NCBI GenBank assembly: GCA_051294375.1
Contig: CM119267.1
Coordinates: forward strand, 14,191,694-14,255,693
Origin: Paraspadella gotoi
Lineage: Eukaryota; Animalia; Chaetognatha
DNA length: 64,000 nt
Direction: 5' to 3'
Part shown: positions 1 to 64,000 of the stretch, one piece after another
How the letters are laid out: the number at the start of each line of letters is the position of its first letter
Numbering within the stretch: position 1 is the stretch's first letter
Translations under genes and position numbers: made by a program
The notes under the pieces: generated by a model
What the model saw: only the letters and a program-made list of their open reading frames with translations
What the model was told of the DNA's origin: nothing
The model's database searches: none

Positions 1-62
1 TGTATTTATGTATTTATTTATGTATTTATTTATTTATGTATTTATTTATTTATGTATTTATT
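1..62. repeat. (TATT/TATG)n microsatellite
   Basis: Run of tattt/tatgt units at the window start, in the intron upstream of the 194-485 exon. Confidence 0.85.
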
Positions 63-193
63 TTTAAAATTTGCATTTGAGAGGATCCTGTGAGTTGGTT
101 GTTTAATGAGCTTGATGTCTTTCCCAGTTAACCTTTTTCATAATAGCCAATTTTCTTTTCCCCCTCAACCACTCATTCCCCCCCCCCATTCAG

Positions 194-485
194 CCCCTAC
201 GTGGCGACCGACATGGAATCCGGATCGACGAAAGAGTTGCGTCGCATGGACGAGAAGGAGAGCAGCGGTCGCGGCTCCACCGGCGCCATGTCCTCCATTT
301 CCGGTTCCCTGGCGCCGCGTTCCTCGTCGGAGGGCATCTCCAACCGGGGCGTTGATTCCACGCCCTCGACGACTCCTGGCCACACCCCTTCGAACACTCT
401 AAAGAAGGGCGGGGTGAAGACTCGCGTCCACCCGGGCAGTAAGGGCGAGGGAGGCGAGGATTACGCCGAGACTGATGGCTTGTGA
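194..485 (+). CDS. Terminal coding exon of an upstream gene, probably a Mesh/SUSD2-like paralog (cytoplasmic tail)
   Basis: C-rich tract plus CAG acceptor at 191-193; phase-2 exon PYVATDMESGSTKELRRMDEKESS...DYAETDGL*. Same phase, same PY start, shared EKESS and Y-x-E-T-[DE]-G-L end as the last exon (22638-22863) of the downstream Mesh-like gene. Confidence 0.75.
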
Positions 486-614
486 GCCGTAGAGCGCTGG
501 TGTAGCTGGGATTATAATATTGTTTCAAGTAGTTATCCTATTCTTGCTTTTTCTCTCTCTCTCTCTCTCTCTCTTCTCCTTTTCTTCTCTCTCTCTCTCT
601 CTCTCTCTCTCTTC

Positions 615-651
<37 letters not shown>

Positions 652-1467
652 CTCTTTGTCTATCTCAAATCAATCAGGTCAAATGACCAGGAGCGTGCGT
701 TTGCCCCGCCGCTCAATTTGACCGTCTTCCCTCCGCTCATCCGTCTGTTCGTCCGTCAAATTTATTCGAAAATTAATCGATCGTTTAATGACTCTCTTAC
801 ATGCGAAGATCGTCCACCGATTTTAATTTGCTGGATTAAACTTTAATTAGTCCTCCAATTTTTTTCATATGACATAAAAATCTATTATTAGTAGAAAATG
901 TTATTTGTTATATTTAATATTTTAAAATCTGTAAATATGTAGTTGGGACATGGCTTCAAAAACTCAATTATTTACAAAATTCATAATGTATTTGATGTGC
1001 TTCTTTGTAATCAAGCCGATATCGACAATTACTTTTCTCCGAACTTACAAATTTAATTCATCAAGTTTTTGACACAGAATTTATTATCGCGCTTTAAATG
1101 ACAACAGATTATTAAAGCATATCGCATATTTAAGATCTTATGTAAATTTTCTTTATATTTGTTTAAATCTGAAAAGACGAAATATTTTAAAAATGGCATG
1201 TGGGGCGTTTAGATCTCATTAGAAAGATCCTTCTTCCCAAAAATATTCATCCATCATTTTTGGTAAAATATTTTGTGTACATAAGTGTTGATGCATTAAT
1301 TATGATATGAATAAAACCTAAAATTGTTTGTCTTTTGTCTAATGAGAAAATTTATTTGATAAAACGAGATACAAATGGTGCTCATGAGATAGACGGTAGA
1401 TCTGGGGAGATTTCACCAAAAATTCAATTATTGATATAGAAGATATATCTCGAAAATCATATTCAAA

Positions 1468-1506
<39 letters not shown>

Positions 1507-2016
1507 TTTACCGTTGCGTTGTGGCCAGGTTATTGGAGTGTTTTCGAGAAGAGACCTTTGACTCAATGACGGTAATCCAGATGACGGAGGAAACGACTCA
1601 CGTTTACAACTGAGTCGGGCAATCTTTAGTCTTAATGTTGCTTTTATCAAATATAATTTATAAGGAAACAAACGCGTCAATTTTCTAGGCAGCCTAACCT
1701 CCCTAGCAGGAAGATTCCAGTGACTCCACGACTTTGTCATCGATCCCTACCTTCAACCTCCCCTGCCCTGCCCTCCCCCCCCAACGTCACAGATTCAGGA
1801 GCTACTCTTTATCTCCTTTCTTATCTAATCAAAGTTTTAGATCTCGACCGGAAAAAAAAATAGGACAAATTTTGAAGAATAATTTTTCGGGTGCGGCAGT
1901 TGGTAACTTTGAATCACTCCGTCGGAGGCGCTGAACTTTCCGACTTTTTGCCGCCATTTTACAAGATTTTGCGAAGGCGAATTCTCAACTTTTTTAGCAA
2001 CGAATTTTTTTAAAAA

Positions 2017-5000
2017 ATGACACGGATTTGCTTCCCAGTTTTCTTTATTTTCTTTTGCTTGGCGAAATTCTCAACGGCCGAAGGTACTAATAGGCAGATA
2101 GTGTGAAGAAAAAGTAGCTTGAAAAATATATTTAGCCAAACTAATTTTAGTAATTACATTCGAATAAATTTTAAAATAATTACAAAACGCAAATTCATAC
2201 AACCCCTCCATTAAAATTAGATGATCAGATCCTGATCCCCATCGGCTCCATCCTTTACCCTCACGGTATCCATGACAACTACCGCTTGGATCTCGACAAC
2301 ATCACGAAACCGTCGGCGGATTCCGGATCGGGGAGGATCAGCCTTCCCTTCAATCTCACTTTCTTTGGCCATCGATACAACTACATCTATGTCAGTTGCG
2401 TCCGTCCGTTCGTCTGCCTGTCCGTCCCCTCTTAGCATTAAACTCCTATTACTCGTGATTGGGTGTGGGTAGGAAAGTGTGTGATTGAGCTGGATATAAA
2501 GTTTCGATGAAATCGTGCGAGTGAAAATGAGTTCAAATGGAAAAAACAAAAGTCATATTTCTTGAAGCATTTTTACTTATATTTACTCATAATTATTATA
2601 TCTACCCAAAATTGGATAGATAAATTGAATTAAGTGGAAAAGAGTTTAAATTCCAAAACCAAAAGACACAATTATTTGAATTTTTAAAAGTTTCTCTCTC
2701 TCTATCTTTCTCTGATTAATTGATTGATTGATTGATTTACCGACCAAAGTATGCCAGTTGACCAAATTATGCCAGTTGATCAAATTATTCAAGTGACCAA
2801 ATTTTTCAAGTTGACCATATTATGCCAGTTGATAAAATTATGCCGGTTGACTAAATTATGCCAGTTGAGCAAATTAAGCCAGTTGAGCATATTATGTCAG
2901 TTGACCAAATTATTTCAGCTGACCAAATTAAGCAAGTTAACCGAATTATGCCAGTTGACCAAATTATGTCAATTGAACAAATTTTGACAGTTGACCAAAT
3001 TATGCCAGTTGACCAAAGTATGTCAGTTGATTGACATTTAATTGACCAAATTATGCCAATTGACCAAATTATGCCAGTTGATAAAATTTAAGCCAGTTGA
3101 CCACATTTTGCAAATGGACCAAATTATGCAAGTTGAAAAAATTATGTCAGTTGTCCAAATAATGCAAGTTCATTAAATTAAGCAAGTTGATCAAATTATG
3201 CAAGTTGACCAAATTATGCAAGTTGACCAAAGTATGCAAAATAAACAAATTATACTAGTTGACCAAATTATGCAAGTTGGTATTGGCGTACCTACTAGTA
3301 ATGATTGAGAGATCAATTGATTTATAGATTTTGTCATAGATTTATTAAAAAGTCTGTTATGATTTGTTATGTTACGATTTGCTATGATCTGTTAAGATCA
3401 CAAATTGAAAGTCAGAAAAAATTACAGTGATTTATCATCGGATTTGCTTATTATCGTTTAATTATCGTAAGCAGATCCGACGTTGTTTGCTCAAGGCTCC
3501 ACGTACGATCGACGTCCTTTAGATAACGATTTCTGAACTTAAATAATTACCATCTCTTTTGATCTCAGTGATTAGTATGAAGTTTTCTTTATTTAAAAAA
3601 ACGGTTTGCTATGGTTATCTCATTCTTATTACCTAGTACTGTTCAGTTAAATTTCTATGAGTTAAAAATACGGTAAGACATGATTTCTTCGGAGATTATC
3701 AATCTAATCTCATTAACAACCTAATTTGAGATGAAAGTATGATGAATTTTTATGGTACCAACAACTTTTAAAGATCAAATTCCTCCTTTTAATTTTTGTG
3801 GCTTTTATTTACACAAAACTTTTCAGACAAGATGCCACATTATCTGATACATTTTTTTTCCTTTCATACCGTTTCCCTGATTCTCTTTCTTCATCTCTTT
3901 TCTTCTCTGTGTTTCTATTTTTATCTTCCTCTTTCCTCCCCTACTTTTCACGCCGTAACTTACCTTTTCTATGACCCTACCTTTCTCTGCCACTATTTCA
4001 CTTTCCTTATCCTTTTTTTATTGCCTTCTCTCCTTCTCTTTCTTTTCCCCTCTTTTCCCCCTCTTTTTCTTTCCATTTTCCCTTCTTTTTCCGCCTTTCC
4101 TTTATCTCCTTATTTTTTTCTCCTTTGCCTTCTTTTTTATGCTTTTTCCCCTCTTTCTCTCTCATTCTCCCCTTCTCCTTTTCTTGTTCTCCCTTTCCTG
4201 TTCCCTCCCACTACTTTTCTGCCTTTACATTGAGCCATATCAAAGAAATTTCTTATTATCCATTATAAGAAAAGGAAATTTACGGTATCTCATGATTTTT
4301 CTTTCAATTTGGTTGCCTGGCAAATTTAGTAAATCGACAGATTTTGCGGAAAATATTTCCGCAAAATTGTCGATTCTGAGAAAAAACAAGTCCTGACGCT
4401 TTCCATTGGTTTTAAAAGGATGCGGTTTTTTTTGTTTTATTAACGTCAGTATGTTCCTCAACTGTTAAAACTATAAAATAAATTTAAAAATCTTATCTTT
4501 ACTAAAAATAAATGCAAGTCACAAAAAGTCACAAATTAATTGTCGTCTTTAAAAAATATTTATGGCTAAAACGAAATGAGTTTTTTTGATAATTTTGTAG
4601 GTGTTAAAAGCTTATTCTGTGGGCTATATTTTCTGTTAGTTTAAGCCAATTTAAACTAATTTTGTTTAATAAATTATAATAAAAACTAAAACTGCGACTT
4701 TTTGACTTGTCAACTTTCAAATTAATTCATAAGTGAACTATGAATGATATAAGGAAAATATTTTACTCAAGGGTGAAGAAGATAAGGAAGAAAGGAATTC
4801 CAAAATAAAAAAATTTTCTCAACTTTCCTTGGCATTCAAATTTGAAGACGAAAGTGAAAATGGACAAAAATGGACATGATTTTTTTTCCTAAAAGTTGCA
4901 AAAATGTTACTCTTATATGATTAGAAATAGCTGGAGATGGTTTTAACTAATCCGTATTTGGCCTAATTATTATTATGGGGCAATTTAAATTTATTTTGTT

Positions 5001-5985
5001 AATAGTAACTGAACAATACTGGAAAAAACTAGTTTTTTATCTGAATGCGAGGATTGTAAGCAGAGGCTCAAACTTGTTAATAAGTGTTTGAAAGTGACTC
5101 TATGACTTACTTCTTGGTCGGTCAGTCGTGTTTATAATTGAAAAAAATATTATATAGTTGTTATACACATTTTAAAAAGTTACTTTACTATGTGGTTTCT
5201 AGTTACAAAGGACTTTTAATAAAATTTTATATCTTAAATTATATAAAATTTTATGAAATTGGTACAACCAATATAAAAATTATCCATTCATTTAATAAAT
5301 AAGCTATCTTGCCCCGTATGTAACAATGATTCTTAATTTAAAATTCTTTCAATTACTTTTACAAAATTCTGTTAATTAAAAAGGTTTCTGTAGCTCGGGA
5401 AAAAATTTTTTTTTTTTATTAAACTGTAATTGATAAATTTTATTTTTAATGAAATATTTATCTAAAAATTCTACGTAAGGCACCGTTTCAAAAAAAAAAA
5501 CATTCCTCTTCCTCAGGTAAGCAACAACGGCCACTTTTACTTCGCGGACAGGGAATGGACTCTTTTCAACTACCGGACATTCCCGCAGCCGGACTACCCC
5601 TATCAGGACGACGTGGCGCTCATTGCGCCTTTCTACGCCAGGATCGATATCGACACGCGGGACGACAGGCAGCGCGTCTACTGGCGTCACATGAAACGAG
5701 ATTTGTCCATCGACGATCCGGGTTCGATTTAGGGATTTAGGGATTTGAATTAGAAGACCCTAATCAATTCCCTAGTGCGATTTCTTATTGAACCGTGTCG
5801 ACTACATTCTCCTTTAGCTGCCCCGGTTCGTTTTGATCCTTGGATTCTACTCCACCCTCTCTCTCTCAAAGATTTGCATCTTCCTTGTTTTCCTCGACGA
5901 GGAACAACTTTGTCTCAATTAAAATCTCCGCCGATATCCCAAGTTTATTTCAGCGGTTAATTCTCTTACCACTCTTATCGCTAGG

Positions 5986-6041
<56 letters not shown>

Positions 6042-7202
6042 TCTCTTTCTCTTTCTTTTTCTCTCTCACTTCTCTCAGTAATTTCCAAAGACTTTTGGGA
6101 ATCAGAAAAAACAGAAAAAGATTAAGAATCCGATTCGGAGACTTAATCTAGAGAATCTCACGTTCGTTGCCAGTTTCGACTCGGCCAGGGGGGCGATAAA
6201 ACCGAAGACTTAATATTCTTTTTTTTTTCCTTTAAAAATAATCACTTTACGACTTTTCTTTTCGAAGTAATTAATTAAGGAACAAAAGCAATTAAGGCGA
6301 GGTGAAATATAAAAGCCTGGGTTATATTGCCTTTCGCGAATAAGATGTATAAAAGATGTATGAAATTGTTACAACCCATATAAAATTATCCATTCATTCC
6401 ATAAATAAGATAGCTTGCCGTGTTTTAATTGAATAAAAGGAACACCCACCCTCTTAAGATAAAACAATCATTATAAAATTATCCATTATATAATAATCGG
6501 TTAATAAAAAAAGTTGTATATGATAAAACGAACTTGTGATGCAAAGGAGCATACATACGACATCGTACATGTACGTCTCATCCTCTCTATTCCCGCTGCC
6601 CCTATTTTGCCCCTCCCCGTCCTGGTTTTTAAATCCACAAAACTTTCTCGTCCCTTACAAAACCCTTACGCCCCGACTTACCCAGGCAAACCCGACAAGT
6701 TAGATCACAAACAGCGGCAGCGGCGAGATAACTACATGCTGGAGGACATCGAGAACGTCGTCCACCGCAGCATCGTCGGTGGCGACCTCTTCTTCGCCAA
6801 ATACGCCGTCTGCGCCACGTGGAGGAACCTCACCTTCGCCGGCGCCGCCTTTCCCAACGATCCCAGGGTGAGTTGAGGCGTTTTACGTTCTCTTTTATTT
6901 TGGTTTTTATTTCATTTTTGTTTTGTTTTTGTTTTTCCTGATGTGGGCTATTTGTGGCGATCATTATTTTATATAATTAATATTTAAACGACCCGTATAT
7001 ACTGTATGAAAAATTCGTCATTATTGTTGTTATTGTTATTGTTGTTATTATCGTAAGGACGATCGATGGAACCCGAAGAACACGGTCCAAGCTGTTCTGG
7101 TGACGGACGAGAACGCCACTTACGCCATCTTCAATTACGACAAGATCGAGTGGGCGGCGGACAAGAAGATGGGCTGGCACAAGACGTACGCCAGGGTGAG
7201 TC

Positions 7203-7291
<89 letters not shown>

Positions 7292-7500
7292 ATAAAATCG
7301 ACTTTCGATCCTAGGTCGGCTTCAATCGCGGAAATGGAACCGACTGGTCGGCGTTGGATAGGTTCTCCGGCCGCAAAGAGGTCATCAACATCGCCAACAG
7401 CTCAAATTCTGACGCTTGGGGTCGCTATATTTTCAGAATCGACGGCCTCTACGACTCCATCAAACCTGGAGGCTGTAACAACGACTCCGCTGGTGAGAAA

Positions 7501-7545
<45 letters not shown>

Positions 7546-10500
7546 ACAACAAAAAACCATCCCTTTCTCTTAAAGGCGAGCTTCAAGTTTTTCCCCGTTA
7601 CGCGGGAATGATGGGCGGAGAGCAGCTCAACGTCTCTGGCCCTTGCTTTCAACCCTCCGACCGCATCCTCTGCAAATTCGACGACATCATTGTGGAGGGC
7701 ATCTACGAGCATCTGCAGCGGTGCCGGTGCATCGTGCCGACGCTTTTCAAGGTCGGCAAGCTCACCCTGTCCGTCTCGGTCAACGGGAGGCCGTGGGGAA
7801 TGTGGAAAACGCAATTCATGATCGGTGAGAATTGTCCTTCGTTCGTCGATATCTTCGTCGTGGTCATCGTTGTCGTCATCGTCGTTATCGTCGTTAGTAG
7901 GTCGGGTCTTTCGTGAACGCGGGATTTGCATTTTTATCATTTTTAGTTATAAAACTAGAAAAATAATTCATTTAACAACTGTGCAAAGTGCTTGTATATT
8001 TCTTTATGGATTCATTATATCCTGAAACACAACAATTGGTGGTGGATCATCTCTCGTCGATAATCGGTGGATGTCTCGTCTTAATTTCTCATGATCTTTA
8101 ATTATTTTTTTGTGATCTGGGAGTTTATGACCTGAGAAAATTAAATGTTTATTTCAACTTAATTTATTTTTTTATTGTTTTTTTTTTTCTTTTAACTTTT
8201 GTCACAATTTCTTTTTGGTTTCGTGACAAATTTAATTTTAAGACGGAATATCAAATAGATGTTAATGTCAGGCGCCACATGAAGAGTGAGCAAGAGGAAA
8301 AGTTCGCTAATGTGTCGGTAGAGGTCACGGAGAGTGATCTCCAATTAAAACGGTTGACAATTTCGATTTGGAGCAAATTGAAAACTTAAGACGCAAATGT
8401 CACCTGAAATTCTCTCGATGAGGAATAAGGTTGGAGAAAAAATGTAGTATATCTTTCGGCTTGAGTTCGTACGATTTATTGTTACTCCGCAATATTCTAG
8501 TTTAATGAGTATATTCGTTTGTACTGCTACGTCAATTTGTGTATTGTCTTGAAAGCTTTCTTTATTTCTTTATTCATCTTTGTTAATTATCTTTGATTTC
8601 TATCATTTATTTCTTTACACATAATTATTCATAACCATCCAACTTAATCCATATCCCTCATTAACCCCCCCCCCCCCGCTTTCCCCTGTTAGTGACCCCC
8701 GATCGTGTGGACTACCGCGTCCAACTTCAAAACCCCTCCGATTGGACGCACGTCAATCCACCTCCCGAAACACTTGCCGTCAAGTGGGACCGTCTCGCAT
8801 TCGCCCAGGAAAAGTTCTCGGCCATAAACGTCTACTTGTACGGATACTACGAAGATCCTGACAATTCGGGTTAGCAATTTGTCGACTTTATCGTCATAAA
8901 CGTCGCCGTCATCATCATTATCTTTATCTTTAATAACTTAATAAGCAACAACGTCATCATAATGCATCATCATCAATATCGTTCTATAAATATAGTAAAT
9001 AAACACCCATTCTCCTGAGATTAAACGGTGAACATTGAACAGTGAACACTTAACATTGAAAAAATACCGATTCCCCGACTCCATCTCCCTACCAGATCCC
9101 ACCCAACGCATCCAGTTTCGCAACATTAAGGAGTTGGCGCGCGACGAGGACAACGACGGCACTTTCTCCTTCCGCACCTACGACGTCAGAAGGGACGAAT
9201 ATCGGGACAGATGGGAGAACTATTGGGAGAAGCGCCACTTTGAGATGGGCGCCATCGCCGTCTCCATTGCCGGCAGAAGCAACATGTAGGTTGTAGGCGG
9301 CGAGGTTTTTCTTTTTGTTTAGGATCTATAAGGTTCCTAATATTGTATTATTTTCTATCATTGTTCTCCGAGATTTAAACTCGATTAGTCAGTTTCTTAG
9401 ATTTTTATCCGGGTGTTTAAAATTCACTTTAAACTATCACGTAATGAATCCCGCTTTTCCGCCATAAAAAAACTGAATGAAACTACAAAGTTCTTATCTG
9501 TGTCGCGAGTCCAGCTCGACTGTTGGACGCGGAATACAAATGGTTCTTGGTGAAAGAAACTCCTTTTATTTCTTTGATTGAGTGGGTTAAAAAAAGGTTT
9601 GTCTCTACCTCCCCAAAAATATATAAATGTAGCAACTTAAATTTTAATTTCTCATAAAACTTGGCCTTACCAAATGTGCAATGTAAACTTAACAAAATCA
9701 TATCGAATCCAGAAATTGAACGGAAAACATTTTTTTACCCACTCATTATTCGTGAAAAAAAGGAGTAAACATGGCATTATTGGATTTATTGGACTTTATT
9801 CTGGCCCTCGGAATATTGGGATCAGGACTCATAGCCCTCGTCGCTTTTTTCTCCTTGGATTACTACTGCCGCGACTACATTTTCTCTCGGAAAGCCTCGC
9901 GGGCTCGTCAAGGGTCTAGGCTCCTCCTCCGACGCCCATTGGAAGCTCTGGAGGATTACATGGAGCATCGGCAACGCGTCGGCTCTTGCATCGTATCCGC
10001 CGCGTTTTTCGTCTCGAGTCGCTTTCCGCTCGAGGATAATGAGTTGACGTGGGCTTTGTACAAAATAGCCTCCGAGAATCCAATGCTGCGGATGCGAATC
10101 GACGCGATCGTGGATAACGCTTTCATCGGAGGCGGCGGCATAGAGAATGAGGAAGACGACGGAGTTGAGGGGGACCCAGAGAACGTGAAGCGAGTGTTCA
10201 ACGAGGCCGAAAACCTTTTGTATTTCGTAGAGAAGAAAGCGTTCCGACCGAACGTGGAATCCTTGAACACGAGCAACTGGCAGTCCGTCATGGAGGAAGA
10301 ATGTGTCAAGCCCTTTAACTCTACCATCGGTCCGCTTTGGCGAGTCAAGAAGCTCCAAGAGGTTGTCAAGGAAGATTATCGTGTCTGTGTTTTGGTCTGT
10401 TCTTTCCACCACGCCATTATCGATGGCAAAAGCGTCATGGCATTCGGGGATCGTCTCATGGACTTGCTGAGCGAAACGTCGTTACACGGATCTGAGATTC

Positions 10501-13500
10501 GACGAGTTTTGCCGCGGTCCTACGCTGAACATCTGGGCGAAAATTTGCTGGGACTCAGTTGGCCTAGAAAAATCGCTCTTTATCTTGCTCACAGGACTCT
10601 GTTTGGCTTCAACGTTTTTCCCAAGAGATCGCCTTCATCTTTCGTCACTTGGCTGAAAAATCACCAACCGCTTAACCCGAAGAGAGCTGCCTTGACTCAC
10701 TTTTCAATCGGTCCCGAAGATCTGGAAACTCTTCTCGGCCTTTGCCACTTGCACGGTTGCAAACTACACGGCGTTTTGCAGGCCGTGGTTAACCTCGCTC
10801 AAGTGAGGACCTTGACCGGATTGTTAGCTCCTGGTGCGAAGAAGCCCAGCCAGGTCCAGATCTCTTGCATGTACGCGGAGAGCGTACGCGAATTCGTCGA
10901 CCCACCTCTAGAATGGACGGAGATTGGCAGCTACGCATTGGGTCGAATAATGACGCGCAAGCTTAAATTCGATCGGGATGCCGTCGAGCGATCCTTCTGG
11001 ACGATGGCCAAGTCGATTAGCGACCAAGTGCACGAGAATCTTCGACAGAGGCCCGTGGAACCCTTCTTCAAGGCGGGAGAGCTCGTCTATCGCATCTTTC
11101 CGCTCCTGTGGAGAAAAAGCGCCTCTCAACCGACGCCAGAGAATTTTAATCGTCAGAAAATCTCCGTCGACTATGTGATGGGCAACTATGGGTCATTTTT
11201 AAATGACCGTCAAGGACAAGGTTTGTTCAATAATTTAATGCGTTTAAGGGTTAGTTTTACTTTCGCCGACCGGGGTTAGGGGGAGTTTAGGTTTATGGGT
11301 GGTTTAGGGTCACAGGTGGTTTAGGGTTACGGGTGGTTTAGGGTTATGGATAGTTCAGGGTTATAAGGGTTTAGGTTTAAGATAATTATTTTTTAAATTT
11401 ATTTTAAAAATAAGTATTTTTAAATAATTTTTTAAACTACGCCAAAACACCGATCTGCGAGAGTAAAATTTTGCCGCGTTTTATTTATTTAAGGAGTTTT
11501 GAAAATTGACTAAAAACTTTTTAAAAAAGATCGTCGCCCCTTCGACATCACCGCCGCGTATTCCGCCACCAACGTCAAGATGATAGAGGCTTGCTTCGGC
11601 CACTACATACTCTCCCTCCGCGGAGAGCTCTTTTGGACCATCTCTTATTCCGAAGCCGTCATTACCTACGGAGAGGGGATAGCCTATTCTGAAGAAGTGA
11701 AAGAAACCCTATGGAGTCTCATTCAGGGAGAAATGGAATAAAAACCATATCGAAGTCGTTGACTGTAGTAGTTTGTGACCGAACGTGGTAGATTGTGATA
11801 GACGTTTGTGATAACAATTGTTTGACATTATTAAGTTTTTGTCCAAAGTTTTCATTTTACTAGCTATAATTTGATCAATAAAGTTTTGGAAAATAAATGT
11901 GTTGGCTGTATGTACTAAAGTTTAGATTTAACGGAAATGGGCGATCCTGGATTTTATTTTTTTTTATTTTTAATTTTTATATTTGTATTATTTATTATTT
12001 TTGTTTTTTTATTATTTTATTTATTTTTATTTTTTATTATTTTTATTATTATTAGTATGAAAACAAAGTTTTAGGTTTAGCGAGAATTATTATTTGTCAA
12101 AAATTATAAATCAGAGAACCACTTCAATGGTATATTATTGAAACTTAAATTGCAGTAATGACTACATAATATGAAGTGTAGCTAGTTTGTATTAAGATAT
12201 TAATACTGATTTGGTATTTGTTTTATTTTAAGTTATTTCCTTAGCCTTAACATAAATTTTTATTAATCCTCCACAATAATTTTAGAATAAGTGCATAAGA
12301 TGATAAACGAAGGAATGCACTCACTTTAGTCTTTGCCTTATTTTGAATCAGTATTAGAAACGTTTAAACATATATTGACATTGGACATATCGACGGGCGT
12401 AAATGCCCATCGTGACACGTTGCAGAAAAGAAAGTCGAATAAATACCAGATAATAGAAATTGAAAAACTGCAATAGGAGTCTTACGTGTCACCTATTGAC
12501 CATTATCTCGCTCTCATTTCCAGAACTCTTTGGAGCCCACTAATGGCCCTTGGCTGGTACATGTATTGGGACATGAAGGACGATTACGGAGAAGTGTGGA
12601 TGTCGGAGAAGTGTTCGCAGTGGTACTTCAAGGATCGCGTAAACTCTGATTGGCGCCACAAGTTGCCTCCGTGTCCGTGCAAATTGACACAAGCGCTTAA
12701 GGACGTTGGACGTTTCATTGCCGACCCGAGCTGCGATTTCCGCACGGACAGTCTTTGTCTCTACAACAAAGATGCGTACCACTGCGTCCTGTCCGTGCAC
12801 GGAACGTGAGTTTTAACAATCTAAATTTTATAGTTTTGGATCATTTTCTAACGCCCTTTCGCATCAGACCCGACGGATCCGGGAACCAATGTTGCTACAA
12901 CAAAGAAGGTCGACTCATGTATACCCAAGACGCACCGGGAGGTGGAACTGCCGACAGAGCTCATACTTGGGGCAGCGCACCGTACGCTCAGCCGTACAAA
13001 GTGCCTGCACTTTCGCACTATTTTCACGACGTCCTTCCCTTTCACCATTGCTGCATCTGGACGGACTATTCTTACGAGAGCTGGTGAGCGGAAGCTCAGG
13101 CACCGTGATCGGTTTTGGGAGAAATGGTGTTATTCTCCAAAACCGCCCCTTTTCATTTTAAATTTGGATTTAAGTCGTTTTTTAAGTTTTGAAGCGTAGC
13201 CGGATAATCTAGGTCGCACCATTTGGTTGAATCTCATCGATAGCCGTCCGCTTAATTTTTTTAATTCGTGTAGACAACAAGAGTGAGTGAAAGAATAGAG
13301 CGACGTCGATGCATTAGGTAGTCGGCAATTTCAGGTCGTGTCAGTTCAACCTCAGGTGGTTCGAACGGTCCGTCATGCGGTTTTCCTCGACGAGGTGTAT
13401 CCCGGAGTTATGTGAGGATATAAAGTTTACAAAAACCCCATCAATGTTTAAAAAAAGATATATTCATTTAAGTATTTAAATTTTCACCATTCAAGATCGT

Positions 13501-14380
13501 TGAGAAAATTAAATATTTAACAATAAACAAGCGTGAAGTTCTTTTTCATTGTCTTTTCCGACATAAGGGTGTCTCGTCAATAATGCACCCCCAAGAGATC
13601 CAGATGCGGTAACCCAGTGATGTCGATGTTGTTACAAGTAACAGCCCTTTTCCTTAAATTCATTTTATATATATTCGGGGAAAAATAAAAAAAGAAGTGA
13701 CAGTTATTTGAGTAATACTTTGTGGCGATTCTTCGTACGACGACGTGCCGAGTCGTCACACCCTTTCCTAATGATTTTTCGCGAGCCAATCAAAAGTTGA
13801 CGCTCGACGTGGGGCGATGTCGGCCAAGTTACTTAACGGGCGCTGCCAAAATTAAAACCTCACTTTTTTTTGTTTTCGAGTTCTGAGAAGTGCTTTTGTC
13901 ATCGACATTATAGTCAGTGCGCAGAACTCGGTATATTTTTAACTTTTTGGGGTTTGCCGTTCCGTTTTTAACGAGTGTTCATAACTAAATCATATTTATG
14001 ATTTATATCATATTAAATGTGAATAGCGTCACTAGCGTTACTATTATCTATTTTTAATCTCTCCCTTTTTTCTTCCTCTTTCTCTCCCTCTACGATAAAA
14101 AGCTAATTTGGGAACCGAGTTTCGAATCTCGAAGAATGCAACTGGACCGGTTAGAGAGAGAGAGAGAGTCCCTCGCTGCACGAGAAAAACTGTTGCCCGT
14201 CGCTCTGTTAAAAAATAAGCAATTAATTCGTTCAAGAAATCGAAACGAATACGAAAAGATGATGAAAAAAGGGTGGAGCTTAATCATTGTCATCTCATTA
14301 CCCCCCACCCCCAATCTTATCTTCGTTCTCCAAACTCTCGTTGTGACTGACACAACTAAACATTTTCTTTTCCTCTGATC

Positions 14381-14437
<57 letters not shown>

Positions 14438-14755
14438 CTCTCTCATTGTTCCCTTCCTTTTGCATTCTTTTCAGGTACAACTACAAGTTTTACTTCAACT
14501 GCCGCTGGTATTTGGAGTCCCGCAACACAACCGGGTGCGACCGGTACGAGCCTCCCGGTCCGGCATACGTCTTCGGCGATCCCCATTTCAGGACCTTCAA
14601 CAACTCCGCCTACACTTTTAACGGGAAGGGAGAGTATCGCCTGCTGGAATGCGACAACATTAAGTTCCGAATGCACGGACTCTTCGAGCAGGCGCCGAAC
14701 AATACTTGTGAGGATACGGAAATGTGACGGTTGCAGTTCTAAGGATTAGTCTCGA

Positions 14756-14793
<38 letters not shown>

Positions 14794-17700
14794 TGGGAGA
14801 TTTGAGCCGCGGGTGTCCCTTCGCCGGGTATTTTCTCTTCGCCTTTCCGATCAGTGGGAGTCACTCTGTATTTTTTAATGGGTCTTTGATTGAATGAATG
14901 ACTGGCCGGTCTTTGAAGGGGGAAAAAGCACGGATGTATAATTTTTGAACTTATGCTTTAAATATTAGTTTTTATTATCATTTTTATGAAAAGTTAATAA
15001 ATGATAGAAGAGAAGTAAAATAAATAAATGAATGAATTAATTACTGTTACGCTTGACTCGATCGCCTCTCGCGATACAGATTTTTTAATGAATGAAATTA
15101 GCGAGCGAAAGAAAAAAGAAAGATCTTGCTGGGCCAGGTCGTCCACCCGAGCTTGACAAAAGTTCTCTTCTCGCCCACTCGAGCCGAGACCGCATGAATG
15201 ACGATTGCTGTATAAAAATCTAAGCGCTCCACCCTTCGACGGCTAGGATATTAAATTTTTGTGTGTGTGTGTTGAGTTAACGATCTCTGAGAAAGAAAAA
15301 AAAGAAAAAGACAGAGAGAGAGAGAGAACTTCATAAAATCGGTGAAACCGTTAACGTCGGAGCTTTTAATTTTTTTACGAGGCGGATGGATGCTTTTTAC
15401 ATAGTCGGTTGAAATCCTTCTCCAAAAAAAAAAATCTCTCTGCGAAAGTGAAAAAGACGCTTCCCAGCGATTCAAATTGAAGTTGACGACTACTTCCTCC
15501 CCTCCCCACTGTTCTTTTTCTCCGCTCTGACCCCTTTCCCTCCGCGCAACCCCCTCATTCTCACACTCCTTCACCTCTAGACGGTCAGGTCAACGCGACC
15601 GGACTGACGGCCGTGGCGATGAAGGAAGGATCCCGCGGGTCAGAAGTAGAAGTCAGGGTCAACCTACCGTCGTGTCGCTGGCGCAACCGATTGCAGATCA
15701 TCGTCGACGATCACGAAGTTCTTTTCAACAGCTCGCTCAACAAGTGGCAGTGGTTCACCAGTGAGTACAGTTTCGTTTGTCTCAGAATCGCGGGCTTTAT
15801 AGTGCGTGGGAAAAAATCAGCAAGTTAGTAGCCATGGGTACAAGCCTTTAAAGTGAACCCTTAACTACTGCGGTCAGTGAATTTGCAAATGCACTGTGTC
15901 CTTCGCTCGCCCCCCTCACCTTTATTCTCCCGATTTTATTCGTAATTCGTGAATCCACCAAGCTTGCCCACTGCCCTGTCATTGGTCAATGTTCAATGGT
16001 CAACTTTCAACGGCGATTCACTTTTTTTTTACCCTCGACTTTTTCCACGGCCATTCATCATCGTTCCTAACGAAAGAGAACGCGTTGGTGGTCGTCCACT
16101 TAAGTCATAAAAATTAGACGAATATCGCGTTTTTGTAATTGAGCTAAAATGAAAACGTCGACGTTTTCAGCCAACTTTTTGTACCCCCTTTTTTTTGGTG
16201 GGGGATATCCTTGAGAAAATGGTCTTAAGTTTCCCGCCGCTTTAAAGTCTGGGGCCCAGTCTGGAGTGTTCCTATTTTACATCGCCGATATTCTTAAGGA
16301 AAATTTCGAAAGTTATAAGGTAATTGTTAATAGTTCTAATTGCAAAAGAAAAACATATTCTTTCTCTCTCTAAGTCTCTCTCTCTCTTCTCTCTCTCCCT
16401 CTCTTCTCTCTCTCCTTAAGCGAACACTTTCAATTTCCACAGCGGCAGGAGTTTTAATTACCAGTCAATCGTAAATCTCTCCCCGATAATCAAGACGACG
16501 ACATTTCGCTCCGCCGCCTTAGCACAGCGGCGGCCGCGTCGGCAGCGGCTGCTGCGGATTGGGCGTCGAGGTCGTCGATGAACGCGTCGACGAAACTGGG
16601 GAACTCAGACGATCGACGACTACGAAAAAACGAAAAAAGAATTAGGCTTAAAATGAAGATTGTTGATTATTCTTCAGATAATGACTTAAACCCGAGTGTT
16701 TTGACCCTTTATTCGACGATACACGCGATGATCCCCGCTTCTTAATTGATTTCCCATTAATGTCGTCTTATTTCGACTTCCGGTGTAATCTAATCTAATA
16801 AGCGCTGTACTTCCTCCGATCTCAGTGATGAAACGAAATCGTCACGTTCATGTACTCGAGACGGTACGGTAGCCAGACAATGATCGAAACACCGTGACTT
16901 GTAGCGTTTAAGGAACAGTAGGTGTAGCGCATAAAGATGCCACTAAAAACCGTACACTCACCTCTCTCTCTCTCTCTCATCTTGTCTCTCTCTCTCTCTC
17001 TCTCTCTCTCTTAGATCTTTCGATCTTCGGTGAGACGGACGACAACCAGAACACGAACGTTACGCTGATGTTTCCTTCCGGAACCGGTATTCAAGTCGTC
17101 GAGTCTTTCGGTCTCTTGCACGTTTACGTCAGCGCCTCGCCATGGTTCTACGTGAGTTCATTTTTTCTTCCTTTCTTTCTTTATTTTTTTTTCGCTTTAT
17201 CTATTTTGTTCTATATACCATTGGTGGTGGTAACTAGTAGTTTACAAGGTTCCAACTTAAAGGACAGTGACTTCTGACTTTTTAGTCGAGTTCTACTCAA
17301 CCTTTAAAGAAGGCTGAAAAGAGTTGGCTCATATTAATTTTGTATGAATTACTGAATATTGATCTATTTATTTTCATAATACCTTTCACTTTCTCTTCTT
17401 TCTAGCGCCGCACAGAAGGTTTATTTGGCTACTGGGACCGCTTCAAGGACAACGATCTGATGTTGCCGACCAGCGACGAAGGTCACTGGATCACCAACCT
17501 TGACCACGAAAACATCTTCAAGCAGTTCGGGATCTACTGGCGAATTCAGTCTGAGCGAGAGTCTGTGCTGACGCGGCCCATCGGGCGCAACTTTTCGTGG
17601 ATTCATTTGACGTACAACTTGAGGGAGTTTTATCCACATTTCGGTCTTCCACCAATGCCAAAGAACACCTCGTTCACTGGTAGGGAGGGTTGAAGGGTTA

Positions 17701-20700
17701 TCAATTTATGCTCCTGGTCTAAATTGATATGGAGAAGAAGAGGAACATCCGAAAAATCGCCCAGGAAAAGTGTAACATTAAACAAAACAATAAAAGCCTA
17801 TTTCCGGTTAATTAAGATGGCCTTTAAAAAAATATCCGTAAAAAAGCCACGTTGACAACGAGGGCTGAGTAACTTTGGCAGAAAAAGCCGGAAAGCAATT
17901 AAATTTAATATCGGTTAAAATTGAGCGAATTAAGTCGAATGCTTTTTTAAAATTTATGCCTCTTTTTATTGGTTCTGTGCCAACACTTTTTTTTAAAAAT
18001 TACTCTGGATTAACCGTAGGGTCTCCGCTCTCAATCGGCCGACGCCGGGAGAATAGAGATCATTAAGAAAATCCTGGTTCGAGGTTTTTGGCAAATAAAC
18101 CAACTTCTGCAAATCTTTTTTAAACTATTTTTTCTGTCTTTCTTTCTTTCTTTTTTCTCTTCTCTCTTTTACTCTATTGCTCGGTTTATTAAATATTTTC
18201 CAATCTGTCTAATCTTAGCGCAATTCAAATGGTTACTAACCGTTAGTAGTTACGAGGTAAGGTACAATCTTCTCTCACGGCCCCTTTACTTTTCTAAATG
18301 CTGATAAGCCCAAACCCCTCCTCCAACAGAGGCCGACGTCCAACGCGTTTGTCAAATGAGTTCGGGAGAGTTGAACCTCGAATGCGCCTACGATTACCGA
18401 TCGACAGCCAATCGCCCACTTGCCGAAGCCACGAAGCTGCAATACGATTGGTGGAACGCTGTTTACGAAGGCGTTAAACCAGGTCTCGTCGCGATAGCTG
18501 TTATCCTTTTATTGAGGCGTCTTCGTAATTGTAATTGTAAAGTTTATTTTCCGAAAAAATATAGTTCTCTTTGACGGTAAAAAAGATTTAATTTTACGAC
18601 GAGAACGAAGATGGTTAAAAAAATAAAAGTTTTTTTTTTCTTGGGACGTTTTAGCTTTGACGGCTTTGGTTAAGGGTTTATAATTTGAATTTAATGAATA
18701 GAAAGGGCGCGGATACATGCTGGAGAAGAAGCTATTCAATTACTAAATACTACCGCAAAAGATATTTACTGTTGACGCTTTTAAAACAGTAAAACAGTCT
18801 AATTGATTTTGGTTAAAAATAATGTTTCAGGATCCTGGATCCTCTTTCCATTCGCATCGTGCGGAAATATTTTATTCTCTAGAAATAGGTTGATTGCTAA
18901 AAAATAAATAAACAAGGGACATATTAGAAACTAGAACCTTAAAACGATTAGGTCAAACGACAACGACCGAAGCGCTTAGCGACAAACTCGACGGCTTTTC
19001 TTTTTAAAATCGGGTCCTTCGTCGAATCTCAACTCTTAGTCTTACTCTTGGCAATAATTGGCGAGGCGCTAGTGTCAATTAGTCGGGGTCGAAAATGATT
19101 TAGGGGAGGTTATGGTTGTTTGACCCGGCCTCGTTGTGGAGTCAAAACATGTAAAGCCCAGATGGAGAAGCTTAACTTTAAAAATTTTAAACTTGTTAAA
19201 TTTTTTCAATTTATTTTATTTTGATTATTTTTTATTGCTGAGTTTTAAATGAGATGAAACTTGAAAGGAGCTTCGTCTGGTTTCAGATTGAACGAAAGGA
19301 AGGGATAAGAAATATTAGTAAATCGGTCAAAATGTTTATTCTTTGCCTTTGAGGAAGATAATCTTAATTGATGCGAAAGCTTATTAACGAAATGATGAAG
19401 CTATTTTTAATTAGTGTTAAATAGATAAAAATTTGTGTCTTTCTTTTCAAGTCGAGAATCTAAAAAGGTAAAATCCGTATTTTTAATGCAATATTTATTT
19501 ATTTAATTATTATTTATTCTCCCAGTCAACTCCTGCGGCGTTCTTCCCGTCCGCGGAGACTGGGAAGGAGCGACCCGATTTCCCCAAAGCTACATGTCGG
19601 GCGACTCCATCAAAGTCTCTTGCAAGAAGGGCTACAACTTTTGGGGTCAGGAAAACTGGCATTGCAACCAGGAAGGCGACTGGGAGGGCAGCAGTTGGGG
19701 ACGAGACGAGGAGTGGCCAATGTGCATGAGTGCGTAAATTCGGAAGAAGTTCTCCACGTTGATTCTTATTGAATTTTAATTATTAATTAACGGTTTTCTC
19801 AGCCATCCGACACACGGCGGAATATTCTGGCATGGTCGGTGGCGCCGCCCTCGCCGGCTTAATTCTCATCTTGATCACGCTATTTTGGCTGCTGAAGAAA
19901 AATAAAACGGCGGCGCCTAGACAAAGGTAAAGTCTCCCCTTCCATGTTTATGGGTTTTTTCTGCTATTAATACCTTTTTTTTCCTTCGAGCCATGATTTT
20001 TTTTTATTTATTGTAAAGGGGAAAAAAATTAACCGTAGAAGACATTAAAATACTGCTAAAAATTGCGAATCATTTAGTATGTTAATGTCAAAACAAACAA
20101 ATTACTATATAAAACCGCTCCTTAAAAACTGATTAAATTTTTTTTTTCCGTCTTCTTTGTTTTTCTTTCTCGCTTCATTGTTCGGCGTTCGGGGATTAAG
20201 ACAAGTTAATTGAAGCGATTTTAGAGAACCAGGACAATTCAGTTTTTTTTTTTTCTCTCTCTTTGCTTAAATCTCGATCTAACGGCGTCACTACATTCCA
20301 TACGTACCACACGGTTTTCAAAATGCAATCATCGATTCCTTATTTTTTGCGCCTTTTAAGATCCACTTTCTTTTTGTTTTAGAATATCTTTCGATCACTT
20401 CTTTAACCAAACTGGTTTTCATCCACTGATCAAAGAATTTTCCTCCTCTGTTCCCCCCCTCCTTGATTTTCTTATATAGTTAAACTGCTCAAAACTCTTC
20501 GGAATGTGAAATTATTTTTTTCAATACGTTTTACGTCGTTTTTCGTTCGTTTTACTTCTTCGGATTTTCTGCCTTAATGTAATCTTTTTCCTTGATGTGA
20601 TTTCTGTTACGTTAGGTTTAAAATATTAGTTTGACAAAAAAAGATGTGGCTCATTGCGTGGCAGCACCGCGAGACGTACGATCCAGTGAGATCGCGATCG

Positions 20701-20782
20701 TTGATGCAGCGAAATCGATAACAACAACTGCAAACTTAACCGTCTCGTCTCGGAAAACACGTGTCGAAACGACCCCAGAGTC

Positions 20783-20834
<52 letters not shown>

Positions 20835-22863
20835 TTTTCCATTCTCTCTCATCCTTGCTTCCCGTTTCCTCTAAAACAAGAACTAACTTTTTTTTTCCGG
20901 TGCGGATTCTTTATTCTTCAAAAAATGATCGTAGTCGTCGTCGTTGTCGTCGCCGATTTCTATCTTCCTTTCTTTTCATGTCCGATCAACCGAGACTTTT
21001 ATATGGAAGGTTCGTCGTCTTTGTTACTGTGTTTCTGTTGTTGTTGTTATTTGTTGATAAGTTCATTACTCGTAATACTCTTTGTCCTTTGCTTGAAAAT
21101 ATCAAAATACTCATTTTCTGACTCTCCCTTATGATTATTGTAATTTCAGTTCTTTGCTAAGCACGTCTCTTGTATTTCGTGTGAAAAAGAAATCCGTTTC
21201 CTCAATAGATGAGATCAAATTCGGTGGGAAGCGACAGACAGGAAACGAAAATAGGTTTTGTCTGAGAAAAAAACCTGTCTTCTGTTTAATGTGCACAGGA
21301 TTTTAATTAACTCATTTTGTTTTCTTTATTTTTTATTTTTTCATTGTTACTTCCTTATCTAATATTGCATTTTTTAAAGGCTTTTTTATGGATTTTATTT
21401 GTTGTATTTCATCTTTTGTGCTATCAGCTGCCAAGCGAGTACTCGCAACTCTATAAGCCACTTTTTGGTCGGTCGGTCTATCGATCTGTTCCATTTACCT
21501 TTAAAATTCTTACAACTTGGGTTGTATATTAATTTGGTTAATATTTAATAGAAAAGTAAATAACCATAAGATGCATAATTTGTATAAGTTTATACTTACA
21601 ATGTTACCAAATCATTTTAAATGCAATTATATATTAAAAAATATAGATTAATTCATTGTGTATAGACTTTCGATTTCGTTGTTTATGGGCATTAGGAGAA
21701 AAACAATTTTTATTTGTTTTGACAACGAATTTTAGTGATAACATGTCTGTCAAATTGTCACTAAAATTCGTTGTCAAAACAAATAAAAATTGTTTTTCTC
21801 CTAAGATTAATTCATATAATACTGATTCATTTTACTTACTACTTAGCAGAGATTGAGAAGTATCATTAAACACTTATTGTATGTTATAGATGCATAGTCA
21901 TTTGACTATGTAAAAAGGTAGTTATATGATCAGAAAGTTATTGCTAATTATTTTTCATAATTATGTATGTAATCACATAATCATTAGGAAATGCATCCAT
22001 TTAAGTGAGTTACTGTGGCGCAACACCTTGAACTTGCCGGTTGTTGTTTTCTTTATTTTTGAACTTTGAATGTTTTCGATCGATCGATGAGACATCGGTT
22101 TTGTTGCCTACGTGCTCGAGCCTCGAAACGGTGGCCATTTCAAATCGATTTGTTCTGCGGAAAAGATAGAAAAAGTTCGTGCCGAGACATAAACGCGAGT
22201 TTAATGAAAAATTCATTTTCCTCATCTCAAATTTATTTTTCCGCTAACTTAATGTGCGAGCATAGTATGAAATTGGTACAACCAATATAAAAATTATCCA
22301 TCCATTTAATAAATAAGCTATCTTGTCCCTGACTTTGGACAGGCATTGGTGGTTTAAGGCCTCCATCACACTTGCAAGATAATAACATAACAGGTTTCTG
22401 CAAGCTTTTAATCAAGCCTCTCTCACAGACTTGTTTATTCACTCCCAGTGAACCTGGCTTCCCTATCAATGAAGTGGTATAATATTTCAAAGAATGTTTC
22501 AATTGTATGAAAAGACCATATGAGACTGACTATTTCTGTGTACGTAGATTCAAAGAGATTTCCCTTTCCCTTTCATTCCCTGTCCATTCGTCCCACCGCC
22601 CTACCCACACCACCGCCTCTTCCCCCACGCCCCACAGCCCGTACCGCCACGACTACGACGACGACTTCTACGACGACGGACCCGACGGCGTCGTCATGTC
22701 CGACAAGGAACGTCGCAATCTCCGCTTGGCGGAGAAGGAAAGCAGCTCGCTGACGTCCTCGTCCCGCGGCGTGGAGGCCGCGCCCGGTGAGACCACGCCC
22801 TTTGGCGTCGTTGCGGCGGCGAAGAGAGACGAGAAAGGATACGTGGAAACGGAGGGACTGTGA
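2017..22863 (+). CDS. Mesh/SUSD2-like type I membrane protein (signal peptide, NIDO, IPT/TIG, AMOP, VWD, Sushi, TM, tail); 19 exons
   Basis: Phase-consistent exons: 2017-2083, 2221-2390, 5517-5721, 6686-6867, 7058-7195, 7315-7492, 7576-7824, 8693-8869, 9096-9285, 12524-12805, 12868-13083, 14475-14707, 15581-15760, 17015-17151, 17406-17679, 18330-18482, 19526-19729, 19803-19926, 22638-22863. Motifs: signal MTRICFPVFFIFFCLAKFSTA; NIDO (IAPFY, NTVQAVLVTDENATYAIFNY, GFNRGNG, GRYIFRID); IPT (GGEQLNVSGPCF); AMOP (LPPCPCKLTQA, GNQCCY); VWD (FGDPHFRTF..YTFNGKGEY); Sushi (SCKKGYNFWGQENWHCNQEGDW); TM GMVGGAALAGLILILITLFWLL. Confidence 0.9.
2742..3278. repeat. 18-bp minisatellite, consensus GACCAAATTATGCCAGTT, about 30 degenerate copies
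   Basis: Head-to-tail repeat without spacers in intron 2 of the Mesh-like gene. Confidence 0.92.
5255..5316 (+). repeat. Fragment of an unclassified dispersed repeat (family A)
   Basis: GAAATTGGTACAACCAATATAAAA(A)TTATCCATTCATTTAATAAATAAGCTATCTTG recurs at about 6362-6420, 22270-22326 and, inverted, at about 35360-35415. Confidence 0.75.
9771..11741 (+). CDS. Nested gene: membrane-anchored CoA-dependent acyltransferase (alcohol acetyltransferase / condensation-domain fold); 2 exons
   Basis: Exon 1 9771-11220 (CAAG|GTTTGT, phase 1), exon 2 11530-11741 (DRRPFDIT...GELFWTISYSEAV...GEME*), about 553 aa. N-terminal hydrophobic helix, NPMLRMRI, PFNSTIGPLWRV and catalytic HHAIIDG (10407-10427). AATAAA-type signals near 11877-11897. 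Lies inside Mesh-like intron 9 (9286-12523). Confidence 0.85.
11244..11378 (+). repeat. Degenerate TTAGGG-like repeat tract
   Basis: ggggttaggggg...ggtttagggtcac...ggtttagggttac...ggtttagggttat...agggtttaggttt in the intron of the nested gene. Confidence 0.6.
14381..14444. repeat. (CT)n microsatellite, representative of many CT/GA tracts (also about 552-655, 1472-1503, 5988-6040, 7207-7289, 7505-7542, 14758-14790, 16961-17010, 20787-20831, 25405-25455)
   Basis: Simple dinucleotide runs; several sit next to exons as part of polypyrimidine tracts. Confidence 0.9.
21430..21492 (+). repeat. Fragment of a second DINE/HINE-like dispersed repeat with GGTC microsatellite
   Basis: GCGAGTACTCGCAACTCTATAAGCCAC...GGTCGGTCGGTC; related inverted copy at about 23705-23755 and a weaker copy at about 5095-5130. 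Confidence 0.5.
21692..21804. repeat. Perfect 47-bp inverted repeat with 19-nt spacer
   Basis: 21692-21738 TTAGGAGAAAAACAATTTTTATTTGTTTTGACAACGAATTTTAGTGA is the exact reverse complement of 21758-21804. Confidence 0.95.
22268..22480 (+). repeat. Longest copy of dispersed repeat family A
   Basis: Aligns over about 200 bp with the reverse complement of about 35220-35415 (GGGAAGCCAGGT..CTGGGAGTGAATAAAC..GTGAGAGAG..TTGATT.AAAGCTTGCAGA.ACCTG.TATGTTATTA). Confidence 0.75.
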
Positions 22864-23317
22864 AAACAATGTGGAAAGGTGTGGGGACAGGAGAAAAAAT
22901 TTTTTTTTTTTTTTTTTTTTTTTTGTTGCTCGTAGGGAAAAAATTGAATTAAGCGGGGTTTTTTTGTTTGTTTTTTTTAAATGAAAATAGCATAAAGTAA
23001 CAAGTTTGACGCAATTAAAGTTTGATACAGAGAAATTTAAAAAAAATTAATAGTTTATTGGCCCAAGGAGAAGAGAGCATCGAAAAAAAATTGAGTTTTC
23101 CTTTTAAAAAAAAATGCATTCTATTAGTTAATAAATAATTTCACACAGCACCAGTTCGTTCTTTTTTATATCTAATTGCCTTCTTTGGAATTCGTATAAC
23201 AAATTTCGCGAGAATTTGTACATAAAATAAAAAAATCATCTGACTCAATTCATGATCTTTTTAATTTAAATTAAAAGATAATCAGCTCAATTTAAAATAC
23301 ATTTATTATTAATGAAC

Positions 23318-23524
23318 TATGGTGGACTAAAATCCACCAACCGCTCGTCAGCGGCCATTGGTGCATGAGGCTAATCATTCGCTTCCTTACCCAAAGGTCC
23401 TGGGTTCTAGCCCGGTTGTCGCTTAGCAGTCAAGAAGGACGGGGCGCTTAACCCCCCCGTAATACGCCTGATCCGAAGCTCAGGGACTGCTTATATTGAA
23501 CGGTTCTGTCACTAACTCATAACA
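23318..23524 (+). mobile_element. tRNA-related short element (SINE or tRNA-bearing solo LTR); boundaries uncertain
   Basis: tRNA-like segment 23351-23422 with A-box-like TGGTGCATGAGG and B-box-like GGTTCTAGCCC; no clean cloverleaf and no clear target duplication. Confidence 0.55.
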
Positions 23525-25402
23525 TGTTTTGCTGTCTCTTCATTTACCAAAAAACTCAAAATCGTCTGTGAGCAAGGATGGATTAAATTCGACAAGGGCT
23601 ATCCTCAGGCAAAAATTAATTCCTAATTTTAAGTCTGAATCCCAACAAAAACTATAATTAATATATATATATTAATTATAGTGCATATATATATAATTAT
23701 ATGCACAGACAGACCGAAAGGTGACTTATAGAGTTGCTCTGCGAGTACTCGGGGCGCACCTAAAAAAATCGAGGGTCGGAAGAAGAGATCAACGAAAAGG
23801 CTCCATCTCCCTTTTTTTTCTTGTCGTTGCAAAGCTGAAAGCGAAGTAAACAGATCACACAAGCAGAGATAAATGTTTGGTGGCTAATGGAATCCCGCCA
23901 AGTTGATAGAGGTTGTCATTTGCGTACAAAGAAAATGTTAAATTTGTACACATTTCTTCACATAAAAACCATTATTGTTGGAGAGATTTCCAGAATAAAG
24001 AAATTTAAAGATTGAGTAATTCGGTTTAGCTAATCTTTACCACTCTTTCCCACAGGTTTGTTAAATAAAACCTTTGCTGTGAAATGTCACGGCTTTTGCA
24101 GAAGGCGTCTCGTACATTTTAAGGATAATTCCTGTCGCATTTGGAACACTTGAATATGCACTTGCAAAAATGTTTGGGATTTGTTGAATGAGAATATACA
24201 AAAAGATAATTGAATTTGAGAGAACCAACAAGTATTCCAGAAATTCTGACAATCCCTGTGTCGACCCTCGCAAAACTCAGAATGAGAAACAAAATTTCAT
24301 CTGAGCTTTTTTAAATTTTCCCTTTTTCATTCTTTTTTTGGGGGTTTTTAGACTATTTTAAAACTTTACTTTTATTTTAGTAAGGAGATAACTTTTTAGA
24401 CTAGAAAGGGGGAGCAGTTAAGCAACGCGTTACAACGAATCAGTTCTTGAGAAAAAAAATTACCCCTTTTTTATAATTTCATCCAACGTCCATTTTTTTC
24501 TTTACTTAACGCCACCCGCAATTTCAACCTCAAGACAGTTCTGCTGCAGAATTTTGAGAATTTAGTCTGAAGGTTTAAAAAAATTAGGAAGAGAGGGCGA
24601 ATCCTATAAGTTTTAGAAGAGAGTTTCATATATAAAGAATAAGAATAAATTATGAACAGGAAGACAAATGAATGAATATAAAATGTTCTTTGTATATTAT
24701 TACATTTTTGTATCAATCTATCTTAATTTCTTTTACGGAGATTCAACTTCATTTAAAATGCATACCAATAAACCTAGTTAGTAAATAAATTTTGTCTCGT
24801 TTGAAAAATTTGTTCTTGAAGATTTTTAACTCCGACCGACTGACTAAAATGCATCTCATCGCGTTTCAAGCGAAACCTCATCTCAAAACAAGATAATTTT
24901 TTGGAAAACTGTTGGTAGATGTCGCGGCCTTGAAATGAGATAAAGCAAAGGAAGCGCGAAAGGAAACGAGGCAAAAAATTGAGAAAGTGTCATGTACTGA
25001 GGAAAAAAACTGCTTATTTTTAAATGTTAATCATTATGACATTTTTATCCTGATCCCAAAAGCCAAAAAAATATTTTGATAAATACATAATTGACTTGCT
25101 ACTTAATTTTTTGTACTATAAAAAAGAGTCCTATTTCAAATTATTCTTTTATCTTTTAAGACTTAGTCTTGCTATAAAATAATTATTTTGAACGAAGGAG
25201 GAAAGGCTCCAAACCACTCTGGGGAAAAAACGGAGGTGTTCCAATCAAAAATCCAATCGTAGGAGGTAAGAGATTGAAAGGGGAAAGTTAAACTTGAAGA
25301 TGAGGAAGATAAAAGGAGCAAAAAGCACAAAAGATATAGTTTGGACAGACAAACGGACAAGACAGATTCTTAGGGATGGGAACTCTTCAATCATTGTGTC
25401 AG

Positions 25403-25458
<56 letters not shown>

Positions 25459-26747
25459 CATTAAAGAGCTTTTTTTAAATCACTACGTATCTTGTGTATT
25501 TTCTTGAAACTTTTCCGAGAGTTAATATTTACAGTAGAAAATGCCAAAAGTTTTCTCCGAGCAAACGTCCTTAACAGTCGGCACCTTTTTTTTTCATCGT
25601 TCGCTCTGAGATTTCGACATTTCGATCGAAACTAAAAATAGTTCAAATATCATAAAAAATAATTTATTTTATTTATTTATTTATATTATTCGGTCACGAA
25701 TTGGAAAACCATTCTGACGCCTCCATATTTTTTTCTTTATTTTCAAATGCGATCTATTCACTCCGCTTTAGTCTCGAAGGTCGAAAAGAGTGTGACTCAT
25801 AGTCATACATCTAATTATAGGAAGCCAAGACGTTTCCAATTTATACCAACAGTTCCTTTTTCCATGAATATTATTTACTTATAATATATTTCATTTTAAA
25901 GGAATCTAACTTGATTTATTTTCATAATGTTTTGCGGTGTCCTCTTTATTTTGCACAGGACTGTAGTAAACAAGATTGGCCGATATTAAAAGTTTCATTG
26001 TATGTAAAAGGGCAAAGGAACTCTAATCTTCTGACCGATTAAATGTCAGACCGAAAATGTGACGCCCGCATTTTAAAAAAATGGAAGGAGCGGTGAATCT
26101 CCGTCGTGCATTTCCAAATCCTTTTTAAAAGGCTAAGATAAGATAACGAATTTTAAAACTCACAATCAAAGAGAGTCTTTTGTTTGGAAGACATAAGACT
26201 AGCGTAAACGTTAAAAATAGATATAGTTTACGTTAATTTCTTTAAGCCTGTAAACGAAAACGTATAAAATGTTAGGTTTTTTAAAATAAATGAATTCTTT
26301 AATCAACTATTTTAGGTCACAGACAATGAATCACAATTTATCCACGAAAAATTTCTTCCGTGAATTTATTGACTCGCGCGAGTTTGCCCTCGTGACTTCG
26401 TGAAATGTCAACGTTCGATAGAAGGAAAGAAACAAACAACCTTCACCTACCGAAATTTTAAAAAATTAAATAACGAAAAAAAAATATTAAAAAAATTGGG
26501 AAAAAATTCAATGGGAGTGCGACAATTTTCCCCTTGATTTCTCGCCTACCCCCAACCTGAGGCTCCCTACCCCCCACCATTTCCCCCCACTTCCGCCCCC
26601 CATCCTCGACTACCTAGAAATCTCCCTCCACCTTCATCACATCTTGATTCTATCGCTAAATATCGCCACCTACGATTTGTGCTAGAGTAGAACATCAACG
26701 AAGAAAATTTCTTTCTAAAAAATATTATCGTCTCAAAAATACGGGCC

Positions 26748-26918
26748 TGTTGCGGTAGTATTTCATACCCCGCTACTCGTTCGAGAATCAGCAGCACCTA
26801 TGGCGCCGGAGGTAGCACGAGCTCCTCCCAACCCAAAGGACTCGGGTTCACGCCCGATCCGAAGTTCGGGACCTTGTGTGCAACGGACCGTGAGCTGCTC
26901 GCGGCGTCGTCTTCCGCA
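26748..26918 (+). mobile_element. 171-bp TG...CA element with 4-bp target duplication and internal tRNA-like promoter (solo-LTR-like)
   Basis: GGCC|TGTTGCGG...TTCCGCA|GGCC; internal TGGCGCCGGAGG (A box) and GGTTCACGCCC (B box). Confidence 0.65.
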
Positions 26919-27738
26919 GGCCTATAATTATTATCTAAAAGTAGTTTTCGTGAGTCATCTTCTTTTAAAATTTCTTAAAAATTGCTTCTTTTCTTTAACA
27001 AATGTTTTGAAATGTTCAAGGTTCATTATTTACGCAACCTCATTGCAAAAATTCTCGGCGACACCCGAGAGTTATTTAATGTGAAGAAAACAAAAGCGTG
27101 AGTGAGAGACAGGGAAGGAGATGGAGGGAAAGAATAAAAAAGTGTTTACCTTCAAGGCGTAAAAATCTAAAAATGTAACCGTGGATGGAAGCGAGAAACA
27201 AAGTCATCTCCCCCCCATGCCTAAAACCAGAATGAAATTCAGAGAGAGAGGAGGGAGATGTATTTCTAGAAATAAACAAACAAATAAATAAATGTAACAA
27301 ATATAAATAAATAAATAAATAATTAATAAAATATAACTCTAAAAATGTCGATTTAATCTGGGGACCATCCAGAAGAATCTGCTAATATTCAGCCAAGTGA
27401 TGTTATGATTATGAACATGAAGCAACATGTTCAGGAAAGTGAATTTTTAGGTTCCGAAATAAACCAGTCCCGCACTCTGGAGACGAGAAACAAAAGATCG
27501 TCTCGGTTTTGACTTCGTTCTCCTTACGCAATCGAACTTTGTCTCTGACTCTTGTCGACCAAGTTTCCGACCCCTGACTATGAATCACTCTCGCAGAAAT
27601 CAACTAAAATGTCACCTTATTATTATAATCATTTTACACAAAAAAAATTATGTACGTATAATAAGTAAAAATCAAAACTGAAAGAATCAAGAGTCATTTT
27701 ATTTTTAATCGTAAATTGGGAGTGATTGAATCCTTATC

Positions 27739-28338
27739 ATGCCGGAGCCATCAGCACCGCCCCCACCAAGACTGCCTTCGTACAGCTCGATGGGACCTTA
27801 TCCTGATTATCCGCCTCCACCCTACACAGAAATTGCTTCCGGTTGAGTTGCGATTAAACTTTTGTTTGTTTGATTGATTGATTGATTGATTTAATTGATT
27901 TATTTGATTAATTGAATTGATTGATTACTGAGTCTTCATCCAGGATTCCAACACAATGTAAAATGTAATCCCTTTATATTCCTACTTTATTAAATTATTG
28001 TATCATCTCCCACCTTGACCACAGATCTTGAGACGCGAAATAACAACGCCGGACTTCTGTTTCCCTATTCGGCGGAATCAGTGACTCCTTCCGCGCCCTC
28101 GTTTTCCGACTCTTGCGAAACAGCGCCACTCATTCCTCCCGCCCCAAATCGTCTCTACGCTTCGGAATCGAGTCCGATCACGACGCATTCCGAAAGTGCG
28201 ACAGGAGCTCTGAACACACAGCAGCGACGACAGCCGTCATGTCGGCGGCGCTGTAACCGTAGAACTCGTAGACGTAGAAAAAGTATTTTGATGGGACTTA
28301 TTGCTGTGGCTTTTTGCTGTTGTCTCTTGGATGAATGA
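27739..28338 (+). CDS. Proline-rich tail-anchored cysteine-rich membrane protein (CYSTM-like), 138 aa, 2 exons
   Basis: Exons 27739-27841 (MPEPSAPPPPRLPSYSSMGPYPDYPPPPYTEIAS) and 28025-28338 join in phase 1; basic stretch followed by ILMGLIAVAFCCCLLDE*, the CYSTM-type C-terminus. Confidence 0.75.
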
Positions 28339-28789
28339 AAGTGTGAAACGAAAGGGCGAAACGAAACCACCACTCATGGCGACACGTTTTGTATTATCGA
28401 TGACTTCTATAATTAAATATTAACAGTTCTATGATCTGTAAATACAACTTGAGTTTTTAATCAAAAAAAGTAAACATTTTTTTCGAGAAACCAAAATTTT
28501 CTTTGTATGATTTTCGCGATTTATAGGAACTCATGTGACCACGACGATGACGACGAACAAACGAACCGCCAACAACGATCATGTTTTTGTCCACGAGATC
28601 TGAGGTCAGATTTCACCTTTTTACCTTTTTAGCTAACTAAAATAACAGAATCGATTATAAATAAATTGATCATAAAAAAGGATTTATTTATTTGATAGAT
28701 CACCATTTTTTCGTGATCACAAAAAACCCATAGTCATCATCCCGACTGGATGTTAGAAATGGTCGCTTCTTCACCCCCAGACGCCATCT

Positions 28790-31640
<2,851 letters not shown>

Positions 31641-32543
31641 AATTACAAAAAAATTACTCTTGTAATACAGATCGAAGAAAAAAAATTAAACAAAAATTTG
31701 TTTCATAAACTTACTATTTTCTAAGTAATGACTGAATGTACCACGTTTCCGTTCTATTAAAGTTTTTTGAGGTTAGTCACTTTTATGGTTAATCTTTGTT
31801 GTTTTTTTCGTATGTTGACTATATCAGGTTAAAAAATACAGAAGGTGTAGTTATAGTAATATATATTTCAGAACAATTTTAGGTCTCGTTGTTTTTAAAA
31901 TTTGCATTTAATTTAATTTAATTTTAAATAAGTAATATTAAGTATTTAAAAAAAGCGATCCTGAAAAAAAAATGTATAATTATTTTATTATAATAATAGA
32001 TATATAAATTACAATGTATATTATAATTTATTATACTATGTATATATTTATATATTGGTTGTACCAATACTATTTATTTATCCTTATCGAATTTTCATTG
32101 ATGTTCTTTTGTAATTTCGATGCAGAGAGATTTTCTCTTTTTCTCTCCTTCGTCCTTCGCGACAAAAAGCACAATGCAATTCGCCATTCTTTATTTCTTT
32201 TCTTTTCTTTTTTTCCCCATTTTTTTCCGCGATATTTATCGAACACTCGTCTTAAACCATGTTTTGAGGAGGTCTACCGATTTACATAGGCCGTCGAAAG
32301 GATGAATTAGCTTTAATTTATTTACTCGTCGTGAATTTAAGCTATAAAAACCAGTAAAGTTAAAAATACGTCTTCGCGTCCTGGGGCATGGCCGCCAGCA
32401 ATTGTTTTGTTACAAGATTAGTTTTGACGAAATTTTGGTTACAGATTCTCTTCTACTCTAAGATTTTTCCTGTAATGCGTGATAGAGCTCATTTTTTTTG
32501 TTTCATTAGATAATTTGTTAAATTAACATCCTTTTACAAAAAA

Positions 32544-35500
32544 ATGGCCAGTGGTGACTTCAAATACTTGGAACTAGAAACGTTCTTTTTGAACGGGGGA
32601 GACGCCAAAAATTGTCAGGGTGTTGACGATTTCCTCTTAAAGGGTCTCTTTTTGGAATATCTCGAATCGATTGAGTTCAATTCTTTGGAGGAATGGACCC
32701 TCGTTAATCGTCTCGGAGTGGGCGTCGCTGCTCTCCAACTCTTTATCCAATGCAACCTCGTCGGTCCAATCCCTGTCGCCGGTGAAGAGCGACACTCCAG
32801 AATTGTCGGGGTCGCTAAGCGAACCCGTCACGGCCCCGATGTGCGACTAGATCGTGACGGAGAAATCGCTCACCCACTCGTTAATGCTCCATGGTTACTC
32901 CTGCTCGCGGACGATGCCCTCTCTTTCGACGACCCAGCATTGCCGAGCTTGCTGTGGTGGCGATTTCGCCTCGCGTGGATTCATCAGCGGGTCCTCGAAG
33001 AACCTGTGGCGTCACTTCGCGACGCCATACTTGAGGACCTGCTACCTTCGCTGCTCCAGTCGAAGCTGTATCAACACTTGACTGCGCCGCACCGCGCCCT
33101 CCTGCACCTTGAAGCTTATCACGCTTATCTTTATTACTGGCGAAGTCGCGAAGCCGCGCATCAACTCCAGTCCGCGATCGAACTTTCTGGCGTCGATGTG
33201 CGAGTCTTTGGCGCTCTGGGAAAGAGAACCAAATACCAAAAGGAAGACAAATGTCAAATGGTCGTCTCTGTCAAGACAGAATCGAACCTCACGAACTCGG
33301 AAGGCGATTGGTTTGAAGGACATACCTGGTGGCATGAAGACGCTCTCTCTGACATCGCCCTCGACGACGACACGCTGCTTGACAAGGTGGCTTTTCGGGC
33401 CTCGGAGGACGTTAGCGGAGACTCTCTGGGTCCGCTGGAGCAAGCCGTACTCTTTTGCGTTATGATGGATGTCGGGCACCGTGGCGCCTCGTACGAGTTA
33501 ACCGAGGAGGAACTTGCAGCGTTTCGTTCGACGCTCTTGTCGCAAGATCGAAAAATTTACGCGGTACAGCTTGGATGCCTTTTCCACCGCAGCCGTGGGG
33601 AACATAAAAAGTCTCGTAAGGTGGAAAGAGCACTTTCGCAGATGGAGAATCTTGTCAATGAATTAAAACGTCCTGACCTTACATCCGCGGGACACCGTAT
33701 CTTTTTGGCACACGCCCTCGACCTACCCTTCGTGTGGACGATGGAGAATTTGATGGCGGAGATCATGACGTCTTTAGGATTGACGCGGGCGGCCCTTGAC
33801 GTTCTTCTGCGTCTCGAGGCGTGGCCGGAGGTCGTCGAATGCTATCAAAAATTGGGGAAGAGAGGAGTGGCGGAAAAAATTATTCGTGAGAGGCTCGAGT
33901 TTACAAATGACCCAAACATGATCTGCGTCTTAGGTAGGATTCGTAATTTTATATATTGAGTTAATAATTATGATTAAAATATTTTTTTAACATTAAGGCG
34001 ATGTTACCCTGGACGCCTCTCACTATGAAAAGGCGTGGGAGGTTTCTAACGGCAGTTGCGCTCGTGCCATGAGATCTCTCGGCTACGATCACCTCTTTAA
34101 GCACCGGGAGGCGGAGGCCGCTTCTTGCTTTGAGAAAAGTCTCCAGGTCAACTATCTGCAAATTCCCGTCTGGTATTCTCTGGGTTGCGCCTCTCTTTTT
34201 ATCGGGGATAACAAACGCGCGGAAAAAGCTTTTCTTCGATGCGTTCATCTCGATTATGACAACTACGAGGCCTGGACTAATTTGGCTTCCGCGCAAATCA
34301 AACTCGGCTTAAAGGTATTCTTATTACATTTGTCCTTTGTCCTTTTATACAATTTAAACATTATTTGAAATATTATAGCACTTCATAGATAGCATCGTAG
34401 GAAACGGATTGATCATGTAGCTGTCATTCCTGGAGTTGAATACGTTCTGGATTCTTATGGGAAAATGAAAGAGCTGTGGCGAATCCTAAATTTGCTTCCC
34501 GTATAGCTTGGTGAAACTCAGCTCGTCCCATTGGCTTGGACAGCTAATTACTCATTCACCAACCGTGAGTTCCGGGTTCAATCTCTTCACGGTCACGCTG
34601 GTTAAAGTGTGATAGTGTCAGCATAAACACGCCAGTGATATGGGGTGGTCACCGCAGGTCCAAAGCCCTGAGCGCTAGCTGTCGGGGGATGCTTCACACC
34701 CAAGGCATCACAATGTCATAAAGAAAGGCTTAATACATTGTTTAGTAAAATAGAATATTTTGAAAAAAAAATTTAATAATAAAAAATGAAAACAAATATT
34801 TTATCCAATAAATTCAGCGTAATTAAGATCATTATTGTCACGGTCCTAATTTCTCTTTTCCGAAAAAAAAATTTATTTTTTATCTTCTTCTTTATTTTAC
34901 CATGAGCCTCCAAAACGTATTCAATTCCCGGATCGCATATGTTGCTTGTCTCGCTTGTCTCGTTTGGCTTTTCCGCCTTTTCTTCTCTCTCGACCAATCA
35001 GAGAGGTGGCTTCCTTTACGGAATCGACAGGAGAGAGATGAGAGAAGAAACGGGGCAGTCTTCAACTTACCCTCAAGAAACTAACATCAAAAGTTCCCAA
35101 GTTCATGAACTATTTAGTTTTTATTTTTAATCATCGTTTTAATCATCATAATCTCAATTATTTTTATCTCGTTTATTTGTATAAATAAAACTCTTCTAAA
35201 TTAATCGTAATAAACCACGCCTACTTCCTTCTTTGGTAGGGAAGCCAGGTACTCTGGGAGTGAATAAACGAGACCGTGAGAGAGTCTTGATTGAAAGCTT
35301 GCAGAGACCTGCTATGTTATTAAATCTTGTTATTAAAGCCTGTCTAAAGTGTCTAAAGTTCGGGGCAATATAGCTTATTTATTAAATGAATAGATAATAT
35401 TATATTGGTTATATTTCCTATCATAGTTTATTTTATTTTATTTATGCACTGACCTGTTGTCGCCCTCATCGATTTAATTCATAGGAAAAAGCCTGCGCTA

Positions 35501-37047
35501 CACTTCAAGAAGCATTAAAGTGCAACTACGAAAATTGGAGGATATGGGAGAATTTTCTTGTCGTCAGTGCCGATGTAGGACACCCCGAAGACATAATTAG
35601 GTACATAATTTGTTTACGATTATGTTGCAATTTCTGTAATCTCTTATTCAAACAAATCAGCATTTTGATTTAACGCAGATCTTATCATCGGCTTCTGGAC
35701 CTCAAAGACGAAAAGTATGCTGACGGAGAAGTTCTTTCGATATTAGTGACGTTAGTGGTGGACCTCCACACATCCTTAAACAATGAGGTTTGCATGCTTT
35801 AATGGCGTCATACCGCCGTACCGTTAATATCATTCTTTTTATAGTCGTAATCGCTTGCGCTTGTGACGATTTTGTGACGATTGTCCCCATAAATGTCGTC
35901 GTCGGCGGCCTTCCAAATTATAGATCGCCTTTTCTAATATTATTTGTATTTGTCTTAAGCTGAAAATTTAGATATATATTCTCATCATCGAGATCCGTTT
36001 AAACAGTTGACATTTTATAAATAAAATATTTTTTTTATATTCAAATTAGATTATAGTATATGAAAAAATATTTTTTTCTTTTTCTCAGTTGCTGTCTCTT
36101 CTAACTGTCCAAAAACGAGTTGAGCTCTGCAGCGGCTGAGCTATAAGTTACAAGTCTCTTTCTCTCTCTGTTTTTATTAAACTCGTGATAAGCATTGCAT
36201 TTTTATGTTTTTATCTCTCACACATTTATTCATTCAATTTCTTAAATTTAATTAAAACAATTAATTAATTCATTTCTTACTTATAAATTTATTCACACAA
36301 TGAAGTTTATTTAACTCAACTCTTTCATTAATTTAAATTAAATAAAATTAAATTTAATTCAATTCATTTTATTTTATTCATTCATTTCATTTATATATAT
36401 TTATTTATTTATATTCAATATTCATATATTTATTTATTTTTTATATATGTAGATATTAAGCCAAGTTTGTTATGTACAAATATGATTTTTTGTTTGAGTA
36501 TCAAAGTTTGTCATGGGTCTAGTATTTTTTAAGGATTGCGACGATCCTTATGCTTTTAAGATTTTTTTTTCACTAGGATACCGAAGCTGTCGCGTCCTGG
36601 GAAAGGCTTTACAAAAAAAGCCGTGAGCTTTTTGGCCGTGTGACGGCATCTCTCTCCGACGACGCAGAAATTTGGAAAGCGTACAGCTTACTTATTCTCC
36701 GCTCCCATGAGAGCCCCGACCAAACACAAATTGGTCTTCAACATCTCCAGCGTAGCCTTAGATGTCTCACCCAAAAATCAGGATGGGAAAACGAGATCCC
36801 GTCCTGCGAGAAGGTCCTGACTGAGTGTAACCGTCTAGTTGATATTTTCCTATCTTTGGAACACTCGATCACGTCGCAGCAACTCTCCTCGCTTAAGATG
36901 ACATTAAGAACGACGGTCGCGAAACTTATGAAAAAGTATGGCGAAGTTTTGCCCTCCTCCAAAACTGAGCAAGAGTGCGATAAGATGAAGGAAATGTTGT
37001 CGGTTATTGACGAAAAAGTCAAATTAAAAAAATTGAACAATACTTGA
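32544..37047 (+). CDS. TTC27: Tetratricopeptide repeat protein 27; 5 exons
   Basis: Exons 32544-33933, 33998-34314, 35485-35600, 35679-35787, 36577-37047 are phase-consistent. Family motifs [64 protein letters not shown]. Confidence 0.9.
34475..34712 (+). mobile_element. tRNA-promoter-bearing TG...CA element, homologous to 56391-56620
   Basis: TGTGGCG...CATCACA ends, B-box-like GGTTCAATCTC, shared body TAAA(G)TGTGA..GTG.C.G.ATAAACA.GCCAGTGA...GG.GGTCAC.G..GGTCC..AGCCC; target duplication not evident. Confidence 0.6.
35836..36570 (+). mobile_element. Helentron-associated non-autonomous element (HINE/DINE-like), copy 1
   Basis: 5' palindrome, (GTC)n, core TTCCAAATTATAGATCGCCTTTT, 3' end GATTGCGACGATCCTTATGCTTTTAAGATTTTT; shared with 44109-44270 and 56279-57328. 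Confidence 0.7.
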
Positions 37048-37105
37048 TCTGCTGTGATATTTACGTATTACGTAATAGTTTGTTGAAATTTTTGTTTTTT
37101 AAGAT

Positions 37106-38780
37106 ATGATTGATATGCTTTCGGCATTAGTAAAATTGCGATCACTGACAAAGGCAAACGTCAATAATTGGATAAGAGCTTTCGTAACAAACACGAATGA
37201 CTTGGAATATGACGATCTTTTACAGCGTTACGAAGAAGCGCTGTGTTTAAATAAAGAATTGAGAACAAAATTGGCTGGTATATCTGTAAATGTTAGAATT
37301 CCAACTGGTGTCGTATTGAATTTTTTTCGGATTTTCGAATAATAGTTTTCAATTTATTTAACTTCTTCCTCGGTCATCAGTTGGAATTCTAACTGCAACT
37401 CTCGATCATAGAGACTAGTAAAGCTAATCGGCCTTTTGTTTTTAAAAAAAGTGAAAAAAATGACCGGAAAAATATTAAAGTAAGTCACTTCAGTCTTCTC
37501 ACCTTTCTCTTAACCTTCAGTATTTTTAGACTTTACGTATAAATTTTTCTCCTCAGTGCGACACTTACTGTGACCTATTTCGCCACGTGGCCCTTCACGT
37601 CGCTTATCTCGGTTGGGACTGGGATGGCGTCAACGTTCAATCCTCGTCTTCTTCCACCATTGAAGCCGCCCTTCTCGACGCCCTTGAAAAATCCGGTCTT
37701 CGCGGACCGTCTCGCGATTTTCGTCGATGCGGACGAACTGACAAAGGTGTCAGTTCTTCCGGTCAAGTCTTTTCATTGTGGTTAAGAACACGAGCGGACT
37801 GCGGGATTGGCGTATGGCGGTTCCGCGACGGCAACCCCGTCGAGAGCATGGAAGGGAACGAAGCTGAGGATTTTCCGTTTCCGCTCCTGCTCAACCGATT
37901 TCTCCCGCGCGACGTTCGTGTGCTCGCTTGGTCGCCGGCCCCATGGTATTTCCACGCAGGAAAAAGCTGCGTCGCAAGAACCTATGATTACTTCTTTCCG
38001 GAGAACGGGTTGGACCAGGACGCACTTCGTGAAGTCGCCGAGAAACTGACGGGAATTCACGATTTTAGAAACTTCTGCGAACCAGATGTACCTCGTTTGG
38101 TCAAAAGAGAAACGGGAAAGGAAGCGAACCAGTGGACATTTTTTAAAAGGAACTTGTTCCAGGTGGATTTTGCGCAGGCATCGTTGCCTTCCCTTCGTCA
38201 GTCGCCGTTCAGTCTTAGACTCTGTCGACTACGCTTTGTTGGATCGAGTTTTTTACGCCACCAGATCCGGCGACTCGTCGCAATTATCTTTTTAGTTGCC
38301 TCCAAACGTGAAGCGCCCACCATTGTCGACGAGTTATTGGATGTAGACTCGACTCCTGCTGCCCCGGTATACCGCCAGGTCAAAGGGTTTCCTCTCGACT
38401 TGTACGAATGTCGATATGACGGCGACTTCGAGTGGCGTTGGGAAGAAGAAAATTTGCTTGAGCTCGTTCGTCATTACCAGTCTCGTTATGTAGAACTAGC
38501 GACGACGGCGTCCATTTACGCTCAGATTTTAGATTCAGTCGTGTCTCGCCTCGATTTTAACGAAAAACCGGCCAAGGTAATGAAGCGGCCTGATGCGTAT
38601 CGGTTGATGCTGGAGGTTACTCAGAAAAAATTATTCGTGGCGAAAAATGAGCCGTGGATGTTTTTGGTAGAAAAAGACTTAAAACAACTTCTGGATCCAC
38701 ATGAGCCTTTAAAGAAACGAAAGCTTCGTCCACCGATGGAGAAAAGGGTCTCGGCGCATATGCTTAAAAATAAAACCTGA
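37106..38780 (+). CDS. PUS3: tRNA pseudouridine synthase, TruA family (PUS3/Deg1-like); 3 exons
   Basis: Exons 37106-37277, 37412-37479, 37557-38780. RPFVF...RHVALHVAYLGW, catalytic RCGRTDKGVS, LNRFLPRDVRVLAW, GIHDFRNFC, GSSFLRHQIR. Confidence 0.8.
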
Positions 38781-38875
38781 TTTTTTTTCTCTCTTTTTCT
38801 ATGCTTTATTCGCTGTTTATATATCTTTCGAAATTACTAGATTTGTAAAAAAAAAGTTTAAAATAAGAACCAAAT

Positions 38876-41800
38876 ATGGATGATTTGGAGGGAGACCTAT
38901 TCGGCGTTTTCGAGGCCGGAGCCTCCTCGACCGAGAAGGGCAAAGGACCCTCGGGTGGGAAACCCGCTCTTCTCAAGTCGGCCAAAAAGAAAACTCTCGC
39001 CGAGCGCTTAGCGGGAAATAAACGGCTCTCTGTCGGGGAGAGCGGCGATGCGTCGAAAAAGGCAAAGATAGATGGCGTCGACGTCGATGGAATCGGAGAA
39101 ACCGCGACGTCTGAACCGGAAGGGACAAAGGAGGATGGCAGCCTTCCGAAGAATGCCAACGCCGCATTGGACGAAGTGTCCTTGGCCGAAGATTTGCCGC
39201 GTATTCAAGTTCACAAGGTGCAAACTTTGGAAGCCTGCACACACGAGGGTAATAAGAGTATTGAAGATCCCATTTTTTAAAATATTCTATAAATATGTAT
39301 AAAATTGTATATGTATTCATTCTATATTTCTACAGTCGCGATGCCACCCGGAGCGGAATATCATGGTTTAAAGTCGGGAACCACGGAACCCGCGAAACAG
39401 TATCGTTTCGAGCTCGATCCCTTTCAAAAAGAATCCGTTTTGTGTTTGGAAAACAACCAGTCGGTAGGTCGCATAATGATTCACATTTTTCGGTATTGTT
39501 TCTTTATTAAATTTTTTTTTCCTAGGTCCTTGTCTCTGCCCACACTTCGGCAGGAAAAACCGTAGTAGCCGAGTACGCCATCGCCATGTGTCTTAGAGAC
39601 AAACAGCGGGTCATCTACACTTCCCCCATTAAAGCACTGAGCAATCAGAAATTTCGCGAACTCACGGAGGAGTTCACCGACGTGGGCTTGATGACCGGAG
39701 ACGTGACCATCAACCCCACGGCGTCCTGTTTAGTCATGACCACAGAGATTCTTCGCAGTATGCTGTATCGTGGTTCTGAGGTGACTCGCGAAGTCGCCTG
39801 GGTCATCTTTGACGAGATCCACTACATGCGCGACAAAGAACGAGGAGTTGTGTGGGAAGAAACCCTAATCTTGTTGCCAGACAACGTTCACTACGTTTTT
39901 CTTTCTGGTAATTATAATTTGTCTATATTTGATGTTGCCTTATATGAAGTTGTATTCTAATTTTTTATTATTTATAGCAACGATTCCCAACGCTCGTCAG
40001 TTTGCAGAGTGGATAGCATTTCTCAAGAAGCAGCCCTGTCATGTTGTGTACACCGAATATCGTCCGACTCCTCTGCAGCACTACGTTTTTCCTGCAGGTT
40101 TATTTTGATAAAAAGAAATATTAAAAAATAGTAATCAATTAATCATCCATAAATCTATATTTCAATAGGAGGCGATGGGCTGTTTCTCGTTGTTGACGAG
40201 CAAAACAATTTTAAAGAGGACAATTTTAACACTGCGATGTCAGTTTTGAAAACGGCTGGCGACGCAGCTAAAGGAGACTCGGGCAACGTTGGAAGGAAAG
40301 GCGGCACTAAAGGAGAGTCCAACTGCTATAAAATCGTCAAGATGATCATGGAAAAGCAGATGCAACCAGTCATTGTGTTCAGCTTCAGTCGTAAAGAGTG
40401 TGAGGCTTACGGCATGCAAATGTCCAAACTCGATTTTAATTCGGATCAAGAGAAAACCATGATCGAGGAGGTCTTTAACAACGCGATGGACCAGCTTAGC
40501 GAGGCGGACAAGAATTTACCGCAGGTACATAACTTTTTTGTAGTTTGGTAAAAGAAGATTTTTCTCTCTCCTTGCGCCAATGGTTTCGAGATGATTGGTT
40601 GCTTCTTCCAGGTCCTCAACATTTTGCCCTTGTTAAAACGCGGAATCGGAATTCATCACTCCGGTCTTTTACCTATTCTCAAGGAAACCATTGAGATCTT
40701 GTTTGGCGAGGGATGTATCAAAGCGCTCTTTGCCACCGAAACTTTCGCTATGGGCCTCAACATGCCCGCCAGGACTGTGCTTTTCACTTCTGCTCGGAAG
40801 TTCGACGGAAAGGATCACAGGTACGTGCTGTCATAGCTGCTAGCTTCGTCTTTAAAAGATATAACTAAATTTTACCAAATTGAACCAAAATATCACAATT
40901 TTATAGGTGGTTGTCGTCCGGTGAATTTATTCAAATGAGTGGACGAGCCGGGAGGCGAGGCATAGATTCTCGCGGGCTCGTAATTTTGATGGTGGATGAG
41001 AAAATGTCACCAGGTATCTAAAATAAAATAAGTATAATATCGTTTTTTTAGGCTCCTTTTAAAAAAGTTTTCATGCTAGGTGCTTGCAAGGATATGGTCC
41101 GCGGCCAGCCTAATAAACTAGATTCTGCTTTTCATCTGACTTACAACATGGTTTTGAATCTTTTGCGGGTAGAAGAAATCAATCCCGAATTCATGCTGGA
41201 ACGTTCCTTCTTTCAGGTTTGTTTTCAATTTTCTATAGCTTTGGTTTCTTAAGTTATTTTAATTCAATTAATAATTTTCGTAGTTTCAAAATTATGCTGC
41301 TATTCCTGGAATGGTCGACAATGTTAAACAATTGGAAGAGGAATACAAAACTTTACAGTTCCCACAACAAGATTCAGTAGGTAAGAACTTCTTCAAAAAC
41401 CTTGTCATAATGAAATACTTTTTAGTACTGTTTTTTATTTAAATTGATAGCGGATAAGTATTGTCGTCTTTTTACAGGTTCTTATCACCGCTTGCGTTCT
41501 CAATTAGAGCAATTTAGACAAGAAATGCTTAATTATATTCGTCGACCGCATTATATTCTTCCGTTTTTGCAGCCCGGAAGATGCATTAAGGTAATATCTT
41601 TAATAAGATTGAACCCGAATACATAATCTATTAGGTTTATAAATTCTATCCATTAGTCTTATATATTCAAATTTCAAACTGTGAATTTTTTTTTAAATAG
41701 TGTCTCACGTAAACTTTAAAATGCTTATAATTCGCAGAAAGATTGTGTACTATAACTATAAATTTACTAGTGATCAACCATAAGAATTACGATGCTTGTT

Positions 41801-44740
41801 ATGCATATATTTCATAATTGCGTATTCACGTGATCATCTAGAAAGTCTTTTATGTAAAACGAAGTCAACCCTGCGCATTACATTAAACTTCCCCGTTTTT
41901 GTTCTTTCTTTCAAAGGATTTTTTTTTGGAAACTTGCTAGTTTCTTTTTCACTTCAGTTCTTGAATCCTGATTTTTCCTTGTAAAGCTTTTTGCTACTAG
42001 TTTCTAAGCCGGATAAAGACGGAACGATGACTGTGACGACTAAAACGACGACTGGGACGTCGACGACGACGACGACTGCTCCTTGAATTCGCATTTCACG
42101 CGAGTCACGTTCAGTAAAGTAATCCCCATGACTTTTCGTTGAACCCTGGTGACAGATCGTCATGAAATTGAATAGGCGAAAGGCGAAGAATTTATGGCTT
42201 TATGTCTCAGGCGAAGCAAATAGAAGTTAAGCCTGCAATAACCAAGTGAAAGGAATTTATAACTATCACTGTCTTTCAATCATAGTTCTTCTCTCTTTTT
42301 CCTTCCCCTTCTCTCGCCTTCCATACTTATTCTACTGCCAATTTTTTTCGATCACAGATATCTAATAAGTAATGTATTATTTGTAAATTTTAGGTTCAAA
42401 ACGGAGATGATAATTTCGGCTGGGGCGTCGTTATTAATTTCCAAAAAAAGGCTGATAACAAAAAACAACAAGAGGATCCTCTAAATTCTGAACCTGTTTA
42501 TATTGTTGATACGCTACTCAATTTGTCGAAAGGTATGTATCGGTAGTTAATTTCGTTAAATATATATTTTATTAAGAACGATTTTTTATTTAGTTTCAAT
42601 ACCAATTAAGTTTATTTATTAAACGGGCATGTTTCGGCTACAATGATAGCGCTGATTAAGGCTATTGTAATTTGTAGCCGAAATATTTCAGTTTTTTAAA
42701 TGAGCTGAATCGCTGTTGAAACTAAATGATTTTAATAAATTGCACAAAACACAGCAAAACGAAAGCAACAAATATACAATGTTAAATATATACTATCAGA
42801 CTTAATGACGATCGTCACTTGCTATTTTTTATTCTAGAATCTGCCTCTCTTCGTGACCCTACCTTCATTAAACCATGCCCTGCTGGGGAAAAGGGTGAGA
42901 TGTGCGTTATCCCCGTACTACTCGACATCGTCAAGGCTATATCCTCGGTGCGCCTATACTTTCCCAAGGACCTTAAACCTTTGGACAACCGGCAGAGCGT
43001 CGGACGGTCGTTGCAAGAAGTGCAGAAGCGATTCCCCGACGGACTCCCGCTTCTTGACCCTCTGGAGGACATGGGGATCAAGGAGGAAGGACTCAAAGTA
43101 GGGGGGAATTTTTAACTGTTCTTGGGAGACAGAATTGTGAGGATAAGTTTTTTATTGTTATTAATATAACCATCTATTAAACGTGAAATGCAATTAAAAT
43201 TAAAATCGGTAAATAAATGACATTAAACCAAGCCTGAAAGAAAAAAAATAGCGAAAAAGCTAGACAAAAAAAAAAGTTCGTTTATTACTGAATTCCATCA
43301 ATTCAGGAGGTGATACGACGCATCGACGCTTTCGAAAACCGAATGTTTAGTCACCCTCTTCATGAAGATCCTGGAAAAGGCGACCTTCTGATAAAATATG
43401 TAAAACAGGTATTTAGGCGAGGAACGAAGATTGGTAGAGGATATCTCGAGTATCTTCGAGTTACGTTAGCTTGGAATTCACTAAAGTTTTTTTTCCGTCA
43501 CTAACCAAATTTTTACTGTGACGAATGACCTCTTGTTCGATCACAACGTAAAATTGTCTCCGTTGAAGAATAAAAAACTTTTTTCTTAATAAAAATATAT
43601 TTAAAAAATAAGTATTCGTCTTTTTCTACGCACTTAATGAAAAATTGTTTTTCAGTTATCGGTGTCGGAGAAAATACGATCAGAAAAGTCGGCGTTGAAG
43701 AAGGCGAGATCGCTTTTGCAGATGGACGAACTTAAATGCAGAAAGCGTGTTTTGAGAAGACTAGGATTCGCTACGAGCGCCGACGTCATCGAAATTAAGG
43801 TGACGTTTGAAAATATAAACATATATACATATTAAATATTTGTTTAAAAATATAAAATATAATACATCAGGGTCGCGTGGCTTGCGAAATAAGCTCTGGT
43901 GACGAATTGGTCATCACTGAATTACTCTTTAACGGAATCTTCAACGATCTCTCACCGGAACACGCCGCAGCTTTGCTTTCCTGTTTCGTCTTTGAGGAAC
44001 GTGCACAAGAAATGCCGAAACTTGGCGAAGAGTTGTCCGGTTCGTACAAAATGCTAAGTTATTAGCCAAATCCTATGACCTTAACTATGTATATATTTGG
44101 AGCAAAACTTTTTATCGGCGCAATCGCTTAGCGTTTGCGACGACATTTGTGACATAAGTGGCGTCGTCGTCGGCGTTCCAAATTATAGATCGCCTTTTTT
44201 ATGATGAGTGTATGAAGCTGAAAATTTATATACGATTGCGACGATCCTTATGCTTTTAAGATTTTTTTTTAAATCTTAGGTTTCGTTAATATCATCAGGT
44301 TTAAAATAAATACGTATTTTGACTCTCTCTCTCAGGCGCTTTAAGAGTCATGCAGGATACCGCTCGAAGGATCGCGAAAGTTTCGAAAGAAGCCAAATTG
44401 GAAATCGACGAGGAAACTTATGTTGAAAAGTTTAAACCTCACATGATGGACGTCGTTCACGCATGGGCCACAGGAAAATCCTTCGCCGAAATTTGCCAAA
44501 TGACCGATATCTTTGAAGGATCGATAATCAGGACCATGAGACGTTTAGAGGTAAATGCAAAATGAATTAAAAATAGCCTTAATTTATTTATTAGCTATTT
44601 GCTAATCTTTTAAGGAGTTACTTCGTCAAATGTGCCAAGCCGCGAAGGCAATCGGAAACACAGAACTGGAAAACAAATTTGCTGAATCCATCATGAAAAT
44701 AAAGAGAGACATTGTATTTGCCGCCAGTCTTTATTTGTGA
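38876..44740 (+). CDS. MTREX: Exosome RNA helicase MTR4 (SKIV2L2); about 17 exons
   Basis: [85 protein letters not shown], arch/KOW exons, C-terminus IVFAASLYL* (TGA 44738-44740). Confidence 0.96.
44109..44270 (+). mobile_element. HINE/DINE-like element, copy 2 (internally deleted, both ends kept)
   Basis: TTTTTATCGGCGCAATCGCTTAGCGTTTGCGACGA...GATTGCGACGATCCTTATGCTTTTAAGATTTTT, in an MTREX intron. Confidence 0.72.
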
Positions 44741-44823
44741 TGATTGTTAGCCTGTTAGTTCTTATAGGCTTTGTTGTTTCTTTTCCAGATGATCCATGAC
44801 ATTTATTTAAGTTGGATACCATC

Positions 44824-47800
44824 ATGAAGCAAACATTCCCAAAACTTATTTCCTATAAGACTGTGATAGCAGCGTCTGTGATCTTCTCTTTCGTCCTCTT
44901 ATGCTACTGGTCTTGGTTCACGTTTTTCGCCTGGCTGGCTCTTCATGTAGGAGTCGGCTTCTTAGCCGTATTTCACGGCGCAGGTCTCATGCTCTGCCGA
45001 GGAAATTTCTACAAGCCTCCCGTTCACCCAGCGTGGATCCAATCCGTCTTTGGAAAGTACGTTCTCAAATGGGCCGAGAGCCTCCCGCACTCAACAAGAT
45101 TTGGACAGAGTTCGTCCCTGCCGCAACGCCGCTGGCCCGCTATGCCCGATGCTGCGCCGCGGGGTTCGGTCGACTCTGGCGCTCCTGCACGCGTAGTTGT
45201 GTCCCGCAACGTGGATGTTGTTTTGTCGGAATTCTTCGAACTTTTGTCTCGCGACTTCCTCCTAAGTTGGCTGAGCGACTTGTCTCACGACCCTCACTAC
45301 CTCGTCTCAGCCGCCCAGCGCCTCTACTGGGATGCCGCCTCGAATTTGAGCGAGCGCTTGGCTGCCATCGATGCCGTCCGACTGATTTCGACCGACTTGA
45401 TGAATTTACTTAACCAGCATTTCGTCGACATTCGACGGGCGAGTCGCTGCGGCGACGGAAATGTACGAAAGAAAACTACACCGTTTAAACTAAAGCCTTA
45501 CCTAGAGTCGCCGTCACACGAGATTGACTTTCTCCGAAAAGTCTGCGATTGCGTGCTTCACATACTGTTACCCGAGGACGAAAGAGAAGACGAAATTCTC
45601 CGTGGTTTATTGAAAGAAATTCTTGCCTTCGACCTTATTTACCCGACTGTAAACTCTGTCTGCGACCCCGATTACATTAACCAGTTCTTTCTCAATTGGG
45701 TAGAGTACCGAGAGAGTGTGGCCACGGCTCAGAAACGCACGTACGCTTACGCCAAAAACTACGAAGAGTTTATCCGCATGATCAATGAGAGCGACGACGT
45801 GGAGCAACTTAAGCAGATACGATACCAGGTTATGACAGAGATCATGCAGGCAGCCACAATCAAGAGGCTCAAGAGCATCGAGAAGCAATCGGGGGACAAA
45901 ATGCCTCGAGAAAGGCAGGAAGAACCCACCGGTAGACAGACCAAAGGAGAGCTGCTCAAGTCGAGAAACCTCAAACGCTACATCAACCAGTGTACCATAG
46001 CCAAGTCGGTCGCCGAGAAACGGTTGCGTGTCATTGGCGGTCAGGATTACGCGAGATACGGTGCCGAGGAAGAAAAGTCGGACGAGATCCTCAGCATTCC
46101 TGGAAAAAAAGTTTTGTCCTTTGGCGTAATTATGGAGTCATCCGGCGCCAGGGCGGCTTTCGGAAAGTATCTATTGAGAGAAGAGGTCGCGTCGCTGCTT
46201 TGGTTCTGGGAAGGAGTCGAGTTTCGAATGAAAGAGATTACTGAACTGCCCAGCAACGAGTCTGTCGCGGAAATGCATCACCTGGCAACCGAACTTTATC
46301 AACGCTATATCAACGCCGTACAGAATGTCGTGAAGCTCAACAAGTCAACTATTGCGGGAATGCATGCTTTTTTACTCGGCGACGCGGGTCCCGAAGCTTT
46401 TGAAACGACCAAGTCAGTAATTGGTCGGGCGTTGGAAGAAAAATTTTATCCATCCTTTCTTGTCAGTGACATCTACTACGGCTTTGTTTCCCAGCTGTCC
46501 GAAGATTTGAAGGAGAATCAAAGGCAGAGCGCAGACGAGGAAAAACTGGATAATGAGAACTCGGGATCCGCCTTTAGCCTTTTAGATTTGGAAGAAAATC
46601 AAGCTCCTGCTTTAAAGGAACATTCGACTTATGCGCAGAAGAAACTGACCGCGATTTCTGATAAAATTCTCAACAAAAGTAGTGCATTGGATGCCTTGCG
46701 TGCCGCCCATCGCCCTGTTACGGTACCGGGTTTAACCGCATCGGGGTTTAACGGAAATTCTAACTCTAAACAGCATCGCCTGATCGGCCAGCTCGAAAGA
46801 GACTTGGAAGTTCTACAAGCAGAACGACGGCAACTGGAGGCATTCATTGAAAGGACAGACAATTGGTTGGAACACGTGGGTCAGTGGCGGATCACTGTGG
46901 CCCAAAGCAGCAACATAGAGGAAGGCGGGAAGACGGTTCCCTATTTCGTACTGCTCGTTCATTTGCTCAGTCATTCCTCTTCCCTCGCGGACGGCGCCAA
47001 ATCCTCGGACACTCACGGCTTTGTCGTCACCAGAAGACTCGGCGATTTCTTGTCGCTTCACAAAAAACTCCATCCTCTCCGGCATCACGTCTCCGAGAAC
47101 TTGAAGTTGCCGTCACCCGGTATCTTTGATAAGGACACCTCGGACAAGTTCCTTTCGGGAGCCATGGCCAAATTGCAAACTTATGTGGACGTCGTTACGG
47201 CAGATCCGATCCTTTGCCAATCCGAAGCGATATATGCTTTTTGCTGCCCGACCCCTGAGTTTTTATCACGAGAAGGCGGCAAGTCGAAAAGCACTCAGAT
47301 TTCTGCGGCATTTGATGGTTTTAGCGGAGCCGAGAGTGTAGCGCGAGACGACCCGCCGGAGAAAAACACATTCGACGGGATAAAAAGGGCGTTCTCCAAA
47401 AAGACTGAGGCTGAGCAACAGATCGAGGACACTCATGAATTTCTCATTCAGGATGACAATTTGTCGTATGACAGGAAGCTAGCCGATTCCTTTGCGGAGC
47501 CAATTTATAACCTGGTGGCCGAGATTTTCGAACTTCGAGGGGTCTTTAAGATATTCCGTCAGAGCTTGATTACTTTCGTGCGGGTGACTTTCGGCAAATC
47601 AATCAACAAACAGTTACACGAATTTATCCACTGGCTCTTTTGCGATGACATGGTTGTATACTACTTGACGTTGCTCAAGGGCTCCATGTGGCTCACCGAC
47701 GGTCGATTGGCGCCGGCGCCGACACCTCGGACAGACGACGAGAAGCACGAGTGTCGCAGAAAATGCAAGCTCAAATTGGTCAAGAATATTCCTGACGCTT

Positions 47801-47952
47801 TGACGCACTTGCTTGGACAACAAACGACGCAGCAGGGAATCATCAAAATTTTTGAATCTTTTCAGGATGTGCGGTTAAATAAGCAATTGTTTTACTCAAT
47901 TTTTGAGTTGTTGGTTTTCGAAGTTTTCCCCGAATTGAAAGATATTGATTAA
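44824..47952 (+). CDS. SNX25: Sorting nexin 25 (N-terminal TMs, PXA, RGS, coiled coil, PX, PXC); intronless
   Basis: Single ORF, first ATG 44824. AYAKNYEEFIRMINESDDVEQLKQIRYQVMTEIMQAATI and RNLKRYINQCTIAKSVAEKRLRVIGG resemble SNX25; PX VTRRLGDFLSLHKKL; PXC FQDVRLNKQLFY..VFPEL. Confidence 0.9.
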   Translation: MKQTFPKLISYKTVIAASVIFSFVLLCYWSWFTFFAWLALHVGVGFLAVFHGAGLMLCRGNFYKPPVHPAWIQSVFGKYVLKWAESLPHSTRFGQSSSLPQRRWPAMPDAAPRGSVDSGAPARVVVSRNVDVVLSEFFELLSRDFLLSWLSDLSHDPHYLVSAAQRLYWDAASNLSERLAAIDAVRLISTDLMNLLNQHFVDIRRASRCGDGNVRKKTTPFKLKPYLESPSHEIDFLRKVCDCVLHILLPEDEREDEILRGLLKEILAFDLIYPTVNSVCDPDYINQFFLNWVEYRESVATAQKRTYAYAKNYEEFIRMINESDDVEQLKQIRYQVMTEIMQAATIKRLKSIEKQSGDKMPRERQEEPTGRQTKGELLKSRNLKRYINQCTIAKSVAEKRLRVIGGQDYARYGAEEEKSDEILSIPGKKVLSFGVIMESSGARAAFGKYLLREEVASLLWFWEGVEFRMKEITELPSNESVAEMHHLATELYQRYINAVQNVVKLNKSTIAGMHAFLLGDAGPEAFETTKSVIGRALEEKFYPSFLVSDIYYGFVSQLSEDLKENQRQSADEEKLDNENSGSAFSLLDLEENQAPALKEHSTYAQKKLTAISDKILNKSSALDALRAAHRPVTVPGLTASGFNGNSNSKQHRLIGQLERDLEVLQAERRQLEAFIERTDNWLEHVGQWRITVAQSSNIEEGGKTVPYFVLLVHLLSHSSSLADGAKSSDTHGFVVTRRLGDFLSLHKKLHPLRHHVSENLKLPSPGIFDKDTSDKFLSGAMAKLQTYVDVVTADPILCQSEAIYAFCCPTPEFLSREGGKSKSTQISAAFDGFSGAESVARDDPPEKNTFDGIKRAFSKKTEAEQQIEDTHEFLIQDDNLSYDRKLADSFAEPIYNLVAEIFELRGVFKIFRQSLITFVRVTFGKSINKQLHEFIHWLFCDDMVVYYLTLLKGSMWLTDGRLAPAPTPRTDDEKHECRRKCKLKLVKNIPDALTHLLGQQTTQQGIIKIFESFQDVRLNKQLFYSIFELLVFEVFPELKDID

Positions 47953-48362
47953 GTTTCTTGTGCCTTTATTTTAATAAATAGGTTTTTGGAATACTTTTGG
48001 TTTTATGCTGCATAGGAGAAAATTTAAAAATTTGAACGAAAATGTTTTGCCTATTTTCATTATCCAAGAATATCATTGTGATATGGGTGAATAACCAAAA
48101 GAGTTCGCAATTAGAATAATAGTGAAGGTTATTAGGTGGAAGTTGTAGTTTTAGATTGGTTAGATTATAATTTTAACGAAAAGCTCAACCAAATCAAATG
48201 ATATGCAAACAACCAATTCTGTTGCTGTTGTATTGTCATTTTTAAAGTACGTCAGCGTGCAATGCACTATTTTTTTTTCTCACAGGCCTTAAATTTTGCT
48301 ACTGTTACGGTTTGACCTTTGCGTTATTTATCAGGGGTAAACGGAAGATTTCTTAAAACCAA

Positions 48363-48734
48363 ATGATTGAAATACATCAAGTTGCGTTCGTCGTCAACGG
48401 GTTTCAAACAGACATATTGTATCAATTGTACTCCGACAAGCTGTTTATCACCGTGACTCAGTTGGAGAAAATAGGGACTTTAATTTTGTGCGAGACCGAC
48501 TCCGTACAGAGGGAATCCTCCAATCTCCTTGCCTCACCGGAAATCTCTACTCGACTGGTTCTTGGGGCCGACGATCCTCCGCTTTTCGTTTTCGCTCAGA
48601 GCGTCTTTAAGAAACTCCTTCCCTATCTTGCTCACAGAACGCTTTTGATATCCATCGCTTTGAAGTCAAGTGACTTAAAAGTTCTTCGTCTTTTGGAAAG
48701 AATCATCGTTGAAAATAGAATTCGTCATTCTTAG
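48363..48734 (+). CDS. PSMG3: Proteasome assembly chaperone 3
   Basis: 123 aa; YSDKLFITVTQLEKIGTLI, TRLVLGADDP, LLISIALK fit the PAC3 family. Confidence 0.82.
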   Translation: MIEIHQVAFVVNGFQTDILYQLYSDKLFITVTQLEKIGTLILCETDSVQRESSNLLASPEISTRLVLGADDPPLFVFAQSVFKKLLPYLAHRTLLISIALKSSDLKVLRLLERIIVENRIRHS

Positions 48735-48742
48735 ACGAAAAT

Positions 48743-48958
48743 ATGAAACTTCTCGTGGGATGGAGGTACGGATTGTTCATCGGAACGATTGTGGGATCGG
48801 TTGCGCTGGCCATGTACCCTATCGCAGTCCGCCCGTATTTCCAAGCGTCCGAATGGCGGGAAGTGCAGAAACAATCGAGAGAAGAAATGGGCATACCCAG
48901 GGAACAAAGACAACCAGGCGGGATGAAAGAATGGACGGATCCGTTCGAGAGGAAATAA
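48743..48958 (+). CDS. SMIM20: Small integral membrane protein 20 (MITRAC7 / phoenixin precursor homolog)
   Basis: 71 aa; TM helix, YPIAVRP, C-terminal QPGGMKEWTDPFERK resembling vertebrate QPPGLKVWSDPFGRK. Confidence 0.88.
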   Translation: MKLLVGWRYGLFIGTIVGSVALAMYPIAVRPYFQASEWREVQKQSREEMGIPREQRQPGGMKEWTDPFERK

Positions 48959-49048
48959 ACATGAATTAAGCAATTTCTTTTTTCTTTCATTTTAAAACAC
49001 GAATTCAGTTATGATTAAATAATTTGACCTTTTTAATTTTAACAGATT

Positions 49049-49837
49049 ATGCCGAGGAGTAGTTACTGCATATTTGCGTCGGTATTATTGGTTTTTATTT
49101 TTTACTCAATAAGAACTTTTTCGTCGAGAAAGCTCAAAATGGCAAATTTTCATTCTATTTACGAGTTAAAACCTATCAAGGAAGATACAGTAACCGTATC
49201 TTTTGAAGCATCGAGCGTTAAGGTTTATTTTAAGGAACTGAGACCAAAAGGAAACGAGAACGACTTTATGCACAAAATGGATGTCTTGTTGCTTCATGGG
49301 CAACGATTTTCTTCCCAAACATGGCAGGATATCAATACGCTCGCCGCTCTCGCTGAACGTGGACACCGGGCAATTGCTGTTGATTTACCTGGCTATGGAA
49401 AATCCGAAGCTGCTTTGGGAATGGGCGGTGAAGATGATGGGTCTTTTGAAAAACGCGCCTTGTTTTTACAGTCTTTGATCCATGCTTTAAACTTGAAAAA
49501 ACCAGCAATTGTATCTCCTTCTATGTCAGGAACTTTCTCTCTTCCACTTTTATTAAAGCATCCCGATACGATTGGAGCATTCATTCCAGTTGCTCCGATT
49601 CATACTGGAAAGTTTAGCAGTGAACTTTATATGAGAACCAGGATTCCTACTCTTATTGTTTATGGTGACCTTGATACTAACCTTGGATTAGTTTCATTAA
49701 AGCATTTAAAAAATTTACCATTACATGAAATTGTAGTACTTTCTAATTCCAGGCACCCAGCGTATCTTGATCAACCGAATGTTTGGCATGAAAAAATACT
49801 AGAATTTCTCGCCTCGCTTGATCGCAAAATAGATTAG
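49049..49837 (+). CDS. ABHD14: Alpha/beta hydrolase ABHD14 family (A/B not resolved), N-terminal TM
   Basis: VLLLHGQRFSSQTW, AIAVDLPGYGKS, nucleophile SPSMSG, PTLIVYGDLD, HPAYLDQP. Confidence 0.9.
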   Translation: MPRSSYCIFASVLLVFIFYSIRTFSSRKLKMANFHSIYELKPIKEDTVTVSFEASSVKVYFKELRPKGNENDFMHKMDVLLLHGQRFSSQTWQDINTLAALAERGHRAIAVDLPGYGKSEAALGMGGEDDGSFEKRALFLQSLIHALNLKKPAIVSPSMSGTFSLPLLLKHPDTIGAFIPVAPIHTGKFSSELYMRTRIPTLIVYGDLDTNLGLVSLKHLKNLPLHEIVVLSNSRHPAYLDQPNVWHEKILEFLASLDRKID

Positions 49838-49965
49838 ATTTGCACTCTTTTTCTTTACGCTCTAATCACTTCATAATATATTGTGAAGGAAATAATTTAA
49901 AGTTAAAACTAATTTATATTGATAGTTTTGATTTTTTTTAACTCTTCAGTGTTCCTTACTCGAAA

Positions 49966-51974
49966 ATGAATGGCAATTTTATTAACCATGCTGCAACAAA
50001 AGTGTCTGAAATCCAAAGCGTCAGAAACAGTATAGAAAGTAATTTTAATCGTTTGGATGAAAGTCTTCGCCGAAGTAGAAATGATAAAATGCTCAGCTTA
50101 ATGGTTTCTAACCTTGAAAGAGACAAAGAAAAACTACGAATTAAACAAAAAGTAGACGAAAGTTTTATAACTTGCGTAAATGAAATCGAGAAAGAAGTTG
50201 AAAGCGTTTTGAGATTTCCAGATCAGTCTTCTGAAAAAATAACTAATATTAATGATAAAATTAGGGGTTTAAATTCCAGGGAAATGAGTTCGAAAAAAAC
50301 CGTATCAAAACTGAAGATTCAGTTAATCGACCGTTATAACTTAAGTAAAGACTCTATATCGCAACATGCTACCCACAAGGAAAATGAGAATAAAATTTCG
50401 AGATCAAAATCAAAATTCAATGAAACAAAAAGTAAGCGGGTCCAGCAAGAACCAAATCATCAGTACCAACTAACAACTAAGTCTCAAGTGGTCACTACAA
50501 CACCATCGACGATATTAACTAATGATTTTATTGCTGTTCCTCTGGTTCCTCCTCTAATTTTATCACATACATGTTCAGCGGATCATTCCTCGCAAAATAA
50601 CTTGTTGGTTAAACCCCAAATAAAAACTGTTTCAAAGGGAACCGAAACTTCACCACCGAAATTACTTTCAAAATATTCTTTCCCTGTTGTCGAGATTCTG
50701 AAAGAAGAGGATATGCCTAGTGACGGTGAAGAGGAATTTTCTGAATCTCAAAATTTGACCAGGAAAGATATTTTAAATGAAAAGATTATGTCATTGATTG
50801 AAAAGGAAGTTTACCAAGAGTATACCACTCAATACAATCGTAAGAAAACCGCCTATTTGAGCGCCGAAGTTGATCATGCTGAGCCATATTTGGATGAAGT
50901 TTTTGTAAAAACTATGATTGAGGGAGTGGTCGGTCAACAGTTACGTCAAACTATAATTACATCGGACTATCGACCATTGGAAAAGGTTTCAGCATCTTTG
51001 CCTGGCACGCCAAAAACAACACCTCCGCCTTCGCCTTCTGTTCCTCCATCTAGCCAAACACCACAAATGGACTATGAGGTCATAAAAACGCCACCAAATA
51101 CCCCGCCATCTTCTCCCAGTCCAAATTATGGAACGATTATAATTAAGGAACCTGAAACCTTTGAATTATCCAAATATTTGATTAATCAAGAACCGTTAAC
51201 ATTTTTTACGCCAGATATCCCGAGCTCTCCAAAACTCTCCACTCCTGCAAATTCGCATCCGAGCTCTCCCCGGGAAAAACCCGACGAAACTTATCATCAG
51301 GCGATAAAAGAATCCGTTTCTACACCTGTTCAAACACCAAGTTCATCTCCAAAGCTAGAATGGCCGGAATTCTTAGAGCTCCCCCCTCCCAAATCAGTTT
51401 CAGCGGAAACTATTCCCAGTCCAAACCTTACATCTTACGACCGGGTTTCTGTCTGCGTTGGTCCAAGTCAATCTGATTTTAAAGCACTCGTGTCTGTTCG
51501 ACCTCAGGTATTTCAGAAAAATATTTTTGAAAATATCTTTATATGTAACTTTTGAAATCTCTGCGTCTTTTTACGAAACCTTAGATATTATGAAAATTTT
51601 AATTGCTCTGCCTTTCCAAGGTGGTTAAATCTGAATCGCCTTCGTCATCGATTTCTTCAACAATCACATCGTTTGCTCCTGAGGCATCTTCAGAGTCTAT
51701 GGGACAAATCATCTCACTCTCTGTTCAACCAATAGACATTACAATATCATCTAGTCGTCTCGGAATTGGTAAATTTACAACGTTGCGATTACAAATTGAA
51801 TCGTTTTTCGGGTTTTAAAATTTTTCTTGATTATTTTTAGATTCTCCCTGCAATAGTTGCGACCTGTCTCAACCGAGTCTGGATCTCAAAAACTCATCCA
51901 TGTCCGAAATACTTCAAACGTACGATACCAGTTACAGCGAGGGAGAAGTAAAAGCTACTGAAAAAGGAGTATAA
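49966..51974 (+). CDS. TALPID3/KIAA0586-like centriolar protein, short form; 3 exons
   Basis: Exons 49966-51507, 51621-51768, 51841-51974. EKLRIKQKVDESFITCVNEIEKEV resembles the conserved TALPID3 helix ([24 protein letters not shown], from memory); TPKTTPPPSP repeats and a terminal SEGE motif. Confidence 0.6.
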
Positions 51975-52216
51975 TAAATATTAGCTAAATAGTATATTTT
52001 TTACCTTTAGTATTATTCTTAAAGCTATAAATTTCTTTAAAATAATAAAAACTATTTCGTTTAAATTAAATGAAAATTCAATTTCGGATGTAAATTTATA
52101 TCTAATTGATATTATCCGATTCACTGCGGTTCATGACTTTCTTCTCGTTCCATTTTTTTTTTTGGTAAAAATCTTTATCATATATTTTTATATGAACTTT
52201 TTTTTCTAAAGTTACA

Positions 52217-55200
52217 ATGGCCGAAGACTTTAAAAAAAGGGAACGCCCTAAAGGAATATTTGGAGTCGCGAAAAAACACTCCTGGTTTTCGGTCGAAGGA
52301 GACGATTGGAGTTCCGATGATTCCGATGACGACTTTCATCCTATTCGCGGGGGAGGTGCTGTCAGCGGTTCCGACTCGGAGGACGGTGGCGATCAAAAAC
52401 GTAATCCCTCCGCCAATGAAAGGTGGCGCCGACGGCGGTCATCCGGGAACAATCCAGACGAAGTGTCTAGCGACTCTAACGTTGTCTCGCGTCGTAAGCG
52501 ACAACCCGCGAAACGCCAGAGCAGCGATTCCGAATCTCCGTCGAGAGCATCTAGAAAGAGAAACGTTCCGCGCAAATCGTACGCCGAAGATAGCGACGAT
52601 AGCTCCAACGGGCGAAACACCGGTAGACCTCAGTCTGGTAAACGAGGAGGCTCTCGTCGTTCGAGCGAGTCCGAAGATTTTGAGGCGACGCTCGGCGTCG
52701 AATCTGATGATCTAGAGACCGCGACCGTCAAGAAAAAGAAAACTCGAAAGAAAAAGGTATCAGCCGTTCGAGCGAAAAAGGTGGATTTAACCTCGGACGA
52801 CGATGACGATTTTGACGGCGACGACAGCGATGAGTATCGGCCAACGAAAAAAATCAAACGAGCAAAACGGGTCAAGAGCCGATCGAACGCCCCAAATGCG
52901 CGCGTGCCAAAAAAACTTCGACCCGACGTAAAGACGAAACGACGAAAAAGGAGCACGCCCAAAGACGCCGCCTCTCCTTTAGTTTTTGAAGTGACTAGGT
53001 CGAACGAGAAATCTGAGGGCGACGATAACTCGGCGTTGCCACGGGATAAATTGATGCAGGGTTGGAAATGGGCTCATCGTTTACCTCTCCACGTTTTGGT
53101 CAACATCTTTCAGATGGTCGTTGACGCAGAAGGAGCCATTCCTTTCTTGCTACATGCCGAACAGGTACAACTAGAGCGAGTCTATTGTGTACTGAATATG
53201 AATAATCTTCTTTGTCGATAGATTAGCCCCGTTTGGGACTCAGCGGCTCAAACCGATTCACTTTGGCGTAAAGTGGATCTCACCGGAGGTTGGGCGAACT
53301 TAGATATTAAGAAGTTTACTAAACTATGCAGGTCGTGGGAGTTTTAATTCAGAAACGACTAATGTAATTTCTAATAAAAGGTCTATACCCCAGAAACCAA
53401 TTTGGATCGCTTGAAGAACTCGTTCTTCCTTCTTCCTTGTTCGTCAACGACGCCGTTGCTGCGTTGGCCGCTCATTGCTCATCGACGCTCGAGTCTCTAT
53501 CTCTTCCGGGTTGCCGGAAGCTCAAGGAGACTGTGGCCGTCAAACATATTCCAACCTCGTTTCCCCGCCTCAGAGCGGTCGACCTTTCCGACCTCAATCA
53601 GCCGCGGGGTCTTAAGACGATAGTGCAGGGCTTCGGAGAACGCCTGGTCTCCCTCAATATTTCCAGGAACGTCATTCCAAGTTTTCCCGGTCTATTTCAG
53701 GTCATTTGGTGAGAAAATTCGCTTCTTGAGTTTTGGCTTTAGGACAATTTAATCATTTGTTTTTTCCCCTCAGGCCGTCGTTGCTCATAGCCCTTCTTTA
53801 GAGGTTTTGGATATTTCCAACATACACGGCGGCAGCGTTCTTTCCCTAAAAATTTCTAACTTTCAGAAAAGTTGTCCGAAAATGAGAACGCTGAGAATGG
53901 CCGGGTGGATATTAAATTCTACCGATACTCGAGGTTAATAGTACATATTACGTAATTTATGTAAAGTTAAATCAATTGTTGCTTTTTAAATTTAACTGAA
54001 AATCTGTCATTAACAGAGGAAATAGCCTGTATGCGCGGATTCAGTCGTCTAGAAGACTTATCGTTAGCTCAGGCGAATTCTTCGTCAGTCTTGGCCGCCC
54101 ACCGTCTGAACGCTTCAGACAACAACGTTCTCCGCCTTTTGCTCGCCGCCTCTGATGACCTTCGCGTCCTCGACATTCGAGGTGTTCGTGGGCTCACCGC
54201 TTCCGGTTTGGACGTTTCTCTCCTTGGGCCACCCATAAATTCCTTCATTACTAAAGCCCCGCAGTTACGGCATCTCTTTTGGTCTGGCGTCAGCAAGACC
54301 GACATCTCCAAAGCTTGTCCGCTAGGTGAGCCTACAGAAAATTTTAAATAGATATATTCATTATATAGAATATAGATGCTTAAAAGAAACGGCTTGAGTC
54401 GGTTATTAATTAGTGTTACGTAAGTTGCGGTGGTTTAAGGTGGTTAATGTTAGGATAGTTAATTATTTTTACTAGGTTTTTTCTGTGTAATAAATTTTTT
54501 ATAATTTGTCACTCATAAGAAGCGAAAATCCTAGTCGGTGAATGTATAATTAATTTTTTTCTTATGTAAGCTAAATATGACTTTTAAAAAATTTTAATAA
54601 TTTGAGTTTTTTATACTCTACAATGTTTGCTCTATTTGAATAGTACCTTATATGCTGCAAAAATCGCCATTTCCGACAAAGAAGATGAAAATATACAAAA
54701 AAATTGTTATCAACATCGAATTCTACAGACTTGATTACCTTATTCGTTTTGTTATTTTTAAATGCCCTAATTTACATTTAATATAAAAAGAAAAAGAAGC
54801 ATAATCAATTAGTGAAACAGGTTTTTTTGTTTTTTAAAGTTTAATCTCATTTCCATCGAAACTTGATTTCCAGCTTAATCACGTACATTCCTACCCACAT
54901 ACAGAATTGGCGTGCAAATAGTGAAATATATTTTTTTTCCATTTAAACTCATTTCCAGTCTTTTTTTTGTCAGTATCAAACTCGTAATATTAAGCATCGC
55001 AGTCGCGCATGTTATCATTTTGTCATATTTCGTTTTTCTCTTTCCTTCATACTCTCTCTTCTTCTATAGTTTTTTATTTATACTTATAATATATATTTAT
55101 TTATATATTAAGCCAAGTTAGGTATAAATCTTAGTTTTCCTATATCTAATTTGATTTTTTTAGTATCAAAGTTTGTCATTGGTCCATATTTTTAGTCAGA

Positions 55201-56108
55201 TCTGCTTATTAGCAGATCCAGACTCTATAATTCACTTTGTCGGTCCGCAGCCTCAATATTGTCGGGCATTCACTTATATAATGTCAGAACATCGAATTAT
55301 GATAAATTATGTCCCTCCGTCCGTCAGTCCAATAGCAAAAAACACTAATTACTCGTGATTGGATGGATGGATTGGAATGAAATTTTGTGTGGAATCGTGG
55401 AAATGAGTTTAAATAGAAAAATAGAAATAAAAAAACCTGTTTCACTAATTGATTGATTGATCTTTTTCTTTTTATATTAAATGTAAATGCAAGATGTATT
55501 AATTAATCAAATTGTAATAAAAAGTCAATTAATTAATCAATAATTAATTAATCAGTCAATTATTCAATAAAAAACATTACGCATCTAAAATTAATCATTA
55601 AATAATTTGATTAATCGTGGACATTGTTTGCTCAAACTTGTTTTTATGTGATTGTGATTGCTTGATTTTTTAACTTGAAATTAAAGCGAAATATAAAATC
55701 TTAAATAGAATACTTCAGTTTAACTAAGATAAACTTGTAAAAAAATTTTTAACACTTTAAAACTTAATTTTTTTAGGAAGCGACATGGATTTCCGTCAAC
55801 TTCTCACGTCGCTTCGTGACACTCTCTCGACCCTTGACTTAAGTCAAAACGTTTACCCACCCTCTCATCTCAATGCATTTTGCTCAGCTTTCGAGCGAGG
55901 CTACCTTGAAGGAGACGCGGGCCCGCCTCTGGCCGACCTCAACCTCAGCAGTACTAACGTGGAAGAGGATCACGTCAGGCGTCTACTCACCGCCTGCCCC
56001 GCGCTCGTAACTCTCAATCTGGCAGGATGTCGGGCTTTGCCCAGAGAGATGAAAAAACTTTTTGACGGACAGAATTTGGCGGCCTTAAAAAAAGACTTGA
56101 GTCGATAA
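52217..56108 (+). CDS. FBXL6: F-box/LRR-repeat protein 6-like with long charged N-terminal region; 6 exons
   Basis: Exons 52217-53164, 53222-53331, 53394-53700, 53774-53933, 54017-54325, 55777-56108. F-box WAHRLPLHVLVNIFQMVVDAEGAIPFL...LWRKVDL; LRRs ending LNLAGCRALPREMK. Confidence 0.8.
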
Positions 56109-56278
56109 ACTCGACAGTTCTTTTTCTTCATCATTATTCATGAAATACGTTTAGTACGTTTATCTTTCTTTACAGAAAATATAACATTTTTTAGATTACC
56201 CTAGATGTGGCTTTATTAAAATTTAATGGGGAAATATATTTTAACAAATGTAATTTTAAAAATATATCGAGAACAATA

Positions 56279-57019
56279 TTTTTATCGTCGCAATCGCTAA
56301 GCGTTTGCGACGATATTGTATCGCTTTTGCCCATAAGTGGCGTCGTCGTCGTCGTCGTCGTTGTTGTCGTCGGCGTTCCAAATTATAGATTGTGGCAGCA
56401 AGACTTAAAGCTGCCTCACTGCTGTCCGTCCTCAGCCTCGTCTCAATGGCTGAGCAGGCTAAATCATCTCATTCCATCCGTGCGTCCCGGGTTCAATCCC
56501 TGGGTATCTCGGTTCTGGCTTAAATGTGACGGTGCCGGTATAAACATGCCAGTGACAGGAGGCGGTCACTGAGGGTCCGCAGCCCCTACGCGTATCACAG
56601 GCTATCCCCCCGTTGCCATAAGATCGCCTTTTTTATGATTAAATTTGGGTGTGTGAAGCTGAAAATTTATATACAGCTTCTCATCATCGATGTGCATAAA
56701 TTAAAATTGAGTCTGGACAGTTATTAAATATGTTTTGTTTTACGTTTTATCAAACAAACAAATTTTCTCTCTTTTATTTTCATATTTCTTTCTCTTTCTC
56801 TTTTAATTACATGTCTCTCTCCCTCTCTCTTTTCCCTAGTCACTGATTTATAATCATAGGGGAAAAAAACGAGCCTGCAGCTGGCTCTGCAGGGGCTTAT
56901 TCTTTTTCTCTTTCTCCTGCTGCTTCTGCTGCTGCCTTTTGAGTCTGCAGCTGGATCTGCAGTGGCTCTTTCTTTTCTCTCTTTTCTCCTGCTGCTTCTG
57001 CTGCTGCATTTTGATTTTT

Positions 57020-57053
<34 letters not shown>

Positions 57054-57328
57054 GTTTTTATTAAAAAAAAAAAATTGAATTAGGATTGAATTCGTAAAAT
57101 TAGGCATCGCATTCGTGCATGTTATCATTTTGCTATTTTTTAGAAACTGTAACTTTAATTTTCTTCCGTACTTTATTATTTTTTTTTATTGACAATCGCA
57201 AAATAGAATTTTTCTTTGTTTATAATTTAATTTTTTTTTTCAAATTTTCTTTTTTTTAGTATCAAAATTTGTCGACAATCCAGATTTTTTTATGCTATTG
57301 CGACGATCCTTATGCTTTTAAGATTTTT
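56279..57328 (+). mobile_element. HINE/DINE-like element, copy 3, interrupted by a 230-bp insertion
   Basis: TTTTTATCGTCGCAATCGCTAAGCGTTTGCGACGATA 5' palindrome, expanded (GTC)n, 3' ATTGCGACGATCCTTATGCTTTTAAGATTTTT; a 3' fragment also lies at about 54990-55195. Confidence 0.72.
56391..56620 (+). mobile_element. 230-bp solo-LTR-like element with tRNA-like promoter and AGAT target duplication
   Basis: AGAT|TGTGGCAGC...GTTGCCATA|AGAT; the uninterrupted host copies read AATTATAGATCGCC with a single AGAT. A box TGGCTGAGCAGG, B box GGTTCAATCCC. Confidence 0.8.
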
Positions 57329-58234
57329 ATTATTAGTTAGGAAATTTAGGAAATTTAACAAATTTTACTAAAATTTGTTATAAATTTTTTTTTCTATTTA
57401 AAAATTATTTTTTAATATGAAAGTATTTCATTTTTGTCCGTGATAATTTTTTGTATTTAGAAAATAAAATATTTTTAACTGTAGTGTTATTGTTTGACTT
57501 TTTTACAACTATTTTTGTTCACATTTTATTCGTTACTTATTTGTTTTGACCCTTTTTCAATCACTTCAGATGCACTGAAAGTGCATTTTCCTGGCGATTG
57601 TCGCCTTGAAAACAATCGTCGGGGAAAAAATTCTTGTTTTTAACCGCTGCTTGGATTCGCGGGGCCTTTTGTGTTGTTCTCCCCATATCCGTGAATGGAG
57701 AACAATAGTCGCTCCATGAATGGGTTTTTTTTTTGTCAACGTCGCTCAGAATTTGTGTCGAAGGTCCGGTATAAACAACAAAAAATATTCTCGTTATTAT
57801 TTCTCTCCCAGAAAAGTCGGAGAGAATAATTGACCATTTGCTCTAGCTCGAAAACGACGCCAACCAAAAAACATTCCTAATTCTTTTCGCGGAATACCAC
57901 GACAGTATTCTGATCTTGCTTGATTTTTATACTTCCGAAATGTTTAACCAAAGTGCCTAGAACTTGCTAAAGCAAAATGAGATATAAAAATCAAAATATG
58001 TAACCAAATTACTAATGCTCTCAAGCCAAACTCTCTTGTTTAATCAATCTTCGCCATAAAATTAACTTTATCATATTCCCTTATTATGATTCATGAAAAC
58101 CGATTAAGACCGATCCTCTTGGAACTACAAGCATAAAGTCCCATTAATCCTGCCTCTCTTGTCCGGAACAAATTACTTCTAATATATTTATTACATTTTT
58201 TGTAAAAATAATAAAAATACAACCGACGCTTAAA

Positions 58235-61200
58235 ATGAAAATCGTGAATTCAGAGAGCGAATTCATGGAGTCGCCCTTGGTTACTTGGGCGCAGACAATC
58301 TCGACGGCCACTACTGGCCACACGCTCGAATATTTAGACTTTGCTAACGGAGTTTTCATGAATAACGTTATGGAGACCATCGACGCTCGCTTCGTCACTT
58401 CCAGCGTTCACGACCCTGTCGAGGATGTTCAAATGAGGCTCCAAAATCTTGACGCGCTTTTAAAGAACATCAAATTTTTTTACCACGAAGTTCTCAAACA
58501 ATGGATCGTCATGGGCCTGCCGAATATCGTCAAGATCGCCCGTTGCCCGACGAAGGAGTGTGGCGAATTGCAAAAGCTCCTCTTACTTATCTTAGGATGC
58601 GCAGTACAGTGCGAGGGAAAGGAAGCCTTCGTCCAGAACATCACTCAACTGGATATCGCCACGCAGACGGCGATTGTCGGTCACATAAAAGAGATAACTG
58701 ACAACACGGAGAACGTGTTTTACGTGCCTTGGTCGACTCTGTCCGACGTTCCTCCTGACCAAATGGAGGAAGTGTCGCACGCGCTCATTTCTCACCTCAA
58801 GAAACTAATCGTCGAGCGAGACGACTACTTGGAACTGCTGACGGAATACGTTCAGGAGATCGCATCCCTTCACACTGCGTCTACTTCTACTCCTTCCGGA
58901 CTCTCTCCAAAAAAATCCTCTACGGTCGGCGAGAACGGCGGGGAAAAACATCGCCTGGGTGTTGAACTGGCCGACTGCAAAGCTAAATTACGGCGCGCGC
59001 GTCAAGAATTGGAAGAAAAAAGTGAAACAGTCGTCGAGTTGAAGGAGGAGTTGCAGGAGAAGTCTTCACTCTACGCCAAAGTTAGACAGGACAACCTCGA
59101 GCTGACGCAAGAGGCGCGTGCCGCGCGCACCTATCGCGACGAGTTGGACATTTTACGTGAAAAAGCGTGCAGAGTCGACAAATTGGATCTGGAGATAAAT
59201 CGTTACAAGGAGAAGCTCAACGAGTTGGATTACTACCGCGCCCGCGTTGAGGAGTTGAGAGAGGATAACGTGGTGCTATTGGAGACGAGATCCATGCTCG
59301 AGGATCAATTAGCGACGTCACACTCGCGCCTTAAAGGGCTTGTCGACTTGGAGAACGACCTAGTTCAGACCAAGGATAAGCTCGTCAGGCTAGAAAATGA
59401 AAGGGAAGATCAGCGCGAGCGCATCACCGAGTTGGTGGCTGAAGTCACCAAGCTCGAGAGCGAGAAGAATCTCTCTATGAGCGAAAGTAACAGCTTGGGT
59501 AAGGAGCTTGACGAACTGAAGTCAGGACTCGGCGATGCCACGTCGTCCTGGAGCCTGTCCGATCAGATTCACGAGTCTGCCAACGCCAAGATCCATCGCC
59601 TTGAGCTCGAGAATCAGCGCCTGTCCTCGTCCCTCGAAAAACTTCGCAAGGACAACGAGGCTCTGAATGCTCTGCACAAGACGGAGGGGGAGACGCAGGC
59701 ACGGAGGGTCTCCGAAGTAGAAAGAGAGAACCATCGTCTTGCCGCCAAGATCAGTAAACTTCAGGATGACTCTGCATCAGAGGGTCGCCGTACGATAGAC
59801 TTGGAGGGATCAAAAGCGCAGTTGATCAAGGAACAGCGTGACCTCCATCAGACCATCGACACGATCCGGGAAAACACAGATCGCCAGATCGCCGAGCTGG
59901 AACGCGAGAATCAGAGTTTGTCACAAATGATCTCAACTTTACGGGAGAGAAACGAAAAATCGGAAGAATCGAAAACGAAAGAGTTAGAAAAAGAGAACGA
60001 GCGATATTCAGAGATGGTTCGAGAGTGGAGAAACAAGGCGTCCATCCTCGAAGGTGAAAACCGAAGCCTCAACAGGGAGATTAACGCGCTGAAGGAAATT
60101 GTCGATCAGTGTGCCGAAAAGGATAAAGAAAAGTGTACGTTAGAACTGAAGGTCGTTGAGTTGAACCGGGAGATGGCGACTCTACAACTCACTTGCGGTA
60201 ACATTGAATCTTTGGAGACGGAGAACGCCGACCTTCGATTCGATAATCAGAGATTGCGAAAGGAACTTGCCAACGTGGAGAATGCTGCGTCTCGATCAGC
60301 GGCGACGGAAGAGACGTTGGTCGCCCTCAAGGTGGAGAACCAACGATTGGCGCGAAACCTTGAGGCGCACAAGGAGAAGGCCGACCATCTTATCAACGAT
60401 TTGGAGCATAGAAAGGAAGAGATCGAGAATGAAAATCAGAATTTGAAAAAGCACTATGAGGCGGAGAAGCGTAGAGTGGAAACCGTACAGGATTTGGAAG
60501 CCAAGCTGCAGCAGCTCGATCTGATCAATCGCAAGATGCAGAGGGAGTTGGATCTTAGCGCCAAAAAATTGGAGAACATAGAAAAGGAGAATCAAGACTA
60601 TGAGAGGGAGAATGAGAATCTGATGAAGACGATAGAGACGCTCAAGTCGTCGGTCAACAACTTAGACGCCCTGGAGAGAGATTTTTCCGAGATGCAAGAA
60701 GAGCGGAACAACTTGCAAGCTCAAGTAAAAGCGATGGAAAAAGAAAGTAAAAGGATGAAATCGGCTCTGGCTATCAAAGAATCAACGATTGATGAAAACC
60801 TTGCTCGGATATCAGGTAAAAATCATTTGCGTTAAAAATATTATTTTACTTCTTGATAGTGCTGCGAGTAGCTCTTTTTTGATCGAAGCTTACGATTAAT
60901 TAGTTATTTTTAAAATATTTTCTAATATATTGGTTAGTTTTTAGTGACAGATAAATTTGGTATTTTTTCCGATTACTTCATTACTTTTTATATTAATCAC
61001 ACTACAACAATTTTGCTTTTCTTACTTACAGCCATCGAGCGCGAAATACGAGTTCTTCGCAAAAACGAAGACAGACGCAAAGACATTGAAATAAAAGTGA
61101 AGGAGTTGGAGCAGGAGAACCAGGAATTGATCGTCGAAAACGGTTCCGATAAGAAAACGTTATCCGCCCTTCGTGAAGAACTTGTCAACGAAAAAATCCG

Positions 61201-64000
61201 TACCCAACAGCTCTCCAACGAGTTGGAGCAACTTACAGCGGAATTGGAGAGGGTTGGATTAACTAAAGAACGTCTCGTCGCCAGACAAGAGGACGAAAAG
61301 CTGACGGCGATGACGACCATGATGGACGACGCCTACAAGAGGAGTCTGGAACTAAAGGAGGACAAGATCAAAGCACTCGAGGAGAAACTCGATGAGTTTT
61401 CCGGAAACGACGAAAGGCTACGGCAAGAGTTGCGTCAAGTCAAGGCTCAATTGGAAGAGGTTTCGAGGAAGGCCGGAGCTGAAAAAGAGGCCGGGGTTCT
61501 TTCCCGCGATCGCCCGGGTTCCGTCATGATTAACGCCAAGGAGACCGTCAGGGCGCAGAGGGAGTTGTTGCAACTTAAAGATCGCTTAGTGGAATTAGAG
61601 CGAATTAACGCCTCCTTGGCTGCGGAAAAAACGTCCAACGCGACGCAAATGAATTATCTTAAGGAACAACTGGAGTCAACGGTCGGCTCCTCTTCGAATC
61701 TTCACTCCCAGCTATCTTCTTTACAATCCCATAACGCCGCATTGCAAGCAGAAAACGCCAAGATTCAAGTTGAAACAGCCACAGCTAAATCGCAAACTTC
61801 TTCCCTGATGTCTACCAAAATCGAGCTTTCTTCGAAGTTGTCGGCTGCGGAGACGCGCCTCTCTGTTCTCTTGAGCGAAAGGGATGACCTTAATTCATCC
61901 CACGAGATTCTTCTTAGCGATCACGAAGCGCTGACGACTCTCCACGAGCAGTTGACTCGCGAGTACGACCAGCTGACGGATGAAAACACCATGTTGAAGA
62001 CCAAGGGAAAACTACTGCGGTCGGAAATCAAAGAATTGCAGGAAAAATACGATGAGTTGGTCAAAGCTAAGGAAGAGGTGGACGCGCTTAAGACCTCGTT
62101 GGAACAAGAGAGAGATGCGATTAAACGACAATCCTTTGCTCTTCGCACGTTGCCTGAAGATTACGACTATCTACAACAAGAAGTGCAAAAATTGTCCGAT
62201 GGTAAGATTTTCATTCTCTTTAGAATATGTTCTATATCTGTCATGTATTTGTCAAAAAACAAAGTATTTCGAGTTGTTAGGTTTTTAGATATAGGGTGTA
62301 CTAATCTACCAATGCTTATTATTTATTATTCAGAAAAAACGTTTCTTGGCGAGGAGCTCAAGCGCATCCAAAGCGAGGCTGCCAATGCCAAGGGCGAGCA
62401 TCATTCTCTGCAGATAGAGTATACGAAGCTTCAGGGGGAGTACCAAAACTACAAAAACATCTACGACGAAATGGATATTCAGTTGCACAAAATTGCAAGC
62501 AAGTGTGAAACTCTAGAAACGGCAAACGATCGTTTGGAAGACGACAATCGCAACCTGATGATTCAGCTTCAAACGATGATCACACAAAACGCGGAACTGT
62601 TACAAACGACTCTTTCCAACAAAGATGTTTATCACGAAGAGGAGCGTCAAATGATAGAGCGTCTCAACGCCCTACAGCGGCAAAAGGAAAAGTTAGAGGA
62701 GAAGATAATGGCGCAATATCGAGAAAAGACGCCGAAAAAGTCCAAGGGAATCGGAGCGACTTTGGTACGAAAGGCACGTCAAGTAATTAGTCGCAAGCCT
62801 CGCAGTCGAAGCAAGGATGGTGTCAAGTACAAGGATAGTGAAGGTAGCGGCGCCGAGAGTGACGCAAAGAGCAAGCGCCCCGAATCCTTGGCGTCCTCGC
62901 CTTGGTCCATGCGTGTCCGTACCCCGTCGGTTGAATCCCCGTCCCCGAGAAACTCTTCCGGTCTCGGTTTCCACCAGCGGAAATTGGCGTCGTCTACTAA
63001 CGCACTTAACGTAATGAGCGTCGGAAAAGCCTATCATCAATCGATACCCAGGTCGAACGAGTCGCGAATGTATAGATCCTCCGAAAACGTTCTTGACTCT
63101 TCTCTCTACGACAATTCTCCGCGCGATGATTACGACCTCAACAACCATCACTACGACGTGATAGAAAGCGTTCATCCGGCGAACCTAAATACGGAGATTC
63201 GGCCGCCGGATACGTCTTCCTACGCGTCGGGTGACGCTGGGAGCGGGGACGGGTGCCAGGAATTTCCCGTTCCTAAAGAGGCGCCCATTAGCCGTCCCAA
63301 TTCATCGCGGGCGTCCTCTCACGGCAGCTCCAGCATCTCGGAAGAGACAGCGGGCACCGGAGCTTCGGAGGAAAAACGTGCGTCTCGAATTCCCTTCTCG
63401 ACTCCGGAGCACGCCGCCGCTGCCTCACCCTCGTCATCCCAAGCCAGCTTCCCGACGCAAAATTCGTCGCCGTCGTCCCAGGCCGACTCTCGTGCCCGCA
63501 AACCAAGTTCTCCGGGCAAGGAGTTGCTCAGCCTGCAGCAATTCCTGGCCGAGTCGGAAAAGACTCCTCGTACGAACAAAACGAGAAACTTTGTGTTCTG
63601 CGAGGAAAGCCCTGTCGACGTTGGCCAATCTGCGCCCGACGTGAGGCGAAGGAACGGGCTTCCGCCGCAGAACAGTTTGGATTCCAAATTTGCCTCCTCG
63701 GACGGTCCCGAAGTCAAGGGTCTTAATTACTACAGTTCTACCCTTTCCCGGAGGACGGAGCAGTCGATGAGCCATCCCCGTCCCAAGTCTACCTTTGAAT
63801 TAACCTCCCCAAAGTCTTTGTCCATGGACGCGGACAACCTCAACGGAAACCAGGCTTCCTCTCATGAGCGCCATCGTAACGGCGTTGATTTGAACGATTC
63901 CTCGCCTTCCAATACGTCTTACGCGGAATCTAAATTTTCCACGCTCGACAATCGTAAGAAAGGCACTGGCCCGCCGTCGGTGGCCTTGCGCCATGGCCCT
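58235..64000 (+). CDS. CCDC88: CCDC88 family (Girdin/Daple-like), runs off the window
   Basis: Exons 58235-60815, 61032-62201, 62334->64000. HOOK domain FMESPLVTW, LLLLILGCAVQC; YRDELDILREKA; LREELVNEK; QKEKLEEKIMAQY; GBA-like motif at 63497-63562. Confidence 0.93.

Follow-up and report, generated by a model that had tools for sequence, protein, structure and literature searches.

Nine head-to-tail genes and their spacers

The window (the whole stretch of DNA that was analysed, 64 kb) contains nine intact genes that lie head to tail on the + strand, with neighbours 8–410 bases apart (Table 1) and with no internal stop in any of the nine translations. The stop-to-ATG gaps are, in order, 58, 95, 83, 410, 8, 90, 128 and 242 bp, seven of the eight being shorter than 250 bp; all eight lengths and the common strand given in an earlier note on this DNA were reproduced. 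The flanks of the cluster are wider: the ATG of a divergent alpha-tubulin gene lies 903 bp away on one side, and the next gene lies 2126 bp away on the other. Five of the genes are split, by 29 introns that are all GT-AG and have a median length of 83 bases (range 57–1451). The earlier note had described introns that reach kilobases, and individual introns do extend up to 1451 bases, but only 2 of the 29 exceed 1 kb; because the introns are mostly short, the majority of the spacers are about as long as an intron and not far shorter. No tRNAs and no Rfam matches were found in the window.

Table 1 Features of the nine-gene cluster and of its candidate acceptors, in window coordinates
Position	Strand	Feature	Evidence
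31697..32507	.	Candidate shared promoter region and putative outron	Lies between tubulin contig 5' end (31696) and first acceptor
32508..32509	+	Unpaired AG acceptor of first gene, joined to non-genomic leader	25-letter loose end before 32508, one contig
32544..37047	+	TTC27-like TPR protein, 800 aa, 5 exons	4/4 introns seen as joints; TPR hits; atlas lead 0.87
37102..37103	+	Candidate PUS3 trans-splice acceptor, 2 nt ahead of ATG	In true-acceptor range; shuffle p 0.39
37106..38780	+	PUS3, tRNA pseudouridine(38/39) synthase, 487 aa, 3 exons	Pfam; PDB E 4e-57; 2/2 introns are joints
38839..38840	+	Candidate MTREX acceptor	Sequence; shuffle p 0.64
38876..44740	+	MTREX/MTR4 RNA helicase, 1058 aa, 17 exons	Gene model; PDB E 3e-72
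44787..44788	+	Candidate SNX25 acceptor	Alignment of record 2 starts at 44789 (record position 6), behind 5 unaligned letters; shuffle p 0.12
44824..47952	+	SNX25, 1042 aa, intronless	PXA, RGS, PX, Nexin_C; named sorting nexin-25 hits
48284..48285	+	Strongest acceptor-like AG of cluster, in 410-bp gap, 77 nt before PSMG3 ATG	Shuffle p 0.003
48363..48734	+	PSMG3 (proteasome assembly chaperone 3), 123 aa	Pfam PAC3
48734	+	Acceptor-like AG supplied by PSMG3 stop codon TAG, 8 nt before SMIM20 ATG	Shuffle p 0.037
48743..48958	+	SMIM20-like small protein (DUF4538), 71 aa	Pfam PF15061 E 2.5e-17
49044-5	+	Candidate ABHD14 acceptor AG	Shuffle p 0.66
49049..49837	+	ABHD14 alpha/beta hydrolase, 262 aa, intronless	Database matches
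49948-9	+	Candidate gene 8 acceptor AG	Sequence
49966..51974	+	Gene 8, 607 aa, 3 exons	Both introns are contig joints; one real relative (P0336/P0338)
52210-1	+	Candidate FBXL6-like gene acceptor AG	Sequence
52217..56108	+	F-box/LRR protein (FBXL6-like), 721 aa, 6 exons	Sequence-only model; weak F-box-like and LRR hits

Most of the gene names proposed earlier are borne out. PUS3, MTREX, SNX25, PSMG3 and ABHD14 are supported, TTC27 is named on TPR hits together with the atlas lead, and FBXL6 on weak F-box/LRR hits. (SMIM20 is what we take to be the gene name attached to the DUF4538 protein.) The name TALPID3, which had been suggested for gene 8, was dropped because neither a Pfam family nor the atlas supports it. 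There is a hint that a relative keeps the order of ABHD14 and gene 8, in that the products of the last exon of ABHD14 and the first exon of gene 8 both list a 3490-nt ENA contig, presumably the same one given the equal length. The 80 loci recovered from metagenomes by a scan with the ABHD14 alignment include no close one (the best full-length identity was 43%), and no operon or leader of a relative was among them.

RNA contigs, the leader of the first gene and the spacer acceptors

Our RNA evidence consists of the assembled contigs of one public run (X1) from one study, which was taken as RNA on the strength of its contig joints. Because 14 of the 15 joints displayed are GT..AG introns (a further 41 joints lie beyond those displayed), X1 behaves as RNA. 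Of the 16 introns of MTREX, six are among the displayed joints and the remainder are consistent with the depth bookkeeping. Matches in two other runs were few and short (9 in X2 and 2 in X3); one X3 record is colinear with SNX25, which is too little to use.

The contig of the first gene, TTC27, opens with 25 letters that are absent from the window, and its alignment begins at 32508. Neither strand of the 64-kb window contains a match to these letters at up to 3 mismatches, and no joint connects the contig to an upstream exon in 30900-32508. (The contig of the divergent alpha-tubulin gene starts at 31696 on genomic sequence, without a leader.) The 25 letters thus fit a spliced leader, and the non-genomic leader that had been predicted at an unpaired AG is read on the first gene, in one contig. 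No SL RNA gene and no chaetognath SL motif were found within the 64-kb window, and searches of the accessible literature text, supplements of two 2008 papers among it, did not turn up the leader. At SNX25, the five unaligned letters do not reach into the AG, whereas the TTC27 leader extends into its own; because of this difference the SNX25 letters may not be the end of the same leader.

Contigs also read through the spacers, as had been expected. Record 1 covers TTC27, PUS3 and MTREX, with its pieces 36575-37276 and 37557-39247 crossing spacers, and record 2 extends over 44789-51050, from SNX25 to gene 8. Spliced contigs bridge six of the eight spacers, each with far more than 31 letters on either side, although a contig that spans two genes does not prove one transcript, single molecules lying outside contig evidence. 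Genomic DNA was ruled out as the source of the bridging because the same contigs skip introns. The idea that the cluster comprises two units split at the 410-bp gap gains no support, since one contig, record 2, crosses that gap unspliced. Cover by X1 contigs is absent at 44738-44788, between MTREX and SNX25, and beyond ~52138, before FBXL6 (with ends derived from record lengths and depth bookkeeping), which is evidence neither way; it is also absent over most of 31733-32446. Contig depth is flat at 49045 and 49949, with no extra contigs there, and contigs drop rare branches.

The AG dinucleotides named in the earlier note are present at 37103, 38840, 44788/44811, 49045, 49949 and 52211. When the best AG of each spacer was scored against shuffles of the same spacer, however, it beat the shuffles (p<0.05) in only 2 of 8 spacers, at 48285 and 48734, the other six giving p 0.065-0.66. 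Since the spacers are T-rich throughout, the spacer AG signal is weak when taken alone. As to donors, of which the earlier note saw no obvious one in most gaps, no site in six of the eight spacers reaches the score of the poorest true donor among the 29; the 410-bp gap has donor-like sites that score within the range of true donors, and the 242-bp gap has marginal ones.

Operon interpretation and alternatives

We think it likely that the cluster is a eukaryotic operon, in one to three units, whose messages are separated by spliced-leader trans-splicing, and that the animal is probably a chaetognath. The operon reading builds on the head-to-tail order of the genes, on the spliced contigs over six of the eight spacers and on the non-genomic leader at the unpaired AG of the first gene. 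The putative start of transcription lies in the stretch that the cluster shares with the divergent tubulin gene. Introns leave by ordinary cis-splicing, and at AG 32508-9 the leader, which presumably originates from a separate SL RNA, replaces the 5' end of the message, as seen in one contig. The transcript appears, at the level of contigs, to continue through the spacers. By analogy with chaetognath and nematode operons, the downstream genes would receive a capped 5' end through addition of the leader at a U-rich spacer AG, and the upstream message would be cut and polyadenylated nearby. Between PSMG3 and SMIM20 the gap is 8 nt, too short for a 3' UTR. A precursor would therefore give rise to one of two products: a PSMG3 message that continues over SMIM20, or a SMIM20 message with the leader as its cap-bearing 5' end, spliced at the AG within the stop codon of PSMG3. 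The FBXL6-like gene is a candidate ninth member of the transcript.

There might instead be one transcript with the leader on its first gene only, some of the downstream genes staying on mature mRNAs of two or more cistrons, where re-initiation or internal entry would allow their translation, as at Drosophila dicistronic loci. Such an arrangement would account for spliced contigs that lose every intron yet keep the spacers, for the reading of the leader at no internal AG and for the absence of AATAAA/ATTAAA from four of the six longer spacers checked, and the PSMG3-SMIM20 gap would suit re-initiation. Assemblers, however, join messages that overlap and discard short side branches, so the bridging needs no mature polycistron. 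Moreover, re-initiation is inefficient behind ORFs of 500-1000 codons, and the alignment of one contig starts immediately after an internal AG (44787-8) and is preceded by unaligned letters. We therefore consider it improbable that mature polycistronic mRNAs explain the cluster.

It appears more doubtful still that the genome is simply compact, that each downstream gene has a promoter of its own within the gene before it, that the contigs are merged through UTRs that overlap and that the first gene is trans-spliced by itself. Spacer AGs that are mostly no better than shuffles are what one would expect if this were so, and trans-spliced genes outside operons are common in chaetognaths, the available text of PMC12460157 giving 10,197 trans-spliced genes in Paraspadella gotoi as against 18% in operons. 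Up to eight promoters would then be needed, hidden in coding exons or in AT-rich gaps of 8-240 bp, and all nine genes share one strand, the other gaps of the window measuring 0.9-2.1 kb; in Spadella, a gap of 3 nt between poly(A) site and acceptor has been taken, in the available text of PMC2481426, to exclude re-initiation of transcription. Finally, we regard it as highly improbable that the cluster is only tightly packed and that the 25 letters represent a cis exon far upstream, an allele difference or an artefact of assembly or library. The letters do come from one contig of one run, and neither an SL RNA gene in the window nor the letters in print were found; yet the junction falls exactly at the AG of a pyrimidine tract, the letters are unlike the genomic letters that they replace, the 32 kb upstream hold other genes and no copy, and the contig of the neighbouring tubulin gene has a clean genomic start.

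Host lineage and comparison with known operon systems

Trees of SNX25 were built with 28 and 17 of 82 listed hits, and a tree of ABHD14 with 51 of 120 listed hits, in each case chosen for taxonomic spread. SNX25 groups with protostomes (SH-aLRT 84 and 92) and sits weakly beside Priapulus. AU tests on this one gene, under the simpler LG+G4 model, rejected a tunicate grouping with Clavelina (p 7e-5), Ambulacraria (0.006), molluscs (0.03) and a position as sister to other bilaterians (0.006), and left three deep protostome placements unrejected. ABHD14 forms a clade (100/100) with 11 proteins, all of them unnamed, and shows a weak affinity to chordates (86/93); deuterostomes supply the best Girdin hits. 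On the SNX25 trees, we think that the host is a deep protostome and probably a chaetognath, the trees and the named hits being free of chaetognath sequences and the trees also of nematodes. A tunicate host is rejected by the SNX25 AU test given above, and so is Xenoturbella or another xenacoelomorph, both of whose expected SNX25 placements were rejected (the Xenoturbella genome paper never uses the word 'operon'). It is unlikely, if conceivable, that the host belongs to another deep protostome lineage, one without a recorded leader or operon, in which the locus would be an independent case of a nine-gene operon with an undescribed leader and with a stop codon that doubles as acceptor and forces either/or messages.

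The combination of operons and leader splicing is already described in arrow worms. In the available text of PMC12460157 and PMC2481426, chaetognath operons resolved by leader splicing hold up to nine genes (the RP S14-PCNA operon of Spadella cephaloptera is one; PMC2481426). They are like the present cluster in their co-oriented housekeeping-type genes less than 250 bp apart (the operon rule of the published work), in a leader on at least one gene, in a size of up to nine genes and in proteasome/ubiquitin functions among the members. The longest of them in the available text of PMC12460157 includes ribosomal protein genes, whereas the nine-gene cluster has none. The names of the cluster genes were not found in three supplements of PMC12460157; the file with the operon table, which may bear on a match, lay outside that search. 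The leader is not like any of the four Spadella/Flaccisagitta forms tested (p 0.15-0.67; one sequence per form, 4 of 26 listed, with the three leaders of P. gotoi outside this comparison).

Caenorhabditis operons (PMC9258526, PMC2776167) share the polycistronic layout of unrelated housekeeping genes, and the PSMG3-SMIM20 junction is similar to the SL1-type operons, in which the intercistronic region is missing; compared by eye, however, the leader is neither SL1 nor SL2 as printed in the available text of PMC7986045. Tunicate operons (Ciona, Oikopleura) are alike in their short gaps, and the tunicate leader is carried by first and downstream genes, according to the same text (PMC7986045); the leader found here shows no significant likeness to the Ciona 16-mer (p 0.09). 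A mild likeness was seen with the leader of the acoel Symsagittifera roscoffensis (PMC9911081), with 18/27 letters matching ungapped (p 0.003 before correction for six comparisons); 'operon' occurs 0 times in that paper on SL trans-splicing.

If the host is a chaetognath, the cluster illustrates in detail an arrow-worm operon as large as the largest known; its leader does not occur in the text that could be searched, and one of its stop codons may serve as a trans-splice acceptor. If the host belongs to another phylum, the cluster would point to an independent origin of trans-splicing and operons, with a bearing on how often they have arisen in animals. Annotators should note that RNA assemblies fuse the genes of the cluster. 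Of the base composition, we note that the CpG o/e of the nine coding sequences (0.99-1.47, with FBXL6 on an uncorrected model) agrees with what the available text of PMC12460157 reports for P. gotoi, namely that gene bodies are not methylated.

Gene layout and RNA contigs across the spacers

The window consists of animal DNA (GC 30-50%, CpG-rich) and carries nine + strand genes from 32544 to 56108, whose exon models are all free of internal stops. The stop-to-ATG gaps measure 58, 95, 83, 410, 8, 90, 128 and 242 bp, identical to those claimed in the earlier note. As for the names given there, PUS3, MTREX, SNX25, PSMG3 and ABHD14 are well supported, TTC27 and SMIM20 moderately and FBXL6 weakly; the name TALPID3 found no support, and that gene is called gene 8 here. 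The cluster is flanked by the ATG of a divergent alpha-tubulin gene at 903 bp and by a Girdin-like gene at 2126 bp. (Note that very long exons occur in the intronless SNX25 and ABHD14, and also at the start of the Girdin-like gene.)

Features of the window and their coordinates
Feature	Size	Position	Strand	Remarks
TTC27-like	800 aa		+	exon model
PUS3	487 aa		+	exon model
MTREX	1058 aa		+	exon model
SNX25	1042 aa	44824-47952	+	exon model, no intron
PSMG3	123 aa		+	exon model
SMIM20-like	71 aa		+	exon model
ABHD14	262 aa	49049-49837	+	exon model, no intron
Gene 8	607 aa		+	exon model
F-box/LRR protein (FBXL6-like)	721 aa		+	exon model
Girdin-like, first exon	2.6 kb	58235-60814
Alpha-tubulin		28710-31696	-	numerous short introns
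Intronless ORF	507 aa	9756-11279	+	weak Condensation/PapA_C matches
Short protein		27740-28338	+	cysteine-rich tail; convergent with tubulin gene
Repeat family one (small)		34522-34586, 56437-56501
Repeat family two (small)		35888-35991, 44109-44270, 56279-56690

Transcripts were assessed with X1, the contigs of one public run of one study, in which 99% of sampled words were present. X1 is labelled as RNA by guess, but it behaves as such at its joints, 14 of the 15 displayed being GT..AG introns (41 further joints lie beyond those displayed). Its TTC27-PUS3-MTREX contig (record 1, 7255 nt) includes the unbroken pieces 36575-37276 and 37557-39247, which span the TTC27-PUS3 and PUS3-MTREX spacers, and its SNX25-to-gene 8 contig (record 2, 6267 nt) runs without a break between 44789 and 51050 and spans four spacers. 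The read-through expected of an operon was thus found at six of the eight spacers (all but MTREX-SNX25 and gene 8-FBXL6), in contigs, which cannot show single molecules. A split of the cluster at the 410-bp gap, which had been entertained previously, is unsupported, as record 2 crosses that gap unbroken. In 17 of 30 bins, observed depth differed by no more than 1 unit from that given by the exon model; the remaining bins, 13 in number, contain extra contigs, with the biggest excesses over repeats. Contig depth over both small repeat families is in the thousands. Family one looks tRNA-like by eye, and neither ARAGORN nor Rfam found a tRNA or RNA family in it.

Splice signals and the putative leader

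Acceptors were scored with a matrix built from the cluster's own 29 introns (median 83 nt, two of them >1 kb). The AGs put forward in the earlier note score inside the range of true acceptors, with the exception of 44811, which falls outside it. When each spacer was compared with its own shuffles, the best AG stood out in only two of eight (48285 and 48734), because the spacers are T-rich throughout, so the acceptor argument, taken from sequence alone, fits the operon idea but is weak. The claim that most gaps hold no obvious donor agrees with six of the eight spacers, which lack a donor matching the weakest true one.

The alignment of record 1 runs from the AG at 32508-9, and its 5' end carries 25 more letters, TCTATATGCTTTGATTATTTTATTA. 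These letters do not occur in the window on either strand with up to three mismatches, and no joint from them to any exon in 30900-32508 was seen. A non-genomic 5' piece at an unpaired AG with a pyrimidine tract is the usual hallmark of trans-splicing with a spliced leader; the 25 letters, read on one gene in one contig, are probably a spliced leader. Record 2 starts directly behind the AG at 44787-8, with five unaligned letters (not themselves displayed). The proposal of a non-genomic leader at unpaired AGs held for the first gene, TTC27, where the alignment enters the AG; at SNX25 the alignment stops short of it, and for that reason the five letters may be another leader or noise. The SNX25 contig start counts against a simple one-leader reading. 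The 25 letters contain an ATG, one codon and then a stop, and every message bearing this leader would carry an upstream ORF of two codons. On the - strand, the tubulin contig starts at 31696 on genomic sequence without the leader, even though an acceptor-like AG lies shortly before the tubulin ATG.

Probable operon-like expression and known systems

The operon-like cluster is real and RNA-supported, with a probable spliced leader. We consider it likely that a polycistronic precursor, with transcription starting upstream of 32509, would have its introns removed by cis-splicing and be resolved into separate messages by addition of the leader at each spacer AG. The 3' end of each upstream message would form just 5' of that AG, as in Spadella, for which leaders and a first operon are reported, with three bases from poly(A) site to acceptor (PMC2481426). 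There may be one transcription unit or up to three. The bridging contigs might instead represent mature polycistrons with downstream genes expressed by re-initiation, which seems improbable; separate hidden promoters are slightly less probable still, and it is very improbable that the leader is an artefact. Because the PSMG3 stop TAG, 8 nt before the SMIM20 ATG, is by score a good acceptor, and the next ATTAAA (49014) lies beyond SMIM20, we predict a candidate either/or junction between these two messages, one that would resemble the gap-less SL1-type operons of Caenorhabditis as described in PMC9258526.

According to PMC12460157, nearly half of P. gotoi genes are trans-spliced, operons defined by gaps <250 bp hold 18% of genes, there are three leaders and the longest operon has nine genes. 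No copy of the 25 letters turned up in searchable published text; the P. gotoi leaders are shown in a figure and the operon tables lie outside that text, so the present cluster may already be among them. The 25 letters are not significantly like any of four published chaetognath leader forms, and show a mild likeness to an acoel leader (18/27, p 0.003, uncorrected for six comparisons). Further comparison literature comprises PMC2566580, PMC7986045, PMC11521371, PMC9911081 and PMC2776167. For kinorhynchs, priapulids, gastrotrichs and gnathostomulids, none of the 20 matches listed out of 127 was a paper on leaders or operons.

Relatives and neighbouring features

Named matches are distant: Patella for SNX25 (37%), amphibians as the best named ones for ABHD14 and a hemichordate for Girdin (49%). 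SNX25 groups with protostomes (SH-aLRT 84 with a mixture model, 92 without). In trees without a chaetognath reference, AU tests rejected placing it with tunicates, Ambulacraria or molluscs or as sister to the other bilaterians; three placements deep within protostomes were not rejected. A 100/100 clade unites ABHD14 with 11 proteins, none of them named, that come from Logan, JGI and ENA. Within it, the proteins P0004 and P0008-P0011 make a second deep branch, which is either a different family from the same group or a duplicate specific to one lineage. One ABHD14 relative appears to be split near residue 144, which suggests intron loss or gain within the group.

Among 1.84 billion representatives gene 8 had two matches, one of low complexity and one real (P0336). 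The longest ENA contig listed for P0336 is 3490 nt, as it is for P0203, the product of the last exon of an ABHD14 relative, which hints that the two genes are adjacent in a relative whose ABHD14 is about 57% identical. The cluster's coding sequences show no CpG depletion and no sign of gene-body methylation. Together with the deep protostome placement, the leader and the diversity of a group that has no named proteins among these matches, this fits chaetognaths best; we infer that the host is likely a chaetognath, and another phylum is improbable. The leader's lack of significant likeness to four published chaetognath forms speaks against this inference. Elsewhere in the window, AMOP and VWD exons lie just downstream of the 507-aa ORF and share its strand; the ORF is possibly nested inside an intron of a SUSD2-like gene. 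The short cysteine-rich protein matches CYSTM at E 1e-4, below the cut-off.
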